IMG/VR virus record: IMGVR_UViG_3300026521_000161
Coordinates: 1 to 64,000 of that record
DNA from: a virus
DNA: 64,000 nucleotides
Direction: 5' to 3' (one strand)
Shown here: positions 1 through 64,000 of the stretch, in pieces
Layout: each line of letters opens with the position of its first letter
Numbering within the stretch: position 1 is the first letter of the stretch
Position numbers and translations under genes: made by a program
The notes under the pieces: generated by a model
The model's database searches: none
What the model saw: the letters and a program-made list of their open reading frames with translations, nothing else
What the model was told of the DNA's origin: nothing

Positions 1-225
1 TCGTTGAACTCACACACTCCATATAGGATGTATCTCTACGTTTAAGGTGCTTCGCTGCGTCGGTTGCCCAATCCTATAGAGTTTTTACTATGCCACACAC
101 TTCCATTACTGGGTGTGGTATTATACTATGTTTCCATGTATAAGTAGTATCTATAGGCTCTAAGGGGTTCCCCGCAATTAACTGAATTTTTTACTTAGTT
201 TTAAAACTAAGGAGGACCAAAATCA
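1..225 (-). mobile_element. Group I intron (5' part; runs off window start) in nvRNAP beta-N gene
   Basis: Exon end GGAGGAU pairs with GUCCUCC (P1 with U.G at splice site 226/225). P-like AAUUGCGGGGAAC, P5abc-type extension and R-like UUCAACGA are present. nt 17-65 are identical to 16969-17017 of the second intron. Confidence 0.9.
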
Positions 226-1659
226 ATCCTCCAGTATACTAGTGATTTTAAAATATAGACTGTCAGTGGTACTATCCACTGGACTAACTGCTATATTAGT
301 ACCACCATTACCACCTTTAATAAGTGAGTAAATCTTCTTAGAACTTAGATGTCTATTAAACAATCTAGATATCTCTTTCTCAGTCATTATCTTTCTAGAT
401 GATGTCCTCTTAAATTCTAAAAAGGCCTTATTAATACCTACTATAAGATCAAATAGGATATAATACAAAATCTCTATATATCTATTATCTAGATTACTAG
501 AGTACTTTTCATGGTTAACGACTAACTCATGAAAGTTTTCTATAACCCATGCTATAAGATCATAGAAATCTTCTATATCTATACCTGCCTCTTTAAGCTT
601 ATGCAATATGATAGTATCCATATAGCCGTTAAGTATGTCTATATGCTCGAACATATCTGCCTGAACCCTATCCATAGAGAACTTATTCTTGAAGACTATC
701 TTACCTAACATAGATACCCAGAATAATGATTCATCATCTATATCACCTTGTCCGAAGTAAGTATTTGGTTCTGTCTTCTTACCAGCTACTTTCTTTATGT
801 TCATAGCAAATTGTGGAGTCATATCGAAACTATATATAAGACTAGATACGACTATTTCTAGAAATGGCGTTATATCCTCTTTCTTAATAAGTATCTTGAT
901 ACTATGTGGTGCGTATGTATTGTTACTATTCTTGGAGAATAGATTTTTAGGACGCATACCTGTAGTTGTATATTCAACATACTCATCTCTATATTTATCT
1001 GTTTTGATATTTGGATCTGTGAATATGATAGGTGTTGTATTAAAATACTTTTTAAACACACCAAAGAACCCATGTTTTATGAACATATACAATGCTATAG
1101 GTATAACATCATTAACATTCTTTAATAGTTTATAAGATTTACTATGTATGATCTGTTTAGGCGTCTTAACGCCATTAACTAAGATGTTACGTTCCATTTT
1201 CTTCATATTTAGCTTATCTCTTAATAAACGTATAAATAACTCTCCTGGTGCTGGAGATATAGGATACTCACTTAACACAGGCACTATCGTGTAGTATGCG
1301 TCTGTTAAGCGTAATACACCACCTCTTTCTACGTACGGTAATGCTATGATTCTATTAACAGGTATGCCATTATATTCAAAACCAAACTCTACCTTAGTAA
1401 TATAGTTAGTAGATATATCAACTATATTTTTACTCATAGAGCTATTTATGTTATTGAAATAGTCTTCTTTAGGAGTTATCCTCCTAAAACCTTTATATGT
1501 TAATAAAGTATCTGATGGTAAAGTACTTATAGCGGACTTTATGATCGCATCTAGATGACTAGATATCTTACTAACATATTTGATCGACAACCCTTTCATT
1601 ATGTCTGGATCAAATTTAACGCCTTCTTTTTCTATAAACTTTTTAGTAACTATATTCAT
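226..1659 (-). CDS. Non-virion RNA polymerase beta subunit N-terminal part (phiKZ gp123-like), exon 1
   Basis: N-terminus and motifs resemble recalled gp123 homologs. Position follows DnaB/MCP/gp121/gp122-like genes. ORF stops immediately after the intron 5' splice site. Confidence 0.8.
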
Positions 1660-1706
1660 TCTTCCTCCTAATATGGATTACATATTATATAAACTATCGA
1701 AAATAA

Positions 1707-2753
1707 TTATTTAAAACTACCTAATAATTTAATAAACTCCTTAGCTGTACTTATCTCCTCTTTCTCTAGAGCTAGTAATGCAGCTTCCTCCCTGACAACG
1801 TAACTAAGTAACTTATGTAAAGATACATTATGTTCATAGATAAATTTCTCCATAACCATATTATTATCGAATTTCTCATTAAGAGAATTTATAAGTTCCT
1901 TTCTTTGCGCCTTAGCTTCTTCTTGAAATTCCTCGGTCTTCTCATCAACGCTGTTAACTAAGTAACCTTGTTCGGCTAAAACATTCCTCTTATACATACC
2001 TAACTGTTCACATTTACCCTCCTTATGTTTGTTAACTACCAATGAGTCTTCACTCATTAACTCGGTATCTATCTCTTCTGCATCACTATCATTCTTTAAA
2101 ACAATTTCATTACCAAAAACATTTATAGTTAAACTTTTACCGCTATAAGATGTAAAGTTAAATTCTATAGTCTCATTAGCTGTAAATATTTTACTCCTAT
2201 TTAAGTCACTACCTACTTCCTCTCTTGTTATTGGTTTATCCATACTAAACAACATACTATCCACATTAACAACCTTATTATCTTTAAGATCATCCTCATA
2301 TATGATATATGTTAACCTTATCCTTTCCTGTACACCGTATGACACATCACCTTCTTTAAAAGCTAATAGTTGATCTAATACTTTTTGTTTAACATCCCCG
2401 TGGTCAGTTGTATCTGAAAATAAATGTTTTATAACAAATGAATAATCTCCTTTATTCCTGAACTTAAAATCTAATGTTTTTATAACTATAACACACTTAT
2501 TAAACTCTCTAAGTTTAACTGGTATGTCTTTATTAATCGGTACCTGCATAGGTACAAAACTATCTGTCGTCCATATTTGTCTATTCTCTATATTAGTATA
2601 CATCCACGTCTTAACAGACGGTCGTCTGTATTCAATATCATTCTCTATAGAATTAGCTGTACCATAATCTAATGTATTAAAAATGGTATCTGATATTTTT
2701 CTTTCTTGGTCTAGTTTTACATTATCACTACGGTTTAAAACTTTAGTAACCAT
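1707..2753 (-). CDS. Hypothetical protein (syntenic with phiKZ gp122)
   Basis: 348-aa ORF with AAGGAG SD and early-type promoter motif upstream. Confidence 0.7.
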   Translation of the reverse strand: MVTKVLNRSDNVKLDQERKISDTIFNTLDYGTANSIENDIEYRRPSVKTWMYTNIENRQIWTTDSFVPMQVPINKDIPVKLREFNKCVIVIKTLDFKFRNKGDYSFVIKHLFSDTTDHGDVKQKVLDQLLAFKEGDVSYGVQERIRLTYIIYEDDLKDNKVVNVDSMLFSMDKPITREEVGSDLNRSKIFTANETIEFNFTSYSGKSLTINVFGNEIVLKNDSDAEEIDTELMSEDSLVVNKHKEGKCEQLGMYKRNVLAEQGYLVNSVDEKTEEFQEEAKAQRKELINSLNEKFDNNMVMEKFIYEHNVSLHKLLSYVVREEAALLALEKEEISTAKEFIKLLGSFK

Positions 2754-2783
2754 GGTACTCCTTTATATATTATAAATACTACA

Positions 2784-2793
2784 TTAATAATAT
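2784..2793 (-). promoter_or_regulatory. Putative early promoter ATATTATTAA
   Basis: One of 7 copies of ATATTATT(A/C)A upstream of minus-strand genes. Confidence 0.6.
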
Positions 2794-2812
2794 ATAGGTT
2801 AAAAAAGTTATA

Positions 2813-2840
2813 ACACAATAGAGCTTACGCCCTATTGTGT
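2813..2840 (-). terminator. Intrinsic terminator after capsid operon
   Basis: ACACAATAG..CTATTGTGT hairpin followed by T-run on minus strand. Confidence 0.6.
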
Positions 2841-3523
2841 TAGATTTTATAATATGTTTCTAATTTACCAACAATACCTTGTGGTAAGAAAGATCCCATT
2901 TTAGAAGCGATATGTGTTTTAGCAACTTCCTTTCTTGTGTTGGGATTAGCCATAGCTGAGATGAATTTAACTAACATAGTATAACCCATCTTAGTACTTG
3001 CACCAAATTTCCAGAAATGATCATATCTACTTAGAGCGATAGGGCTAAAGTATCTATCCTTTTCTACTAAGAACACCTTGTTGATAAGGTTCATTTGTTT
3101 TGTAGATGCTTTTCTATCTGGGTTGTTAAGAGCATTGATGATGATGTTATATAAGTTATAATTAGCGTTAGCGATTGTTTCGCCATTACCGCTAGTCTTA
3201 GTATAACATACCTCTACATAATGCTGTAGGCCTTTTGCAGTAGGAACAACTAAAGGATCTTTCATAGCGTCAGCGATAACATCGTCAAATGTTTTCTTAA
3301 CTTGTTTAGGTTCCTCTTTTTTAGGTTCAGTCTTAGAAGCTTCTTTTGGTTCTACCTTAGGCTCTTCTTTAACTTCTTCCTCTTTTTGCTCTACAACTGG
3401 TTCTTGTTGCGGTTGCTCGACCTCTACCTGTTGATCTTCTACGATAGGATCTTTTACTTCAGTAGCTTGCTGATCTACAACCGGTTCTTCTACTTTAGTT
3501 TGTTTTTTTCTTTGTTTAGCCAT
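2840..3523 (-). CDS. Hypothetical/virion-associated protein (gp121-like), E/K/P/Q-rich disordered N-terminus
   Basis: 227-aa ORF with SD directly downstream of MCP. Confidence 0.65.
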   Translation of the reverse strand: MAKQRKKQTKVEEPVVDQQATEVKDPIVEDQQVEVEQPQQEPVVEQKEEEVKEEPKVEPKEASKTEPKKEEPKQVKKTFDDVIADAMKDPLVVPTAKGLQHYVEVCYTKTSGNGETIANANYNLYNIIINALNNPDRKASTKQMNLINKVFLVEKDRYFSPIALSRYDHFWKFGASTKMGYTMLVKFISAMANPNTRKEVAKTHIASKMGSFLPQGIVGKLETYYKI

Positions 3524-3594
3524 AATGGACTCCTTCTTTTAAAATTTTAAAAAATAGATAGTATAGTAAGGAACTTAATCCTTACTATATATCA

Positions 3595-5721
3595 TTATGC
3601 ATCAGCAATAAGTTGCGTAATTTTACCACTTACTTCTTCAACACCAGTGATCTCTAATAGACCTAAGATAGGCATAAGAGTTTGATGTTTGTAACGAGGC
3701 ATAGAGATAGTTTCTTGTACTACCGTACCGTTCTCTTGTCTTTGGATAGAAATAACAGTTTCAGGAGACCAGAAACATACACCAAAACTTAATGGATCGC
3801 CCATTTTGTTTCTACTTGCACCCATGTTACCGAATGAGATAAACGTTTTACCAGCCATAAGAACATCGTTACTTGTAGCTACTTCATAGTTAAAGATCTC
3901 ATCTGAGAATGAACTTAAGTATAGACCGATGTCTGTATCAGTACCAATGATAACTGTTGGTTTAACACCAGGACGCACAGCTTCAAATGTTTTGTTATAA
4001 CCAGACTCTGTATAAAGTTTAAGAGCTGTGTTACGGATTTTAAGTTTAAGTGCAGCACGGATATCTGCTTCACGGTCACTTGAAGTTTCGCTATCTACGA
4101 TAGTAGCTAAATCTACAGTTTCTCTGTAAGATGCTTTTGATACAAGTCTGCTAGAGATACCGAAATCTTCTGTATCAATGCTTAAGTTTTCAAGTACTGT
4201 TAATGTACTGTTAAGTTCTAAAAGACCAGCTTTTGTAAGAGCTTGCTTGTTGAATTGGATTTGACCAAGTAAACCAGCAGTATCACCATCTTCGCCATCG
4301 TTGAATACAGCGGTAACTTCTCTAAGTTTGGCACGAACTGGTACAGTATAAACAGATGTATATGTATCAGTAGTTAACATACGACCACGGAATCTTGCAT
4401 TTGTATTTGTAGCATAAGCTTCAACATCAACACCTTCGATATCAGATGCAGCAAATAGCGTAGTTAAATCAGTTACAGTAGAGCTATCAGACGCTAATGC
4501 GTTTCCAGATGCATCAAGAACTTCAGCTAACTCAGTTTTAACAGGGAATACCTCGATAGAACCTTTTTGAGTATTAGCATCACCTTTAAGGTTAATTCTA
4601 ACTTTAACTGTATAACCTTCAGTTAGATCTTTAAGAACTTTGATCTCTGTTGGTGTACCATCAGCTTTAACAATTTTACCACCAGTCCATGTAATAGAAT
4701 CAGTTTTGTAATCAAGTTGTAGATCTTTGTTATGTCCAGTTGGAGTCATTGTGAATAACGCTGGAAGACCATTGATCTCACGTTTATGATACTCAGTGAT
4801 TTCATTGTCATCAGAGTCTTTACCTGTGATTTTGAAATATAAGCTTTCCACTGTTAAATGTGCAGTAAGTGCATCAGTATGATCCATAACACCACGATTG
4901 ATAAGTTCAGCAGTTTGAGCAGCACCAAGAAGATCTACTTCCATACGAGTTTTAATAGGAGCAGTTACAACTTCCACGCCTTCGAAAACTTCAACTGTTC
5001 TAGTAAGACCATTTACATCATCAGGGTTTAAAAGACGGTCTTCTGCATTTTCAAGTACTGGGTAAAGTCTATTTGAATCAAGAGTAAACAGTTTAGTGTT
5101 GTTAAGGTTCTTGATGATAGAATCTTTTTTAAGCTCGATTGGCTTACCAGATGGATCTCTTTTAACAGTTGACATAATACTTGCAACTTTTGCAGTAACA
5201 GTAGCACCAGTTAAGTTACTATCAATAACAACGATAGGATAGAAAAGGTTATTAACAGCATCTTGCTCGATAGTTAACGCATTGAAAACAATAGATGAGA
5301 ATAGTGATGCAGATACATCTTGACCATCGAAAGCTTCATTACCAACTGTAAGTTTGTTATCAGGAATGAAATCACCGATATATTTGCTAGTATCAACAAT
5401 GATTGATTCACCAGCAGCTTCAACATCTTGTCTACCTTTAGTAGCAATCTTGTTAAGTGTTCCAATAGGATCAACTGCATGTTTAGCAACAGCAGCAGCA
5501 GCAGCGATTTGATGTGGCGCGAATTCAACTGGAGTATCAGCGTCTAATGCGATTGCTTCAAAAGCAGCTTGTACGTCAGAAGCTAAAGCAGCAGCTTCAC
5601 TCTCGATAACAGGTTTAACTGCTGCATCGATACTTTCATTTCCTGCGATAAGTTTTGCGTGGTCAGCATTCACAGATACAGAATTCTTAAGACCACTCAT
5701 TAATTTTTGTAAAACATTCAT
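3595..5721 (-). CDS. Major capsid protein (phiKZ gp120-like)
   Basis: 708 aa, GNE|AFD maturation-like site after Ala-rich propeptide, strong codon bias, downstream terminator hairpin, DnaB-gp119-MCP synteny. Confidence 0.85.
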   Translation of the reverse strand: MNVLQKLMSGLKNSVSVNADHAKLIAGNESIDAAVKPVIESEAAALASDVQAAFEAIALDADTPVEFAPHQIAAAAAVAKHAVDPIGTLNKIATKGRQDVEAAGESIIVDTSKYIGDFIPDNKLTVGNEAFDGQDVSASLFSSIVFNALTIEQDAVNNLFYPIVVIDSNLTGATVTAKVASIMSTVKRDPSGKPIELKKDSIIKNLNNTKLFTLDSNRLYPVLENAEDRLLNPDDVNGLTRTVEVFEGVEVVTAPIKTRMEVDLLGAAQTAELINRGVMDHTDALTAHLTVESLYFKITGKDSDDNEITEYHKREINGLPALFTMTPTGHNKDLQLDYKTDSITWTGGKIVKADGTPTEIKVLKDLTEGYTVKVRINLKGDANTQKGSIEVFPVKTELAEVLDASGNALASDSSTVTDLTTLFAASDIEGVDVEAYATNTNARFRGRMLTTDTYTSVYTVPVRAKLREVTAVFNDGEDGDTAGLLGQIQFNKQALTKAGLLELNSTLTVLENLSIDTEDFGISSRLVSKASYRETVDLATIVDSETSSDREADIRAALKLKIRNTALKLYTESGYNKTFEAVRPGVKPTVIIGTDTDIGLYLSSFSDEIFNYEVATSNDVLMAGKTFISFGNMGASRNKMGDPLSFGVCFWSPETVISIQRQENGTVVQETISMPRYKHQTLMPILGLLEITGVEEVSGKITQLIADA

Positions 5722-5817
5722 ATTTTATCTCCTAAAATTTATATAACATCAAGTCATGAACCCAGTTAAGGGTTCCTAGATGTAATGCATGGGTTATATA
5801 ACCACTATCAGCGTTAG

Positions 5818-6456
5818 TTACGCTGGACTATGCATAGTTTTTATATAGGGCATCATATAACCCAAAAACTCTTTATCAATTTTCTTATTAAAATCAATAT
5901 TGCTAGCAATACCATTTATGTTTAAATACATACCATATAGGAGATTAAACATAGACTCTCCCTGACTACTACTAGTAATGACTTGTAGCGTCTCATTGTC
6001 TACCTTACAGACTAGGAATCCACCTAAGTCTAGTACATCATCTTTTGTTAAATCAGAATACCTATTTTTGAGGTCTAGCATGGTATTCTTTTTAACTTCA
6101 GTTAATATACTTTCATTTTTTCTCTTTTTACCTGTAACAGCACCATACACCTGCTCTATTTTTTTAGCTTTTTGTAAAATTGGATTATGATGTTGTTTCA
6201 ATCTAGGAGAAATTAGTGAACTTTTATTTATTACTGAATTTACGATATTACTATAATATATAATATCTTCTAATTCCTGCCTACTTACCTTATTATGTAG
6301 CATAGTTAAATGTAATTCTATTGTCTCATTTTCTATCACGTTGTTCTTTATGACTGTATCTAAATATAAATTAGTTAATAGTGTTTTGTCTAGTTTAACT
6401 AGATTAAAAACATTATCATTAACTATTAATACAGGTCTCATACCTGTCTGTTTCAT
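5818..6456 (-). CDS. Hypothetical protein (gp119 position)
   Basis: 212-aa ORF with AAGGAG SD. Confidence 0.65.
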   Translation of the reverse strand: MKQTGMRPVLIVNDNVFNLVKLDKTLLTNLYLDTVIKNNVIENETIELHLTMLHNKVSRQELEDIIYYSNIVNSVINKSSLISPRLKQHHNPILQKAKKIEQVYGAVTGKKRKNESILTEVKKNTMLDLKNRYSDLTKDDVLDLGGFLVCKVDNETLQVITSSSQGESMFNLLYGMYLNINGIASNIDFNKKIDKEFLGYMMPYIKTMHSPA

Positions 6457-6550
6457 TATGGCTCCTTATCTTTATAATTCAAGACATTTAGATTTATACG
6501 TAATAAATATAAGAGTATCTGTTATTTGAATATAAAATAAAGGAAGCACG

Positions 6551-8044
6551 ATGCACAAGTTAGAATTATTCATAAAAGCCTTAATATTAGCTATGGCCGA
6601 ATATAAACTAGAACAAAGAGTTAGTTCTAATGCTCTTATAGAGAAAGTTATAGAAACGCCAGATATAAGAGCTAATAAAGTAAAAACTTTTAACGATGAA
6701 AATGATATTATAGATAAATTAAAAACTTTAATAAAGTCTATACTAGACGGAACAACTAAACCAACACAAGACATCATGGTTTCTATAGAAATTATTCTAG
6801 CTGAAAAACAAAGCTTCATAAAGTTAATAGAGAAATATGTTTTTAAAAAAGAAACTAAACCCACTATAGACCTAATGAAAGAAGAGATAAGACAGGAGCT
6901 TAAAAGAGATGAAGCTAAAACAACTTTAAGTTTTGCATTATCTAGAATAATAAAACCTGGTGCTAATGTTGATAAAATACTAGATGAGACATCTGATACT
7001 ATAAATATCATAAAAGAACTAAAAGGTATGGCTGATGTTAGTTTAGTAGATGAGGTAGACTTCGACAATAGAGATAGTGTTTTAGCAGCTAATGCTAAAG
7101 CTAAAGAGTTAGTGTCTGGCGGTAAGTCGTTTAAAACAGGTTGGTCTAGTGTTAACAGAATGACGCAAGGTGGTCCTAGAAGAGGTGAGTTCGTTACCAT
7201 AAGTGCTTTAAGACATAATTATAAATCTAGTTTTATTAAATCATTATTTATGCAAATATTAAGACTTAATAAAGCTGATGTTAATACTGATGGTAAAAAA
7301 CCTATGTTCGTATTTATATCCCTAGAGGAAGAAGTTGATAACATTATGTTCTTCTTTTATGTGTATCTTAAATATGCTGTAGAGGGTATAGAGATTAAAG
7401 ATAGTGAACAGAAGAACCTTAACATAGAAGAGATGACGGATTATGTTATGAAACATGCGTTAGGTAATGGGTTTAGTGTTAGGGTATATAGATTCATACC
7501 AGAACTATTTACATACAGTAAATTATTTAACCTAATAGAGAAGTTAGAGAGACAAGGTTTCGAGATTTATGGTACGTTTTTAGATTACGTTAAAAAGATG
7601 AGTAGAGATGGTTGTAATAAGAATGGGCCTAGTGGTACAGATCTATTAGAGTTATTTAGTAGGTTAAGAGGTTTCTTTAGTTCTAAAAATATCTTATTCT
7701 TCACACCACACCAACTTAACACACAAGCCAACGCATTGATAAGAACAGGGTTACCTGCTGAGGAATTTGTTAAACACATCGCTGATAAAAACTATTATGC
7801 CGATAGTGCGCAGTTAGGGCAAGAGATAGACTTAGAGCTATTCTCCCATAAAGCTATAGTTAATAAACAAACTGTTTTATATGTTAGTAGAGGTAAACAT
7901 AGGTTACCTACCAATATACCAGAAGAAGATAAAATTACCGTACTTAAGTTCACTAGTAAAGTAGCGCCTATTCCGGAAGAGAATGAAATCCATAAAGATG
8001 TTGTTATGGAGGATGTTAATAGTAATGACGAATTTGATTTTTAA
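6551..8044 (+). CDS. dnaB: DnaB-like replicative helicase (phiKZ gp118-like)
   Basis: KTGW..GGPRRGEFVTISALRHNYKS (variant Walker A), ISLEEE, FLDY, TPHQL, RGKHR motifs. Confidence 0.85.
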   Translation: MHKLELFIKALILAMAEYKLEQRVSSNALIEKVIETPDIRANKVKTFNDENDIIDKLKTLIKSILDGTTKPTQDIMVSIEIILAEKQSFIKLIEKYVFKKETKPTIDLMKEEIRQELKRDEAKTTLSFALSRIIKPGANVDKILDETSDTINIIKELKGMADVSLVDEVDFDNRDSVLAANAKAKELVSGGKSFKTGWSSVNRMTQGGPRRGEFVTISALRHNYKSSFIKSLFMQILRLNKADVNTDGKKPMFVFISLEEEVDNIMFFFYVYLKYAVEGIEIKDSEQKNLNIEEMTDYVMKHALGNGFSVRVYRFIPELFTYSKLFNLIEKLERQGFEIYGTFLDYVKKMSRDGCNKNGPSGTDLLELFSRLRGFFSSKNILFFTPHQLNTQANALIRTGLPAEEFVKHIADKNYYADSAQLGQEIDLELFSHKAIVNKQTVLYVSRGKHRLPTNIPEEDKITVLKFTSKVAPIPEENEIHKDVVMEDVNSNDEFDF

Positions 8045-8046
8045 GT

Positions 8047-8070
8047 TATAGATACCGTAAGGTATCTATA
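8047..8070. terminator. Bidirectional terminator hairpin
   Basis: TATAGATACC-GTAA-GGTATCTATA between convergent genes. Confidence 0.65.
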
Positions 8071-8071
8071 A

Positions 8072-8959
8072 CTATACTTTTAATGTCTGGTATTTCCAAG
8101 CTGTTTCTGAACCATCTTCATATTCTACTTTTATAGCTAAAACATATTCATTTGTTCTATTAGTAGAAAATACTTCATTAGGTATAACTAGATTATACTC
8201 ATCAGTATCCCCTGTGAATACTTCTTTAGGATCACCATAACCCACTGCTAATAGCTTAACATACATACGATTAAAACTACTTATAGGAGCTATACTTAAA
8301 TTATAACCATCTACGATACTTGGTTCGTTTAAAACTGATTTAACAATGATATCAGGTATCTTTCTAACGTACACTATTTGTGAAGCAAAATCACTTGTAT
8401 CGTTACTAGTTGCTGTATGTGATACTTTTATAACGTATGGTCTACCCTCTTCTAACTTAACATCACCTATTAACTTACTAGTTAGATTTTCCTTATCCAC
8501 TAATTTAGTGTAAACTGGATTACCTAACATATCTTCTATAATATAGGAAGTATATTCATGACTAGCATTTGATGTCGTGTTTATATCATTTGTCTTAATA
8601 GTAAACATAGTAGAAGGGAAATTCATAACGTCAAAATCTAATGTTATAGTTGGTTTCATAACTACTGAAGGTATAGCATGGTTAAAAGCTACCTTAATAA
8701 AATCAGTTGGCTTTAAGATATCTGTTTTAGACCACTCAAAAATAGCCCTATCACAGACAACCCTTGCTCTACTATAATATGTTTTATCTGTATCTAAATC
8801 AACATCAAATATAATAGATGTTAAGTTAACCTCATCATCCCTAGATGATGCTACTATGTCTTCTTCTTTAAATAACGGGGATGTAGCTATCTCCCAGTCA
8901 GTTGTTTCGTGTACATACTTCTTAGGTAAATCTGGTTTAGGTATGAACAATATAGTCAT
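8072..8959 (-). CDS. Putative virion protein with tandem Fn3/Ig-like repeats
   Basis: Repeated H..T(D/S)(W/Y).I......IV....D..NLTS motif. Confidence 0.55.
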   Translation of the reverse strand: MTILFIPKPDLPKKYVHETTDWEIATSPLFKEEDIVASSRDDEVNLTSIIFDVDLDTDKTYYSRARVVCDRAIFEWSKTDILKPTDFIKVAFNHAIPSVVMKPTITLDFDVMNFPSTMFTIKTNDINTTSNASHEYTSYIIEDMLGNPVYTKLVDKENLTSKLIGDVKLEEGRPYVIKVSHTATSNDTSDFASQIVYVRKIPDIIVKSVLNEPSIVDGYNLSIAPISSFNRMYVKLLAVGYGDPKEVFTGDTDEYNLVIPNEVFSTNRTNEYVLAIKVEYEDGSETAWKYQTLKV

Positions 8960-9048
8960 CTGGACTCCTTATAAATTCTATTTCAAGCTATGTTGCGGTA
9001 GACGGTAAAAAAGATATATAGAGACCGATATGGTCTCTATATACAAGA

Positions 9049-9876
9049 TTAGTTATCTTTTAAAGCGTAGAAATACTCGACTACACATTTATATTCACTA
9101 AGATCGTCATCAGATTCCACGAAGTAATCTTTAGCACCAGCATCATCAGCAGTAGAAGGTACGATAGTGTTAATAGATTCGATAGTAATATTACCATCAT
9201 CATCTTCGCTATATACTGTAGCTTTACCACCAACGATATCGCCAGTTGGAACAAGTGAAAGAGTGATACAGTTGTTGTCATCATCGTCTAGAGTGATACC
9301 TAAACCAGAATCATATTTATAATGTGGGATAGAGTTAGATACAGCAACGATATCTGCATTAGCAGCAGCAATCTGCTCTTCTAAATCAGCTTTAATAGCA
9401 AGAACTGAAGCTTCAATTTTCTCTAATGTATTGTAGCTATCTGACGCATCACCTACTACAGCGTTAACTTTATCATTAAGTTGTGTGATAAGATCATTAA
9501 GATCTGCATCTTCGTTGTTAATAAGATCTAATAACTCTTTAAGAGTATCGTACGCTTCAGGAGCACCGTCAACCATAGCAGTTACTGCAGATGCTACCTT
9601 AGCATCGATAGAACCTTCTGTATCTTTATCACCATTAATAACAGCTAACGCATCATTAATATTAGCAATATCATTATCTTTAAGATCTTGAATAGCTGCA
9701 CCGATGTTGTCATTAAGTGTCGCATCAGCTGCTTCCATGTCATCACGTAATTTAGTGAATCTATCTGAAATATCGTTCATACTTACATTATAAGTAGAAA
9801 GATTAACTTTGTTAGCATTAAGAGCTTCAATACTAGCTGATTGATCTAAATCGGCTCTAAAAGTAATTTTACCCAT
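9049..9876 (-). CDS. Putative fibre/coiled-coil virion protein
   Basis: VDGAPEAYDTLKEL and VGDASDSYNTLEKI repeats typical of fibre proteins, heptad-rich, very acidic. Confidence 0.55.
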   Translation of the reverse strand: MGKITFRADLDQSASIEALNANKVNLSTYNVSMNDISDRFTKLRDDMEAADATLNDNIGAAIQDLKDNDIANINDALAVINGDKDTEGSIDAKVASAVTAMVDGAPEAYDTLKELLDLINNEDADLNDLITQLNDKVNAVVGDASDSYNTLEKIEASVLAIKADLEEQIAAANADIVAVSNSIPHYKYDSGLGITLDDDDNNCITLSLVPTGDIVGGKATVYSEDDDGNITIESINTIVPSTADDAGAKDYFVESDDDLSEYKCVVEYFYALKDN

Positions 9877-9886
9877 GGGAAATCCT

Positions 9887-10387
9887 TTAAATGTTTTCTA
9901 ATGTATAATCTAAACCACCGACAGTTTCTTCGTCTAGAACAAAGTATGAAACAGTAGCTGTCCCATTCACTGTCTCGTCGTTTAAACTACACTTCAAACT
10001 ATCTAATGTAAAATCTACATCATCGTAGAAACTATATGTATTGTCAGAATTTTTTACAACTATTAAATTATTTATAAAAATAGATGATCCCATGAAGTAT
10101 GGTTTACTAGTTATATAAAAGACACCATTCTTAACATCACATCTCTCTGTAACTGGATGAAAAACTATACTAGGCGTTACTTTAATACCTTCCTCTATGA
10201 TGTTATTTAATAATGAAACAACTCTGTTACATTGTAACTTAGCGTCGAAATATTGGATAAGACCTTTTATACTAAAACTACCTGTTGCCGCTATCGCCTC
10301 ATTAAGTTTAATAATGTCCTCTGATGTAAAATACCCCTTAACTTCTGTGACAACTTCTTTTGTACCACATATATCAATAGTCTCCAT
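9887..10387 (-). CDS. Hypothetical protein; C-terminal beta-domain resembles C-terminus of neighbouring fibre-like ORF
   Basis: 166-aa ORF with SD. Confidence 0.55.
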   Translation of the reverse strand: METIDICGTKEVVTEVKGYFTSEDIIKLNEAIAATGSFSIKGLIQYFDAKLQCNRVVSLLNNIIEEGIKVTPSIVFHPVTERCDVKNGVFYITSKPYFMGSSIFINNLIVVKNSDNTYSFYDDVDFTLDSLKCSLNDETVNGTATVSYFVLDEETVGGLDYTLENI

Positions 10388-10447
10388 GTGTATCCTTTAT
10401 GTTAAATTTCAAAAAAAGAAAACCATACTAGTAACGTATATACGTTA

Positions 10448-13400
10448 CTAGATGAATTCCCTATATTCGATAGACTTAATATTTTTAGCTCTCTTCCTGA
10501 ATAACTTCATTCTGTTATGGTTATATGTTTTATGTTGTCTTATATCAGACGACCATATATAAACAAAATCCATCTTCTTACCTTTTAAATCTCTAAGTCT
10601 ACCTAATGTCTGCAAGTTAGCTTGCACGCTATCGACATTAACAGTTTGTATAACTGTTACTAGGTTAGGAATATCTAATGCGGTACCGGCACTTTGTAAC
10701 GTACTAATAATAATATCGGACTTCTCTATAACATCGTAACCATCCTCCTCTGTATACTTACTGATATTAAGTTTAAGTTTTGTTCTTAAATAATCAGCCA
10801 TCATCACACACATTTTAACTGTACCCATGAATATCATAAGCTTATCATCTTTAGCTCTTTTCTTAACATAGAAACCTAATGTTAAACCATATATCATCTT
10901 TAGATAATTATTTAGTATCCTTCTATTTTTTATAATAGAATTCTCTAACATTGGCTGGTTGTATCCGAAGTTGTTTTTAAACCTTATAAGCTTTCTCTGC
11001 ATGAATCTAAACCTAACAGATGTTATGTATATATAAGGTTTATACTTAACTATATTAGAAGCTCTATTACTCTCCGGGAACATGATGTGGTACATCTTAT
11101 CTAGTTCTTTATCTTTAGTAACTAATGTAGCTGTAATACCTATAAATAACTTTATATTACTAAACAACATAGTCTTATAAACATTAAAGAACTCTTGATG
11201 TGTTTCATCATTAAGAACTATTTCTGTACCTAGTGCATCGAATAAGTCATCTGGTGATAGATCTGTATACTCCGTTAATTCACCAGTTAGATATCTCTTA
11301 ACTAAGTAATTCAACGTTGTTAACGATATGATGAAACATTTATATCTCTTAGCTAATTCTTCATTGTGCATGAGGTTAACAAGATTTGTTAAACCTTTAA
11401 CTATACATATCTCATCTCTCTTTATATCTGTGAGAGTTGTTATGTCATCTACCCATTTATCTATGTATCTAGGTAAAACTATCATAGAGAATGTTTTATT
11501 TATTCTGGACATAGATGCCATGGATATGAACGTGTTGTGTGTTACTATATAATCTTTAACAACAAAGAGTTTATCTTTATTATCCACAGATATACATACG
11601 GCTTCCTCTTTTACAGATTTCTCTATAGAAACTATACGTAGTTTAAGATTATGACTATATTGGTTCTTATCCTTTAATCTATCTCTACGTTTAGGTAATG
11701 TTACTATATCTCTAGGGTTTTTGACACGTATATGTAGTCTATACGATAGCCTACCACGTTTCTTCTCTCCTTTATGTGTATAGTATGTATATCTAGTACC
11801 TACGCTACACATTCCTCCAAGACTCCTAACTAATAACTGTACGTCTTTAGCTAACTGTTCACTAGTAGTACTATAAGAGGCCCCGCCATTTATACCTACT
11901 TCTCCATCTGTATCCATTAAACCACGTAATAGTTCGTATCTCTGTTCTAACGATCCCTCCATGTATTCTTCCGGTATGAACTTAGACCACGCGCGCTTAT
12001 CATATAGACCATATTCCCTAAGAGCTTCGCGCATATCTATATCGGGTTTATTACGTAGGTCTTGAAAAAGTATGGAGAATGTTTTAAAGTCCTTTTTTCT
12101 ACGTATTTTGTAACCTTCATTAATGAACTTACCAACTCTATTAAAAACGTGATCAGAAACATTAGTTATCTCTAGTGCTGGCATATGTCCATCCCCTAAA
12201 AGAGCACCCATAACATATGGATGTATCTTAAGATACATAGGTTCTTTATCCATAGGCTCTGGTAGATCTATATAATACCGACTACCATCTTTCTTACCCT
12301 TAACTGTATCTAGATAGTTCATGATATCTTCGGTAGTTAATACCTTAGCACTCATGTTTTTACCGATCGTATCAAAATTAGTTAGTTTAGGTAATTCATC
12401 TTCTATATCCATGATAGTATCTACATATATATCAACAGCTATAAAATCTGTACCTGGTACTTTATCGATATGTGCTATACCCATAAGACTTTCCACTAAC
12501 GCCACTATCTGTTTAGCATATGCTAATGTATCACAAATGATCCTAGGACCACCATTACCTTTTATAATACCATCTAGTAAATCTTTACGTTGCTTAGGTA
12601 AGCCAGAAAGATATCTACCTGGTATAAAGAAACCATTATTATCCGGACCTAGTTTAAGTAGGTTAAGCTGTCTCATGATAGCGTGTTTTTGTATCTTTTC
12701 ATTAACATGCTTTATATATAAAACACCATCATTAACTTCTGTATAGAATATGTCCCTTAAGCCATTGTTAATCTTATTTATATCATATCCAGAGAGGTTA
12801 GGTATATCTAAAACAACATTGGCTTGCTTACTACCTATCATTAGACCTAATAGAAATGGATCTATTATATAGTTACGGTATTTATAATTTTTAACACTTC
12901 TTTTAGTGAACAGATAAGAATGCACTGTCCATAAGTGATCTAGACCTGCCTCTATTGTTCTACCGTCCGAAAATGTTACTTTATATAATTGCATTATACC
13001 TTGCGGATATACGCCAGTAACCGTTGTCTCTAACCCATCCCTTCCTATAACTTTTTCGCCCCTTCTAACGTCTCCTATACGCTTCCAGCCATGCTTTAGA
13101 CGTATAGGTGTATCACAGCTTATCATCTTCCCGTAACCTGTGAAAAGATCGATGAGCACGTTATGTTTGTTGAATTCAGTTATCTTTTGTATATAGGTCT
13201 CTTGATAATCCCTTGGTATATAATTGGGATTAAGTTCTATATTTACATCGTTACCAATGATAGGTTTAAAAGCTTCTACGCGTATGTTATCTTTTTCTAT
13301 TCCCATATTCTGTAAGAAAGTTGTGAGGCTATCTAATAACGTTATAGGGTAACGTAGTTGATCCTGTTTAACATTATATCCCTCTTCTCTTGTCTCTGTT

Positions 13401-13579
13401 ATATAGAAATGTTTATCTGGTTTAGTTACTACTTGTGGTTTTCTACTATTATTAACTTTCATTAACGCTATCTTGTGTGTTATAAGTGATTTATTAAAAT
13501 CATATAGTGTATGTAAAAGCTTACTATAGTTATCACTCGTAACAGTGAAATACTGACTATACTTCTTGATGAAAATCAT
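10448..13579 (-). CDS. SF2 (UvsW/DExH-like) helicase, phiKZ gp75-like, intein-containing
   Basis: PRDYQ Q-motif, TGYGK|T Walker A split by intein, DETH, TAT, QTLGRLR. Confidence 0.85.
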   Translation of the reverse strand: MIFIKKYSQYFTVTSDNYSKLLHTLYDFNKSLITHKIALMKVNNSRKPQVVTKPDKHFYITETREEGYNVKQDQLRYPITLLDSLTTFLQNMGIEKDNIRVEAFKPIIGNDVNIELNPNYIPRDYQETYIQKITEFNKHNVLIDLFTGYGKMISCDTPIRLKHGWKRIGDVRRGEKVIGRDGLETTVTGVYPQGIMQLYKVTFSDGRTIEAGLDHLWTVHSYLFTKRSVKNYKYRNYIIDPFLLGLMIGSKQANVVLDIPNLSGYDINKINNGLRDIFYTEVNDGVLYIKHVNEKIQKHAIMRQLNLLKLGPDNNGFFIPGRYLSGLPKQRKDLLDGIIKGNGGPRIICDTLAYAKQIVALVESLMGIAHIDKVPGTDFIAVDIYVDTIMDIEDELPKLTNFDTIGKNMSAKVLTTEDIMNYLDTVKGKKDGSRYYIDLPEPMDKEPMYLKIHPYVMGALLGDGHMPALEITNVSDHVFNRVGKFINEGYKIRRKKDFKTFSILFQDLRNKPDIDMREALREYGLYDKRAWSKFIPEEYMEGSLEQRYELLRGLMDTDGEVGINGGASYSTTSEQLAKDVQLLVRSLGGMCSVGTRYTYYTHKGEKKRGRLSYRLHIRVKNPRDIVTLPKRRDRLKDKNQYSHNLKLRIVSIEKSVKEEAVCISVDNKDKLFVVKDYIVTHNTFISMASMSRINKTFSMIVLPRYIDKWVDDITTLTDIKRDEICIVKGLTNLVNLMHNEELAKRYKCFIISLTTLNYLVKRYLTGELTEYTDLSPDDLFDALGTEIVLNDETHQEFFNVYKTMLFSNIKLFIGITATLVTKDKELDKMYHIMFPESNRASNIVKYKPYIYITSVRFRFMQRKLIRFKNNFGYNQPMLENSIIKNRRILNNYLKMIYGLTLGFYVKKRAKDDKLMIFMGTVKMCVMMADYLRTKLKLNISKYTEEDGYDVIEKSDIIISTLQSAGTALDIPNLVTVIQTVNVDSVQANLQTLGRLRDLKGKKMDFVYIWSSDIRQHKTYNHNRMKLFRKRAKNIKSIEYREFI
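11534..13126 (-). mobile_element. Class-3 intein (531 aa, Met1) with degenerate plus intact LAGLIDADG endonuclease modules
   Basis: GK|MISCDTP...HLW...AVCISVD...IVTHN|T; GALLGDG and RGLMDTDG motifs. Confidence 0.88.
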
Positions 13580-13719
13580 AACGCCTCCTTTTCTTTCTAA
13601 TTTAAATCAGGTTGTGGAATTTCCTACTACCTAGTGTTTAACACGGTTTTCTCCTTTTTTTATAAATATTAAAAACATGAACACCATACAGAGGATAATA
13701 CCTCTGTATGATATTGCTT

Positions 13720-15735
13720 TTACTTGTTCTTTGATTTATAATCTTCAATAGCCTCATTTGGACAGAAGAATACATCCATAGGTGTACTACATTTGTTTTC
13801 TTTCACATGCGTAACAGGTGATAACGTTTTACCTAATAAGTTATCCCAGTTGAAAGATGCTCCTACTGATCTATAATCTATAACTTCTCTAAAAGCAACT
13901 ACATCTCTACTTTTAGCGTTTCTACCTAAGTCAAAGTTTCTGTTAGTAAGATCTTGAACTGTGAACGCATATGTAAGTACTTCTAATAACGCTATGTTAA
14001 CATTAAGCTTATTGTTTATAAGCTCAAATAGATTTTGTACTAAAACATGTGGACCAAATTCTGACTTGTATCTACCATTAACATTTTTATACTTACGTGT
14101 CTTGAGCATAGATTTAAACTCTTTAATAAGTGCTGCAAAATCGAACTCTACTTTTTCATAAATAAACACAGGTCTCTTGTTATCAAAGTTGTTGATATCC
14201 ACCATATAGTATTCTTCATCTAGAGTACTATAACCATTCTTGATGATGTGTGAGAGCATGTCTATGGAGAATACAGCTCTTCTTGTAGCATACTTAAGAT
14301 TAAGCTCTATCTCTACTGATTCTTTCTTAGATTCTATAACTAAGATAACCGATGACAATCTAGATACCTTATTGATGTTAATGGAGAATATATCTTTAAC
14401 ATTCATGATGTTATCTATACCCCATGCTTCTCTCTGTTTGAACTTAAGATAGATATTCTTAATCTTCTTACCTAGGACACCAGCTTTAAATAGCAGTTTT
14501 TCATTGTTGCGTACTAACATAAACTTAGATACAGATGGATCGAGTTTAATGCTTGCCGTAACTGCTGATGTTAATAGGTGTTTAGTAGATAGTAGGGCTT
14601 GCGACATACCTGCTGAACCAGATGTCGATGTTATATGTCCTAAGTTCTGGTGGTCTAATATAGAATCAGCTATCTCACCTATACAAGCTGAACATATAGA
14701 ATGTTTATCTGGTAAACCACAATATACAGCCATACGTAATTGTATGTATTCACCTACTAAATGTTCCTCGGTACCATCTATGATACGCTCTACATTATCT
14801 TTAAACTTATAGCGTTTACCTATAAGATTAGTTAGATCTCCTTTTCTCTCTAATTCACCATTACCATTATATTCATCTGGCCTAACATAGAAATCCACAT
14901 AAGTAGGTTTCCCACAATCTCCTCTATGAACATTTTCTATAGTCATAGTAGCTAACTGTAACTCTCTAGCCATATACTCAGCATCTTGAATAGCTTTACT
15001 AGAAAGATACATAGCTTTAGCACCTGCTCTAGATTCTATAGCTGCATCATAGATACCCTTAAACCCTAGTGTGAAACTGTTAGACATAGGTATAGTGAAT
15101 ATCTTACTATCCATCTCTGTTACGAAACCACGCGGTCCTAATAACTGGCGCATCTGTCCTATAGAAACCATCTTAGATCTATATAGTAAACTAACTGGGT
15201 TATTGTTAAACTTTGGTAGTTTCATAACTTCATCTAACACATTATACGCCTCGTCTATAGAGACTTTACTATTTTTAATGCTTACATTATGAATAGCTTC
15301 CATAAGCTTTGGTTCGAATTGTATATCTAATATGTCTAGTAATGAACTACCTATAGCATAATGTGCTACTTCAGCTACTAAGTATTTGTTAACTAAATCT
15401 ATACTAACGTACATATTTTTAAATAGCTTTAGTTTACTGGAGTTAGACATATATCTATCTGATGATTTAGCTACTTTCCTAAATACTAAACTATATATAG
15501 ATAGATACGTTCCATTAGTAAATAAACCGTTTACTAAGTGTTTCTCTACCCATAGGTCTGATGTTAGTTCTACTTTACTACTTTTATAGAAGTTAAGCAG
15601 GTATCTAAAAAGTATGATATGTTTATAAAACGCATGTATAACCACACCATCTTCAAAAACTATATCTATGTTCTTTCTTAGACCTAAAATAGTTTTTAGG
15701 TCTACCTGCATGATCTTACTAATAGGTATTTGCAT
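13720..15735 (-). CDS. Non-virion RNA polymerase beta' C-terminal subunit (phiKZ gp74-like)
   Basis: QLLGPRG, ESRAGAKA bridge-helix region, GDCG, C..IC..CIG Zn site, SQALLSTKH trigger-loop-like motif. Confidence 0.85.
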   Translation of the reverse strand: MQIPISKIMQVDLKTILGLRKNIDIVFEDGVVIHAFYKHIILFRYLLNFYKSSKVELTSDLWVEKHLVNGLFTNGTYLSIYSLVFRKVAKSSDRYMSNSSKLKLFKNMYVSIDLVNKYLVAEVAHYAIGSSLLDILDIQFEPKLMEAIHNVSIKNSKVSIDEAYNVLDEVMKLPKFNNNPVSLLYRSKMVSIGQMRQLLGPRGFVTEMDSKIFTIPMSNSFTLGFKGIYDAAIESRAGAKAMYLSSKAIQDAEYMARELQLATMTIENVHRGDCGKPTYVDFYVRPDEYNGNGELERKGDLTNLIGKRYKFKDNVERIIDGTEEHLVGEYIQLRMAVYCGLPDKHSICSACIGEIADSILDHQNLGHITSTSGSAGMSQALLSTKHLLTSAVTASIKLDPSVSKFMLVRNNEKLLFKAGVLGKKIKNIYLKFKQREAWGIDNIMNVKDIFSININKVSRLSSVILVIESKKESVEIELNLKYATRRAVFSIDMLSHIIKNGYSTLDEEYYMVDINNFDNKRPVFIYEKVEFDFAALIKEFKSMLKTRKYKNVNGRYKSEFGPHVLVQNLFELINNKLNVNIALLEVLTYAFTVQDLTNRNFDLGRNAKSRDVVAFREVIDYRSVGASFNWDNLLGKTLSPVTHVKENKCSTPMDVFFCPNEAIEDYKSKNK

Positions 15736-15737
15736 CT

Positions 15738-16751
15738 TTACTCCTTATCTTCTGCTAGATCTGATTCATCTACATCACTGATATTAGTTATATCTGTGAT
15801 ATATTCCTCAACACTGTTTTCCTCGTACTCGTACTCTGATTGGGTTTCAGGCACATATTCTAATTCCATACCTATAGAATTCCATAATGATGTTAATATA
15901 GTCAACCCACGTTCTCTACCATATGGCGTCACTGATCTATCTATAATAGTATCTATAGATGTTGGTGTGCCATTAGTTAATAATTTACTATACACTTCCT
16001 CATGTGACTCTATAGACGTATTAAGATCTTTTAACTCAGCTAAGAACTCTCTACCACCATAGGCAGCGAATATACGTCCCTCTGTTTCACCTTGTGTTCT
16101 AACAGGACTATTCTTAGCAGGTAACCTATATCTATCATTTTTGCTTGTAACGATAGGTATACCAAAATGATTTAATTTAGCAGAACTAGTAGTTAATACT
16201 GTATCAGCTATCTTACTTAACATAAAGATATACATAGGCGCTATCATAACTGGATCTTCCGAAGTACGCGGCCTACCATCATATGTAAATTTTACCTTAT
16301 CGTAAACTGGTTTATAAATAGATTTATCTAAATCCTTTATAATCTCATACTTACGTTTTTCATTATCGGTAGTTAGGTAAGCTCTAAATCTATCATATAT
16401 GATCTCCTCTACTACAGATAGCATAGACTCTCTATCATTATTGTGTAGTATACCGTTATAAACATCAAACATACCATTACCTAATATACCCATGAAATCC
16501 CTAGCATGCAGGAATAGATTTTTAAGCTGTACATCTGTTAACTCATATGGTTCCGTTACATTATACCTTTTATATTCGTCTCTTACAATGCGCTCTAACT
16601 TCAGCATAGATGCTTTAGTAGTAGCTTCATAAGGACCACCTATATTAAGCCTAGATATAGTAGATTTCGGATCCACTATCATCTCCGCTCTATTACCGTC
16701 TTTATCGATAGGCATCTCTTCATCAGGCCATACCGATACAATTGTACCTTT
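15738..16751 (-). CDS. nvRNAP beta C-terminal subunit (phiKZ gp71-73-like), exon 2
   Basis: In-frame KGTIVSVWPDEEMP..DG..AEMIVDP.STISRLNIG and GETEGR; starts after intron terminal G. Confidence 0.88.
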   Translation of the reverse strand, partial: KGTIVSVWPDEEMPIDKDGNRAEMIVDPKSTISRLNIGGPYEATTKASMLKLERIVRDEYKRYNVTEPYELTDVQLKNLFLHARDFMGILGNGMFDVYNGILHNNDRESMLSVVEEIIYDRFRAYLTTDNEKRKYEIIKDLDKSIYKPVYDKVKFTYDGRPRTSEDPVMIAPMYIFMLSKIADTVLTTSSAKLNHFGIPIVTSKNDRYRLPAKNSPVRTQGETEGRIFAAYGGREFLAELKDLNTSIESHEEVYSKLLTNGTPTSIDTIIDRSVTPYGRERGLTILTSLWNSIGMELEYVPETQSEYEYEENSVEEYITDITNISDVDESDLAEDKE

Positions 16752-18663
16752 CGAATATGTTCAAGTGGCTCGCTACACCACCCCGCGTCTCTAAACGCTG
16801 CTCACTCTCTCGAATGAAGACTTGGTCGATTACCAAGAATGACTTTCGTCGTCCAGACTATATCTAATCCCTTATTACTAAGGGCCGAAACATTTCCATT
16901 TAAGGGATTTTATACCCACCTGCTTAGGCCGTACTCCCTGGTGAGGGGATAGTCGTTGAGCCCACACGCTCCATATAGGATGTATCTCTACGTTTAAGGT
17001 GCTTCGCTGCGTCGGTTACCTAATCTCATAAGGTTTTTACTATGCTTAACTCTTCCATTACTGGGTTAAGTATCATAGTCTGTTTCCAGCTATGAGTAGT
17101 ACTTATGAGCTCTAAAGGCGTCCCCGTCATTAGTATCGTTCTAAGTTATAAGATTACTCCTATAACTGGCTTACATAATATTCCATTACATTAATCTATC
17201 TGTATAATCTTCAGGCTTCGCATCTCCTGGAAGATTAAGATCTTTCTTCATATCTTCAAAAGTCTGATACGACTTTCCATTATATGTGTATTTATAAAAC
17301 TCACGTAATATTTTACGTAGTTCACCTTCTATACTCTGAAACTTTGTGTTATGTAGTATATTTAATCTAACTTTCATCTTCTTAGCTATCTCTGCTTTTT
17401 GAGCATCGTTAGTCTGTACTTCTTTAAGTAGGTCATTACCGCCCCATGCCTTAATAGGAATGTAGTGTTGGTTACCATTGTACTCTATGAAGATGTTAAG
17501 TCTGTTAAGATAGAAGTCATACTTGTATTTGTAATCTTTGATACCGTATTCTCTTTCATGCTCTATACCGAATTTATTAAGAACACGCTCTATCTCTTTC
17601 TCATTCTTAGACCCAGCACATAGTAAACAACCCCTACCTCTAAGATGCTCGTTAGCAACTTGCTGGAAATCCCCATGAACAGGACACCCTATAGTTACTG
17701 TATCCAATGTTGTTCTAAATGATACTTTACTATAATCATATCTGTTGTTATGTATTTCATTAGCTTTAGATATGAACTCCGATACATCTGTCCTACGATT
17801 ATCGTTATAACATTTACTACAACCTCTACCCTCTAGATGTCCATCCAGCCTCTGCTCGAATTCACCATGTATAGGACAAATAATAGTACCCTTATGAGCA
17901 ACACTCTTGAATATAAGTTTACTATAATCGTACTTGTTGTTATGTACCTTATTAGCCCTCTCTATAAATCCATCTCTACCCATACTAGTGTTATTGGCAG
18001 CTTTATCTCTACCGCACCTAGCACAACCGAACCCTGCTAAATGACTACTAGGTAATTGTTTAAAATCACCATGGACTGGACACGTTATGATAACGTGTTT
18101 GGTAACACCTTTATAATCTGTTTTACCATAGCTATACTTTTTACCGTGTTTGGCCTCAGCTTCCCTAATAAAATCTTCAGTAGTTCTTTTAGGTCCAGCT
18201 GAACATTTAGGACATCCCTGTCCAATTAGATGCTTGTCTGGTCTCTTATCAAAATCACCGTGTATAGGACACCCTATCACAACAGCTGTTCTATTGTTAA
18301 TATAGTTAACTTTAGAATAATCATATTTATCGCCATGGATTTTACGAGCTTTAGCTACGAACTTATCTGCGTTAGATGATATACTACTATGTGCTTTCTT
18401 TTTACCGCATTCTGGACAACCACTACCCTTAAGAAAATTATTTGGTGTTGGGTAAAAGCTACCGTGGATGGGGCATATAACTTCTATGTCTTCTTTACTA
18501 CCTTTGTATACGACTTTACTGAAATCGTATTTGGTACCTAACCTTCTGGCTTTCTCTAAAAACGTTTCTGTTGTTAACGCTTTAGCCATTTCATATCCTT
18601 TTGTTTTATTTGCGAATTTGTGTTTGTAATTGGAATATCAGTCTTTACCTACCGGTAAATCAC
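16752..18663 (-). mobile_element. Group I intron (1912 nt) with homing endonuclease in P1 loop
   Basis: Splicing GGU|...G|AAA restores MGG-KGTIV. R (CAACGACUA) and S (AGAUAUAGUCU) elements present. GUAA-capped P2. Confidence 0.92.
17186..18589 (-). CDS. Intron-encoded homing endonuclease: five CPxHG...GCxxC zinc-ribbon repeats (DUF723-like) plus C-terminal PD-(D/E)xK/Vsr-like nuclease
   Basis: 5 repeats of YDYSKV..CP(I/V)HG..H..G.GC..C; YDFYL....IFIEYNGNQHY. Confidence 0.82.
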   Translation of the reverse strand: MAKALTTETFLEKARRLGTKYDFSKVVYKGSKEDIEVICPIHGSFYPTPNNFLKGSGCPECGKKKAHSSISSNADKFVAKARKIHGDKYDYSKVNYINNRTAVVIGCPIHGDFDKRPDKHLIGQGCPKCSAGPKRTTEDFIREAEAKHGKKYSYGKTDYKGVTKHVIITCPVHGDFKQLPSSHLAGFGCARCGRDKAANNTSMGRDGFIERANKVHNNKYDYSKLIFKSVAHKGTIICPIHGEFEQRLDGHLEGRGCSKCYNDNRRTDVSEFISKANEIHNNRYDYSKVSFRTTLDTVTIGCPVHGDFQQVANEHLRGRGCLLCAGSKNEKEIERVLNKFGIEHEREYGIKDYKYKYDFYLNRLNIFIEYNGNQHYIPIKAWGGNDLLKEVQTNDAQKAEIAKKMKVRLNILHNTKFQSIEGELRKILREFYKYTYNGKSYQTFEDMKKDLNLPGDAKPEDYTDRLM

Positions 18664-19875
18664 ACCACCCATTAAATTAGTAAATTTATTCTTTACCCCC
18701 GGAGTTAATTCATACTCGATAGTAAATTCTATTCTGAAAAGATCTAGGGATTCTTTTCTGTATGTTTTCTTACGCTTGGTGCCATAGTGACTCGAATCTA
18801 AAATACCGTACGCTTCTACTAGCAAAGCATTGAATGCATTACTTACAGTTATGTCTTTGTTAAACATTCTTTTATAATCCCTATTAATAGATTCATATGT
18901 CTCTACTATCTGATTATAGTATGCTAATAAAGCATCTGAGTATTTAACTAAATATTTTTCTGTACCTGCTGGTAATGCTCTCTTTCTCTTAGGCGAATAA
19001 TAGACTTTGATATCTACTATCTTACCTTTATTACCTCTAGTATATACAGCTTCATCGAACAAGGGGTTAAAGTCTTGTGTATCTTTAACGCTTGTTAAAC
19101 ATGGCGCGTATAAAGGGTTATTTTTTCTTACGGCAGCTACTACGCCTGTATCGTTGATATATTCACCTATCTCTGGGAACGGTTTATAGTTATCATCATC
19201 ACCATAGATATTAAGTAAGAATGAATCTTCACCTGCTTCCACTACACGCTTATCAAAGATCTTGAATTTAAATTTGTTACAGAAGCTTTCAGATACTACG
19301 AAACCATCTTCGTCTACTTCAGGTAGAGTCATAGTTGCTACGTTGATATCTTTACCGAAGCCATAACCTCCGTCGTCTAATACGGTAGGAGGTACAGCTA
19401 ATTGAGTATCTTTTGGTAGGACGTCACCTCTTACATAAGAGTCTAGTTCTTCATTAAGCTTATACTTAAATCCGAAATAGGGATGGAAAGTATTAGAATA
19501 AGGTATATCTACTATATCTAATTCACCTGTTTCTAGATCTCTTATGATAACTAATCTAGATGTTGTTTTGTTGTCTTCTCCTAAGATATTATATCTCTTG
19601 ATAACAGCTAAGACTTCAGAATCATTATCTACTTGTTTGGCTACAGTATATTTTCTTAATTCTGATTCTAAACCTGTTTGTAACATGTTTTCTTCTGGTT
19701 CGTTGATAACAACTAATTGTGCTATATGACTAGACATCATAAGACCACGTGGTGACGAGTTATGCTCTACGAACGGGTTGATGGCCGCCATAGAGAACAT
19801 CTTCTTATTGAGCTGGAGATCTGGGTCTTGCTCCACATATGAATCTATATGATCTTTATAGTTAAATTCACTCAT
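18664..19875 (-). CDS. nvRNAP beta C-terminal subunit (phiKZ gp71-73-like), exon 1; spliced product ~741 aa
   Basis: NPFVEHNSSPRGLMMSSH, EDGFVVSES, KFTNLMGG motifs of RpoB C-terminal half. Confidence 0.88.
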
Positions 19876-19916
19876 GTACTTCCTTTAAAATTATAGTATT
19901 AGGACGTTGTCCTATA

Positions 19917-19926
19917 TTAATAATAT
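19917..19926 (-). promoter_or_regulatory. Putative early promoter ATATTATTAA with leader hairpin
   Basis: Same context (CTATATTAATAATATGGTTAT) as the 24869 copy; TAGGAC-N3-GTCCTA hairpin downstream. Confidence 0.65.
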
Positions 19927-19994
19927 GGTTATAAAAAAAGATAGAACAGAAAAAAGCTAGAGTAGGCATAGCCTACTCTAGCTTATAATTTAAT

Positions 19995-20348
19995 TTATCT
20001 TGTACCTAAACTTTTTCTATATGCTTTATTTATCTCATATGTATTTAATACATTCTCAAATGTTTCAGGATCTAATATCTTTATCTCTCTTCTACCATCA
20101 TAATCTGTGTTAAGTTTAAGATCGTTTATTCTAAGATGTATATAAAGGGCATTCTCACTTATAGATAGCTCCTTACTTAATAAACCGAATAGATTACCTA
20201 CCCACCTTTGTCCTACTACTGGATCTACTAATGTTGTTCTTATATTATCTTGTATAATAGGTCTAGCTAATATAGATTCTAGATAATGTACGTATTCTTC
20301 ATCCATCTCTATAGGTTCTATACTTAAATCTGTTATAGTCATGATCAC
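19995..20348 (-). CDS. Hypothetical conserved jumbo-phage protein (possible baseplate/LysM-like)
   Basis: 117-aa ORF flanked by terminator hairpins. Confidence 0.55.
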   Translation of the reverse strand: MIMTITDLSIEPIEMDEEYVHYLESILARPIIQDNIRTTLVDPVVGQRWVGNLFGLLSKELSISENALYIHLRINDLKLNTDYDGRREIKILDPETFENVLNTYEINKAYRKSLGTR

Positions 20349-20397
20349 TCCTCTAATTAAAAAATAAAAAACTAGAGGAAGTTAATCCTCTAGTATG

Positions 20398-21684
20398 CTA
20401 CCACGGTGCTCTATCATAAGAACGACCATATCCACCTCTTGCTGGACGCTTCTCTTCCCATGGATCATCCGCTATAGGGATAGATCTCCTAGCATATGGA
20501 TCTCTCGCTGGAGCTACTGGATTCCTATGTGAATTAGGGAATAATGGTTCTCTAGGCGGTTCCGTACGCGGAGGCTCTCTATGAACTGGTTCTAATCTTC
20601 TAGGTGGTTCAGGAGCTCTTCTCTGTAAAAGAGGTTCATCTTTTGGTAAAGTATTCTGAGTTGCTCTATCCCAGAAACTTCCTGACTTAGGGGCAGGTTT
20701 CTCTTCTAATGGGTTAACTCTTTCAACAACAGCCGGTCTTTTATCTACGATAGATTCTTTTGGTACTCTACGTACTTCTGATTCTAAATCATCTATGTAC
20801 CCACCTAGTGCTTCTATCTTAACTGGCAATGGGTTTAATGTTAATGATTCCTCGATATCACTCTCAACGCCATTAGCAATGATAGAATCAATGATCGGTC
20901 TTAATCTTTTGTATAGACTATCATAAGCTATAAGTAACGTGTGTAGTGATGGTGATTTTTTGTTAAGGCTACCGAATTGGTTAACATCTTTCGGCTCTAA
21001 TGTAACAAACATGTAGTTAAAGAGTGCTTCTATAGTATCTATATCAGCTTTTCTTAATTTATGGTCTAAGAACTTTTTCTCTTTTCTACCGATAGCTTCT
21101 TCAAACTTCTCCATAAATGGATAAGTGATAGTTCCTACTCTGTTGTATTTAACACCATCTATAACACCACCCTTCTTAATGTATATCTTAACATACCTAT
21201 GATCTTGTCTAGATATGATCTTTTCATATAGGTTAACCCATAGAGCTACAGTTTTGTTATCTACAAGTTGTTTGCGGTTAGAAGTTTTGTTTTTGCTTAA
21301 AACATTAACAAACTTGATGAGCTCCATGTCATCCATTTTAGAATTATCCTCTGTCATAATAGATAACATGCTAATACCAATGTTACCTATAACAGATAAC
21401 ATCTTAAGCTCTATAATATTTTTAAGCTTAGTGAAACCTTCATTTGTGCCCTTCATAACATCCTCTTCTAGAGGATTGAAAAGCACCTTAACAGGTGTAG
21501 GTGTACCGTTAACTAACTCTACAGTAGTGTTAACATTTTCATCTGTAGGTAGGTATAATGGAACACCTTTAATATCTAATGGTTTTTTAATACCATGTGC
21601 CTGTACGTAAATAAGACCTTTATCATCAACTATTAGCCCTAGTGATTCAAGTAGATCTTTATAGAACTTACTTATTTCATTCAT
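20398..21684 (-). CDS. Hypothetical protein, phiKZ gp70-like, Pro/Arg-rich disordered C-terminus
   Basis: LYLPT..FNPLEED motif; synteny between gp69-like and gp71-like genes. Confidence 0.6.
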   Translation of the reverse strand: MNEISKFYKDLLESLGLIVDDKGLIYVQAHGIKKPLDIKGVPLYLPTDENVNTTVELVNGTPTPVKVLFNPLEEDVMKGTNEGFTKLKNIIELKMLSVIGNIGISMLSIMTEDNSKMDDMELIKFVNVLSKNKTSNRKQLVDNKTVALWVNLYEKIISRQDHRYVKIYIKKGGVIDGVKYNRVGTITYPFMEKFEEAIGRKEKKFLDHKLRKADIDTIEALFNYMFVTLEPKDVNQFGSLNKKSPSLHTLLIAYDSLYKRLRPIIDSIIANGVESDIEESLTLNPLPVKIEALGGYIDDLESEVRRVPKESIVDKRPAVVERVNPLEEKPAPKSGSFWDRATQNTLPKDEPLLQRRAPEPPRRLEPVHREPPRTEPPREPLFPNSHRNPVAPARDPYARRSIPIADDPWEEKRPARGGYGRSYDRAPW

Positions 21685-21706
21685 TGTTTTTCCTTTTTAT
21701 AATTTG

Positions 21707-23206
21707 TTATACTCTATATAACTTTTCTTCAGTTATGATAGGTGGTCTATTTTGCTGGTTCATAGCATTACCAACTGTACCTAGAGTAGCTTCTATAAGA
21801 GTGTTGTAATCTTCTGTTAAAACATCAAGATCTTTGTTCTCCATGATAACAGGTAAGAATTTAGAGTTACTAAATGTAGGATACTTATACGTTATAGGCG
21901 GTCTCCCATCTAGAGTGATGATGATAGTTGTTTTTGATTCTAACATACCCATAACAAGTAAACTAACTATAGTGTTATTGTTGTTTGTGATAGTATTCCA
22001 GGCTCTCTGGATAAATGATGTTACAAACATATTAGCAGCAGTTACTAAATCATAATTTTCTATAAAGCTACCGCTATCTAGAATATGTGCATCTGGCTCG
22101 CCTTTGTAATTATCGATTTCAAACACTATACTATTTAAAGCTGATTTATCTAGTATAGCAACAACAGCTTCTAACGCTACTAACGACATCCTTGTTTCTA
22201 AACTACTATCATATGTATCAGCACTATCCTCTGTAAACAGTTCTCTCGGTAGATCATAATTTGTAACGCCGTCATTGATCCCAATAACTGTCTCTATGAT
22301 ATTGTTAATGTTAGGCTCTATAAGAGCTAAATCACCTAATGTGAAATCTTCACTTCTACCTTTTATATCTAGTATAGTCTTAAAGAAATCTACGTTATAG
22401 ATAGATGGTTCTGATAAGTTACCTACCATGGAAGATACAACATCACCGTTCTCACCAAGATAACCAACATTACGTTTAGCATCTATAGCATTTTTGATAG
22501 TTGTCGCAACATGATCATTTGGTAATAATGATGTTTTATTCACTAGCTCATGAGAGTTAACGCTACCGACATTACTCATAGCCACAACGCTCTCATCCTC
22601 GTCTAGATCCATAACAGAAGCTATGTTCATAGTTATATCTGACGGTCTAGCAAGCTTCTTACTTTCATAGGCGTTATTAACCTCTCTAGTTTCGTCATGT
22701 ACGACATTATAGCTCTCTAGTGGAACTGTGTGTACTCTACCTGAAACGGAATCTACATAACGTTTTAGTTTAAGAACACTATTTGTAAAAAATCTCATAT
22801 TTTCATCTAGATGGTCGCTTCTAGATATACCTAAGTACTCTGTATAGCCTTGTATATAGTTTATAACACTTGCACTACTTCCTGATTGAGACATCTCTAC
22901 TATAAGAACAAACTTAAACCTACGCTCACCCCAACCATTTATGATATTAGCTTTACCAGAAACCATAGCACTAGGAGCTAGTATATTAGGCATCTCGTTA
23001 GCCATCATTCCTTGGATAGCGTTAGTATTAGTAGTAGCTAATGATCTAGCTACTATATCCTCAACTCTACTAACATCATCGTGACCTAAGTCCATCTCAT
23101 ATGGACGATGCCACATATCTTTACTACCTTCTGCTTCTACTAATAATAACTTTAAAATCCTAACTGTTGGCTTAATCTCTTGTGGTCTATATCTACTCAT
23201 AAACAC
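21707..23206 (-). CDS. picA: Probable phage-nucleus import factor PicA/Imp1 (phiKZ gp69-like)
   Basis: RPY, IINGWGERRFKF, IQGYTEY motifs as recalled; lies directly downstream of gp68-like gene. Confidence 0.6.
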   Translation of the reverse strand: MFMSRYRPQEIKPTVRILKLLLVEAEGSKDMWHRPYEMDLGHDDVSRVEDIVARSLATTNTNAIQGMMANEMPNILAPSAMVSGKANIINGWGERRFKFVLIVEMSQSGSSASVINYIQGYTEYLGISRSDHLDENMRFFTNSVLKLKRYVDSVSGRVHTVPLESYNVVHDETREVNNAYESKKLARPSDITMNIASVMDLDEDESVVAMSNVGSVNSHELVNKTSLLPNDHVATTIKNAIDAKRNVGYLGENGDVVSSMVGNLSEPSIYNVDFFKTILDIKGRSEDFTLGDLALIEPNINNIIETVIGINDGVTNYDLPRELFTEDSADTYDSSLETRMSLVALEAVVAILDKSALNSIVFEIDNYKGEPDAHILDSGSFIENYDLVTAANMFVTSFIQRAWNTITNNNNTIVSLLVMGMLESKTTIIITLDGRPPITYKYPTFSNSKFLPVIMENKDLDVLTEDYNTLIEATLGTVGNAMNQQNRPPIITEEKLYRV

Positions 23207-23245
23207 TCCTTTATCATTTTTACTTTTTTAGTACTAAGTACTTAC

Positions 23246-23255
23246 TTAATAATAT
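23246..23255 (-). promoter_or_regulatory. Putative early promoter ATATTATTAA
   Basis: Shared motif upstream of picA-like gene. Confidence 0.6.
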
Positions 23256-23281
23256 ATCGTGATAATATATTAGAACTTAAC

Positions 23282-24826
23282 TTACTCATCTTCAACGTGT
23301 CCATCATTAATAAAGATTATGTATCTAGCTAACCTGTTCTTTATGGTTTCATCCATTAAAACATTTCTACTACCGTTATTACCTTCATCTAGATATCTTT
23401 TTGGTAGTATTGAAACTAAATTATACCCCATAAGATTCTTAGATAGTAACGTTATAGTTTCATCTATAGAACTTGTCTCTGTATTACCCTCTGGACCAAC
23501 TATAACCTTTTTGTAAGGAAATATTCTATCCAACTCATCTCTAACATTTTGTTTAAGCTTATTCCTTAGTGAGAAGTTAACTTTAAAGTTATCTACAGAT
23601 GATGAGAATGAACTAAGTATTAAAGCTATATCTCTGTAACCTTTTTCCCATAGATATAAAAATGCTACTGCTAAAGCATTTATAAGTTCATCTATAACCA
23701 AATGATCAAAGGCTCTCGGATCTATTATATCTTTAAATACATATGATGCTAAGTACAACGATTCATTTATAGGGAGCGGTTCTTCTAATTTACGAAACAT
23801 GTCCACCATCTCATATATAACATCATCAGAAACATTAAGTCCAAGATTCCTACTTAACTCTATAGGACACTTAAACTCATTTCTAAACTCCAAAATAGAA
23901 CCAGGTGGTAATGTAGTTGGTGTTCTATATGATTCCATAACAGACTCACTCTCACCACTATCATCTTCTCCGTTCATAATGTGTTTAATGCGAACCTCTG
24001 ATGCATTATCCTTAAGCTTTATTTTGTTACTAGCAAAATGATATATTTTTGTTACAGTATTTCTACTATCTGTATCTGATAATTCAGAATTCACTAATAG
24101 CTTTTGTATTGTAACATAAGCTGTTATATATGTAGGAAAAGTATCCTTATCTATAGTGCGTTCTATAAGACGAATAGCCGTGTTGTCCCTATCTGAAAAT
24201 AAACGTTCTATAAGTTTATGTATACCATCATACACTTTTTGAAATGCAGGCGTTCTAAATATACTATGCGACGCATAAAATGTAAATAGGATATATTCTC
24301 TATAATCATTTTTAGCTAGAACATCGCTTTTTATACTCGCGTACTCACCAACTATGCCTAATGTTGATTTTAATATAGTTATAAGCGCTATAAGTTCCAT
24401 ATAGTCTCTCTTGAGATACGTTTGCTCTCTAGTACCCTTTTCATCTAACTCTATAAGTTTATCATATTTATCGGCTAGGTTTGTAGGGACTCTAACTAGA
24501 CCAGTTGATTTAATATAATCATAAACATCGTTAAAATCAAACATATTTAAAACATCGTGAACTATGTGTAACGGCATAGGATCAACATCTCTTATAGACG
24601 TTTGTAATAATAATTCATTACTAGAATTTAGTAATGTTTTATAAAGTTCACTAGCAAATGCATTACCCTTATAGGCAATATATCCATTCAGTAATTTGAA
24701 CATTGTTTCAGGGATTATCTCATCCTTGAGCCTCTTATTGATTGTGTCTATTGTAAAGTTTACAACATTATCTTTGTATGTGTATCTAACTGTAGTTTCA
24801 GCAACAGTCGATATGAATTCAAACAT
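23282..24826 (-). CDS. nvRNAP fifth (sigma-like) subunit, phiKZ gp68-like
   Basis: 514 aa, GTREQTYLKRDY and ESVMESYR motifs, synteny. Confidence 0.7.
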   Translation of the reverse strand: MFEFISTVAETTVRYTYKDNVVNFTIDTINKRLKDEIIPETMFKLLNGYIAYKGNAFASELYKTLLNSSNELLLQTSIRDVDPMPLHIVHDVLNMFDFNDVYDYIKSTGLVRVPTNLADKYDKLIELDEKGTREQTYLKRDYMELIALITILKSTLGIVGEYASIKSDVLAKNDYREYILFTFYASHSIFRTPAFQKVYDGIHKLIERLFSDRDNTAIRLIERTIDKDTFPTYITAYVTIQKLLVNSELSDTDSRNTVTKIYHFASNKIKLKDNASEVRIKHIMNGEDDSGESESVMESYRTPTTLPPGSILEFRNEFKCPIELSRNLGLNVSDDVIYEMVDMFRKLEEPLPINESLYLASYVFKDIIDPRAFDHLVIDELINALAVAFLYLWEKGYRDIALILSSFSSSVDNFKVNFSLRNKLKQNVRDELDRIFPYKKVIVGPEGNTETSSIDETITLLSKNLMGYNLVSILPKRYLDEGNNGSRNVLMDETIKNRLARYIIFINDGHVEDE

Positions 24827-24868
24827 ACATACTCCTTCATATATTTAAAATTAGTACATTGTACTATA

Positions 24869-24878
24869 TTAATAATAT
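24869..24878 (-). promoter_or_regulatory. Putative early promoter ATATTATTAA with TAGTAC-N3-GTACTA leader hairpin
   Basis: Shared motif. Confidence 0.65.
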
Positions 24879-24925
24879 GGTTATGAAAAAAAATAGAAAA
24901 GAACTATAGAGATACATATGTATCT

Positions 24926-25588
24926 CTATAGGCTACCGAGCATGTCGTCTAAATCATCACCGCTATTAACATTGTTAGCGGGTTGTTGTTTTTGATAAGG
25001 TTTTTTATTGTAACCTTTATTGTTCTCTTCATCGTCTTTACGTAGATTGTTTACTTCAGGTAGGCTCGATAAAACATGCTCGAAAGAACGATAATAAGCT
25101 TTTGTCCATCTCTCAGAAAGTTCCTTTTTATCCTCTACTTTCTTACCTTTAACATATATGTCTAAATATGGCGTCGGTATTAGAGGGAATACTTTCTTAA
25201 CATTATCTTTTGTGATAACGAATACCAAGTTAACTACCTCTTTAGCTGCATTCTCCATTCTAGCTAAACCTATTTTACCCATAAGAGTTCTATCATGCGG
25301 GATGCGTTCTTTTGTGTTTGGATCCCATTTAGGGCCATACATATCGAAGCTAATGCTGTAACCAACATCACGAGTATTTAAAACTTCTAACTCGTCTAAG
25401 AATGCTCTTGCATAAATAAACATGAATGGCATGTTGATAAGATTCCTACTCTTTTTACCATTCTCACTACTTTCCTTAACATAGATGCGTAGTATCTCTT
25501 TATACACACCAAAATTAAGTACTTCATAATTACCTTCTTTAAGCTCTTTATAGAGAGTTAACTTCCCTAGTGCTATATCTGATTTCAT
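24926..25588 (-). CDS. Hypothetical protein, gp67-like; SSB-like acidic tail
   Basis: Q/N-rich linker and DDLDD C-terminus; synteny. Confidence 0.55.
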   Translation of the reverse strand: MKSDIALGKLTLYKELKEGNYEVLNFGVYKEILRIYVKESSENGKKSRNLINMPFMFIYARAFLDELEVLNTRDVGYSISFDMYGPKWDPNTKERIPHDRTLMGKIGLARMENAAKEVVNLVFVITKDNVKKVFPLIPTPYLDIYVKGKKVEDKKELSERWTKAYYRSFEHVLSSLPEVNNLRKDDEENNKGYNKKPYQKQQPANNVNSGDDLDDMLGSL

Positions 25589-25626
25589 CTTTTATCCTTG
25601 TTTTCATATTCAATTGTTTTACATAA

Positions 25627-26448
25627 CTAGAAAAATAGTTTAAAGCTAAACTTCTTCTTCTCCTCTGGTGTCTTGGTATTCCTCATTATTGCCGATAATA
25701 TACTATGTGGGTTAAGTCCTTGATACCATCCTAACTTCTTAGCTATTTCATATACGAAACGTTTTGTCGCTATAGATTCAGATTTAACAAATTCTTTATC
25801 CCCGAATATCCTATAAGTAACCTCGTTAAATGGTATAATAGACATATCATATTTACCAAACTTTTTTAATTTAGTATACCACATATTATTATCTTTCATA
25901 TCACCTGTATGTGATTCTATTAAGATAACATCTTTCTTATCTCGTAATGGCAATAAATCTAGACCTATATGTGTTATAATAAACATATTTTTTTCATATG
26001 GTAATTTAGGCCCATACTTCTTATATATACCTGGTATGTTATTCTTTAGTTTGTTAACAGCGGCATCTTGTGTTGTTGCTATATAATATTTTAAACCCTT
26101 AAACTCCATAGGTGTTTTAAAGTTACCCATAATTTTAGACATCCTAGTATAGTCTAACTCATAAACAGTAACCTTAATATTATTGGTCATGGCAGCATTA
26201 ACCATTGTTAACGTATCCTCTATGAAAAGCTTAAATATAGCATCTAGTGTAGATCTAGATTTAAATAACCTTAGTTTATCATCATTACTACCATCCAAAC
26301 ACGATACAAAATTACGATATAACGTATATGCGTTTATATATAGGTGTTTATCATTATTATCATAATCCATTAGCTGTTCCAATGGAGTAGAAGTAACAAC
26401 ATTAAAACCTAAGTCACCTATTGCGTCACTATTTATTTTTATCTGCAT
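25627..26448 (-). CDS. gp66-like protein, possible 5'-3' exonuclease/PIN-like fold
   Basis: YIN.YTLYRN, TH..DLL, LIESHTG, FGD motifs. Confidence 0.55.
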   Translation of the reverse strand: MQIKINSDAIGDLGFNVVTSTPLEQLMDYDNNDKHLYINAYTLYRNFVSCLDGSNDDKLRLFKSRSTLDAIFKLFIEDTLTMVNAAMTNNIKVTVYELDYTRMSKIMGNFKTPMEFKGLKYYIATTQDAAVNKLKNNIPGIYKKYGPKLPYEKNMFIITHIGLDLLPLRDKKDVILIESHTGDMKDNNMWYTKLKKFGKYDMSIIPFNEVTYRIFGDKEFVKSESIATKRFVYEIAKKLGWYQGLNPHSILSAIMRNTKTPEEKKKFSFKLFF

Positions 26449-26674
26449 CTCTGAACACTCCTTTAACAGAAGCTATACATTTAGTAAAATTATCTGTCTC
26501 TACATCTAAATCACCATACCATGTTATGGTTAACTTACGTCTTTTTATAGAATACTTAAATCTATCTACACAGTAACCGTATTGCTTAGATATAAATTTG
26601 ATTAAGCGTTTCTGGTGATCTGTTGGTACCTTTACTACAAATGTATACTCCGTTTCATTTATCTCTTCTTCCAA
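26429..26674 (-). CDS. Small hypothetical protein
   Basis: 81-aa ORF with AGGAG SD, fits operon. Confidence 0.5.
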   Translation of the reverse strand: MEEEINETEYTFVVKVPTDHQKRLIKFISKQYGYCVDRFKYSIKRRKLTITWYGDLDVETDNFTKCIASVKGVFRDADKNK

Positions 26675-26683
26675 GATATACTC

Positions 26684-27775
26684 CTATAATTTCTCTATAA
26701 TAGAGATCTCTTCTTTCATAATACCTAATGTATCACGGTCGACTTTAGAAGATATATAATCTATAATATATCTTTTATCTAAAACACTTTTTGTATGTTC
26801 ACGTTTCTCTTTTTTAAGAATCGATACTTTATCATTCTTCTCCTTCTTAACTGTTACTTTAATATTAACATAATCTTTAGCAAATTCTGTTATGGATTCA
26901 CTTAGTTTATTATTAATACCTACTAAGAAACGTATGAAAACTCTATTGTACTTCTTATGCTTATTCAGTATTTTTTTAACGTCATCTATAGTTTTATCCC
27001 TTACATCAAATGTAAAAAACTTTAACGCATTCTCATTATCAAGATACTTATAATCCCACTTATGGTTACCTTCATCATACTTTATATAAAGTCCCCCTTT
27101 CTTTTCATTATCATCACTATGACTAAGACTATCAAAACTTCCTGGTATAATAATATTCTTATACCTAGAACGTATGTGCACGTGGCCTGTTATAATGGGT
27201 CCGTGTGCTAGTTTAGTATATAGTTTAGGATCATGAGTATGGTCTAAGAAGTCTGGTAACTGGTAACTAAAAGCACCATGCATAATTATTATGTCTACTT
27301 TAGTTAAATTCTTTTCTTTTAACTTAGCTATAACATCTAAATAAACATCCGATAATTTAGTCTTCCATTCGTCTGGTATATATAGAACATTTATATTAAG
27401 TTCTTCTATATACTCTATATCAAGAATATCGAAGTATTTAAAATTAGAATTTATATTAAGTTTACTCATCATACTGTAAAGTAATTTAGCCTGCCCCCAA
27501 TCATGAGACGGCGTCCCTTCTAATATCCTTAATATTATACCGTACTTTTCACAAAGTATAACTAGCTCTGTAAGCCATTCATAAGCTAAGTGATAATCAG
27601 CTGAATTTGTAGTTAATAATCGATCAAAAATATCCCCTGATATAGTTAAAAGATCTAATGTCTTTAAATATTTATCATATACTTTAAAAAACGTTCTTAA
27701 ATTATCTACAATATTTTCTGTTTTATTCTTGTCATGTCCTAAATGTATATCTGATAGATTAAGTATATTAACCAT
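26684..27775 (-). CDS. sbcD: SbcD/Mre11-like metallophosphoesterase nuclease (gp65-like)
   Basis: SDIHLG, GDIFD, GTPSHD, MHG, GHVH, PGS motifs. Confidence 0.85.
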   Translation of the reverse strand: MVNILNLSDIHLGHDKNKTENIVDNLRTFFKVYDKYLKTLDLLTISGDIFDRLLTTNSADYHLAYEWLTELVILCEKYGIILRILEGTPSHDWGQAKLLYSMMSKLNINSNFKYFDILDIEYIEELNINVLYIPDEWKTKLSDVYLDVIAKLKEKNLTKVDIIIMHGAFSYQLPDFLDHTHDPKLYTKLAHGPIITGHVHIRSRYKNIIIPGSFDSLSHSDDNEKKGGLYIKYDEGNHKWDYKYLDNENALKFFTFDVRDKTIDDVKKILNKHKKYNRVFIRFLVGINNKLSESITEFAKDYVNIKVTVKKEKNDKVSILKKEKREHTKSVLDKRYIIDYISSKVDRDTLGIMKEEISIIEKL

Positions 27776-27828
27776 AGTAGCTCCTTATCAAACTAGTTTG
27801 AATAGCGTAAAAAATTATAGGAGGACTT

Positions 27829-28233
27829 ATGAGTAAAAAGATAGTTCCAACATTATCCTTAGATGGATACGTACAAGATGAGAATGTGATGATGAGTAAA
27901 ATATATGAATATTTCTTATTAACACAATACTCACAAAGTTATCTATATGGTGGGTATATAGAAAGTTATGATAAATCTATCAAGGCTACTACCGCATTGG
28001 GTTCTGAGGTTGAAGCGGCTTTAGAGAACTCCTTATACAGGTTATATGATAAATACTTTACAGATGTTGAGCCAACTGTAAAACTTGAAGATGAGGATGG
28101 TTTATATAAATTAACTATAGACGTCAGTTGCGTCGGCGCTAATGGTGATAAATTATATTTATCTAAAGCTATGACTATTACCGATGGTAAAATTAACGAA
28201 ATAGCTGGTATACTAGACTATTTTAATTCTTAG
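27829..28233 (+). CDS. Conserved hypothetical, possible baseplate wedge gp25-like
   Basis: VPTLSLDGY..YFL...SQS N-terminus; strong SD. Confidence 0.55.
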   Translation: MSKKIVPTLSLDGYVQDENVMMSKIYEYFLLTQYSQSYLYGGYIESYDKSIKATTALGSEVEAALENSLYRLYDKYFTDVEPTVKLEDEDGLYKLTIDVSCVGANGDKLYLSKAMTITDGKINEIAGILDYFNS

Positions 28234-28242
28234 GAGGAAATT

Positions 28243-28827
28243 ATGAATGAACTGGATAAAGTAGCTGACGCTATGGCTGAAAATGAAAAAGAAGAGATAG
28301 CCTCGTTTAGTAAAGTTATAGCAAGCTTAAAAAACGAAGATAAGACTATAAATATGTATGATTTTGAATTATACTTTTTACCGTATATAATCGGAGAGAT
28401 AGCTAGAACTGATGAGAATAAAGCTGTGTACATCTCTAACTTTTTAAGAGTAACAGAATCACATCATATTGGTATAGCTGTTGTTAATGGAGAGAATGAG
28501 GTTGTATTTAAGCTACCGCCACTTATAACAGATAGTGATGTTAGTGAGTTAAGTAACATAGCATTTAATCGAGTAATGAAACAAGTTAGAGCATATTCGG
28601 ATAGTAATCCATGGAAAGCCGATGCTATCATGAAGAATGTAACTAACGAAGTGATAAGTAAAATGAAAGTTGATGACAGTAAAGGTTATTTAGAGGATTT
28701 AATAAAGATATATAAAACTTATCCAGATAGAGTTAATAAAGTTATTTTAAGAGATGGCGAACTTATTATTAAAGACAATAAACAACAAACAACGCAAGAA
28801 GATGAAGAAGAACTATTCGACTACTAA
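28243..28827 (+). CDS. Conserved hypothetical protein
   Basis: 194-aa ORF with SD; F..YFLP and VVFKLPPL motifs. Confidence 0.6.
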   Translation: MNELDKVADAMAENEKEEIASFSKVIASLKNEDKTINMYDFELYFLPYIIGEIARTDENKAVYISNFLRVTESHHIGIAVVNGENEVVFKLPPLITDSDVSELSNIAFNRVMKQVRAYSDSNPWKADAIMKNVTNEVISKMKVDDSKGYLEDLIKIYKTYPDRVNKVILRDGELIIKDNKQQTTQEDEEELFDY

Positions 28828-28833
28828 CGCTAC

Positions 28834-29154
28834 TCATTGTAGCGTTAGTGCGATTGTATACCCTTTTCCTACTTTTTCATTATCTACATACGAGACAGAG
28901 AATCTGTATAAATCATTATCTAACATAAGTTCTACTATATAACCTCTATTATCTTCTAATTTAAAACTACTATCTATAGCCTTAACTATTAATCTTTTAA
29001 CAATCACAATTAATAACTCATTATTGTCTGGAGCTAAGAATAAGTCTGATGGAACAATATTGTCTATCTGTTCTTTTATATACTTACGTAACGCATGTTT
29101 ATCTTTAACAACACATTTTATTTTATCTTTAACGGGTTCACTTACTAATAACAT
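28834..29154 (-). CDS. Hypothetical protein
   Basis: 106-aa ORF translationally coupled to upstream gene. Confidence 0.55.
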   Translation of the reverse strand: MLLVSEPVKDKIKCVVKDKHALRKYIKEQIDNIVPSDLFLAPDNNELLIVIVKRLIVKAIDSSFKLEDNRGYIVELMLDNDLYRFSVSYVDNEKVGKGYTIALTLQ

Positions 29155-30530
29155 TATTTCTCCTTAATTCTTCTAAATAGCCCAGCTATCGCTACGACCG
29201 TAGCTTTATTAGCTATATCGTAATAATATTCAACAGCTTGAACTATACCTGTTGTCTCAGCAATTAATCCATCTTTATCAAAAATATATTTAAAAGGCAT
29301 ACCTGGATAAATAAAGTCGGGGTTTATTTTACCAAGTTTCATTATGCCCGGTATAACCTCTGTTCTATTAACAACTGATCTATATGTATATGCGTTATGA
29401 TCTAGATCTGTATCTATAACTGTATCAAATGTCTCTGGTTTATCCGTTAATGTTTCTAAACTATTGTGATCTTTATCAGAATATAAAACATCATCATTTG
29501 TTATATCATATCCTGAACTATCTAATATACTTTCTGTATCTGTTAAAGCTATAGTTTTACCAATGTTATATTGGTCTCCCTCATCACTATCTTTAAATGT
29601 TATGTCTGATATAACTAACTTAAACACGCCATCTTGGTAAAAGAAGTCACTATCATTAGTGGACATCTCTTTTACAGAAGGGCTTACTATAAGTAACTTA
29701 GGTCTTAATGTTTCCTTATCATATCTAGTAACATCATGCAATGGGAAAATCTCTATATCATAATTCTCACCAGTACCAAACAACCATTCAGGCTTATCTT
29801 TATTAGGACCAGAATTATATACTTTATACTCACCACCATACCTTATCTTAGTAAAATATATATTAATGCCATTATTATAAACACCGAACATCTCTTTTTG
29901 TAATATATAAGGAACTTTAATAAGTTTAGTAAATGGTTTTATTAAGATGTTTCTATATACATCTTTATTATCTGGTTCATACACCATTATTTTACTTTCT
30001 ACACCATGTATTTTTACTTCATAATTTATTAATGTGGACATGAATTGTTTTAAATTCATATCGTGATATATACCTGAGATATATTGGTTTTTTAAGTTTA
30101 GCGTTAACTTATCCACACATTCACCTTTTATAGTTAATAAATCTGACTCATCTTGTTCTGACTCATCTAGTTTATTGCTATGTGAGGTATTGACATCTGG
30201 ATTTTCAGTTAGAAGTATGAACTTATATCGTAGCTTACGTATAGCTTTATTATCGTAATTGAAAAGTAATGTTATTTCTAAATCGTCTCTCTTAGGGTAT
30301 ATAGTTTTAAAGTATGTACCTGCTGGCATCATGAACTCCACGAATAACACATCTGTTATGTTTGTACTAAAGTTCCTACTAACTCTTACATCTGTAACTA
30401 AATCTATAGGATAATCATCATCTTTATTATGTAATGTTACAGTTATTTTAGGCATTATGAAATGTCTTGGTTGGTTAAAGACATCGAACGCTACATTATC
30501 TATATTAGACTGTTGTTTTATTTTTATCAT
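29154..30530 (-). CDS. Virion structural protein, possible baseplate hub (gp101-like)
   Basis: LQ..FGVYNNG and NPDFIYPGMP motifs; structural block. Confidence 0.55.
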   Translation of the reverse strand: MIKIKQQSNIDNVAFDVFNQPRHFIMPKITVTLHNKDDDYPIDLVTDVRVSRNFSTNITDVLFVEFMMPAGTYFKTIYPKRDDLEITLLFNYDNKAIRKLRYKFILLTENPDVNTSHSNKLDESEQDESDLLTIKGECVDKLTLNLKNQYISGIYHDMNLKQFMSTLINYEVKIHGVESKIMVYEPDNKDVYRNILIKPFTKLIKVPYILQKEMFGVYNNGINIYFTKIRYGGEYKVYNSGPNKDKPEWLFGTGENYDIEIFPLHDVTRYDKETLRPKLLIVSPSVKEMSTNDSDFFYQDGVFKLVISDITFKDSDEGDQYNIGKTIALTDTESILDSSGYDITNDDVLYSDKDHNSLETLTDKPETFDTVIDTDLDHNAYTYRSVVNRTEVIPGIMKLGKINPDFIYPGMPFKYIFDKDGLIAETTGIVQAVEYYYDIANKATVVAIAGLFRRIKEK

Positions 30531-30539
30531 AATTTACCC

Positions 30540-31052
30540 TTAGAAAACTATATCTGATAGATCTATCATAGCTAACTTATTACTACGTTCAGCATAGTTA
30601 CCGGTTAACGTATCACTTAGACCTAATACTTTTGGTTTATCTTTTTCCATACGTCTTATTATTTTATCTTTATTTTGCTTAACTATAGACTCGTAAAAAT
30701 CATTAACATAATCATATACTTCTTTAGCTTCTTCAGATGCTTGATTTTCTAATCTGTCTAATATACTTTCTATAGATTTAGTTATCTTAAGTAAATCCTC
30801 TTTTCTAGTTATTGAAATAGAATAATCCTCGTGATATATATCTATAACTTTAGATAGTGGTAAGAATACTGTTTCTGGGTTGTTTAGTGATGCCTTCACT
30901 GCTTGACCGTTTATGAAGTCAACAGGCTCTCCATATAATTCTATCTCTGCTTCAGTAGTCACTGCTATCCTAGGAACAACTACAAAAACTTTTACTTTAT
31001 GCAATTCTTTAACTACTCTTTTAAATGTATGTGAATTAAATCCTATCATCAC
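30540..31052 (-). CDS. Conserved hypothetical protein (gp100-like position)
   Basis: 170-aa ORF with SD. Confidence 0.55.
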   Translation of the reverse strand: MMIGFNSHTFKRVVKELHKVKVFVVVPRIAVTTEAEIELYGEPVDFINGQAVKASLNNPETVFLPLSKVIDIYHEDYSISITRKEDLLKITKSIESILDRLENQASEEAKEVYDYVNDFYESIVKQNKDKIIRRMEKDKPKVLGLSDTLTGNYAERSNKLAMIDLSDIVF

Positions 31053-31098
31053 TTCTCCTTTTATTCAAAAGATACATAGGATGTGGTTTAACCACATC

Positions 31099-32337
31099 CT
31101 ATATAAATTCTATTGTAAATGTACTTAAATAATATTTTATAATATATGTTAGAATAGGCATAAAGTAATATTGTTCTTTATCACCTATATCGAATATTTT
31201 TTCATATAACGTATCTATCATAGCTCTATCTATAGTTCCTCCTGACATAGTCGCTATTAATAACTGCTCGAACATAGTTAGATCACCATATTCCAATGGT
31301 AATGTTGGGTTAAAGATTATATCATATACTTGTTTCCTAAAGATATAATGTTCTGTTTCTAATTCTGGGAAATATTGGTTTATTATATTGTTTGTTTCTT
31401 CATAAACTGCATCCCTACTCACATCTATGATATCATCCACTTGTATATAATCTATAGTGAATAAATGAGGATTATTAGAAACATCTGTCCTATCTAATTC
31501 TGATGTATATTTATGCACTCTACCTCTACCTATATCTTGTTTAACTAACAAATCTAATATACTTATTTTAACATCTACTACTTCAACTGTCTCTATTCTG
31601 TTACTTATGTTATTAAGTCCTATAGTATCTCTTATAAAGGTTTCTAATTGTGGATCATATACTAATGATAATTCATCTTTATAACACATAAAGAAATTCG
31701 TATCTTGATTTATGAACTTTCTAGACCATTCAGATATAAGATCTTCCATAACTTTATATAACTCTCTTTTATCTTTAACTTCTGTTTTAGTATATAATGG
31801 CTGAGTTTTAGTTTTTCTATAGTCTTTATTAAAAACAAATTCATTAGCTGTAGAGTTTAAAAGTGTTGTTAATTGTGGATCATCTAAACCTGTTATTTCT
31901 CCATATACTTCATAATCTACATTATAAACTTTATCGTTATTATAATCGACTTTCCTAACATTAGTTATAACAAATATAACTGATTTACCATCTGCTATTT
32001 TAGCTATAAATAAATCATTAGGATTAACAGCTTCATTAAGATCTACAATACCACTACCTGATGATAACTCAGAATCTAACGGTGTCTCCACATTTATAAT
32101 AAAATTATCTATCCTGTTATAGCTTTGTAAAGCAGGACTAAGCTCTGGATCATATTCTGTTACATATGTATTCTCGTCTATATTTCTATGGAAATATGTT
32201 ACTTCCCATTTATATCCTGCTATATATGCCCTTATCTCCTCATTTGTTCTCTCCGTCTCGAACATAGGAACGATGGACTTATTTTGTTTCTCTTCTACGT
32301 TAAGATTAACTTCTTCACTTATACCAAATATAGGCAT
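31099..32337 (-). CDS. Virion structural protein (gp99-like)
   Basis: YIAGYKWEVTYF motif; likely start MPIFG after AAGGAG SD. Confidence 0.55.
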   Translation of the reverse strand: MPIFGISEEVNLNVEEKQNKSIVPMFETERTNEEIRAYIAGYKWEVTYFHRNIDENTYVTEYDPELSPALQSYNRIDNFIINVETPLDSELSSGSGIVDLNEAVNPNDLFIAKIADGKSVIFVITNVRKVDYNNDKVYNVDYEVYGEITGLDDPQLTTLLNSTANEFVFNKDYRKTKTQPLYTKTEVKDKRELYKVMEDLISEWSRKFINQDTNFFMCYKDELSLVYDPQLETFIRDTIGLNNISNRIETVEVVDVKISILDLLVKQDIGRGRVHKYTSELDRTDVSNNPHLFTIDYIQVDDIIDVSRDAVYEETNNIINQYFPELETEHYIFRKQVYDIIFNPTLPLEYGDLTMFEQLLIATMSGGTIDRAMIDTLYEKIFDIGDKEQYYFMPILTYIIKYYLSTFTIEFI

Positions 32338-32382
32338 CGTTATCTCCTTTTTATTAATCAACGTAACACGGAATATTCCGTG

Positions 32383-33759
32383 TTACGCTAATTTAGTGTT
32401 AAGTATTTTTTCGTTAAAACTAGAAACTGGTAGTTTATATAGAGCTATCAAAGTCTCATCCCTCTCTACCTTAGTTTCATCTCTATTAGTAGGAGAGAAA
32501 TAATATATAACGCTTCTATCAGTTATAAAGTTTATCACTAAGTGATAACTACTAGTTATTAGTAAAGGCTCCTCTGTTTTTATATTACCATCTTCATCTT
32601 TATATAATTTTAGATCTCGTTTGTTATTACCATCATATAACTCTAAATACACTAACGCCATATGGTATTCGAATAACTCACTACTATCACATTCAGACAT
32701 ATAGTTTATAAGTGAGTCAGGTATACCTATGTAACGTAAGTCATTTATATTAAATAAAAGATTAGGGTTATCAGGATCTACTTCCAACAATATACTAACA
32801 GCACGCATCATATCGGCTCTATCGTATCCTAACGGATAAAAGTTATCGTATGTAGGTATATGGAACATAGCTGCTTCATTATCCTTAAATGATTTATATT
32901 TAGATATAACATGTGTTATGTCTAATTTATCCTCAGCATGATCTATTTGTTTAGCTATTGTTTCTCTAGGTAACCATCTATCTGGTATTCTTTTATTATT
33001 AACTATTATAGGGTATTGCACTGTTAGTGAATATGGTTGCTTTATAGAAACCTTATAACTAAAACTAACATCAAAATACGCATCATCTTGTTTCTCTATA
33101 TTAACATCACTAGGAACTTCTTCGAACATACCAAATATATTATTAAATACCCCTCTAAAAACAGGAACACTATAATTGCTACCTCTGTTAATAGTTCTAT
33201 CTAGTTTATATATGGATATAACATCTATATACCCCATAAGATCCATATCTAGCTCTCTAAGAGCTTTTATATCATTTATGAGTGCTAATACATTATTCGG
33301 TATTAAATAGCTATATGGTAAGTTATGGGCCATTGTATAACCACTTATATCGTAATATGCTTGTAGATTACTTATAACCCTTTGTGCTAGTGTTTTAGAC
33401 TGTGTTTTATAAGTAAAGTGGATAGTTAAATCTATACCTTTATAATTAGGCCTTACATTAAATCCGTTAGTTCTATCTAGTAACATTATTTTATTAAGCG
33501 GATGATATGTATTCGTGCCTAACCTCATATTCTCATCCGGAGTTATTTCATATGTATATGATAATACTGGTCCACCTATAGTATTATCATATGTATTATC
33601 AGTAACTTCAACATTCTCTCTATTGTAATTACCTACATCATAACTAAATGCTTCAGGGTCTTTTATAATCTTTCTATTAAGATCATCTCTGATAGTGTTT
33701 ATGATAGGCTGTACAAATGTATGTTCGATACCATCTAAAACACTTACTCTAGTTATCAT
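32383..33759 (-). CDS. Virion structural protein (gp98-like)
   Basis: H.LPYSYLIP and YPIIVNN motifs; structural block. Confidence 0.55.
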   Translation of the reverse strand: MITRVSVLDGIEHTFVQPIINTIRDDLNRKIIKDPEAFSYDVGNYNRENVEVTDNTYDNTIGGPVLSYTYEITPDENMRLGTNTYHPLNKIMLLDRTNGFNVRPNYKGIDLTIHFTYKTQSKTLAQRVISNLQAYYDISGYTMAHNLPYSYLIPNNVLALINDIKALRELDMDLMGYIDVISIYKLDRTINRGSNYSVPVFRGVFNNIFGMFEEVPSDVNIEKQDDAYFDVSFSYKVSIKQPYSLTVQYPIIVNNKRIPDRWLPRETIAKQIDHAEDKLDITHVISKYKSFKDNEAAMFHIPTYDNFYPLGYDRADMMRAVSILLEVDPDNPNLLFNINDLRYIGIPDSLINYMSECDSSELFEYHMALVYLELYDGNNKRDLKLYKDEDGNIKTEEPLLITSSYHLVINFITDRSVIYYFSPTNRDETKVERDETLIALYKLPVSSFNEKILNTKLA

Positions 33760-33762
33760 TGT

Positions 33763-34260
33763 TTATTCCCAATCATAGTTTTTTAAAACTTTAACAACAG
33801 TTAATGTATCCCTATAACCTAAACGTTCCATAAGTAATGCAAACACTTCGTCTATAGGAAGATCATTTTTGATATCAGTTAGCTTGTATTCTACCTTTAA
33901 ATGCGAACCATGGCCATATTCAGTCTTCTCTACTTCTCGATAACTAACGTTCATATGTTTCATCATGTTTACTAAATATGTATAATCTGTATCTAACTCT
34001 GGGTTATTAGAAATGTTTATAACCATATCTACAATTTTATAGACAGCTACATCATCACTCCACTTTAGTTTACCTGATTTTAATAACAATATAAGATCTG
34101 AAAGCTTAGTAATACCATTAGTATTAAAAACATTTGATATTAGCACAACTGCCTCGCATGTCTCTGTAAAAGTCTTACTACCGTCTTTACTACTATATAG
34201 TAAACTATCTAGCTCTTTCTTTTCTGTTTTTTTATTTCCTAAATCTACTTTAAACATCAC
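33763..34260 (-). CDS. Hypothetical protein
   Basis: 165-aa ORF with SD. Confidence 0.55.
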   Translation of the reverse strand: MMFKVDLGNKKTEKKELDSLLYSSKDGSKTFTETCEAVVLISNVFNTNGITKLSDLILLLKSGKLKWSDDVAVYKIVDMVINISNNPELDTDYTYLVNMMKHMNVSYREVEKTEYGHGSHLKVEYKLTDIKNDLPIDEVFALLMERLGYRDTLTVVKVLKNYDWE

Positions 34261-34347
34261 TGTTCCTTTATTACTTTAATTCAAGAAAAAAGAAATCAAA
34301 CACCACATGCAGCCTAAGCCACATGCGGAGTAATGTTTGTTAGACGA

Positions 34348-35841
34348 TTAGTCTTTTTTGTATAGTTTTGCAGATTCTACAGCATAGTCATATACTGGAG
34401 AAGTAACCATATCTTTTGCAGTACTAGTCACACCAGCAGCAACAGCTTTAGCAATTTTTGTTTTTGCGTTAATGATTCTACCGATAAGAGATTTAACTTT
34501 ATCAGAGATTGGAGATGCAGATTTATCGATCTCTTTCATAGTGCTTTTAAGAAGTTTTTCCATATCTTTTTTCTCTTTAGAGATTTTTGCACCATAACCT
34601 TTGATAACTTTTGCAGCAGTTTTGTCAAGATCTTTCATATCATTTTTAAGAGTTTCAACTTCAGTAAACTCTAATGGCTCTACATCTTTAAAGTTATCTT
34701 CATACTCAGAAGCTTCTGGAGCAACGATAAACTCTACAACTTTAATACCATTTGCGATTTTGTTAGCAAGTGAAAATGCTTTTGATGGCTTTGCATCAGC
34801 TTCAGATGGAAGTTTCTCAAGATCAGCCATAGCGTCTTTTGCTTCAGTAGTAACACATACAGCAAGACATCTAAGTTTATCAAAAGACATACCAACAGCA
34901 GAAACAACACCACCTTCAACATCACCAACAGCTTGCTCAGCAGCATCTAAGATATCGATATTTTTAAAACCAGCAGCTACTTTAGAAGCGTCGTTATCAA
35001 GTTCTAATTTAGAAGAGTTAACAGGTAAAGTTTTGATCATACCTTTAACCATGTTAGCGATAGTTACAACATCTTCTTTATCATTTCCACCATTCTCAGT
35101 GAACCCTTGAGCATACTTCATCATGTTTTCAATATCAGCCATAGGCATTTGCGCTTGAAGCACTTCATTCTTCATGCTTTCTACTGCTTCCATAAGTGTA
35201 GACTGACTAGAGATAAACTCACCGATTGAACCAGATGATACATCGCCTGTTAATGATAAAAGTTTGAATTTGTTGTTGATTGCTTTTTGAACTGACTCAG
35301 AGAACTCTTGACCATCTAAGTTAGTAGTTTTTGCATCTTTATGTTTTTTAACAAGTTTAACAAGACGCTCATAAGTAGTGTCACCTTTACCAACAAGTGA
35401 AGATAAGAAATGCCCAACTTTACCAACTAGATCTAAAATCCATTTCCAGATTTTCATAGCGATCTCTTTTGTTTTTTCCCATGCTTTTTTAAGCATTTCA
35501 CCGATACCTTCGTTTGCAGCAACGATAGATTCAGTACCTGGAGTAACAACAGCACTTACGATATGCTCTTGACCGATCATAGCAAGGTTTTGACGAAGTG
35601 ATTCATTCGCAACAGCTACACCTGTAGACTCGTCACCTTTTGCAGCGATAGCTTCACCAAGAGCCACACCAGCTTCAATATTTTCACACGCAGTAACTAA
35701 CATATCAAAGTTAGCAGAAGTAACAAGAAGGCTCTCTTCACCAACTTGTACGTCTTGTAGCGCTGCTACTGGATCAATAGCACCGTTTTCGTGCTTTGGC
35801 TTTTCGTTAGCCATAAAGTTTAAATCGTTTCTTCCGAACAT
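34348..35841 (-). CDS. Abundant internal head protein (phiKZ gp93-97 family-like)
   Basis: ANE/GTE propeptide sites then amphipathic E.G..LKKAW..I..IW helix; likely start MFGRN after SD; strong codon bias. Confidence 0.7.
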   Translation of the reverse strand: MFGRNDLNFMANEKPKHENGAIDPVAALQDVQVGEESLLVTSANFDMLVTACENIEAGVALGEAIAAKGDESTGVAVANESLRQNLAMIGQEHIVSAVVTPGTESIVAANEGIGEMLKKAWEKTKEIAMKIWKWILDLVGKVGHFLSSLVGKGDTTYERLVKLVKKHKDAKTTNLDGQEFSESVQKAINNKFKLLSLTGDVSSGSIGEFISSQSTLMEAVESMKNEVLQAQMPMADIENMMKYAQGFTENGGNDKEDVVTIANMVKGMIKTLPVNSSKLELDNDASKVAAGFKNIDILDAAEQAVGDVEGGVVSAVGMSFDKLRCLAVCVTTEAKDAMADLEKLPSEADAKPSKAFSLANKIANGIKVVEFIVAPEASEYEDNFKDVEPLEFTEVETLKNDMKDLDKTAAKVIKGYGAKISKEKKDMEKLLKSTMKEIDKSASPISDKVKSLIGRIINAKTKIAKAVAAGVTSTAKDMVTSPVYDYAVESAKLYKKD

Positions 35842-35902
35842 AATATTTTCCTTTAATGTTTTATTTTTACTAGACCTCAATATAGATATTGGTCTTTAGA
35901 TT

Positions 35903-37606
35903 TTATGATCTTAGTAGACCAGCCTCTTGCATACGCCATAACGCATACATATCCATAAGAATATCTAATGTAGAATAGTTAGACTTTTTATAATCAGTCA
36001 TCATACTTTCAAATGGTGTATTGTGTAAACCTATGATAGTATTATTCATATTGTTACTAACACCTAAGAACTCTTTTAATGGATTTAAATAACCTGTTGT
36101 TAATGCTTTAGTAGCACCAACTATATTACTTATAGTAGAAGTTAAGTATTTCTTACTTTCTTCATCTATGATCTCTTTAGGTAACTCTTTACATAACTCT
36201 TTCAATCGTCTAACTTCTCTGGTTATAGAGTTATTGTTCTTCTCTTTTCTATCTAAAGTCTTTTGTGTTAACTTAGCTATCTTAACAACCTTAGTATCTA
36301 TATCCTCATAAAGATCTAGAGCTGATGTTAATATCTTTTCTACACCCATTTCTGTTATATGTAGTTCTTCTACTTTACTATAGAGCTCCTCTAATTCAGG
36401 GGCCTCATTTGTTACTGTATAAGACTCTATAGATAACGTAAAGCATGATAGAACATCATTAACTAATTTACTCATATCTCTTATACCTTCCAACACACTA
36501 ACTGTATCTTCGCTGTTTGAAAAGTTCTTAACATTCTTATCTATAAGATGTATAAGTTCTACCTCAGCACGTTTATTATAAACGCGTTTAAGATAAACCA
36601 TTTTATCCCTACTAACTGATATAAGTGTTCTTTTAACACTATAATCAGATTCATCATAAGATTGGAATTGATCTTTAATTTCGTCTGGTACAGGTATTTC
36701 TTTACCACCAAATTTAATAACTTCTATCTTATAATCATCTTTTGTTAAATCACTAGCAGTATTTATGAATGTCTTAAGCTGTAATCCTAACATATCCATA
36801 TTCTCCATAACATCTTCTGTCATGATATCAAATACTTTACCACGAGATTCTTTACTTAACTCTACAGCTAATCTATATGAATCCACTAGTATGCCAAGAG
36901 ATTTAACTAAATCACTATTCTTACCTTTACCTAAAACAATATTAAATGGATTTAAATTACCATTAAGAACATCGTTAAGTAATCCTCTGTTTATATAGTT
37001 ATAACTATTAGTCATAACCTCTAAATGATTAAACAGATCCACGGCAGTTATCTTATCCTTATCTTCTAAAGGCATATAAAAAAATGTAGGATGTTTACGT
37101 AACCCATAAGCTACTCTTTTCTTCATTTTTTCTAAATATAACTTAACTTCATCACCTTGTCTTTTGTTCGGCATCTTCTTTATATCCTCTATCTCTTTCT
37201 GTATCTCTTTCTTTCTATCTCGGTAGCGTTCTCTTGGAGTATCACCGCCTGAACCACCACCACCTTTTCTCTTTTCTTTAAATAAACCTATGATAAAATC
37301 AAAGATCTTTTTAAATAGTGCAAATATCTTTCTACCCAATTCTTTTAAAAAATCTAATATTTTAGAAAAAGCGGCTGTAAATGTATCCATAACTTTAGAT
37401 ATAAAAGATTCTGTACCAGGTACAAGTTCTATATCGCCAGCATCTATTTTATAGATATCAGTAGCCACGGGAGCTAAACCGCCCTCCCCTTTATTATATT
37501 CCATTTCTAATATACCTATATCTTCATTAGCTATTAATGCCATATTTGATGTAGGTATATCAAGTTTACTTACCTTAGTTTTATAACCAAGATCTATGTT
37601 AACCAT
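35903..37606 (-). CDS. Internal head protein paralog
   Basis: ANE/PGTES then amphipathic helix and GGGGSGG linker. Confidence 0.65.
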   Translation of the reverse strand: MVNIDLGYKTKVSKLDIPTSNMALIANEDIGILEMEYNKGEGGLAPVATDIYKIDAGDIELVPGTESFISKVMDTFTAAFSKILDFLKELGRKIFALFKKIFDFIIGLFKEKRKGGGGSGGDTPRERYRDRKKEIQKEIEDIKKMPNKRQGDEVKLYLEKMKKRVAYGLRKHPTFFYMPLEDKDKITAVDLFNHLEVMTNSYNYINRGLLNDVLNGNLNPFNIVLGKGKNSDLVKSLGILVDSYRLAVELSKESRGKVFDIMTEDVMENMDMLGLQLKTFINTASDLTKDDYKIEVIKFGGKEIPVPDEIKDQFQSYDESDYSVKRTLISVSRDKMVYLKRVYNKRAEVELIHLIDKNVKNFSNSEDTVSVLEGIRDMSKLVNDVLSCFTLSIESYTVTNEAPELEELYSKVEELHITEMGVEKILTSALDLYEDIDTKVVKIAKLTQKTLDRKEKNNNSITREVRRLKELCKELPKEIIDEESKKYLTSTISNIVGATKALTTGYLNPLKEFLGVSNNMNNTIIGLHNTPFESMMTDYKKSNYSTLDILMDMYALWRMQEAGLLRS

Positions 37607-37612
37607 GATGGA

Positions 37613-38539
37613 CTACTTTACTTCTGATAATCTACGGATCTTCATATCTAATTTATTAAGCTTATTCTCGTAATAAGCTATCTGCTGTTTAAGTTTACCA
37701 TCAGTATCTTCCTGTCTAAGCTCTAGGATTCTAAGCTCTAGTAAACTTTTCTCATCTTTTAATCTTTCTAATCTTAAAACTTGGATATCTACTATAAATA
37801 AATGCAGATGATAGATAGGGTTACCTATAAAGTTTTTGGTAACATTAGAATGTTTCTTATGTTCTTTTTTAAAATTAAAATAACCTAACATACGTTTTAA
37901 GAATGTTTGTGTATGAAAATCACTTATCTTAAATGTTTCCTTAAAGAAACCCATGACAACTTCTGTAGGGATCTCTGATGTATCTTCCTCTCTAAGAGTT
38001 TTGATAGTAGGGACATTACCAATAGTATCAACAATCTTCTCTAAATCAGCTTTCTCCATCTCTGGGATGATCTGGATAAGTAAAGTTAATCTTTGTGATA
38101 GATGTCTAGACATCTCTGGTGATAACTCTGTACCTGATTTACTATAGAACTTATTGATCATATTGCTTAGAAGCATAGGTACTTCTTCCGCGAAATACAC
38201 ACCTTCACTTAGTAATGAAAATACAATTCTATTGTTAACATTGTTAGTACCAGATGTGATAGTCTCTGCAATATTTTCCTCTACAGCTTTTTTAAAGTTA
38301 GGTAGGACTTTAGCAAACTTCTCTACAACATTTAATAATCTTTTAAAAAGATCTTTATCGGACTTTAAATTAAGTCTCGAGAATGCTACGTTTTCAGATA
38401 TCTCTTTCTTATCACTAACTTCTTTAATAAGATCGTGTAATGATGGTATAAGTGTAGTATTGATACTTTTATCTATGATACCGATCATGTCTATAATTTC
38501 TTCGTTCTTTAAAACGATTCTACTTAGTCTTCTCTTCAT
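37613..38539 (-). CDS. Virion/inner-body protein (gp90-like)
   Basis: NFIGNPIYH motif and C-terminal coiled coil. Confidence 0.6.
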   Translation of the reverse strand: MKRRLSRIVLKNEEIIDMIGIIDKSINTTLIPSLHDLIKEVSDKKEISENVAFSRLNLKSDKDLFKRLLNVVEKFAKVLPNFKKAVEENIAETITSGTNNVNNRIVFSLLSEGVYFAEEVPMLLSNMINKFYSKSGTELSPEMSRHLSQRLTLLIQIIPEMEKADLEKIVDTIGNVPTIKTLREEDTSEIPTEVVMGFFKETFKISDFHTQTFLKRMLGYFNFKKEHKKHSNVTKNFIGNPIYHLHLFIVDIQVLRLERLKDEKSLLELRILELRQEDTDGKLKQQIAYYENKLNKLDMKIRRLSEVK

Positions 38540-38548
38540 GACTACTCC

Positions 38549-39670
38549 TTAAAATGGTTGCTTGTTCTTAACAAGCTCTTTCATAACGTCTTCTATTTTA
38601 GTTTCTTTCTCTTTCTTAAGCATGTTGAAATTAAGAGATGTGAAACCTGGGATACTATCCATAAATATAACAACTTCTTCTGCTTCTGTATCTACCAATG
38701 TAACAGAGAACGCAGCTAATGTATCAGTTAACTTATTTTTGTATTTTTCTACATAAACAGAACCTCTTAACTCTTTCTCTATAAGAGCTTTGTTAGCTAT
38801 GTCTAAAATATAAATATTAAAGTTTTTATGGAAGCTGTTATGTCCATAGAAAAGATCTTTTATACTTGTTACTTTATCTACCTTGTTAAGATATTTAGAA
38901 AAATCATTATCATTTTTGATTTTCTTCTCTTTATACTTTTTAACTAAGTCAGTAGCGAAGATTAGGTCAGACATAGATATAACCCCAGCTCTATAATCAT
39001 CAAATCTTTCGAAAAAGTGTTTACCGTTATTAGTCTCTACCATGTTAGAGATTAAACTAGCTGAATCTGTATAAATGATATTAGGATACACAACAACGGG
39101 CAGCACGATAACTCTTGTATCGCCACTCTCTGTAGATACTGAAATCTGTACTTCATATGTAGTAACAAACATATTAACATCTTTAGAGATAGCATTGTTA
39201 TTTTTAATATCCACAGATGCGTGTTTACTTTCATTACCAGGTAATGGAAGTGGGCCATCCCCTTCTAAGAGATCCATAATATAATCAAAATTCTCATTAC
39301 CTCTAATAAGTCCTTCTCCATGGATAAGATCTCTATATTGGAATTTACCGTGGTTAGCCATCTTGTTAACAATAACACTTGGCTTGTCCGAATAAACTTC
39401 TGATAAAACTCTGAAAGCTTGTAATAGAATACCTGAAAAAGCTAATAGTTCCGTTTTAATAAGATCTCTAAGTTGCCCTTCGTCCATATATTTTAAATTG
39501 TTGTCAATAACAACGTTAGGCGTGTATGTGAATGATGACATGAGTTTAGTAATTTTACCACTACTTTCTATATCTGGATTAACTTTAAGGAAATTATCAT
39601 TACCTTCAGTAACGTTCTTAATAACGTTACCTATTAACAATAAACCCTTACTTATACCTGCTCCTTGCAT
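38549..39670 (-). CDS. Virion/inner-body protein (gp89-like)
   Basis: ERFDDYRAG.I..DLIF..DL motif; GNE sites. Confidence 0.6.
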   Translation of the reverse strand: MQGAGISKGLLLIGNVIKNVTEGNDNFLKVNPDIESSGKITKLMSSFTYTPNVVIDNNLKYMDEGQLRDLIKTELLAFSGILLQAFRVLSEVYSDKPSVIVNKMANHGKFQYRDLIHGEGLIRGNENFDYIMDLLEGDGPLPLPGNESKHASVDIKNNNAISKDVNMFVTTYEVQISVSTESGDTRVIVLPVVVYPNIIYTDSASLISNMVETNNGKHFFERFDDYRAGVISMSDLIFATDLVKKYKEKKIKNDNDFSKYLNKVDKVTSIKDLFYGHNSFHKNFNIYILDIANKALIEKELRGSVYVEKYKNKLTDTLAAFSVTLVDTEAEEVVIFMDSIPGFTSLNFNMLKKEKETKIEDVMKELVKNKQPF

Positions 39671-39764
39671 GTGTGCTCCTTAATTTCTTTTTATTTAATA
39701 TAAAACATCATTGGAATAGTAGTAGGCCCCTGTTCCGTTGAAAAAATAATATAAAGGAGTTGCT

Positions 39765-40853
39765 ATGGCTATTAGTATAAATGACGTATTAGACGGTAGT
39801 GAAGTCAACCGTTTTGATAAAGAAATAAGTAGTACGTTATATGGTTTAAAGTCATCGGGAGAACTACCTGTTTTGGAAAAGAATAATGACGTTAGAGGAT
39901 ACGTGTTCTTCACTAGACCACAGTTTAATCTAACAGATGAGAATATAAGGAATATAAGACAATTCTACCCTTTATTAAGTAAAGATGAATTATCTATACA
40001 AAGGTTCGTTAGGACTACATTAGACCCTAGATTACAGACAGGTGTTGTTGGTCCAGGTTCTGACTTATATAAAGATATAATAAGACCTTGTCCTCTTGTA
40101 GATAAAGGTAATGCTTTTATACCAGTATTAACGAACACTATAACGTCTTTAACTGGTTGGCCTGATTTAGTAACACCTACATACACTACATCAGCCGGTT
40201 TAAGGAAAGAACAAATGACTATGGTGGATGGTACTTTTGAAAAATTCGATTCTTTCGACCTTAGTGCTGTATTTGAAAACTTTAAAGGCGAACCTTTATC
40301 TCTATTATTCCAAGTATGGCTGATGTATCCTCCTTTAGTTTTTGAAGGTATGATGAACCCTTATGTAGATTTTATAGGTAGTAACGAATTCGATTATAAT
40401 ACTAGGGTATATAGATTCATCATGGACTCCACAAATACTTATATTAAAAAAGCGGCTGCTACTGGAGCTAGTTTTTTTAATAGTGCTCCTACTGGTAAAT
40501 TCTTCGATTACGATAGAAGTAAACCAATGAGTGACGCTACTGGTAGTATAAACGTTAATTTAAAATCTGATGGAGCTATGTACTTCGATGATATAGTGTT
40601 AAAAGAGTTTAATATGGTACAAACATATTTTAACCGGGAAATAGAGGATTATCTTAAAGATCCAGAAACTTCCAATATGGTTAAAGTACCTAAACGTTTA
40701 ATGAAAGAGTTAGATGGTAGGATGTATCCTATAGTAGACTTAGAAACATATGAACTAGAATGGGTTATAAGTAAAGATAGTAAAGCTTATAATAAATTAA
40801 TAGAATCTGTAGAGGTTCTAGATGAACTTGATGAAACTGAAGGAGTAGAATAA
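39765..40853 (+). CDS. Virion structural protein (gp88-like, tail/baseplate)
   Basis: GYVFFTRPQFNL, LTGWPD, DYNTRVYR motifs. Confidence 0.65.
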   Translation: MAISINDVLDGSEVNRFDKEISSTLYGLKSSGELPVLEKNNDVRGYVFFTRPQFNLTDENIRNIRQFYPLLSKDELSIQRFVRTTLDPRLQTGVVGPGSDLYKDIIRPCPLVDKGNAFIPVLTNTITSLTGWPDLVTPTYTTSAGLRKEQMTMVDGTFEKFDSFDLSAVFENFKGEPLSLLFQVWLMYPPLVFEGMMNPYVDFIGSNEFDYNTRVYRFIMDSTNTYIKKAAATGASFFNSAPTGKFFDYDRSKPMSDATGSINVNLKSDGAMYFDDIVLKEFNMVQTYFNREIEDYLKDPETSNMVKVPKRLMKELDGRMYPIVDLETYELEWVISKDSKAYNKLIESVEVLDELDETEGVE

Positions 40854-43678
40854 TGTCTATAAGTAATGAAGATATAGAGGAACTTAAAAAGGCTATATTA
40901 GATCCAGCTAGTATGCAAGCTGCATCCATGAATAGACTCGAGAAAGCACTGAACGGTGAATTTGACATAGTTGATCCTAATAACCCTATGGCGTTCTTAA
41001 TGGAGAATACATCAGTATTAACGGCCACAATGATGCAGGGCATAGAAACAAACATGAGGCAGATGTATCCTGTATTAGCTAATGATAAAAGTGATCTATA
41101 TAACCATATTAACGATAGTGAAATAAATGATATCATAGCAACACCAAGTGAGGCTATATTTAGCATATTCCTATTGTTAACGGATATAGTAGAATACGGT
41201 AAAGAAGATGCTTATGGTTATAGTGTTAAGATACCTAAATATAGTTTTATAACTGTTAATGGATTAACATTCACATTACTGAATGATGTCAGTGTTAAAT
41301 ACTTTGCTAATGGTAGTGTGTATGCAGAAATTCTGTATGATGATCTAGACTTAGCTATTAATGTTAATAAAACAGTGGAGTCATCTATCGTAACTAATGC
41401 TGATGGTGTTAAGCATGTGTTATTAAGCCTACCTATTAAACAGGTTAAAAGATATGAGGTAAGAGAGACGTTGTTATATAAACAACCTTTTATAAAAGAT
41501 GTTATAGTAGAAGATTCATTCACATTTCTTAAAGCTACTTCTGTCTCAACAGCACTTAAAAGAGAGATAGAACTTGAGAAAACATTTAGTGAATTTGTTT
41601 ATAACCCTAATAAACCATCTATACTTATTAAACCTTTAGAAACTGCATTAAGGTTAGAAGTACCGAGTGTCTATCTTATAAATAACGATATAACATCATA
41701 TGTGGATCTAGAGATATATACAACTAGAGGCGATATAGTAGTCCCTTTATCAACTTACTCAGCTGATGAGTTCGAGATGACGTACAACATGAGTGCTGCT
41801 GAGATAGACAATAATATAAACAGTATATCAACATTCATATTAGCGACTACATACACATATGGCGGTAGGGCCGAAGTGACATTTGAAGAGCTAAAAGAGA
41901 AGGTAGTACAATACAGTACTGGTGATAATAAATTACCTATAACGATAGATGAGATAAAAGATAATGTTAAAAAGAATGGTTATGAATTCATGTTTGTCAC
42001 TGATACAGTTACAAAAAGAGAGTTTGCTATAGCTAAGTACTTAAATAACCTAGGTTATAATGTTTTGTCTAATGTAGATTTATTTATGGGTGAATTAGTT
42101 TTAGATTTAACAAAAGTTTATAGTAGTAAGATAGTAAATGTTGATGATTCAATAATCATAAATCCATTTCAGAGATTTAATTTAAAAGATGGTAAGTTAA
42201 TACCTTTAACGGATAGTGAGGAGGAGACTCTTCTTAATAATAGTAAAGTTGATCTAACATCCTATAATAAAGATATAGTTTTACTTAACCCATATCTTTA
42301 TATTTTAGATTATAAGAAATCACTCTCTACTAGAATATACGATATAAACCAACCAACTATTAATGATGTTAAAACTATCTTTAATAATGGACCTGTTTCT
42401 CCTGTAGAATTTGAAGATAGGGTTATAAAAAGAAAGAAGTTTGGTTTTGAATTTTATTTCTATCTAACGGATGACAATAATCTAGATAAAGTACTTTTAG
42501 ATAAAACACTAGCACAGTTAGATATCACTGTTAGTAATGTTACAAGGTTATCTTATAAAGGTGAAGTTATACTAGATGAATATATTGGTGTGTATATCTA
42601 TTTCGATATAGATTTAGAAGGCCACATAAGTGAAGATGATAAGATGCTATTTATAAACGCTGATAGTGACGTAAATAGTGCTTATGTGGATATAGAGTCA
42701 GACATGACATTATATATCTATAGTACAGATGAAGATGTTTCTGGTGTTGAAACCTATGATGTCGCTAGTATAGTGGACGAGGACGCAAAAGCCATATTAT
42801 ATATAGAAGAATTCACAACATCTTTAGCTATGAACTTAGATAGCATCTATAGAAACTATAATGTTAAATTCTCGGATAGAAAGTTTAAAACATATGAAGA
42901 AGATGTTTACTTAACGTATAAAACAGATATTTATGAAATAGATGAAGATGGTACTGTTTTATTAAAGTATGATGAAAGTACAGGTGAAGATGAATTAGTT
43001 ATTAAGTATAATGCAGGAGATACAGTACTTGATGAGAATGATGAGCCAGTTATATTACATAGAGCTGGTGATATAATGTTAGACGAAAATGATGAACCTA
43101 TTATAGATTTCGTTGGAGGATTAGAACACATTATAGACCTTATGTTATTCGAAGATGGTTTTACAAAATCTACTAATACAGACTATATAGATTATACATT
43201 AACATACTTACAACAATTAACATCTGTTGTTACTGATGAAATACCATTATTGGAAGAAGGTCTTATAGAAAACACTAAGTTTAAGTTAACGGCTTTAAAT
43301 ACTATAAAACCTGTTAGTATTTTAATAGGTGGCGAATGGGTTACATACAGTAACTTTATATACCCTACTATAACGATAAACGTATTACGCGGTGAAGAAA
43401 TCTTAGTAGATGATGTTTTAGAAGCAAAGATAACTATGGTGTTACAGGAATTATTATCCACTAATGTTGTTTTAAATACGATAGAGGAAGTGTTAAAAAA
43501 TATCATAGGAGAGAATGTTATATCTGTAAGAATATCTGACATAGTAGATACAGAGATAAGTAGTATAGAATATAAAGAAGATAGTGGTAGATTCATTCTT
43601 ACTAAAGAACTTACTAAAAATATAAATGGTGAGTCTATAGTTAAATCTAAAATAAAAATAAATGTTATAGCTATATAG
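40853..43678 (+). CDS. Virion structural protein, baseplate wedge-like (gp87-like)
   Basis: DPNNP...YP.LA...DLYNH, IYTTRG, GGRAE motifs; 941 aa. Confidence 0.65.
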   Translation: MSISNEDIEELKKAILDPASMQAASMNRLEKALNGEFDIVDPNNPMAFLMENTSVLTATMMQGIETNMRQMYPVLANDKSDLYNHINDSEINDIIATPSEAIFSIFLLLTDIVEYGKEDAYGYSVKIPKYSFITVNGLTFTLLNDVSVKYFANGSVYAEILYDDLDLAINVNKTVESSIVTNADGVKHVLLSLPIKQVKRYEVRETLLYKQPFIKDVIVEDSFTFLKATSVSTALKREIELEKTFSEFVYNPNKPSILIKPLETALRLEVPSVYLINNDITSYVDLEIYTTRGDIVVPLSTYSADEFEMTYNMSAAEIDNNINSISTFILATTYTYGGRAEVTFEELKEKVVQYSTGDNKLPITIDEIKDNVKKNGYEFMFVTDTVTKREFAIAKYLNNLGYNVLSNVDLFMGELVLDLTKVYSSKIVNVDDSIIINPFQRFNLKDGKLIPLTDSEEETLLNNSKVDLTSYNKDIVLLNPYLYILDYKKSLSTRIYDINQPTINDVKTIFNNGPVSPVEFEDRVIKRKKFGFEFYFYLTDDNNLDKVLLDKTLAQLDITVSNVTRLSYKGEVILDEYIGVYIYFDIDLEGHISEDDKMLFINADSDVNSAYVDIESDMTLYIYSTDEDVSGVETYDVASIVDEDAKAILYIEEFTTSLAMNLDSIYRNYNVKFSDRKFKTYEEDVYLTYKTDIYEIDEDGTVLLKYDESTGEDELVIKYNAGDTVLDENDEPVILHRAGDIMLDENDEPIIDFVGGLEHIIDLMLFEDGFTKSTNTDYIDYTLTYLQQLTSVVTDEIPLLEEGLIENTKFKLTALNTIKPVSILIGGEWVTYSNFIYPTITINVLRGEEILVDDVLEAKITMVLQELLSTNVVLNTIEEVLKNIIGENVISVRISDIVDTEISSIEYKEDSGRFILTKELTKNINGESIVKSKIKINVIAI

Positions 43679-43699
43679 GACCTATGGTCCTATATAGCT
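43669..43699. terminator. Bidirectional terminator hairpin
   Basis: AGCTATATAGGACC-TAT-GGTCCTATATAGCT at convergent stops. Confidence 0.65.
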
Positions 43700-44159
43700 A
43701 GTATACTCTTTTATAAAAACTAGTTAATAGAGATTTATTTTCATCAATAAGTTTAATAATCTCGATAGGTAGTTGTCTACCAAATAAAATCCTCTCCATC
43801 ATACCTCTATTATTAAATAGGTGCATGAATTTAGAATACATAAGAGATCTGAATAATGATTCAAATAACCCATATTCAACTGTTATCTTTTCGTTTAACT
43901 CTTTAACTAAAGCTTTAGCTAAGATAGAAATAACAATTTTAAATTTATTACTATCTCTAAAATCATCTCTACCATAATCAACATCAGCTTTATCTACTAA
44001 ATAAGTAGCAATAACTAACGTCATTAATTTACGTTGGTCTTCTGTAACCACATCTATGTTAGGGAACGCTCTAACTAATTTAGCAAGAACATCATCTAGC
44101 AACTCTACTGACTCAGCCATATTATCTGGCTCCATATTTACACCGTTTATTAAAATCAC
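43698..44159 (-). CDS. Hypothetical protein
   Basis: 153-aa ORF overlapping upstream stop. Confidence 0.55.
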   Translation of the reverse strand: MILINGVNMEPDNMAESVELLDDVLAKLVRAFPNIDVVTEDQRKLMTLVIATYLVDKADVDYGRDDFRDSNKFKIVISILAKALVKELNEKITVEYGLFESLFRSLMYSKFMHLFNNRGMMERILFGRQLPIEIIKLIDENKSLLTSFYKRVY

Positions 44160-45616
44160 GACAATTCCTTTAATTTAAATTTCTCTTGCATTATGTAAAG
44201 TTCATTTTCTTGCAAGTTTTCTGTAAGAAAATTTATATCATCTATTTTGTTATAGTCTAAATCTCTACTAGGTTCTAACATACTATCGACGACACTTATC
44301 TTCTCTTCTGTTTGTTTAACTAGATCTTTGACAAGATCTAATTGCCTCATTATATTATCTTTACCTATCTCACCAGCATCTGTTTTTCTTAACTCTCTTA
44401 TAAGTTCTAATTTTATCTGTTTTAATCTTCTCTGTATATTATCTTTTTTAACCATAGTACCTGGGTCGTTAAGTACTAATCTACTAAATACATCACTTAT
44501 AAATTTAGATAACATAGCGAAGAAGTAAGAGATTAACCTTACAGTAATATATGTTAAAAATATCATTAACCCTAAAACACTAAATAGTACAGTAACCACA
44601 ACAGCAGCTAATAAAGAAAATACGGTTAAGAACGTTCCTTTATTATTTGCATCATATACTCTTCCATCTTTAGAAACACCTATATCTCTATCACCTACTT
44701 TAACTATCATAGAAGCTAATAAATCACCTATACCAAATCTAGTAGCAAATTGATCAGATAGCCTTTCATAATCTAATACTATAGTTGTATTTGTTTTACT
44801 TACTCTATAAGTTTTTAATATAAAACTATCTAATGTTTCTAATGTTTTAACAGGAGTAGAGAAGTCTGTTTTAACGTCTATAGTTGTTTTATCTATCGCT
44901 ATCTTAATAGCATCTATAGGTTCTTTAGAACCGCTAAAACGCTCCTTTAAAAAAACATCAGCTAAAGTTTTCGTTGCGTTAGTAGTTGATGTCATGTATT
45001 CTAATCTAGTAAAAATAACACCCACCTGTTTTAATAATAACGCAGCTACTTCATCTGGCTCTAACCCAGCCATTTTAGCAGATAAAAAATTTATGTTAAT
45101 AACAAACTTTGATCCCTCTAAACCATTTATCCTAGCATTTTCTAAATCAATAGTTATACCATCATTATCTAGCGCGTTCTTGATATCGTTAAGTATCTTA
45201 TATAACTTCTCTTCTCTACTATTTTTAATAACTTTATTTAAGATATCTTTACTTTTAGGAAATAAATCAGACATACTATTCATAGCTACATTAAGTAACT
45301 TATAATTTAAAGAGGGCATGATTACCCTAGATAGATCATCTAACTCTCTACGCGTGTTCTCTACAATAATACCAACACCAAATCTTTTAGATAGAATATC
45401 ACTTATATTATCTAGGTTCTTTTTATACATACTATCTTTAACGATTCGTTTATATTTATCATATACTTTCATATGCCTATTTCTATCTAAATCCATCATA
45501 GTTACATTATCCATTCTTAGATTATAGATGTTAAATATATTATTAACCTCTCTAGTTAGCCTAATAACTAGTTCTAAATCTCGCTGTGTTTCTATTACTT
45601 CATTACCTACTAACAT
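44156..45616 (-). CDS. Virion head protein with transmembrane segment (degenerate zincin-like)
   Basis: E.AALLLKQVG (HExGH lost), E.LSDQFATRFG.G, hydrophobic stretch, LQENEL C-terminus. Confidence 0.55.
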   Translation of the reverse strand: MLVGNEVIETQRDLELVIRLTREVNNIFNIYNLRMDNVTMMDLDRNRHMKVYDKYKRIVKDSMYKKNLDNISDILSKRFGVGIIVENTRRELDDLSRVIMPSLNYKLLNVAMNSMSDLFPKSKDILNKVIKNSREEKLYKILNDIKNALDNDGITIDLENARINGLEGSKFVININFLSAKMAGLEPDEVAALLLKQVGVIFTRLEYMTSTTNATKTLADVFLKERFSGSKEPIDAIKIAIDKTTIDVKTDFSTPVKTLETLDSFILKTYRVSKTNTTIVLDYERLSDQFATRFGIGDLLASMIVKVGDRDIGVSKDGRVYDANNKGTFLTVFSLLAAVVVTVLFSVLGLMIFLTYITVRLISYFFAMLSKFISDVFSRLVLNDPGTMVKKDNIQRRLKQIKLELIRELRKTDAGEIGKDNIMRQLDLVKDLVKQTEEKISVVDSMLEPSRDLDYNKIDDINFLTENLQENELYIMQEKFKLKELS

Positions 45617-45680
45617 AGTATTCCTTATCCTTTAAATTCAAAATAACTAACTTGTAATGATAATAATAAAGGAGTCTATC

Positions 45681-46055
45681 ATGGCTAAAGTCTTTCTTAA
45701 AGATTTTTTTATAAAGAATACAGCTAGCGAAATAGTTGCAGTTAGTTGGCAGATATCAACTTCTAGAACATTTGGTGTCATAAATAATGAATCTATATTT
45801 GATACAGAAAACATACTATCTTGGGACGTTGTTGTTAGGCATTATGCAACTGGTGAAAAATTAAACATTGATAATATAGACTTATATGCTAGAGTTAAAA
45901 TATATACTAGAGATATGGGTAAGATACATGAAAGTGATTGGTATGCGGCTAAACTAATAGACCCAACAAATGGTGAATCTGATTTAACTTATGATGGTAA
46001 TATTATAGGCAGAATAAAAAAACATGAAGATGGAACATATACACCTCTCTACTAA
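45681..46055 (+). CDS. Small Fn3/Ig-like putative virion protein
   Basis: Start MAKV after AAGGAG; VSWQIS...F.....S..D.EN motif shared with 8072-8959. Confidence 0.5.
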   Translation: MAKVFLKDFFIKNTASEIVAVSWQISTSRTFGVINNESIFDTENILSWDVVVRHYATGEKLNIDNIDLYARVKIYTRDMGKIHESDWYAAKLIDPTNGESDLTYDGNIIGRIKKHEDGTYTPLY

Positions 46056-46068
46056 GAGAGGTGTATAG

Positions 46069-46617
46069 TTAAATAATTTCATTTGTTATAAACGTTTCTA
46101 TATCAAACTTTAATGTATCTATAGATCCTTCCTCATTTTTAAAAACATAATCGAACTCCTTATCTTTTAATAAAGGCTCTGTACATTTCTCTAAGTTAGA
46201 ATCTATTTTTATAAAATATATATCTCTTGTTTTATCTTGTTTAAAGGTCTCATATTCGTTTATAAATCTTAAATCAGAAATAATAGCGTAATCACATTCG
46301 CTATTTAAAATATCGCCATATGCTGCTCTAACATAATAATTCTCATTTGTTAGATCTTTAACCCTTCTAGAATACTCTACAAGGAACTCTCTTGTTTCTA
46401 TAGTACGTTTACCTATAGTTATATATTGTTTCTCATTCTTCATGATATCTAGCTCTTCTAGCGTTACGCCTAGAAAACTACTAACATCTTCTTTTATAGG
46501 TTTAGCAAAACTAGTAACATAGACAGTCTTACCAAAAGACTCTATCCTCTCCTTGAGTAGTTCGGCTGTAGTATCTTTACCACACCTATCACCACTATGT
46601 ATTAAAATAATCTTCAT
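46069..46617 (-). CDS. Deoxynucleoside monophosphate kinase-like
   Basis: SGDRCGKDT P-loop, SFAKPIKE, ISDLRFINE. Confidence 0.8.
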   Translation of the reverse strand: MKIILIHSGDRCGKDTTAELLKERIESFGKTVYVTSFAKPIKEDVSSFLGVTLEELDIMKNEKQYITIGKRTIETREFLVEYSRRVKDLTNENYYVRAAYGDILNSECDYAIISDLRFINEYETFKQDKTRDIYFIKIDSNLEKCTEPLLKDKEFDYVFKNEEGSIDTLKFDIETFITNEII

Positions 46618-46625
46618 TTATACTC

Positions 46626-48758
46626 CTAAGTTAGCATTTCTGTTAAAGTCATACCATCTTTCACGTAGAAACCTAATGACTCTAAAACAATGTATAATAC
46701 TTTACAGTTATCTAAAATAACTCTCTTTCTATCAATGATCGGTAGGATCTCTTTTGGTATACCACTATTATAAATTAAAATTAGTGGTAGTCTAAACGTT
46801 TTAATATCGTCTTTCTTTTTATCATTTAAAAAAGTTCTAAACCTATCAGCAAAATCTTGGTTATCTAAACTATCTAAAAACTCATTCATAGTGTTCTTAT
46901 TAGTTATCACAGTAGGGAATTTGATAGCCATATAGGTAGGGTCTGGTGCTTTACCATAGTCTTCCTCGAACACCTCTTGCCATAACATATGGTGCATATA
47001 TGGAGATTTATCTGGTTCTAGTTTATAAGACTTAGCTTCTTTTATCTTTTCTAGTTTAAGTACGTCAGGAGACCCCTCGCTAAGTTTACTATCAATGAGT
47101 GCTTCTGCTTCCATAACCATTCTTTGGTACTCTTCTAACTTTATCTTTTCACCATTATAGATGGTCTCCATGGATTCTATCATTAACTTTTCAGCCAAAT
47201 CACGAATAGGCTGATATGCATTAGGTGCTATGAGGTGTACGCCTTTCTTTTCTAAAGTTTTCTTTTTATCTAAATTAAAGATATTACCTTCCTGGATGAA
47301 TATATCTGCGAAATAATGCTTACTAACATTAGTATTAACAAACACTTTCCAAAAAAACTCATTCTTCATTTCCATAACATTAGTATCTTTATACTTAATG
47401 TTCATATTCGTGCCAAATAATTTTATATAGTGATCAACAGCTTGTGTCATGATTGTCATAACAGCAGCAGTAACACCAATAGATTTAGCTGAATAATTGG
47501 GTCCATTAAAATACCAATGAACCCATTCACTATATGTAGCACACGTACTATCTGTATCAGATAACACGATTGTTTCCCTAACTAAATTCTTAACTGTGCC
47601 TATACTGACAGGGAATACATTAGTGATAATGAATGTTTTAAATAAGTTACCATAATAAGAAAACTTCTCTGTTAGATTTATAGCTATAGAAACGATATGT
47701 TGTTTATCTGCTAAAGTAAAATCATCTTTCTTCCTACCTTTAAGTCTTTCTGATAAAATATGCATAACGAAGTTATATATCCACTCATTGATATCTTTCA
47801 TAGCTTCGTTAATATCTTCTTCTGGAGCGTCTATAACAGTATACTCTATCATATCTGTTATAATAGTCCTAACAAGATCCTCATTATACTTTCTAAGGTG
47901 GAACATATCATTATGGTATGTTATATAAGCTCTTGTCTCTACATCTAACTTTTTAAGATAATTATAGATAACCATCTCTTTAACTGTATCTCTCCAGTAT
48001 TTTCTACTTGATTTAAGAATAGCATCCATAGCGTCTTGTGCTGTCGGTAAATGTAAATTATAATACTTTATGACTTCACGTATCTTATCTCTATTAACAT
48101 CTTTAGCCAGAGTAACTAAATGATTAAGTGTTACATCTGGACTTCTAAAATGTTTATTACCAGCAATAACTGATTCTGATAATGCGTTACCTATACCTGA
48201 TAAACATCTTGTTATAGACGTTAATGTATAATGTGCTGATGGGTTATTTAAAACTGTACCAGCTGAAGCATATGCCCCTGATAAACTATTGTTAAAAATC
48301 TTCATAGACTTCTGTAATGTGTTGTGGTAATTAAACATATCGAAGTTATTGTTCATCTTTTGTCTAAAAGCTTCTTTCTTGTGCTTAGAACGCTTTGTTG
48401 TATTTACTTCGATAAAGTTAGAGTGTAATGATTTCTTCTCGTCTGTATTAAAATATACAGTAAATGACGGAGCTACTATTTTATTATTAGCTGTCACATA
48501 GCTTATATAATTAGATAATGTGTCTACTTGTTTAGATCTATTACCATTTATATCTCTCTCGTAAAAATAAACTTTTGGGTTATTATACTGTTTTGTTTCT
48601 TTTATATATTCTTTAACTTTTTGTTTAGCTGTTTCTTCGTCCATATCACCCATAACAGATACGAATTGACCACTCATATCGAAATAATCTTTTATAGGGT
48701 TAAACGTTATACCATATTCATTTTCTGGGTGTTTAAATATATTACTTACATCTTTCAT
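46626..48758 (-). CDS. Family B DNA polymerase catalytic subunit (phiKZ gp82-like split polymerase)
   Basis: QKSMKIFNNSLSG (motif B), SDTDS (motif C), KHY, KGV. Confidence 0.82.
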   Translation of the reverse strand: MKDVSNIFKHPENEYGITFNPIKDYFDMSGQFVSVMGDMDEETAKQKVKEYIKETKQYNNPKVYFYERDINGNRSKQVDTLSNYISYVTANNKIVAPSFTVYFNTDEKKSLHSNFIEVNTTKRSKHKKEAFRQKMNNNFDMFNYHNTLQKSMKIFNNSLSGAYASAGTVLNNPSAHYTLTSITRCLSGIGNALSESVIAGNKHFRSPDVTLNHLVTLAKDVNRDKIREVIKYYNLHLPTAQDAMDAILKSSRKYWRDTVKEMVIYNYLKKLDVETRAYITYHNDMFHLRKYNEDLVRTIITDMIEYTVIDAPEEDINEAMKDINEWIYNFVMHILSERLKGRKKDDFTLADKQHIVSIAINLTEKFSYYGNLFKTFIITNVFPVSIGTVKNLVRETIVLSDTDSTCATYSEWVHWYFNGPNYSAKSIGVTAAVMTIMTQAVDHYIKLFGTNMNIKYKDTNVMEMKNEFFWKVFVNTNVSKHYFADIFIQEGNIFNLDKKKTLEKKGVHLIAPNAYQPIRDLAEKLMIESMETIYNGEKIKLEEYQRMVMEAEALIDSKLSEGSPDVLKLEKIKEAKSYKLEPDKSPYMHHMLWQEVFEEDYGKAPDPTYMAIKFPTVITNKNTMNEFLDSLDNQDFADRFRTFLNDKKKDDIKTFRLPLILIYNSGIPKEILPIIDRKRVILDNCKVLYIVLESLGFYVKDGMTLTEMLT

Positions 48759-48824
48759 ATCACATCCTTTTTTATCATGTAAGTCATGATCTGTAAAAAA
48801 GAAAAAACAGATAAGTAGCCTAGG

Positions 48825-49847
48825 CTACTTATCTAATAAAACCTTTTTAATAGCAACAGCTGTCTCTCTTGTTGTATCTTGTACCCATGAAGAATATAAT
48901 TCTGGATATGCTTCTCTCTCTAGTAGGAAATGACTCCATGCTTTTGGATCATTCATATACCCGCCTATGATCCATCTTTTATACATAAGGTGGTTAGGCC
49001 ATCTATCATAGATCTCTTTATGATATCCAGCTATTTTAAGGATATTTTGCACTTTACCAATAGGTAGTTCTAAAAAAATATCTACTAGTTCATCTATACT
49101 AGATGCATCTAGTATACGCTTACTGTATTTACACTCATCACATCCGATGCAATCTAAGTCCATATCTTCTATGTGTTTATACGTTAACGTCTTTTTAACT
49201 TTACTAAGGACATCCTCTGGTAACCAATATTCATCTTCTTCAACTACTCTAGCTGATAAGGCTATTTGACTTAGTCTACCATGAGTTCTAATTTGTCCGA
49301 AAACAAAATATGGAGCTTTAACTTCTATAGCCTTATAATTAGTGACATGACTAAACGGTATATCATCATGTTTGATACCGGCTGCCATAAGTGCACGTAT
49401 ATTTGTATAAAGCTTACCATTCTCTATAAAGCTAAACGGGGCTATATAATTCATGAACTCTTCATTTTCCAACGTGGCTACATGTGATTTAAGAGATATC
49501 TGATGTAGTACTTTAACTTCATATACATCATTAACAGTTGTAGTATGATAATCGAGTATAACTGGAGCAAACTCTAATGGTCTTCCAGGCACTTTTCCAA
49601 TTTCACTGTTACTTACATCGAGTTCTTTAAAACTTAAATCAGGAGCAGCTTCCTTTAATAACTTATCGTAACGTTTATATTTACTATTCGACTTATCCTT
49701 ACCTCTACTTATAGCAGCAATACTAGTAACAAAGTTAACTCTACTATCTAAATCAGTATTTAACGGTACATCGACATCACCAAAGATTTGGTAATTGATG
49801 TCTTTAACATAACAGCCGTTAGAAAACTCTGTGAATGTAACTTTCAT
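48825..49847 (-). CDS. thyX: Divergent flavin-dependent thymidylate synthase ThyX
   Basis: PLEF, TNIR, QIRTHGRLSQIALSAR (RHRxxS..SxR variant), W.HFL.ER. Confidence 0.6.
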   Translation of the reverse strand: MKVTFTEFSNGCYVKDINYQIFGDVDVPLNTDLDSRVNFVTSIAAISRGKDKSNSKYKRYDKLLKEAAPDLSFKELDVSNSEIGKVPGRPLEFAPVILDYHTTTVNDVYEVKVLHQISLKSHVATLENEEFMNYIAPFSFIENGKLYTNIRALMAAGIKHDDIPFSHVTNYKAIEVKAPYFVFGQIRTHGRLSQIALSARVVEEDEYWLPEDVLSKVKKTLTYKHIEDMDLDCIGCDECKYSKRILDASSIDELVDIFLELPIGKVQNILKIAGYHKEIYDRWPNHLMYKRWIIGGYMNDPKAWSHFLLEREAYPELYSSWVQDTTRETAVAIKKVLLDK

Positions 49848-50380
49848 TATTTTAGCCCTTCTTCTAATGTTTCTCTCTCTTTATCTAGATCCCTGTTTAA
49901 AGCACCATCACTTGTAAACTTGTCCCCAAATCTAGCCTTTAGCTTGTTTATGTTAGTAACCATAACCTGCTCAGCACTACCATTATTTTTCTCAATAGCT
50001 GCTAGTACAAGATTATAAACTTTGTTAGCTTCTGTTTTAACATCCCCTATGTTTAACACTTTACCATAGAACATAGTCTTTTTAATCATGTCTAAACCAT
50101 CTAAAGATAAACGTAGTCCTCTTGTATCAATTCTATCTAGAGGAAAATCTACTTCATCCTTTAAAACCGCTAAAAACCACAACATGTCACCTAGTTCTTC
50201 TAGACCATTAATTCTGTCATATTTCTCCATAGCCAAATTGTACTCGTCTAACTCACCGGCTAAGCCTATAAACGCATGTGCTATCCTATCTGTTAAACCT
50301 AAATCAACAACATCTAAACTTAATGGTCTAAATTTACTTTCTGTTTTTAAAGCTAAATTAACATATTCTAAAAATACCAT
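49847..50380 (-). CDS. MazG-like nucleotide pyrophosphohydrolase
   Basis: GLAGELDE, EELGDMLW, NINKLKARFG..F. Confidence 0.8.
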   Translation of the reverse strand: MVFLEYVNLALKTESKFRPLSLDVVDLGLTDRIAHAFIGLAGELDEYNLAMEKYDRINGLEELGDMLWFLAVLKDEVDFPLDRIDTRGLRLSLDGLDMIKKTMFYGKVLNIGDVKTEANKVYNLVLAAIEKNNGSAEQVMVTNINKLKARFGDKFTSDGALNRDLDKERETLEEGLK

Positions 50381-50383
50381 AAA

Positions 50384-50533
50384 TCATACCTCACTTTTTT
50401 TAACATCACCTGTTAAAAAAAAATTATTTAGAGCCACACGTAACCATTCCTTATGCTCATCACTACCGTGTTTGATTTGGTCAAATAACGATTTTGCTTT
50501 ACTTAACGCTTCTTCTCTTTCTTTGTCAGTCAT
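50384..50533 (-). CDS. Small hypothetical protein (49 aa, MTDKEREEALS...), not in ORF track
   Basis: GAAGGAG SD, open frame ending just before mazG-like start. Confidence 0.5.
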   Translation of the reverse strand: MTDKEREEALSKAKSLFDQIKHGSDEHKEWLRVALNNFFLTGDVKKSEV

Positions 50534-50585
50534 ATTTACTCCTTCTTTATATTTCAATCATTATTAGTTACATAAAAAAAGAATA

Positions 50586-50613
50586 GTAACTAGTGGTCAT
50601 GACCACTAGTTAC
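50586..50613 (-). terminator. Intrinsic terminator
   Basis: GTAACTAGTGGTC-AT-GACCACTAGTTAC palindrome followed by T-run on minus strand. Confidence 0.65.
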
Positions 50614-50739
50614 CTAATTAAACATTTCGCATGCATTACATTCATAAAGCTCGGCTTCTTCTAAAATACTAAACTCCTCCTCTACGTCTTCTGGTAGGTC
50701 ATTAACTATTTGTTCTTGTTCTTTGTTATTATCTTCCAT
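50614..50739 (-). CDS. Small acidic peptide with C-terminal CxxC (41 aa), not in ORF track
   Basis: MEDNNKEQEQ...YECNACEMFN; stop abuts terminator; weak SD. Confidence 0.4.
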   Translation of the reverse strand: MEDNNKEQEQIVNDLPEDVEEEFSILEEAELYECNACEMFN

Positions 50740-50756
50740 ATAGACAACCAATTACT

Positions 50757-51710
50757 TTAAAGTATTTCATTTTCGTAAACCTCCTTTAACTGTATTGCTA
50801 GTTCCTTACCTTTAACATTACGTTTATTACTATCAAGTATTTTTCTATATGTAGATTTACTATTAATGCCTTCTAACATAACGTTAATGATAATGGCCAT
50901 AAATGTTGGTAAATGCTCAGCCATAGCTATAGATAGATTTTTACTATCTAAACTAAAGAACCCCCTACCGAGAACCTGTATATATAGATCAGATGTTAAG
51001 CCTTCACCTCTACCTGTAGGGATGATAGTTTTAATGTTGTTAACCATATTAACAATAGTTCTACTTGGTAATACAAACTCTTTCTTACTAAACTCATGAG
51101 TTAATAGACCAAATAGATCTTTCATGCTACCATGTTGTAACTCTTTAATATCTTTTCTGTTAAGTCTCATGATATAATCAGTTAGTTTGTGGCTATCTTC
51201 TACATCATCCATAGTTAACATATGTAACTTAGAAACTATATTAACGTTATCTATAATAGTTCTATCAAACACCATCATAGACGTGGTTGTTGATATGATA
51301 CTACCAAAAGCTTCTACTAGTTGTGGTTTAACATATGGTAACCAATCTGTCTCACCCTCATACATGAGTTTAGTGAAAATCAATCTTTGTAATTGCAGTT
51401 CACCATTATACTTATCTTGTAATTTTTCATGCACAGTAACCATATCGTCTAATTTACTTTTCATATATGGACGCATGTCTAAAGCGATAGCATCATCACC
51501 TCTAACGGTTTTAAATATAAGAGGATGTTGAAAGAGATCAATATCTTTTTCTAAATCATTCTTACCGGTAATAATGATAAGTTTAGTTCTTCCTTCTTTA
51601 AATTCATAAGCTAAGTTATCATTTGTTTTAGCTAGGTAAGAGTTAATACTCGCCTCCAATTTATCCTTGTCTAGGAATGCTCCTAGCGTACCTTCATAAA
51701 TGTCAATCAT
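50757..51710 (-). CDS. Conserved jumbo-phage protein (possibly gp59/Imp3-like)
   Basis: FQHPL...DMRPY and A.EHLPTF motifs; adjacent to chmA. Confidence 0.5.
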   Translation of the reverse strand: MIDIYEGTLGAFLDKDKLEASINSYLAKTNDNLAYEFKEGRTKLIIITGKNDLEKDIDLFQHPLIFKTVRGDDAIALDMRPYMKSKLDDMVTVHEKLQDKYNGELQLQRLIFTKLMYEGETDWLPYVKPQLVEAFGSIISTTTSMMVFDRTIIDNVNIVSKLHMLTMDDVEDSHKLTDYIMRLNRKDIKELQHGSMKDLFGLLTHEFSKKEFVLPSRTIVNMVNNIKTIIPTGRGEGLTSDLYIQVLGRGFFSLDSKNLSIAMAEHLPTFMAIIINVMLEGINSKSTYRKILDSNKRNVKGKELAIQLKEVYENEIL

Positions 51711-51767
51711 ATGTATCCTTTATCGATATTTCAAGTTATCTCCTAACTTTTAAGTAAAAAAGAAATA

Positions 51768-51796
51768 CTAAGTTATGGACTATGTCCATAACTTAG
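51768..51796 (-). terminator. Terminator of chmA
   Basis: CTAAGTTATGGAC-TAT-GTCCATAACTTAG followed by T-rich tail on minus strand. Confidence 0.7.
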
Positions 51797-51804
51797 ATCT
51801 TTTG

Positions 51805-53607
51805 TTAACGTCTATATCTGTTGTATGTTGCGTGTGGCGCACTGTAGTGCTGCCTTGCAGTAGACATACCAAAACCAGTAGAACCAACTGACGCAGAAGC
51901 ATATGCAGATGCAATGTTTTGTAGGTTATTAAATTCAGAATATCCGATAGATGGATTATCAGTATCTGGAGTATAACCACCATCCATAGCACGGCTTGTT
52001 AATTCATCGATGAAAGCTCCATCTAAAACAACTCTAACTGCTCTACCAGTAATAACTGGTTTAAGGTTAAGCATTGTAGCAACTTTATCGATAACTTCAA
52101 GTTTTAGTGTATATGGATCTTTACCTGTTGATGACACACAGATGTCCTCTGGTGCATTAGAATAAATCCAATCGATTAATAAGCCAGGATCATTTGTGTG
52201 TTTAGCGATGAACACTGTGTCGATCTCTCTGATGTCTCTAGGATTAGACTCATTATCTAGGAACTCACCTAGTGGAACATACATAGTCGCAGCAGCAACT
52301 GGAATATCAGGCATTTCACTTCCAACAAGATCTGAAGCTGCATTTAAAATATCTTCTGTAGCGAAGCGTCTACTAGCTTTATCAGCTAATGCAGTAAATG
52401 GTCTTAAGTACGGATAATCAGAACCAAACTCTTCAATATCTAAAGCAAAGATAGGCTTTGGAACGATATGCTCTCTGATGATATCGTTAACGATTTCTGG
52501 GCTAGCTTTCTCATCGTTGAACGAAATTTTCTCACCATATTTACGCCCATCACCTTGGTAGTTAAATAGGAAGTTAAGCGGACCAGCATCTTTCTCTACA
52601 ATAAGATTTTTAAGTACACCACGGTTAGTAAACGTTGTAGCATTGATCATAGATAATAACGCATAGTTGATTGTAGGTGCAGCACCAATGAACTCATTAA
52701 GGATGATCATAGGTTCAGCCATACGTTTAAATTTACCTGTATATCTATCTGTATCTTCACTAATGATATACTCGATGTAACCAGCAGTAGTTGTTAACTT
52801 GTTACGACCGCCTTGACCATTTAATCTTCTTGCACTTGTATTTTTAACGATAGATACCTCAACGTTGAAGTCTGTACGTACATTACGACCTAACATGTTG
52901 ATAGAGCTACCTGAGTTAAGACCAAGATCTAAAACTAATCTACCATTTTCAGTTACAGCATCAATAGCATCTACAGTGATGTCACTCTCGATACCAGTGT
53001 CTTTTGCATAGTTAGAAACAATGATATCTTGTGCATATCTAGCGATGATTTCAGCAGTTTGCTCTAATGGAGCACCAGTAGGCATGATAACACCTTCACA
53101 GAATACTAAATCTTCCTCTTTTGTTTCCATAGCACGACATAGTACAGCTGTTGCAGCTTCGAAGAAAATATCATCAAAACCATCTGCAGTAACAAGAACA
53201 TCAGAACTGTTTTTAATGTTAAAGCTTTCAACGATTGTATGTACGTCTAAAGGAGCACGACCAGTAGCTTCTAGTAGTGTAGAGAAGTAATATGTTTTAC
53301 CGTTATCGCCTTTGTAAGCGAATACCAAGTGACTGAACTCGAAATCAAATTTGTTAAGATCCATCTTGATGAACTTGATATCAACTTTTGTATGCTTAAG
53401 TGTTTTTTGCGCTATCTCTAAAAAGCTCTCTAGAATTTCATTGTCTCCATAGTTACCGATAAGTAAACTATCTGCACCAGATAAACCAAGAACATTTAAA
53501 CTTTGTCTTTGTTGTCTTTCTCTTCTTTGTCCAGTTCTTTCAGAACCACCTCTTGTTTCATTTAGGTTTTCTAAACCTTCGTCGAAATTTACTTTTTCGA
53601 ATGCCAT
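51805..53607 (-). CDS. chmA: Chimallin, phage nuclear shell protein
   Basis: Collinear motifs matching recalled ChmA: GRNVRTD, KDAGPL, PKPIFALDI..FG, PLGEFLD....RDIREID, ITGRAVR....AFIDEL; 600 aa; strong codon bias. Confidence 0.88.
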   Translation of the reverse strand: MAFEKVNFDEGLENLNETRGGSERTGQRRERQQRQSLNVLGLSGADSLLIGNYGDNEILESFLEIAQKTLKHTKVDIKFIKMDLNKFDFEFSHLVFAYKGDNGKTYYFSTLLEATGRAPLDVHTIVESFNIKNSSDVLVTADGFDDIFFEAATAVLCRAMETKEEDLVFCEGVIMPTGAPLEQTAEIIARYAQDIIVSNYAKDTGIESDITVDAIDAVTENGRLVLDLGLNSGSSINMLGRNVRTDFNVEVSIVKNTSARRLNGQGGRNKLTTTAGYIEYIISEDTDRYTGKFKRMAEPMIILNEFIGAAPTINYALLSMINATTFTNRGVLKNLIVEKDAGPLNFLFNYQGDGRKYGEKISFNDEKASPEIVNDIIREHIVPKPIFALDIEEFGSDYPYLRPFTALADKASRRFATEDILNAASDLVGSEMPDIPVAAATMYVPLGEFLDNESNPRDIREIDTVFIAKHTNDPGLLIDWIYSNAPEDICVSSTGKDPYTLKLEVIDKVATMLNLKPVITGRAVRVVLDGAFIDELTSRAMDGGYTPDTDNPSIGYSEFNNLQNIASAYASASVGSTGFGMSTARQHYSAPHATYNRYRR

Positions 53608-53802
53608 AGTATTTCCTTTGTTTTTTATAGATTAGAGCATAAGGCTCTAGTAAATTATATAGGTATAAAATATATACGAACTAAATAACTTAATAGAACC
53701 TGTGCTCCGTGTATATGCATATCTACCGAAGTAGATAAAACATTATGTTCAATATAGTAATATTTTGTAAAAATATATTACTAAGTACTATATGAATAAT
53801 AT
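53608..53802 (-). promoter_or_regulatory. chmA promoter (ATATTATTCA, 53793-53802) and long structured 5' leader
   Basis: Shared promoter motif; C(UUCG)G hairpin at 53720-53737; further hairpins. Confidence 0.55.
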
Positions 53803-53882
53803 GTTGTTAATTATAATTAGAATTAATAAAACATCATATATCAAGTATATTCGTTTTGTTGAAAAAAATTTAAAGGATTTTT

Positions 53883-54953
53883 ATGTTAAGCCTTTTCTAT
53901 AAAAAGAATGATGTAAATTACAGTATGATACACGGACCTAAATTAGAATATATAAGAAATAATATACATAGTATTTTATATATACTAAACTCCTATTATA
54001 AAGATATAAAAGGATATGTACGTAGACCTAACATGTTAGTTAGTTTATTAGAGTCTTTAGATATAGACCCAACACTAGAACCAGATGTTGTTTATGGTAA
54101 TATATCTTCAGATAGTATATACCTAGCGTCTAACTTTAATATTATTAATGGCGTTAAGACAGACGATGTGTTTAATAAGGATACAGTAATCTATAATACT
54201 AAAGAGATATTCATATACAACAACGATAACTTTAATTTCCTAGATGAAAGCATATTAGATATCCCTAGTGTAGAATGTATTTGGTCTAATAACACTGATC
54301 TGTTTTTAACGCACCCTAAAAACTATAAAGGTGGTGTTTATGATTTCGATATGTATGAATACACTATAAATATAGATATGTTAGCTATGCAGTATTATTA
54401 CTGGATGAAAGAACAAAAAACCTTAGAATTAGATTTAGACCCAGCTAGGTTTATACATGATGTAGTTTTAACAAATACTATTAAATCTATATTTAATATA
54501 AACTACATTAACCGCATAATAGCTATAGCTAATGACGAATTTGTTAATCCTTTCACTAACGATAACCCTTTCTTTATTAAAGATATATCTAAAAAGATAG
54601 ACAGTATGATATTATGGTATCTTAAGAATTTAAGAAAAAAGAAAGATCTTTATTATAAAGAGATATTGACTATACTTCCTATATTAACAGGAGGCTCTGT
54701 GTTAGATACGTTAACTCTTTCTGAATTATACCTTAACAGAAGAACTAAATGGGTATACATATTAGCACGCTTAGATATAGTTAACTTTTTATTATATAAT
54801 TTTAAATCTAAAAAAGAGAAACACTACCATAATGATATCATGAGTGATTTTAGCTATATGGTTAAAAATAAATATTTGATTACAAATAACGAAACAATAA
54901 ATAGTGTACTCGAGAAAAAGGAGGATAAATTGAAACAATATTTATTCCTGTAG
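53883..54953 (+). CDS. Conserved hypothetical protein divergent from chmA
   Basis: 356-aa ORF with SD; INIDMLAMQYYYW motif. Confidence 0.6.
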   Translation: MLSLFYKKNDVNYSMIHGPKLEYIRNNIHSILYILNSYYKDIKGYVRRPNMLVSLLESLDIDPTLEPDVVYGNISSDSIYLASNFNIINGVKTDDVFNKDTVIYNTKEIFIYNNDNFNFLDESILDIPSVECIWSNNTDLFLTHPKNYKGGVYDFDMYEYTINIDMLAMQYYYWMKEQKTLELDLDPARFIHDVVLTNTIKSIFNINYINRIIAIANDEFVNPFTNDNPFFIKDISKKIDSMILWYLKNLRKKKDLYYKEILTILPILTGGSVLDTLTLSELYLNRRTKWVYILARLDIVNFLLYNFKSKKEKHYHNDIMSDFSYMVKNKYLITNNETINSVLEKKEDKLKQYLFL

Positions 54954-54962
54954 GAGGTTAGC

Positions 54963-55202
54963 ATGGGTGATAGTGTTAAAGGTAACGTAGGTTCATTCGT
55001 ACCAACAACTTGTCTATCAAGGGCTGGTGATGAAACAAAAGCACTTAAAATCATTAGCAATAGTGTAGATGTGTTACTTGTAGAAACTGACGTTATAGAT
55101 TTTAATAAAGAGATAGGTCTACATGAGTTCTCTCGTGGTGCTGCTAGAACATACCTAGCATTAGTAAGAGCTATAGATTATCTTAGAGTAAGAAGAAACT
55201 GA
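54963..55202 (+). CDS. Hypothetical protein
   Basis: 79-aa ORF with AGGAGG SD, coupled to next gene. Confidence 0.55.
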   Translation: MGDSVKGNVGSFVPTTCLSRAGDETKALKIISNSVDVLLVETDVIDFNKEIGLHEFSRGAARTYLALVRAIDYLRVRRN

Positions 55203-55999
55203 TGGGTGCTATAAGTTACGGTGTTTCTCGCATCATGCGGGAGATACCATCTGAAATTTTACATATGGCTTTCTTAAGAAAATCTACATATTTTAGTGTA
55301 GAAACCTCTTTAGAAAAACAGATAACAGATTTAGTTATAAAAAGTGTAGTGCTTAGGGATACCAATATAGTTGGTGGTATGACTGTCACTATACAATTAG
55401 AGAAATGTAGTTTAACGTATTACGAAAAAAATCCAACACAACACAACTTAGTTATAAAGGTACCATACCTAGCTACCAATGGTAAAAAGATATTATCCCC
55501 ATTATCACTGGTAGCTGATACAGGTGGTAGATCAGGCTATAATAGTTCAGATAACGCTATATTATCCTCTCTTAATAACAAGATGGAACATGATGCCTTC
55601 ATAGGTGAAGGTATAGCAACGTCTAACCTAGAGCTCATAGCCCCTAATACCATTTTAGTCTATGATGAAGTATCTATGGTTGTTAATGGGTATATAAAGG
55701 TACTCATAGAGAACAATGAGAAACTCTCCAACCTATCCCCTAAATCATATCTTAACTTCGGTGAGCTATGTGTATTAGCAGCTAAACAATACATATACAA
55801 TAAACTAGTTATAGATCTAGATAAAGGAGCTCTCTATAGCGGCCATGAGTTAGGTAAGATAGCAGATATCATTAACAGCTATGAATCAGCTACAGATGAA
55901 TACAACACATTCATAAAAGAAAAATGGATGAAGACGTTATTCATAAATGATAAACCAGCTATGTCTAGTTTCATCAAAGCTATGGTTAGGCCTATGTAA
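55202..55999 (+). CDS. Conserved jumbo-phage protein (possible neck/head-tail connector)
   Basis: EIPSEILHMAF, LAAKQYIYN..IDLD.G..SG.ELG motifs. Confidence 0.6.
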   Translation: MGAISYGVSRIMREIPSEILHMAFLRKSTYFSVETSLEKQITDLVIKSVVLRDTNIVGGMTVTIQLEKCSLTYYEKNPTQHNLVIKVPYLATNGKKILSPLSLVADTGGRSGYNSSDNAILSSLNNKMEHDAFIGEGIATSNLELIAPNTILVYDEVSMVVNGYIKVLIENNEKLSNLSPKSYLNFGELCVLAAKQYIYNKLVIDLDKGALYSGHELGKIADIINSYESATDEYNTFIKEKWMKTLFINDKPAMSSFIKAMVRPM

Positions 56000-56208
56000 C
56001 AAACAATAATATAACATATAGAGTAGGTATCATCCTACTCTATATATATATACATCTTTTATCTTATGTTAAGTAACATAGTTACTCTTTATTTAAGAGG
56101 TATAAGTGATATACTATATCACTCTTATATAGGTATTATTAAAACCTCCCTCCTTTAATGGTTCCCTCCTACGAGTAGAATCATCAATATATAAATCTAT
56201 CCTATATA

Positions 56209-56391
56209 TTATTTATATCTAGGTATAACTATAACTGTATCTATATGTTCAACCTCATGCCCAACATCAACAACACCCCTAACAACTACATGATCTTCAT
56301 CTACCATCTCTGTAGTTATCTTCATAACTCTACCACGCATATATAACTTACGTATAGCTTCATCCATCTCTTTTATAACACGTTCCATCAT
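56209..56391 (-). CDS. Small hypothetical protein
   Basis: 60-aa ORF with AAGGAG SD. Confidence 0.5.
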   Translation of the reverse strand: MMERVIKEMDEAIRKLYMRGRVMKITTEMVDEDHVVVRGVVDVGHEVEHIDTVIVIPRYK

Positions 56392-56489
56392 AACTCCTTA
56401 TATTATACTTCATAACAACATATATAAGAGTGATATATATATATATACTAACAACATACACATAACATACTCTTCTCTTATTTAAGAAG

Positions 56490-56800
56490 GTAAGAGTTAA
56501 CATAGTTGGTTAACTCTCATTCTCCCACACCCACCCGTAACGATGTTATCTAAGCCCTCATGATTCACTACGTTCACATGGGACTTAAACTCTCCCCCTC
56601 CTTTCCCCCACTGTTCCTAGTAGTTGCTAGGTCTTGACACATCTGCATACTTCTCTTATAACCCATCCCTTTCCAGAGACAGGTTATAAGATACTCACAT
56701 GTGTAATAAGAGTGGTCGCCATGGTCCGCATGACTAGATATCAGTGATCGCAACTTAACAGGTTATCACTATGGATGGTTTGCTAAGTGATTTAGATATG
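56490..56800 (-). ncRNA. Candidate structured non-coding RNA (unknown family)
   Basis: Several stems whose G.U pairs form only on minus strand, incl. 17-bp stem with GGAA tetraloop (56654-56691). Confidence 0.45.
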
Positions 56801-56885
56801 ATTATCTTTCTTATTATTTAAATCAATAACATATATGTAACTAAAAAATAAAATATAAATAACTAAGGACATAAGTCCCTAGCTA

Positions 56886-58514
56886 TTAAAGTTCATATGT
56901 TGTTACACCCATTCTATCTATAGTTTTAGTAACTAACTTTATATCTCCTTCTAGAGTCCTAAACAACTGTAACATATCATATATGTAATGTGTGTTTAGA
57001 TTGTTCATAAGGATATCATGTAACTGTTCTATTTGCATATTAGTTAACTCTCCAAAATACTCTATACCAGATATAATACCAGACTTAACCTTTATCTTAA
57101 CATTACTATCAACATCCCCATAAATATCATATATAACCCTAGTGTCTTCATTACTATCTAGTTTCTTAAAGAACACTGATAATAGTTCATGGGGTTTATT
57201 GTCCTCTTTTTTAAGTTTAGGTCTTAAATATGTATCTACAAGTGTATTATGTATATTATTTATACGATCTCGTAAATCATTACTATCAGGATATACCTTC
57301 TTTAATTCATCATGCACATCATGAATATCACTAACATCGCTAGTTAATGTAAAATAACTACCACTAACATCACTCATGAATCTAGCGTATAGTACATTAT
57401 CTATAATTGTGGCTTCTATTATAGAGACAGGTGTGTATTTATCCATAGCCTCAGATATCTCCTTAAAACCTTCAGTAAGTATACTAGTGTATTTTCCTAA
57501 TGGATAATTGGCATCAAGACTATCGCTTGTATCGTTACTCATATGTACCTCTTTAGCATAAATTATAGCCTTACACATCATATCTTTATCAACACCATCT
57601 GTTAAGTCAGAGATATCTGTAGATAATACATACTTCTTACTATAAGATTCATATACTATAGTTAATGTGTTTTCATGTTCCATTATATCATTAACCGTAA
57701 TACTACCACAACACACCGTATCCAACATATCACCAACAGCATCAGATATAGAGACATTAAGTTCTACCTCACCAACTGTCGGGTAGCCTTTGTTAAGTAG
57801 ATACGCCTGCTCTATAAGTAAGAATAAATAATTTATAGTTAAATCATCTATATCTCTGATATCTATAGTATATTCTAGTTTAACTATCTCACCGATGTAT
57901 TTATTTAATTCTATTTCCAATATACCGTGGTTACATAACGCACCATTTACATATTTAAATATACCATCAGTATGTTCTAGATTAATATCTCTAAGAATGC
58001 TGTTAGCTTTTTCATTTGCTTTAATATGGACTATAGCATCACATGTATTTAATGCGATATTATATTTTATGGTATCAGCATCTATGATGTTGCTTAGATT
58101 CCCGAATAGCTCGTTATCTATTTCAGTAACAGATATGAACTTACTATCCTTAGTCTGTACATCTAAAACAATAACCGTACGAGCAATCTTCACTACTACT
58201 ATATCAGCAATGCCTTCACTAATATTTTGTCTAAACTCATCTGTAAGGATCCTACTAACTATATTATCATTAAGTGTTTTAGAGACAATCAGCTCTAATG
58301 TATCATCCTCTTCCGATTCTAAATCACCTATAAGATATTTATAGCTTTCATAATCCGTAACAGACATCGCTTTTATGAAACTTAATGTATTTAAAGTTAT
58401 GTTAACTTCTGTTAATGTTATAGATGTTATTCTATAAGGTACCTCATTCTCTGTTAATAAATCAACAACCTCTTTATAAGATCTGAAAAAATCCGAAACG
58501 TTTCTAGTTACCAT
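56886..58514 (-). CDS. Acidic hypothetical protein, putative early gene
   Basis: 542-aa ORF, AAGGAG SD, early-type promoter at 58564-58573, terminator-like hairpin at end. Confidence 0.65.
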   Translation of the reverse strand: MVTRNVSDFFRSYKEVVDLLTENEVPYRITSITLTEVNITLNTLSFIKAMSVTDYESYKYLIGDLESEEDDTLELIVSKTLNDNIVSRILTDEFRQNISEGIADIVVVKIARTVIVLDVQTKDSKFISVTEIDNELFGNLSNIIDADTIKYNIALNTCDAIVHIKANEKANSILRDINLEHTDGIFKYVNGALCNHGILEIELNKYIGEIVKLEYTIDIRDIDDLTINYLFLLIEQAYLLNKGYPTVGEVELNVSISDAVGDMLDTVCCGSITVNDIMEHENTLTIVYESYSKKYVLSTDISDLTDGVDKDMMCKAIIYAKEVHMSNDTSDSLDANYPLGKYTSILTEGFKEISEAMDKYTPVSIIEATIIDNVLYARFMSDVSGSYFTLTSDVSDIHDVHDELKKVYPDSNDLRDRINNIHNTLVDTYLRPKLKKEDNKPHELLSVFFKKLDSNEDTRVIYDIYGDVDSNVKIKVKSGIISGIEYFGELTNMQIEQLHDILMNNLNTHYIYDMLQLFRTLEGDIKLVTKTIDRMGVTTYEL

Positions 58515-58563
58515 AATAACTCCTTCTTTTATTAAAATATATTTAGTATATAACTATACTGTA

Positions 58564-58573
58564 TTAATAATAT
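58564..58573 (-). promoter_or_regulatory. Putative early promoter ATATTATTAA
   Basis: Shared motif with AGTATA-N4-TATACT hairpin downstream. Confidence 0.6.
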
Positions 58574-58799
58574 ATAAGTAAAATATATTACATAACATAT
58601 ATTTCGCCTATAATCAATTTTATATATTAACCTATCATTTTATCCTGTAAACATTATTATAGCTTTCTAGCTATATCTATGTTAGTATTAAACACATATA
58701 AACACAATGATAATAAATTAAATAACCAAAACAGCAAAACTGCATTTCATATACCTGTTTGTTATACATACACACGTAGTGTAGTCTTTTATATATACA

Positions 58800-59200
58800 T
58801 ACTAGTAAGTAACTACGTAGTTATTAGGTATATGATACATATATACTATATAGTAATATTTATACATATAGCTGTATATACTGTATATTATACACCTTAT
58901 ATAGGTATATACATACTATATTTAACTTATATATACCTATACTAGATAGTGTAGTTGTTATTTTTATCAACTACACTATTAATTGAGTATTATTATTATA
59001 GAGCTATAAAGGGGACTTTGTCCCCTTTATAGCGATATATAGTAAGTGAGTGTAGCTCTGTGCTGCTCTGTTTCTTTTATCCGCTCACGTTTCGCCTTTG
59101 GGGGCTACACGACCGCTCCGATTAGTCCTCTCCCCCCAGAAAATGTCTGGGTCATGGATCGAGGTTGTGACTTTATTATGGTCACAGTTGTCATCGTTAG
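58800..59200. other. Non-coding hairpin/palindrome cluster between divergent genes
   Basis: Perfect 14-bp IR 59003-59033, IR 58947-58978, palindrome TAACTACGTAGTTA, GC-rich island, TA-rich low-complexity flank. Confidence 0.5.
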
Positions 59201-59309
59201 ATAATTAATTATTTTAATCAATATATAAATATTTATCTATTATTAGATATTTACTAATTACAGGTATACCATTAGTTAGAATGAATATAGACAGTTAAAG
59301 GAAACAATA

Positions 59310-62300
59310 ATGGAAAAGTATAAGAGTTTAAAATACATTTATAATAATAGAACTAAGAGATATACCATATACATAGATAATGTAGATCTTATAAAAGATG
59401 GTATAAAACATATCATAGGTAGAAGTGCTAGTAGGATACTTATAATAAAAGATAAGAAGACACAGTTTGATATCTATAGTTTCTTCTTATTAGAGTTAGA
59501 GCATACATTAGAAACATTAAAAGAGACTAGACCGGACTTAGCTGTTAAGATAGGTGGTATAGTACTTAATGATCTTATGAGTTTCCTTAAGACTAAAACA
59601 TGGTTAGCTGAACGTAATCATAAATCAGTAGTTAACGTATTAGATTATAATAATATTAGATCAGTTATGAAATATACGTTATTACCTCACCAAGTAGAAG
59701 TATTTAAGAAATATGAAGTTGTTAAACGTATGGCTAACCTTAGAGGATTCATGATGGATCTAGGAGCTGGGCAAGGTAAGATGGAAAAGAATGGTACACC
59801 AGTTAAAACACCTACTGGTTGGACTAATATAGAAAAGCTTAAGGTAGGCGATAAAGTTATAGGTAGTAATGGCAGACCAACTACTGTAACTGGTGTGTTC
59901 CCGCAAGGTAGGTTACCGTTAGTTAGGTTAAAGTTTGAAGATAATAGATATAGCGATGTAGGGCATGAACATCTATGGAGTGTTTCTGTAAATAATAAAT
60001 GGTCTGTTATGAAAACTTCTAAAATAATGAAATACATAGATAAAGGAAAAGATATTTATATACCTCTTATAGATTATAAGGTAAATAAGAATGATGTAGT
60101 AGATGAGCATTATATACATCCTTACCTAGTAGGAGTTATATTAGCTAGCGGTAGTAAGGTTAAGTGTATTAATGTAACCATAGATAAGGAACATGATAAA
60201 GTTAAATCTATATTACCAGAAGAGTATAGTCTATATAAAGATATTAACACATATCACGATACGCATAACCATAGGTTATTTTATAATGGTAAAGGTGATT
60301 GTAAGATAACTAAGCAGCTAAAGAAACTCAATATCTTTAATGGTAGAGACATAGTACCGGCACTACCAGCTAGTTATGAACACGGTTCTTATCTGACTAG
60401 AGTAGAGTTACTTAATGGTATATTAAATACTTCAGGAACTAACACTAAAGGTAATATCACTTACACAGAAGTTAAAGATATAAAGCTAGCTAACGTTATA
60501 AAAAGATTAGCATGGACTTTAGGGGATATAGCTTCCATACGTAAAGTTATAAGAACTACTAGATTAGGTTATGAATATACAGCATATGTGGTTAAGATAG
60601 TTAAAGAAAAGATCATTAAGATAACTGGTTATACAGAGTTACCAGAGCATGAAGCAACATGTATATCTGTATCTGCTAAAAATAAACTATATGTTACAAA
60701 AGACTATATAGTAACACATAACACATTTTCTTCATTAGCGTTAGGTGAAGCTCTTTCTTATAACAATGTTATAGTTATAGCTCCTAGCGCTACCATAGAT
60801 GACGTATGGGTTAAATCTGTTACAAAAGAGTTATATAAATCACCACAGCCTTATTTTGTTCTTAATAGTAAAAATAGGGATTATAAAAAAGAAAGATTTC
60901 TGATAATGAGTTACGAGACATTAGATAAGGTTAATAAAGATAAGAAATTGTTAAGAATGCTTAAGAGACTTAATCCTATGCTGATAGTGGACGAGTTCCA
61001 TAACTTTAACAATATCAAGGCTTTAAGAACATTTAACCTTATGGAGTTTGTTAAGAGAGTTGATTTTCAAGATGTTGTATTACTAACAGGTACGCCTGTG
61101 AAGATGAGCCTTAATGAACTTAAACCTATGTTATATATACTAGACGATAAGTTTAAATCTATAGTAGATATGTATGATGATTTCTACAGAGGTAGATATG
61201 AAATGTTTAGGAATAGATTCGACGTATATAGGAAACATGTTCCTAAAGATACTAAATCATTACCTCCTATTAAAATATCTGAATATAGAGTACAAATACC
61301 AGATAGTGATAGATTTACTCTAAAGGTAATTAATGAAGAGATAAAAGAGTTTAAGCTTAAACGTATGGAAGAGATAATGAGTAAGATGGATATATATGAG
61401 TCTATATACGAAGCAGCTCTTAATGAAGTATTTGTTTCTATGGTTACGTCAGGTATTAAAAAAGGCGAAGCTAATAAGTTATTATCTGATTATAGGAAAC
61501 TAGTTAAGTCTATAAGAAAGTTTAATAAAGATAAAAAGTTATATATGGCTCAGAATGATATCATAAGTGCTCGAGAAATGGAAAAAGAGATAATTTTAAG
61601 TAATCTATCTAGTAAAAGTAAAAAAGCTTTTAAAGACGTTATAAGCATCATTAAGTATCCAGAGCTTAAAGTACTTGGTGAAGCATTGGGCAAAGTGTTG
61701 TTAGGTACTAGAATAAAGTGTTATAACGAATTAGCCAAACATATTAACTACAAGAACATCCTATTATTAACAGATAAGAAAGGTATCGTATTTAGTAATT
61801 ATGTTAGTACATGTAAAGTAGCTATAAATAAAGCTACTAAGGATGGTTATAAACCTGTAGGTGTATTTGGTGATTTAGTAGAGAAACTACCTGTTTCTGT
61901 TAAAGCGTTCAATGATTTAAAAGATAAGACAAATCCTATAGTAGCTACTTATAAATCATTATCAACCGGTGTTCCTTTAGTAGCTGGTAACATAGTTATA
62001 TTACTAGACACTCCTGTTAGGAATTATCTACTAGACCAATCTATATCTAGAGCATGGAGGATAGGTCAGGATAGACCAGTAGAGGTATTAATGGTTAAAT
62101 TAGATACTGAAGGTAAATTAAATATAACAGATAGAGACCATTATATTTTAAATATGTCTACACAGAATGTAGAAATGATAACAGGTAATGTTAACCCTTT
62201 CGAGATACCACAACAGATAATGATAGAGGATGATATAGTAGATGAAGAAGATGAAGCTATACTAGATATGGAAAATACAGTTAAAGAAGAACTTAAGTCA

Positions 62301-62399
62301 TCTTTATTAAATAATATTAATTCAAATATGGTTAGTACAGATGAAGATAATACGAGTGTGTTAGGTAATATAATAAATAAATTTAAGTTTAAATTATAA
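59310..62399 (+). CDS. SNF2-like SF2 helicase, intein-containing
   Basis: LPHQ, GAGQGK|T Walker A split by intein, DEFHN, LTGTP, LSTGV, QSISRAWRIGQ. Confidence 0.85.
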   Translation: MEKYKSLKYIYNNRTKRYTIYIDNVDLIKDGIKHIIGRSASRILIIKDKKTQFDIYSFFLLELEHTLETLKETRPDLAVKIGGIVLNDLMSFLKTKTWLAERNHKSVVNVLDYNNIRSVMKYTLLPHQVEVFKKYEVVKRMANLRGFMMDLGAGQGKMEKNGTPVKTPTGWTNIEKLKVGDKVIGSNGRPTTVTGVFPQGRLPLVRLKFEDNRYSDVGHEHLWSVSVNNKWSVMKTSKIMKYIDKGKDIYIPLIDYKVNKNDVVDEHYIHPYLVGVILASGSKVKCINVTIDKEHDKVKSILPEEYSLYKDINTYHDTHNHRLFYNGKGDCKITKQLKKLNIFNGRDIVPALPASYEHGSYLTRVELLNGILNTSGTNTKGNITYTEVKDIKLANVIKRLAWTLGDIASIRKVIRTTRLGYEYTAYVVKIVKEKIIKITGYTELPEHEATCISVSAKNKLYVTKDYIVTHNTFSSLALGEALSYNNVIVIAPSATIDDVWVKSVTKELYKSPQPYFVLNSKNRDYKKERFLIMSYETLDKVNKDKKLLRMLKRLNPMLIVDEFHNFNNIKALRTFNLMEFVKRVDFQDVVLLTGTPVKMSLNELKPMLYILDDKFKSIVDMYDDFYRGRYEMFRNRFDVYRKHVPKDTKSLPPIKISEYRVQIPDSDRFTLKVINEEIKEFKLKRMEEIMSKMDIYESIYEAALNEVFVSMVTSGIKKGEANKLLSDYRKLVKSIRKFNKDKKLYMAQNDIISAREMEKEIILSNLSSKSKKAFKDVISIIKYPELKVLGEALGKVLLGTRIKCYNELAKHINYKNILLLTDKKGIVFSNYVSTCKVAINKATKDGYKPVGVFGDLVEKLPVSVKAFNDLKDKTNPIVATYKSLSTGVPLVAGNIVILLDTPVRNYLLDQSISRAWRIGQDRPVEVLMVKLDTEGKLNITDRDHYILNMSTQNVEMITGNVNPFEIPQQIMIEDDIVDEEDEAILDMENTVKEELKSSLLNNINSNMVSTDEDNTSVLGNIINKFKFKL
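59781..60722 (+). mobile_element. Class-3 intein (314 aa, Met1) with degenerate LAGLIDADG domain
   Basis: GK|MEKNGTPV...HLW...ATCISVS...IVTHN|T; GVILASG and NGILNTSG lack the catalytic acidic residues. Confidence 0.85.
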
Positions 62400-62415
62400 A
62401 AAAAAAATAAAGTAA

Positions 62416-62441
62416 GCCATAGTGAGCGTTAGCTCACTATG
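62416..62441. terminator. Terminator hairpin between convergent genes
   Basis: CCATAGTGAGC-GTTA-GCTCACTATGG with A-run on plus side. Confidence 0.65.
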
Positions 62442-62444
62442 GTG

Positions 62445-63218
62445 TTATTTAAGTTTGTATGCATGTCTTCTAACGTTTGATAGCTCGCCGCACTCTATCT
62501 CACGGATTGTGATGTTACCAGCGAAACTTCTACCTAGATAGTAAGTAGCATCGTCAGTAAATACGATAGTGTCATTTTTCATATTGTTAGGTTTAAGACC
62601 AGCGTTTGGTAGCACTGTTGTTGGGTCTAATAATAATAATGTGTTACCATTTCTTAGTCTACTACTAGTAGGTAACTTAACGTTATCTAACTTCATGAAG
62701 TCAAGTTTGTATATAAATAATAATGGGATAACATCATCATCTACCTTAAAGTAACTCTCCATCTCTTTTAACACATCCTCAGAGAACGATTCTCTGTAAG
62801 GGAACTCTACGTTAGATAATAGTTTAGCAAATCTATCATCATTACGCATCAGGTTAGATACGAGTTCATTACGATCTTCCTCATAATCACCCATAACTAA
62901 TCTCGTTTGTGTTACTCTACCTTGCTCACTTGCATGGACATCACATAACCCACTAACTAGTTTCTTGTTAACGAAATTAGTCAATGCTGTGTTGTAAAAC
63001 TTACTTATATCTTTACGAACATCCTCTCTAACAACCGGGAAGTCTATCTTACTTTCCACCGCATCATCAAGTAGCATATAAGGACCTTTAAGTTCACCTC
63101 TTCTCACGTATTTAACAACAACAAATATACCGTTAAGTAAAACAGGCTCCCCTACGAGCATTTTGTTTACATCAGCATTTTTAACCATATCTTCTAAACT
63201 TTCTACAATGATCTCCAT
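62445..63218 (-). CDS. Hypothetical protein
   Basis: 257-aa ORF with AGGAG SD. Confidence 0.6.
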   Translation of the reverse strand: MEIIVESLEDMVKNADVNKMLVGEPVLLNGIFVVVKYVRRGELKGPYMLLDDAVESKIDFPVVREDVRKDISKFYNTALTNFVNKKLVSGLCDVHASEQGRVTQTRLVMGDYEEDRNELVSNLMRNDDRFAKLLSNVEFPYRESFSEDVLKEMESYFKVDDDVIPLLFIYKLDFMKLDNVKLPTSSRLRNGNTLLLLDPTTVLPNAGLKPNNMKNDTIVFTDDATYYLGRSFAGNITIREIECGELSNVRRHAYKLK

Positions 63219-63227
63219 GATCTTCTC

Positions 63228-63821
63228 CTATTTACTTTCTACAATAAATTTAAATGTTTTACCATCATTGTCTATGATGATTTTAAGTGTTTCGTCATCA
63301 CTCATGAACGGTAATAATTCACTACCGTGTTGTGGTTTATAACCAGCATCATAAAGACTTATAAGTTTATCACTTATAGTTTCTTTAACTGGTTCAATAA
63401 TTTCAGGTTCAGGGACTCTTTCTCTGGATCTAGGTTTATAATCTCTAGCAGAAGATCTATACTCTCTAGAACTCTCACGAGAGCTTCTACTACCACCTAT
63501 ACCTATAGAAGCAGAACTACTACCACCATATCTTTGCCCTCCTCTAGACGAACGTCTAGGTTCCTCATAAGAGGCACCAGCTCTGGACGGCATTCTTGGT
63601 GGTACGTCGTCGTAATAAGGATCTCTACCATATCCTCTATCTCTACCACCATAAGCAGGTTCTCTACCTACAGGTGGTCTACCAGCATCTAACGGCCTAC
63701 CCATATCATCACATTCCACCCAACGATCGTAATCGTCATATCTCCAAAATCGATTATAACGATCTACCCATACAACAGGTTGTTTGTATTCGTCCACTAG
63801 GAACGGTTCATAATCAGTCAT
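63228..63821 (-). CDS. Hypothetical protein with R/G/S/Y-rich disordered core, putative early gene
   Basis: YGGRDRGYGR, RRSSRGG, SRSSRESSRE; SD and early-type promoter. Confidence 0.65.
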   Translation of the reverse strand: MTDYEPFLVDEYKQPVVWVDRYNRFWRYDDYDRWVECDDMGRPLDAGRPPVGREPAYGGRDRGYGRDPYYDDVPPRMPSRAGASYEEPRRSSRGGQRYGGSSSASIGIGGSRSSRESSREYRSSARDYKPRSRERVPEPEIIEPVKETISDKLISLYDAGYKPQHGSELLPFMSDDETLKIIIDNDGKTFKFIVESK

Positions 63822-63865
63822 TACGACTCCTTCTTTTTTATATAAAATTAGTACACTGTACTATT

Positions 63866-63875
63866 TGAATAATAT
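63866..63875 (-). promoter_or_regulatory. Putative early promoter ATATTATTCA with TAGTAC-N3-GTACTA hairpin
   Basis: Shared motif. Confidence 0.6.
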
Positions 63876-63924
63876 GTGGATAAAAAAATGTAGAAATAAC
63901 GTAGCCGTTAAGCCACGTTATTCT

Positions 63925-64000
63925 TTATTCTATTTTGTCTGTTGGTTCTTCAGGTTCATCACCATCTTCTGGAGTTTCATCCACATTACCTTCAGTAGAT
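63925..64000 (-). CDS. Partial CDS, acidic C-terminus (..VDETPEDGDEPEEPTDKIE)
   Basis: Open frame from window edge ending before terminator-like hairpin. Confidence 0.45.
   Translation of the reverse strand, partial: STEGNVDETPEDGDEPEEPTDKIE

Follow-up and report, generated by a model that had tools for sequence, protein, structure and literature searches.

Both halves of the nvRNAP beta subunit are encoded by interrupted genes in the analysed stretch of viral DNA (the window: 64,000 nt, positions 1 to 64,000 of IMG/VR record IMGVR_UViG_3300026521_000161). The intervening elements, intron A in the gp123-like gene for beta-N and intron B in the gp71-73-like gene for beta-C, are recognised as group I introns by the covariation of their cores. 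Together with the identity of the two exons, this upholds the assignment made in an earlier note on this DNA. Probably, both belong to a multi-copy mobile group I family that spreads and exchanges modules in phiKZ-like jumbo phages. The contig holds four copies of this family, namely A, B, C (in the terminase gene) and D (in a RecJ-like gene).

The 5' exon of the beta-N gene (226..1659, minus strand) comprises 478 codons and ends in ..KITSILED. The surrounding ORF (223-1677) matches phiKZ gp123 (PDB 7ogp_E PHIKZ123, E 7e-12), and the exon corresponds to positions 7-450 of the 535 positions of phrog_2943 (E 2e-68). In 203 phages, each genome contains a single match to the gp123-like gene. Intron-less homologues extend at least 83 codons further, and in a relative whose gene is uninterrupted, the sequence across the insertion site is ..KITSVLLD|QSNGVGVK... 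A 3' exon of about 85-100 codons is expected beyond the contig start. Intron A is represented by its 5' part (1..225, minus strand), which ends at the contig start. As the window starts at contig base 1, everything 3' of the first P7 strand is missing, i.e., P3', P7', P8, P9, the terminal G, and the 3' exon. The visible 225 nt contain no ORF, and an in-frame UGA follows immediately past the 5' splice site. On the minus strand, the 3' strand of P1 with the IGS GUCCUCC (211-217), the P2 hairpin (194-210), the 5' strand of P3 (181-186), and P4-P5abc-P6 with the start of P7 (1-180) were located. The exon sequence GGAGGAU (226-232) pairs with GUCCUCC over 7 bp, placing U226.G217 at the splice site. 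A profile of the family detects intron A with nhmmer at an E value of 2e-51. An orthologous, complete and endonuclease-free intron of 470 nt occupies the A site in L006, where P1 differs from that of A by one compensatory change (exon G/IGS C vs A/U). The same site is empty in L011, G003, and Ralstonia phage FLC4-11C. Part of positions 1-186 could have been misassigned by the assembler, as this repeat is common to copy C.

In the beta-C gene, the 5' exon (18664..19875, minus strand) ends in ..NLMGG and matches residues 14-393 of PDB 7ogp_C (E 1e-44) and positions 9-403 of phrog_3295. The 3' exon (15738..16751, minus strand) starts with KGTIVSVWPDEEMPID, contains the Pfam domain RNA_pol_Rpb2_6, and matches residues 393-699 (E 3e-28) and positions 404-695. 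The exons are therefore continuous, running from phrog_3295 position 403 to 404 and meeting at residue 393 of PDB 7ogp_C. Intron B comprises 1912 nt (16752..18663, minus strand), with its 5' splice site after U18664 and its terminal G at 16752. G16752 is followed by AAA GGU, and joining 18664 to 16751 keeps the frame and yields MGG|KGT, the break lying within a conserved GG|KG motif. The 3' piece has neither a start codon nor a ribosome-binding site; its first ATG, at 16715, lies 12 codons inside it. Directly downstream lies a gp74-like gene for nvRNAP beta'-C (13720..15735, minus strand; PDB 7ogp_D, E 5e-40), so that the synteny matches phiKZ gp71-72-73-74-75.

The elements of intron B, all on the minus strand, are the IGS GCCA (17167-17170), P2 (17145-17166), P3 (17133-17138 with 16886-16891), P4-P6 (16950-17132), P7 (GACUAU with AUAGUC at 16856-16861), and P8 (16868-16885), followed by P9 hairpins and the terminal G16752. 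P1 is formed by exon UGGU (18664-18667) and GCCA with U18664.G17170, its 4 bp being too short for significance alone. GCCA stands at the IGS position of the aligned relatives, its first base is the G needed for the U.G pair, and P1 shows a compensatory difference between B and L005. The P1 loop holds an ORF of 467 aa (17186..18589, minus strand) with its own ribosome-binding site AAAGGAU. Its product contains five zinc-ribbon repeats of the DUF723 type (Pfam DUF723, E 4e-17) and matches phrog_559, 'HNH endonuclease' (E 2e-114). Since its C-terminal 140 aa have no Pfam match, the nuclease type is left at endonuclease-like.

Conservation of the RNA fold is apparent from two alignments. When A and B are aligned with ten further members, 98.4% of the cells in the P4-P6 helices are paired, with double changes at 23 of 43 pairs. 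Alignment of B with 12 relatives gives 95.3% paired cells and double changes at 31 of 43 pairs. The observed pairing and double changes were equalled by none of 500 shuffles in either alignment, and sliding the 3' partner by 1-3 columns in the alignment of A and B with ten members reduces the paired cells to at most 46%. Among B and its 12 relatives, P3 covaries at all six pairs and P8 at all five, while P7 (GACUAU/AUAGUC) is invariant, 100% paired, and crosses P3 to form a pseudoknot. Of this pseudoknot, intron A retains the 5' strands of P3 and P7 alone, as the contig ends there. Compensatory changes have maintained the core helices (95-98% of the cells are paired), which points to selection on the RNA fold. 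Furthermore, A, B, and D display recognisable P, Q, R, and S sequence elements, and all three, like L005, have the IGS immediately 5' of P2. In a local search of 600 nt, the Rfam model RF00028 matches intron B along model positions 1-253 with 34.6 bits (E 3.9e-7), below the gathering score of 50 bits. Whole-window Rfam scans missed intron B, and the incomplete intron A has no match to RF00028. Copy D of the same genome scores 68.3 bits and the phiKZ intron at the B site 87.6 bits. The shortfall of B coincides with a P5abc insertion of about 90 nt.

Introns A and B are homologous, as had been proposed for 1-225 and about 16950-17185. A BLAST search of the whole contig with 16955-17135 returns 3-180 at 83% identity (E 3e-48), and alignment of 1-186 with 16950-17138 (minus strand) gives 83% over 178 nt. 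The parts containing P1 and P2 (187-225 and 17139-17185) are unalignable, which is expected if each copy carries a different 'address'. In agreement with the earlier note, the guides differ and each fits its own exon (GGAGGAU/GUCCUCC in A, UGGU/GCCA in B). The three stems for which the note claimed compensatory changes were all found, each fully complementary within its copy: P5a (CCUAUAG/CUAUAGG in A vs CUCAUAA/UUAUGAG in B), P5b (UUAUAC/GUAUAA vs UCAUAG/CUAUGA), and P5c (CCACAC/GUGUGG vs CUUAAC/GUUAAG). The identical block noted previously is indeed the longest exact match and measures exactly 49 nt. It extends over 17..65 (minus strand), equal to 16969-17017, and covers the 3' strand of P4, P6, P6a, and the P6b hairpin GUA-GAGA-UAC. 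Among the 12 aligned members, this P6b variant occurs in A and B alone, and outside A and B it is absent from IMG/VR and JGI metagenome contigs. As judged from the A/D and B/D matches, 23 of the 49 bases are invariant across the family. The other 26 include the P6b hairpin, which shows compensatory variation in every other lineage and is identical in A and B.

Members of the family were found at seven or more sites, in genes of five kinds that encode beta-N, beta-C, terminase, a RecJ-like protein, and DNA polymerase. They are mosaics. Along a stretch of 127 nt, no base distinguishes intron A from copy C (100% identity), yet the two differ in P1, P2, and P3. Between copy D and L008, identity is 100% in one module but 54% in the second, with a breakpoint at p 1.5e-6 over 44 splits. 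L018 and L019 are identical in P4-P5abc, and P5a-b is common to both and to L013. Intron A shares 85% identity with L007 and 84% with L006, both from other phage contigs, and 83% with B. With four copies in the contig, A equal to C over 127 nt, and A as close to L007 and L006 as to B, the earlier designation of A and B as sisters is not supported. The accompanying proposal that an intron was retargeted or homogenised stands in part. It is favoured by the number of sites and by module exchange that is significant elsewhere in the family. However, the breakpoint test for A and B (p 0.03-0.09 uncorrected) is not significant after correction, and their 49-nt block is only suggestive of conversion, the P6b hairpin variant being the one specific sign.

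The carriers of the family appear to be a clade of uncultivated, AT-rich phiKZ-like jumbo phages of the nucleus-forming type, and its introns are probably related to those of phiKZ gp56 and gp72, with a three-armed P5a/b/c extension in addition. Each intron would fold to the standard group I core with the P3/P7 pseudoknot, the P4-P6 domain, and P8. Its own guide is predicted to pair with the end of the 5' exon (A GUCCUCC/GGAGGAU, B GCCA/UGGU, U.G at the cut), and two guanosine-dependent transesterifications would remove the intron. Splicing would restore ..MGG|KGT.. in beta-C and, presumably, ..ILED|Q.. in beta-N. Looped out of P1, the endonuclease ORF of B would drive homing into empty alleles. 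A and B would thus be family members and not exclusive sisters, while copies in one genome would swap helix-sized modules by recombination. Such recombination would account for the 49-nt identity of the P6 block in A and B as well as the identity of at least 127 nt between A and the terminase intron. The sequence shows the anatomy of the introns, the covariation, the continuity of the exons, the site shared with phiKZ, and the mosaicism, whereas we infer that the introns are spliced and home, as well as which way and when modules were exchanged.

Direct retargeting, in which an intron was copied between the beta-half genes of this genome so that A and B would be mutual closest relatives, is improbable. 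In its favour, the best core match of B is A (83%), the two share the 49-nt block and a P6b variant seen nowhere else in the sequences searched, and the guides differ and fit their own exons. On the other hand, A matches the terminase copy without a single difference over 127 nt. Although A and B share 95% identity in the P6 module, they share 76% in the P5abc module, in which A is closer to L007, L006, and L010a (80-84%), and the P2 of B resembles that of D and not that of A. The B site is also ancient, being occupied by related introns in phiKZ, L005, and L012/13, and L006 has an intron at the A site. Since both sites are occupied in other phages, a direct jump between the beta halves is not required. 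This orthologous occupancy would suit independent colonisation only, i.e., separate invasions from the intron pool of co-infecting phages, with the block reflecting core conservation. The 23 family-invariant bases and the weak A/B breakpoint test agree with such a history. It is nevertheless rather unlikely, as the remaining 26 bases include a hairpin that varies elsewhere, identical modules are found in different introns of one genome (A and C; L018 and L019), and copy number is very uneven between genomes, ranging from 1 up to 5-7 per related contig.

Two further explanations concern the function of the introns. These phages normally have RNAP subunits that are split, long-read transcriptomics of phiKZ gave no spliced reads at the predicted introns (PMC10914365), and PHROGs contains the 'half-gene' families phrog_18919 and phrog_23982. 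The introns might thus be decayed relics in truly split beta genes, the pieces of which are translated separately. This is extremely improbable in view of the compensatory maintenance of all core helices, the break inside GG|KG, and the 3' piece devoid of a start codon and ribosome-binding site. Moreover, gp71-73 of phiKZ is a single polypeptide of 74 kDa in the purified nvRNAP (PMC4666361) and a single chain in PDB 7ogp. Very unlikely, too, are regulatory checkpoints, by which nvRNAP, and hence middle and late transcription, would be available only when splicing is efficient. Production of either beta half would depend on splicing, middle and late transcription in phiKZ is the task of nvRNAP (PMC4666361), and splicing of T4 introns is reportedly dependent on growth state, according to work cited in PMC10914365. 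However, the family is also present in terminase, RecJ-like, and DNA polymerase genes, and its sites are empty in close relatives, which is in line with selfish elements targeting conserved motifs rather than a conserved regulatory device. A mobile family with module exchange remains the preferred explanation.

Phage phiKZ already provides elements of this kind, so that the introns are a well-documented further example rather than a new mechanism; what they add, to a modest degree, is a naturally occurring instance of group I introns acquiring new targets and exchanging modules. The self-splicing introns whose presence in phiKZ polymerase genes was predicted two decades ago would belong to a wider, still active family that spreads through uncultivated jumbo phages of the nucleus-forming type, and its list of targets gains beta-N (gp123-like), terminase, and a RecJ-like gene. 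'Split' or 'fragment' calls for RNAP, terminase, and RecJ in such genomes may be explained by this family. Both ends of the contig fall inside intron copies, suggesting that assemblies break at the intron repeats. At least 13 natural variants provide a covariation-validated structure with a P5abc-type extension, and form a natural chimera set that may indicate which group I modules can replace one another and how an intron gains new target sites. More tentatively, the clade could be a natural record of group I transposition to new protein-coding sites, at least seven in number and distributed over essential genes of five kinds, with the short address cassettes (P1 guide, P2, P3) changed and P4-P6/P5abc kept, after which modules were homogenised within genomes by gene conversion (A and C; L018 and L019; P6b of A and B). 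If so, it would be circumstantial evidence for ectopic spread in protein-coding genes; according to reviews, such spread is so far best documented in rDNA only (PMC3984707).

The earlier note is right that introns occur in RNAP genes of phiKZ-like phages (PMC10914365, PMC11620839). By position, intron B is the counterpart of the phiKZ gp72 intron, which lies between PHIKZ071 and PHIKZ073 in beta-C. The insertion point is identical (..GGU GGU|AAR GGN.., GG|KG), and the two introns have the 3' tail UGAACAUA..CG| in common. They share the layout of 5' splice site, endonuclease ORF, core, and 3' exon, and both loci have the same gene order and neighbours, a gp74-like gene and then a helicase. P4, P6, P7, P3', and P8 are homologous, whereas P5 is short in phiKZ and carries a three-way P5a/b/c extension of about 110 nt in B. 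The exons are about 30% identical at the protein level. With gp56 and gp72, phiKZ likewise has two related introns in two nvRNAP genes, and its gp56 intron aligns with the family of the contig (L014:2213-2473). The second site differs, being in beta'-N in phiKZ and in beta-N (gp123) here; annotations of cultured phages include no gp123 intron. The gp210 intron of PhiPA3 (Birkholz et al. 2024, PMC11620839) is likewise a group I intron with an HNH-type endonuclease, inserted into a conserved catalytic motif of RNAP beta in a chimallivirus, and was shown by experiment to act in competition between co-infecting phages. It is located after the DD motif of the virion RNAP beta, whereas A and B reside in nvRNAP genes.

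Multi-intron phage genomes are familiar from T4 (td, nrdB, and sunY) and Twort. Domain shuffling between T4 introns was reportedly observed by Bryk and Belfort in 1990. In Bastillevirinae, several related group I introns likewise occur in different essential genes of one genome, and there and in other phages, as here, intron core, endonuclease, and host gene each follow an evolutionary course of their own (PMC11878797). The present family differs from T4, Twort, and Bastillevirinae in its host genes, which encode RNAP subunits, terminase, and a RecJ-like protein, and in showing exchange as naturally occurring cassettes the size of a helix, where one module can be 100% identical and the other 54%.

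Two group I introns of one family, A (225-1, minus strand) and B (18663-16752, minus strand), interrupt separate RNA polymerase genes. An earlier note had placed them in both halves of the split beta subunit of the non-virion RNA polymerase (nvRNAP), which is correct, because the interrupted ORFs match the corresponding phiKZ proteins. Specifically, the ORF at 223-1677 aligns with phrog_2943 (profile positions 7-450 of 535), and also with phiKZ gp123 (PDB 7ogp_E), the beta-N piece of the nvRNAP (subunit roles: PMC4666361). Across 203 phages, the gp123-like match occurs at a single place in each genome. The ORFs on either side of B match phrog_3295 over positions 9-403 and 404-695, and phiKZ gp71-73 (7ogp_C) over residues 14-393 and 393-699. 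Downstream of this beta-C gene lie a gp74-like beta'-C gene and then a helicase, and the gene order is that of phiKZ. The helicase gene (10448-13579, minus strand), located 3' of the RNAP genes, carries an intein-like insert with Pfam matches to Hom_end_hint and LAGLIDADG_3. Splicing is needed for the production of both beta halves of an enzyme which, by analogy with that of phiKZ, would serve middle and late transcription.

The window comprises the first 64 kb of an IMG/VR contig of 106,141 nt, estimated to be 42% complete, and the genes of its first 24 kb are carried on the minus strand. A megablast search of 20 kb of the window against known phages gave no match. Cultured relatives are not close in DNA, and their proteins are at most 34% identical, with the RNAP pieces sharing 30-34% identity with their counterparts in PhiPA3, 201phi2-1, RSL2 and similar phages. 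The phage is related to the phiKZ-like jumbo phages, and is AT-rich and uncultivated.

The homology of A and B was confirmed by BLAST of 16955-17135 against the contig, which aligned to 3-180 with 83% identity (E 3e-48) and returned two more copies outside the window. The longest exact match between A and B is 49 nt, as noted earlier, and the three helices singled out at that time are complementary in both introns and differ by paired substitutions. The classical elements P (AAUUGCGGGG), Q (GACGCAGC), R (GUUCAACGACUA) and S (AGAUAUAGUC) were all found. The covariance-model search that had been suggested gave a divided answer. In a 600-nt Rfam scan, B aligned over the whole RF00028 model with an E of 4e-7, albeit with 34.6 bits against a cut-off of 50 bits, while copy D of the same genome reached 68.3 bits. 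Large scans were blank: Rfam yielded no intron at the gathering threshold, or on 20 kb at E up to 10, a 29-kb multi-locus scan missed the 68-bit copy D, and cmscan on 20-64 kb, at default or permissive thresholds, missed every family intron, including one of 68 bits locally. These misses reflect filter insensitivity and not absence, as small-window scans and a genome search recover the introns. Surveys of jumbo phages probably under-call group I introns that carry large insertions.

Nine related loci were obtained from two exact-pattern scans of IMG/VR. In an alignment of P4-P7 from 12 sequences, 98.4% of cells are paired and 23 of 43 pairs show double-sided changes; none of 500 shuffles attained these values, and slid controls were at most 46% paired. 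In a 13-sequence alignment, to which two phiKZ introns were added, P3 covaries in 6/6 pairs and P8 in 5/5, and P7 is an invariant 6-bp helix crossing P3, forming the group I pseudoknot. Within 16950-17132 and 1-180, the P5b hairpin is invariably capped by a GAAA tetraloop, whose closing pairs covary, and P6 carries CCUUAAAC...UAUGG, which resembles the 11-nt GAAA receptor. As a mere lead, the two could clamp P5b to P6 in the manner of the tetraloop and receptor of the Tetrahymena P4-P6 domain.

The guide sequences of A and B differ and each fits its own exon, in agreement with the earlier note, with a U.G pair in both. On the minus strand, the exon preceding A ends in CUGGAGGAU; UGA comes next and, 8 nt further, GUCCUCC, which gives a P1 of 7 bp with U.G at the cut. 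The exon preceding B ends in GGUGGU, and the sole guide giving a U.G pair is GCCA (17167-17170), forming a short P1 of 4 bp. This guide lies directly 5' of P2, the guide position in the aligned relatives, and the 467-codon ORF of B (17186-18589) is therefore located in the P1 loop. The loop is closed by a 10-bp helix between UGAUAUUCCA (18631-18640) and UGGAAUAUUA (17176-17185); an extension of this helix by UUACA/UGUAA pairing was rejected, as it is not nested with the 10 bp. The C-terminal 140 aa of the putative endonuclease encoded by this ORF showed no credible domain in Pfam. With G16752 as the terminal base of B, ligation of 18664 to 16751 would keep the reading frame (MGG/KGT), and the predicted junction peptide is NLMGGKGTIVSVWPDEEMPIDK.

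A family profile search located four copies on the contig, namely A, B, C and D. Copy C, at the contig end, interrupts the large terminase gene (phrog_2), and its best P1 candidate has 4 bp only, two of them wobbles. Copy D (contig 93150-95000, outside the window) splits a RecJ-like DHH exonuclease gene at motif I (DYDVD/G) and holds a 439-aa HNH/NUMOD1 ORF in its P1 loop. Near contig 100.7-101.1 kb, P-like and R-like motifs suggested a fifth intron, which was discarded, since neither Rfam nor the family profile gave a match there. The contig starts and ends inside copies of the family in inverted orientation (1-186 and contig 106015-106141), and its final 127 nt repeat 60-186 exactly, in reverse complement. 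These repeats are evidently where the assembly broke, and A, with 1-186 falling in the repeat, is incomplete; one scan of IMG/VR and two of JGI metagenome contigs did not turn up its missing 3' half. C matches A without a single difference over 127 nt (100%), up to the final base of the contig, with different 5' strands of P1, P2 and P3. Since the P3 5' strands differ (UUCAGU vs AACUCC), C and A must diverge again at P3', which fits an assembly break at both places.

The proposal that A and B are sisters does not hold exclusively. Besides the identity of C and A over 127 nt, A is, over the common core, 83% identical to B, 84% and 85% identical to the introns L006 and L007 of other phages, and 83% identical to L010a. 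The relationship depends on the module: in P4-P5abc, A and B are 76% identical and the best partner of A is L007 (84%), while in P4'-P6-P7 B is the best match of A (95%). Module exchange is seen elsewhere in the family. D and a related locus, L008, reach 100% identity in P6 as a module, against 54% in P5abc (best-split Fisher p 1.5e-6 over 44 splits). Two distant introns of genome G002 (L018 and L019) are identical over the 120 nt of P4-P5abc, and share P5a-b, and not P5c, with L013 of another contig. The P6b hairpin is GUA-GAGA-UAC in A and B, and elsewhere CAC/GUG, GAC/GUC, AGC/GCU or AGU/ACU; no other carrier of the A/B P6b module was found in the IMG/VR scan or the two JGI scans. Four members of a single sample (L006, L010a, L012 and L013) have AGC-GAGA-GCU in common, regardless of insertion site. 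These patterns suggest recombination between copies inside one genome, which for A and B is probable, not proven. The earlier idea that conversion homogenised A and B agrees with their specific P6b hairpin but is not claimed as shown, because a breakpoint test of the maximum chi-square type (p 0.03-0.09 uncorrected) was not significant after correction.

Occupancy of the target sites varies among related phages. At the beta-C GG/KG site, family members are present in L005 and L012/L013, and probably in L007. In the adjacent loci L012:521-3172 and L013:1-1787 (IMGVR_UViG_3300028534_000022), two complete cores flank an endonuclease ORF between beta-C exons 1 and 2, which looks like two tandem introns at this hot spot with a few exon bases between them, or a nested arrangement. 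At the A site, L006 carries a 470-nt member without an ORF, between exons ..KITSIFKD and QSQGDGVK..; its exon-2 candidate, which had no PHROGs match, was identified by BLASTP against a relative in which the gene is uninterrupted. In L011 the A site is empty (read-through ..KITSVLLD QSNGVGVK..), and a family intron interrupts the gp123-like gene (L011:5138-7333, equal to L009) 27 codons upstream of it, a second target site in this gene. Uninterrupted gp123-like genes occur in genome G003 (569 codons) and Ralstonia phage FLC4-11C (560 codons). The DNA polymerase gene of L010 contains two tandem members (L010:1469-2420). Copy number goes from one, in a genome that is 83% complete, up to at least 5-7, in G002 (138-kb contig IMGVR_UViG_3300028534_000016, to which the tandem pair of L010 also belongs). 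That the family is found in unrelated essential genes, and that relatives have empty alleles, is consistent with selfish elements targeting conserved motifs.

Elements of this kind are already known, given the precedents in phiKZ, PhiPA3 and multi-intron phage genomes, the last being well known (PMC11878797). For the gp210 intron of PhiPA3, which lies in the virion RNAP, a role in inter-phage competition has been demonstrated (PMC11620839). The introns of phiKZ gp56, gp72 and gp179 are long-standing predictions, as cited in PMC10914365, a study that saw no spliced reads; nevertheless, in the purified enzyme gp71-73 forms a single chain (PMC4666361). The gp56 and gp72 introns (L014:2213-2473 and 17432-17700; NC_004629) can be aligned both to one another and to this family, so two nvRNAP genes of phiKZ itself contain related introns. 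PHIKZ071 ends in ..CAU GGU GGU, followed by the PHIKZ072 ORF and a core of 87.6 bits, and the 3' exon starts with AAG GGC. B occupies exactly the same site as the gp72 intron, and both have the 3' tail UGAACAUA..CG. The gp72 intron lacks the P5a/b/c three-way extension, whereas the present family has it, with an invariant GAAA loop on P5b.

Follow-up and report, generated by a model that had tools for sequence, protein, structure and literature searches.

A candidate structured non-coding RNA with compensatory base-pair changes in a divergent nucleus-forming jumbo phage

Introduction

The GOLLD and ROOL RNAs are large, 'ornate' non-coding RNAs, often borne by phages or prophages, whose function is unknown. 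The candidate element described here lies in the first 64 kb (the window, i.e. the whole stretch of DNA analysed) of the 106-kb IMG/VR virus record IMGVR_UViG_3300026521_000161. It resembles GOLLD and ROOL in that it would be a large, phage-borne non-coding RNA with many helices, independent of its neighbours and GC-enriched with respect to the genome. It differs from them in its length (about 300 nt, against roughly 580–800 nt), in matching no Rfam model and in lying in a window where no tRNA genes were found.

With the pRNA of phage phi29 the element shares a phage origin, a putative promoter of its own, a three-way junction and hairpin loops conserved in sequence, and these loops could, by analogy, mediate RNA-RNA or RNA-protein contacts. 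The loops of pRNA, however, are mutually complementary, whereas the two loops of the element are identical (CAACUA); the element also has no Rfam match and is dispensable among relatives. Chimalliviruses, to which the source phage is assigned below, package with a terminase, and we know of no RNA in that process.

Among RNAs that prime replication, ColE1 RNA II, the T4 oriF/oriG transcripts and mitochondrial CSB II are comparable, and primers of the RNA II type need a conserved fold. Like ColE1 RNA II and T4 oriF/oriG, the element combines a putative promoter with a structured G-rich transcript followed by AT-rich DNA; unlike them, it has no conserved position among relatives, and the AT tract that follows it is not kept. 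Group I introns of jumbo phages are of similar size (300–470 nt) and GC enrichment, and one is present in the same genome, but the element fails the Rfam model, has no exons and shows another helix topology. As proposed here, the element would also be like CsrB/RsmZ and 6S RNA, as a folded RNA showing repeated motifs to a protein. Unlike in CsrB/RsmZ, its GGA motifs are no more frequent than base composition gives (a rough estimate by eye), and unlike 6S RNA it has no rod with a central bubble and no Rfam match.

Results

Source genome and locus

The phage is uncultured and known from metagenomes. Judged by its gene content, the source genome (GC content of the contig 31.7%) is that of a divergent, AT-rich chimallivirus, a nucleus-forming jumbo phage far from the cultured ones. 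The assignment to the nucleus-forming jumbo phages is made because of the gene for chimallin, the nuclear shell protein (PHROG match, phrog_4795), together with a group I intron in an RNAP beta-like gene and an SNF2 helicase with Hint-domain inserts on the same contig. No close relative of the chimallin was found in IMG/VR, and its identity to that of Ralstonia RP12/RP31 is only 27%. The features of the window that are needed below are as follows.

16716–17185, minus strand: group I intron splitting the RNAP beta-like gene (Rfam match 16839–17189)
51805–53607: chimallin gene
55202–55999: gene of a DUF7484 protein, the next gene beyond the 60-aa ORF
56209–56391, minus strand: 60-aa ORF with a strong RBS, downstream of the RNA element
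56491–56832, minus strand: conserved unit, consisting of a 42-nt AT-rich block and then the fold
56574–56753, minus strand: 59-aa TTG ORF overlapping the core of the fold
56858–56887, minus strand: intrinsic terminator (hairpin plus T-run) of the 542-aa gene, from a terminator scan
56886–58514, minus strand: 542-aa ORF, upstream of the RNA element
58997–59222, minus strand: module 2, a second GC-rich, structured, non-coding stretch, upstream of the 542-aa gene

The intron scores 34.6 bits against Rfam RF00028 (E 6e-7) and contains the AGAUAUAGUC P7 motif; since the gathering score of this model is 50, the intron is missed by standard gathering-threshold scans. The downstream exon of the RNAP beta-like gene opens with a motif of the ..EEMPIDKDG.. 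type. Searches of 5.8 billion clustered proteins and of 1.84 billion representatives gave no relative of the 542-aa ORF, and Pfam, PHROG and PADLOC gave no match to it; the ESM Atlas yielded nothing usable for it, and its ESM model is of low confidence.

Homologue and limits of the conserved unit

Metagenomic relatives of the DUF7484 protein (56–76% identity) were aligned, and a scan of JGI metagenomes with the alignment gave four loci, L005–L008. One of them, L006 (contig Ga0256828_1001568), contains a homologue of the element at 9232–9604, which is 75% identical (E 5e-69). No homologue came from a BLASTN search of 50,697 phage records with the region, or when IMG/VR was scanned for exact matches to four blocks, either invariant or spanning a whole stem. 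A lone match in Salinibacter, from two pattern scans of GTDB, was rejected as chance, as the covariance model built from the two sequences (R1) had no match on it.

Upstream of position 56832 the identity between the window and L006 is 57%; it reaches 95% (40/42) in the block 56791–56832, is 71% (gaps counted) in the core, and falls to 55% downstream of 56491. The first-pass annotation had placed the element at 56400–56885, and it does lie inside this range, although the unit that is conserved is narrower (56491–56832). Conservation begins abruptly past the upstream terminator, which divides the 542-aa gene from the RNA unit, and ends just past the last hairpin, H11. In L006 a hairpin with a T-run, of other sequence, stands at the equivalent place upstream of the block. 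The flanking proteins of the two phages are unrelated, and a same-strand gene follows the RNA after 100–130 nt in both. The terminator scan revealed no hairpin with a T-run 3' of H11 in either phage; the 3' end is therefore uncertain, and transcription may run on into the next gene, as would fit a leader or a processed co-transcript.

Between the element and the DUF7484 gene, a 20-nt inverted repeat (95% complementary, 56115–56134 and 56418–56437) brackets the 60-aa ORF. Its core, TATATCACTCTTATATA, is found at these two places only. In a minus-strand transcript the repeat would make a long-range stem around the whole 60-aa ORF and might then serve for processing of the RNase III type; alternatively, it might mark the edge of a cassette. 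A (TA)9 tract lies 3' of the element at about 56437–56455; neither the (TA)n tract nor the downstream flank is kept in L006.

Architecture of the fold

The predicted fold, read 5' to 3' along the minus strand, consists of the following parts.

56791–56832, minus strand: AT-rich block of 42 nt, holding a 15-mer, ATTGATTTAAATAAT, common to module 2
56753–56788, minus strand: hairpin A (H1 and H2), in which the sequence varies and the pairing is kept
56735–56752, minus strand: invariant junction containing GCGAUCACUGAUAUCUAG
56718–56734, minus strand: hairpin H4 (GUCAUG/CAUGGC)
56607–56715, minus strand: three-way junction domain, closed by the invariant helix H5 (CCACU/AGUGG) and enclosing the long arm and H8
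56638–56703, minus strand: long arm, with H6 (ACACAU/AUGUGU), an AGUA / GAAG internal loop, the 17-bp H7 and a GGAA tetraloop
56616–56631, minus strand: hairpin H8 (CCUAG/CUAGG) with an invariant CAACUA loop
56591–56609, minus strand: G-rich single-stranded linker 1 (GGGGGAAAGGAGGGGGAGAG)
56545–56590, minus strand: hairpin H9/H10 (AAGUCCC../..GGGCUU), with an 18-nt tip that is absent from L006 and a paired base
56518–56535, minus strand: G-rich tract 2 (GGGUGGGUGUGGGAGAAUG), nearly invariant
56493–56517, minus strand: 3' hairpin H11 (AGAGUUAAC/GUUAACUCU) with the loop CAACUAU, fully invariant

Several of these helices had been proposed from the single sequence in the first-pass annotation. The 17-bp stem with its GGAA loop and three G.U pairs is present at 56654–56691 (tetraloop at 56671–56674), and its ACACAU/AUGUGU extension, the CCACU/AGUGG closing helix, the CCUAG/CUAGG side arm and the stems AAGUCCCAUG../..CAUGAGGGCUU and GAGAGUUAAC/GUUAACUCU are all present as well. 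The G-rich tracts, including GGGGGAGAG and GGGTGGG, are present as described, and so is the GC-enriched core (45–48%, compared with 31.7% for the contig).

In the model the junction at 56735–56752 may pair with the G-tract at 56518–56532, forming a tentative helix H3 of 12 pairs, none of which varies and which is therefore without covariation; an alternative partner for the junction is also predicted. The upper 13 base pairs of H7, its loop and its three G.U pairs are invariant, as is the AGUA / GAAG internal loop of the long arm, whose AGUA/GAA part we take to resemble the loop E / sarcin-ricin motif. The loops of H8 and H11 both read CAACUA.

The G-tracts do not form the canonical G-quadruplex pattern (four runs of G≥3 with loops of 1–7 nt): tract 2 has three G3 runs and tract 1 two G5 runs and a GG, and a fourth run needs a loop of 14–22 nt. 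In linker 1 the G-runs are kept in L006 and the SD-like GGAGG is not; a reading of AAGGAGG as a Shine-Dalgarno sequence or ribosome decoy was rejected, since L006 has AAGUAGG there. RNase P-like P4 strings (AAGUCC../..GGCUUA) were likewise discarded, being unconserved in L006 and without Rfam support, and a hammerhead-like CUGAUAU, read from the sequence, does not fit the core consensus.

Folding energy, strand and coding potential

The minus strand of 56470–56790 folds with –103.6 kcal/mol, compared with –81.0 ± 5.1 kcal/mol for dinucleotide shuffles (z –4.46; 0/100 shuffles as good), whereas the same test of the plus strand yields z –1.10. When the whole contig was scanned, crudely and with regression on GC content, the element had z –2.4 and ranked among the better minus-strand windows, others being more extreme, so that fold energy alone would have been inconclusive. 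The strand preference is also seen in the RNAalifold consensus, which has –75 kcal/mol and 83 pairs on the minus strand and –44 kcal/mol and 59 pairs for the reverse complement. The minus-strand fold contains 11–13 G.U pairs per sequence (6–8 outside the tentative helix H3), some of them newly arisen in L006 at covarying positions. G.U pairs would become C.A mismatches on the opposite strand, and their being kept or newly created in L006 speaks against a single-stranded DNA signal, which the first-pass annotation had offered as one possibility. The GC skew of the plus strand is –0.4 to –0.5, meaning that a transcript would be G-rich, and the G-rich strings GGGGGAGAG and GGGTGGG are almost unique within the 106-kb contig.

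The stretch had been described as free of ORFs. Strictly it is not, as the 59-aa TTG ORF and a 47-aa ORF overlap it, but the 59-aa frame is broken by four stops in L006 and the substitutions in it are almost all non-synonymous. By this comparison, the 59-aa ORF is not conserved and the element is non-coding in that frame.

Covariation

In the RNAalifold structure of the window and L006 sequences, 14 of the 83 pairs have both bases exchanged and 6 only one (to or from wobble pairs), and none is broken, although 34 substitutions fall in paired columns. In a control in which the 3' partners were slid by 1–3 columns, only 0–1 such pairs were obtained, and 33–49% of the cells paired. Because the RNAalifold structure is optimised on the alignment, the test was repeated with the minimum free energy structure of the window sequence only. 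Here 24 changed pairs are kept in L006 (9 of them changed on both sides) and 14 are broken, while random relocation of the substitutions expects 9 kept and 32 broken, with 0/2000 trials giving fewer than 19 broken pairs (p<1/2000). The 14 broken pairs should lie mostly inside the long-range CCAUCC/GGGUGG helix of the single-sequence fold, which on inspection of the alignment is unpaired in L006 and which the consensus replaces by a covarying 5' hairpin.

Compensatory changes are present in H1, H2, H4, H6, H7, H8 and H9. One pair of H1 is changed on both sides and three on one side; in H2 all three pairs (3/3), and in H8 two of five, are changed on both sides. H4 shows one compensatory change (C-G to U-A) and a loop whose sequence is free to vary. 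The long arm contributes four compensatory pairs in H6 and, at the base of H7, two compensatory and two wobble changes. The 18-nt deletion in L006 takes out just the tip of hairpin H10. H3, H5 and H11 are invariant and thus show no covariation, and with two sequences known the covariation rests on a single comparison. Within that comparison, the compensatory changes exceed chance, which supports a real, strand-specific RNA fold of the minus strand, maintained by compensatory substitutions under selection.

Comparison with known families

None of the 4227 models of Rfam 15 matched anywhere in the window at the gathering score, and at E≤10, with lax filters and small search spaces, none matched the element in the window or in L006. 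As a positive control, the same library detected the true group I intron of the contig at E 6e-7. The first-pass annotation had called for such a scan and had set the element apart from group I RNA, and the result agrees: RF00028 finds the RNAP intron and nothing in the element at E≤10. No P3-P8/P7 core was matched in the element, and no flanking exons join into one frame around it.

The neighbouring ORFs of both phages carry no reverse transcriptase or other Pfam, PHROG or PADLOC domain, as a retron msr/msd would call for, and none of them matched a defence system; nor was there an OrfB, RuvC or HNH match in the 542-, 60-, 425- and 310-aa neighbours that would suggest an omega-RNA or reRNA of IscB-TnpB. 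On balance, the two sequences would form a new family with two members so far, new with respect to Rfam 15, the candidates of Fremin et al. (2023), reportedly 10,006 RNAs, standing outside the comparison. The excess folding of the minus strand only, the compensatory changes in L006 and the empty Rfam search together bear out the proposal of a novel strand-specific structured RNA made from the single sequence. Two results that the first-pass annotation had named as counting against it, a lack of covarying homologues and a folding energy no better than that of shuffles, are both contradicted.

Distribution among relatives

The gene orders following DUF7484 on the minus strand are given below.

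Window: 60-aa ORF, RNA, 542-aa ORFan
L006: 425-aa ORF, RNA, 29-aa hydrophobic ORF, MYG1-like 310-aa gene
L007: MYG1-like gene only

The RNA is thus missing from the corresponding slot in L007. Model R1 matched only its two training sequences, with no match in G001, G002, G003, L005, L007 or L008. In the 186-kb relative G003 (L008/L010), DUF7484 is directly followed by homologues of window 62445–66327; its SNF2 helicase (727 aa, without a Hint insert) is sited elsewhere, about 90 kb away, and no RNA lies beside it. From this arrangement it follows that the window segment with the 60-aa ORF, the RNA, the 542-aa ORFan, module 2 and the SNF2 helicase was inserted or rearranged. As the order differs among relatives, the RNA is the only shared element of a swap-prone region.

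The 29-aa hydrophobic mini-ORF of L006 (9634–9723, minus strand) has its own RBS and lies just upstream of the RNA. The MYG1/UPF0160-like gene (a DHH-type exonuclease family), found at 9844–10776 in L006, at 1675–2568 in L007 and also in G003, is unusual for a phage.

Promoters and module 2

The 42-nt AT-rich block probably serves as a promoter, as an unpaired 5' segment of the RNA, or as both. It is promoter-like in size and position and, except for its shared 15-mer, unique in the contig. It differs from the major promoter-like motif of the genome, TATATTATTAATATAGTAC-N5-GTACTAA, which lies about 45 nt upstream of start codons in about 16 copies, all on the minus strand of the contig (e.g. 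at window positions 53803, 58574, 24879, 19927 and 2794). This motif probably represents the early promoters of the lineage (virion RNAP class). It precedes chimallin and the 542-aa ORFan, and the two promoter-bearing neighbours of the element in its variable region have this chimallin-type, probably early promoter. L006 carries the motif as well (9150–9185), as the consensus promoter of its 425-aa gene, between the RNA and the ATG. In the relative G003, the promoter-like 13-mer occurs at background level and inside genes only.

Module 2 opens with the same 15-mer as the AT-rich block (ATTGATTWAAATAAT, ATTGATTAAAATAAT), although the distance from it to the next motif in common differs, and also contains the 9-mer GGGGGAGAG; in the 106-kb contig, the 15-mer ATTGATTWAAATAAT and the 9-mer occur in the two modules only. 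Its folding z scores (about –5.3 and –5.5 on its two strands) are largely due to a perfect 14-bp hairpin at 58997–59039. It matched neither Rfam nor model R1, and by that model it is not of the same family as the RNA element.

Discussion

We lean towards reading 56491–56832 (minus strand) as a self-contained gene for a free-standing, trans-acting, structured non-coding RNA of about 300–340 nt, belonging to the new two-member family. The AT-rich block would be the promoter of the RNA itself, with transcription starting near 56791–56800. As a folded, trans-acting molecule, the RNA would then bind a partner, either protein or RNA, and serve as its scaffold or decoy. Contacts would probably be made by the parts that are invariant in sequence and not just in pairing, namely the tip of the GGAA arm, the AGUA/GAA-type internal loop, the two CAACUA loops and the G-rich linkers.

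The main rival arises because no terminator follows the RNA: the fold may be a cis-acting leader or processing element, forming the 5' part of a transcript into the downstream gene and governing how stable that gene's message is and how it is translated or processed; it might be a riboswitch-like sensor, a 5' stabiliser or an RNA cut off at the inverted repeat around the 60-aa ORF. The missing T-run terminator and the close same-strand gene, both common to the two phages, agree with it, and in the window there is no copy of the major promoter motif ahead of the 60-aa ORF, which the 20-nt repeat encloses. We nevertheless consider it unlikely. The two downstream genes (60-aa and 425-aa) are unrelated, which is unusual for a shared cis-regulator, conservation stops past H11, short of the RBS, and no riboswitch or leader family in Rfam matches. 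In L006, moreover, the 425-aa gene has its own promoter downstream of the RNA, which argues that the RNA is not simply the leader of that gene.

The first-pass annotation had offered a replication primer or R-loop, a protein sponge and a nucleus-associated RNA as candidate roles. Improbable, in our view, is a transcription-primed replication origin, in which a G-rich transcript would hold a persistent R-loop on the C-rich template beside an AT-rich unwinding tract, module 2 being a second such unit. The skewed composition and the nearly unique G-runs of the transcript, the (TA)9 tract that follows and the co-oriented module 2, which shares the 15-mer and GGGGGAGAG, would suit this explanation, as would the conserved fold, which primer RNAs such as RNA II also require. 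Against it speak the absence of the element from the L007 slot, the lack of a match in the 186-kb G003 and the unconserved AT tract (55% identity in the downstream flank of L006); the position is thus not a conserved one with an unwinding element. The G-tracts also fail the four-run quadruplex pattern with short loops, and no iterons or replication-initiator genes adjoin the element.

A ribozyme or a relic of a mobile RNA element is very unlikely, whether as a self-splicing intron that is degenerate or lacks an ORF, or as a self-cleaving motif of a new kind. The genome does harbour several group I introns and inteins, among them the RNAP beta intron (16716–17185) and the Hint-domain inserts of the helicase, the element lies in a variable region, and its GNRA-capped long arm and multi-helix junction are of the kind found in large ribozymes. 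No group I, group II or small-ribozyme model of Rfam, however, matches at E≤10, and the helix order, with a side arm and a long arm within one closing helix, departs from P3-P9 of group I. Each flanking ORF is a gene in its own right, with its own terminator or RBS, and is unrelated between the phages, so there are no exons to join.

That there is no functional RNA, and the stretch is GC-rich by chance or encodes a small protein, is scarcely credible: the overlapping 59-aa TTG ORF and the GC-regressed score (z –2.4, not the most extreme of the contig) would allow it, but that ORF stops in L006 with almost only non-synonymous substitutions, no pair is broken by the 34 substitutions in paired columns, and conservation is sharply bounded.

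For the free-standing RNA that we prefer, an accessory role in host takeover or anti-defence is the most plausible one, because relatives can do without the RNA and it is surrounded by ORFan genes with early-type promoters. More tentatively, and with the odds rather against it, the element may be the founding member of a new class of large, intricately folded RNAs of nucleus-forming phages, transcribed from a dedicated promoter, perhaps common to module 2, within the variable region and next to ORFan genes with the chimallin-type promoter. Such an RNA would engage a factor of host defence or takeover, either as its decoy or as its scaffold, or would do so in phage RNA handling at the nuclear shell.

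The non-coding RNAs of chimalliviruses are, to our knowledge, almost unexplored, and a multi-helix RNA of 300 nt, held by selection and outside every curated family, would offer a concrete handle on them. The element is short enough to be synthesised, probed by SHAPE or cryo-EM and used as bait for its partner. Host takeover or counter-defence is suggested by its setting, a swap-prone region with ORFan genes that have early-type promoters. Few RNA effectors are known in these processes, and if the suggestion is true, such an RNA would be an accessory weapon based on RNA rather than on protein.
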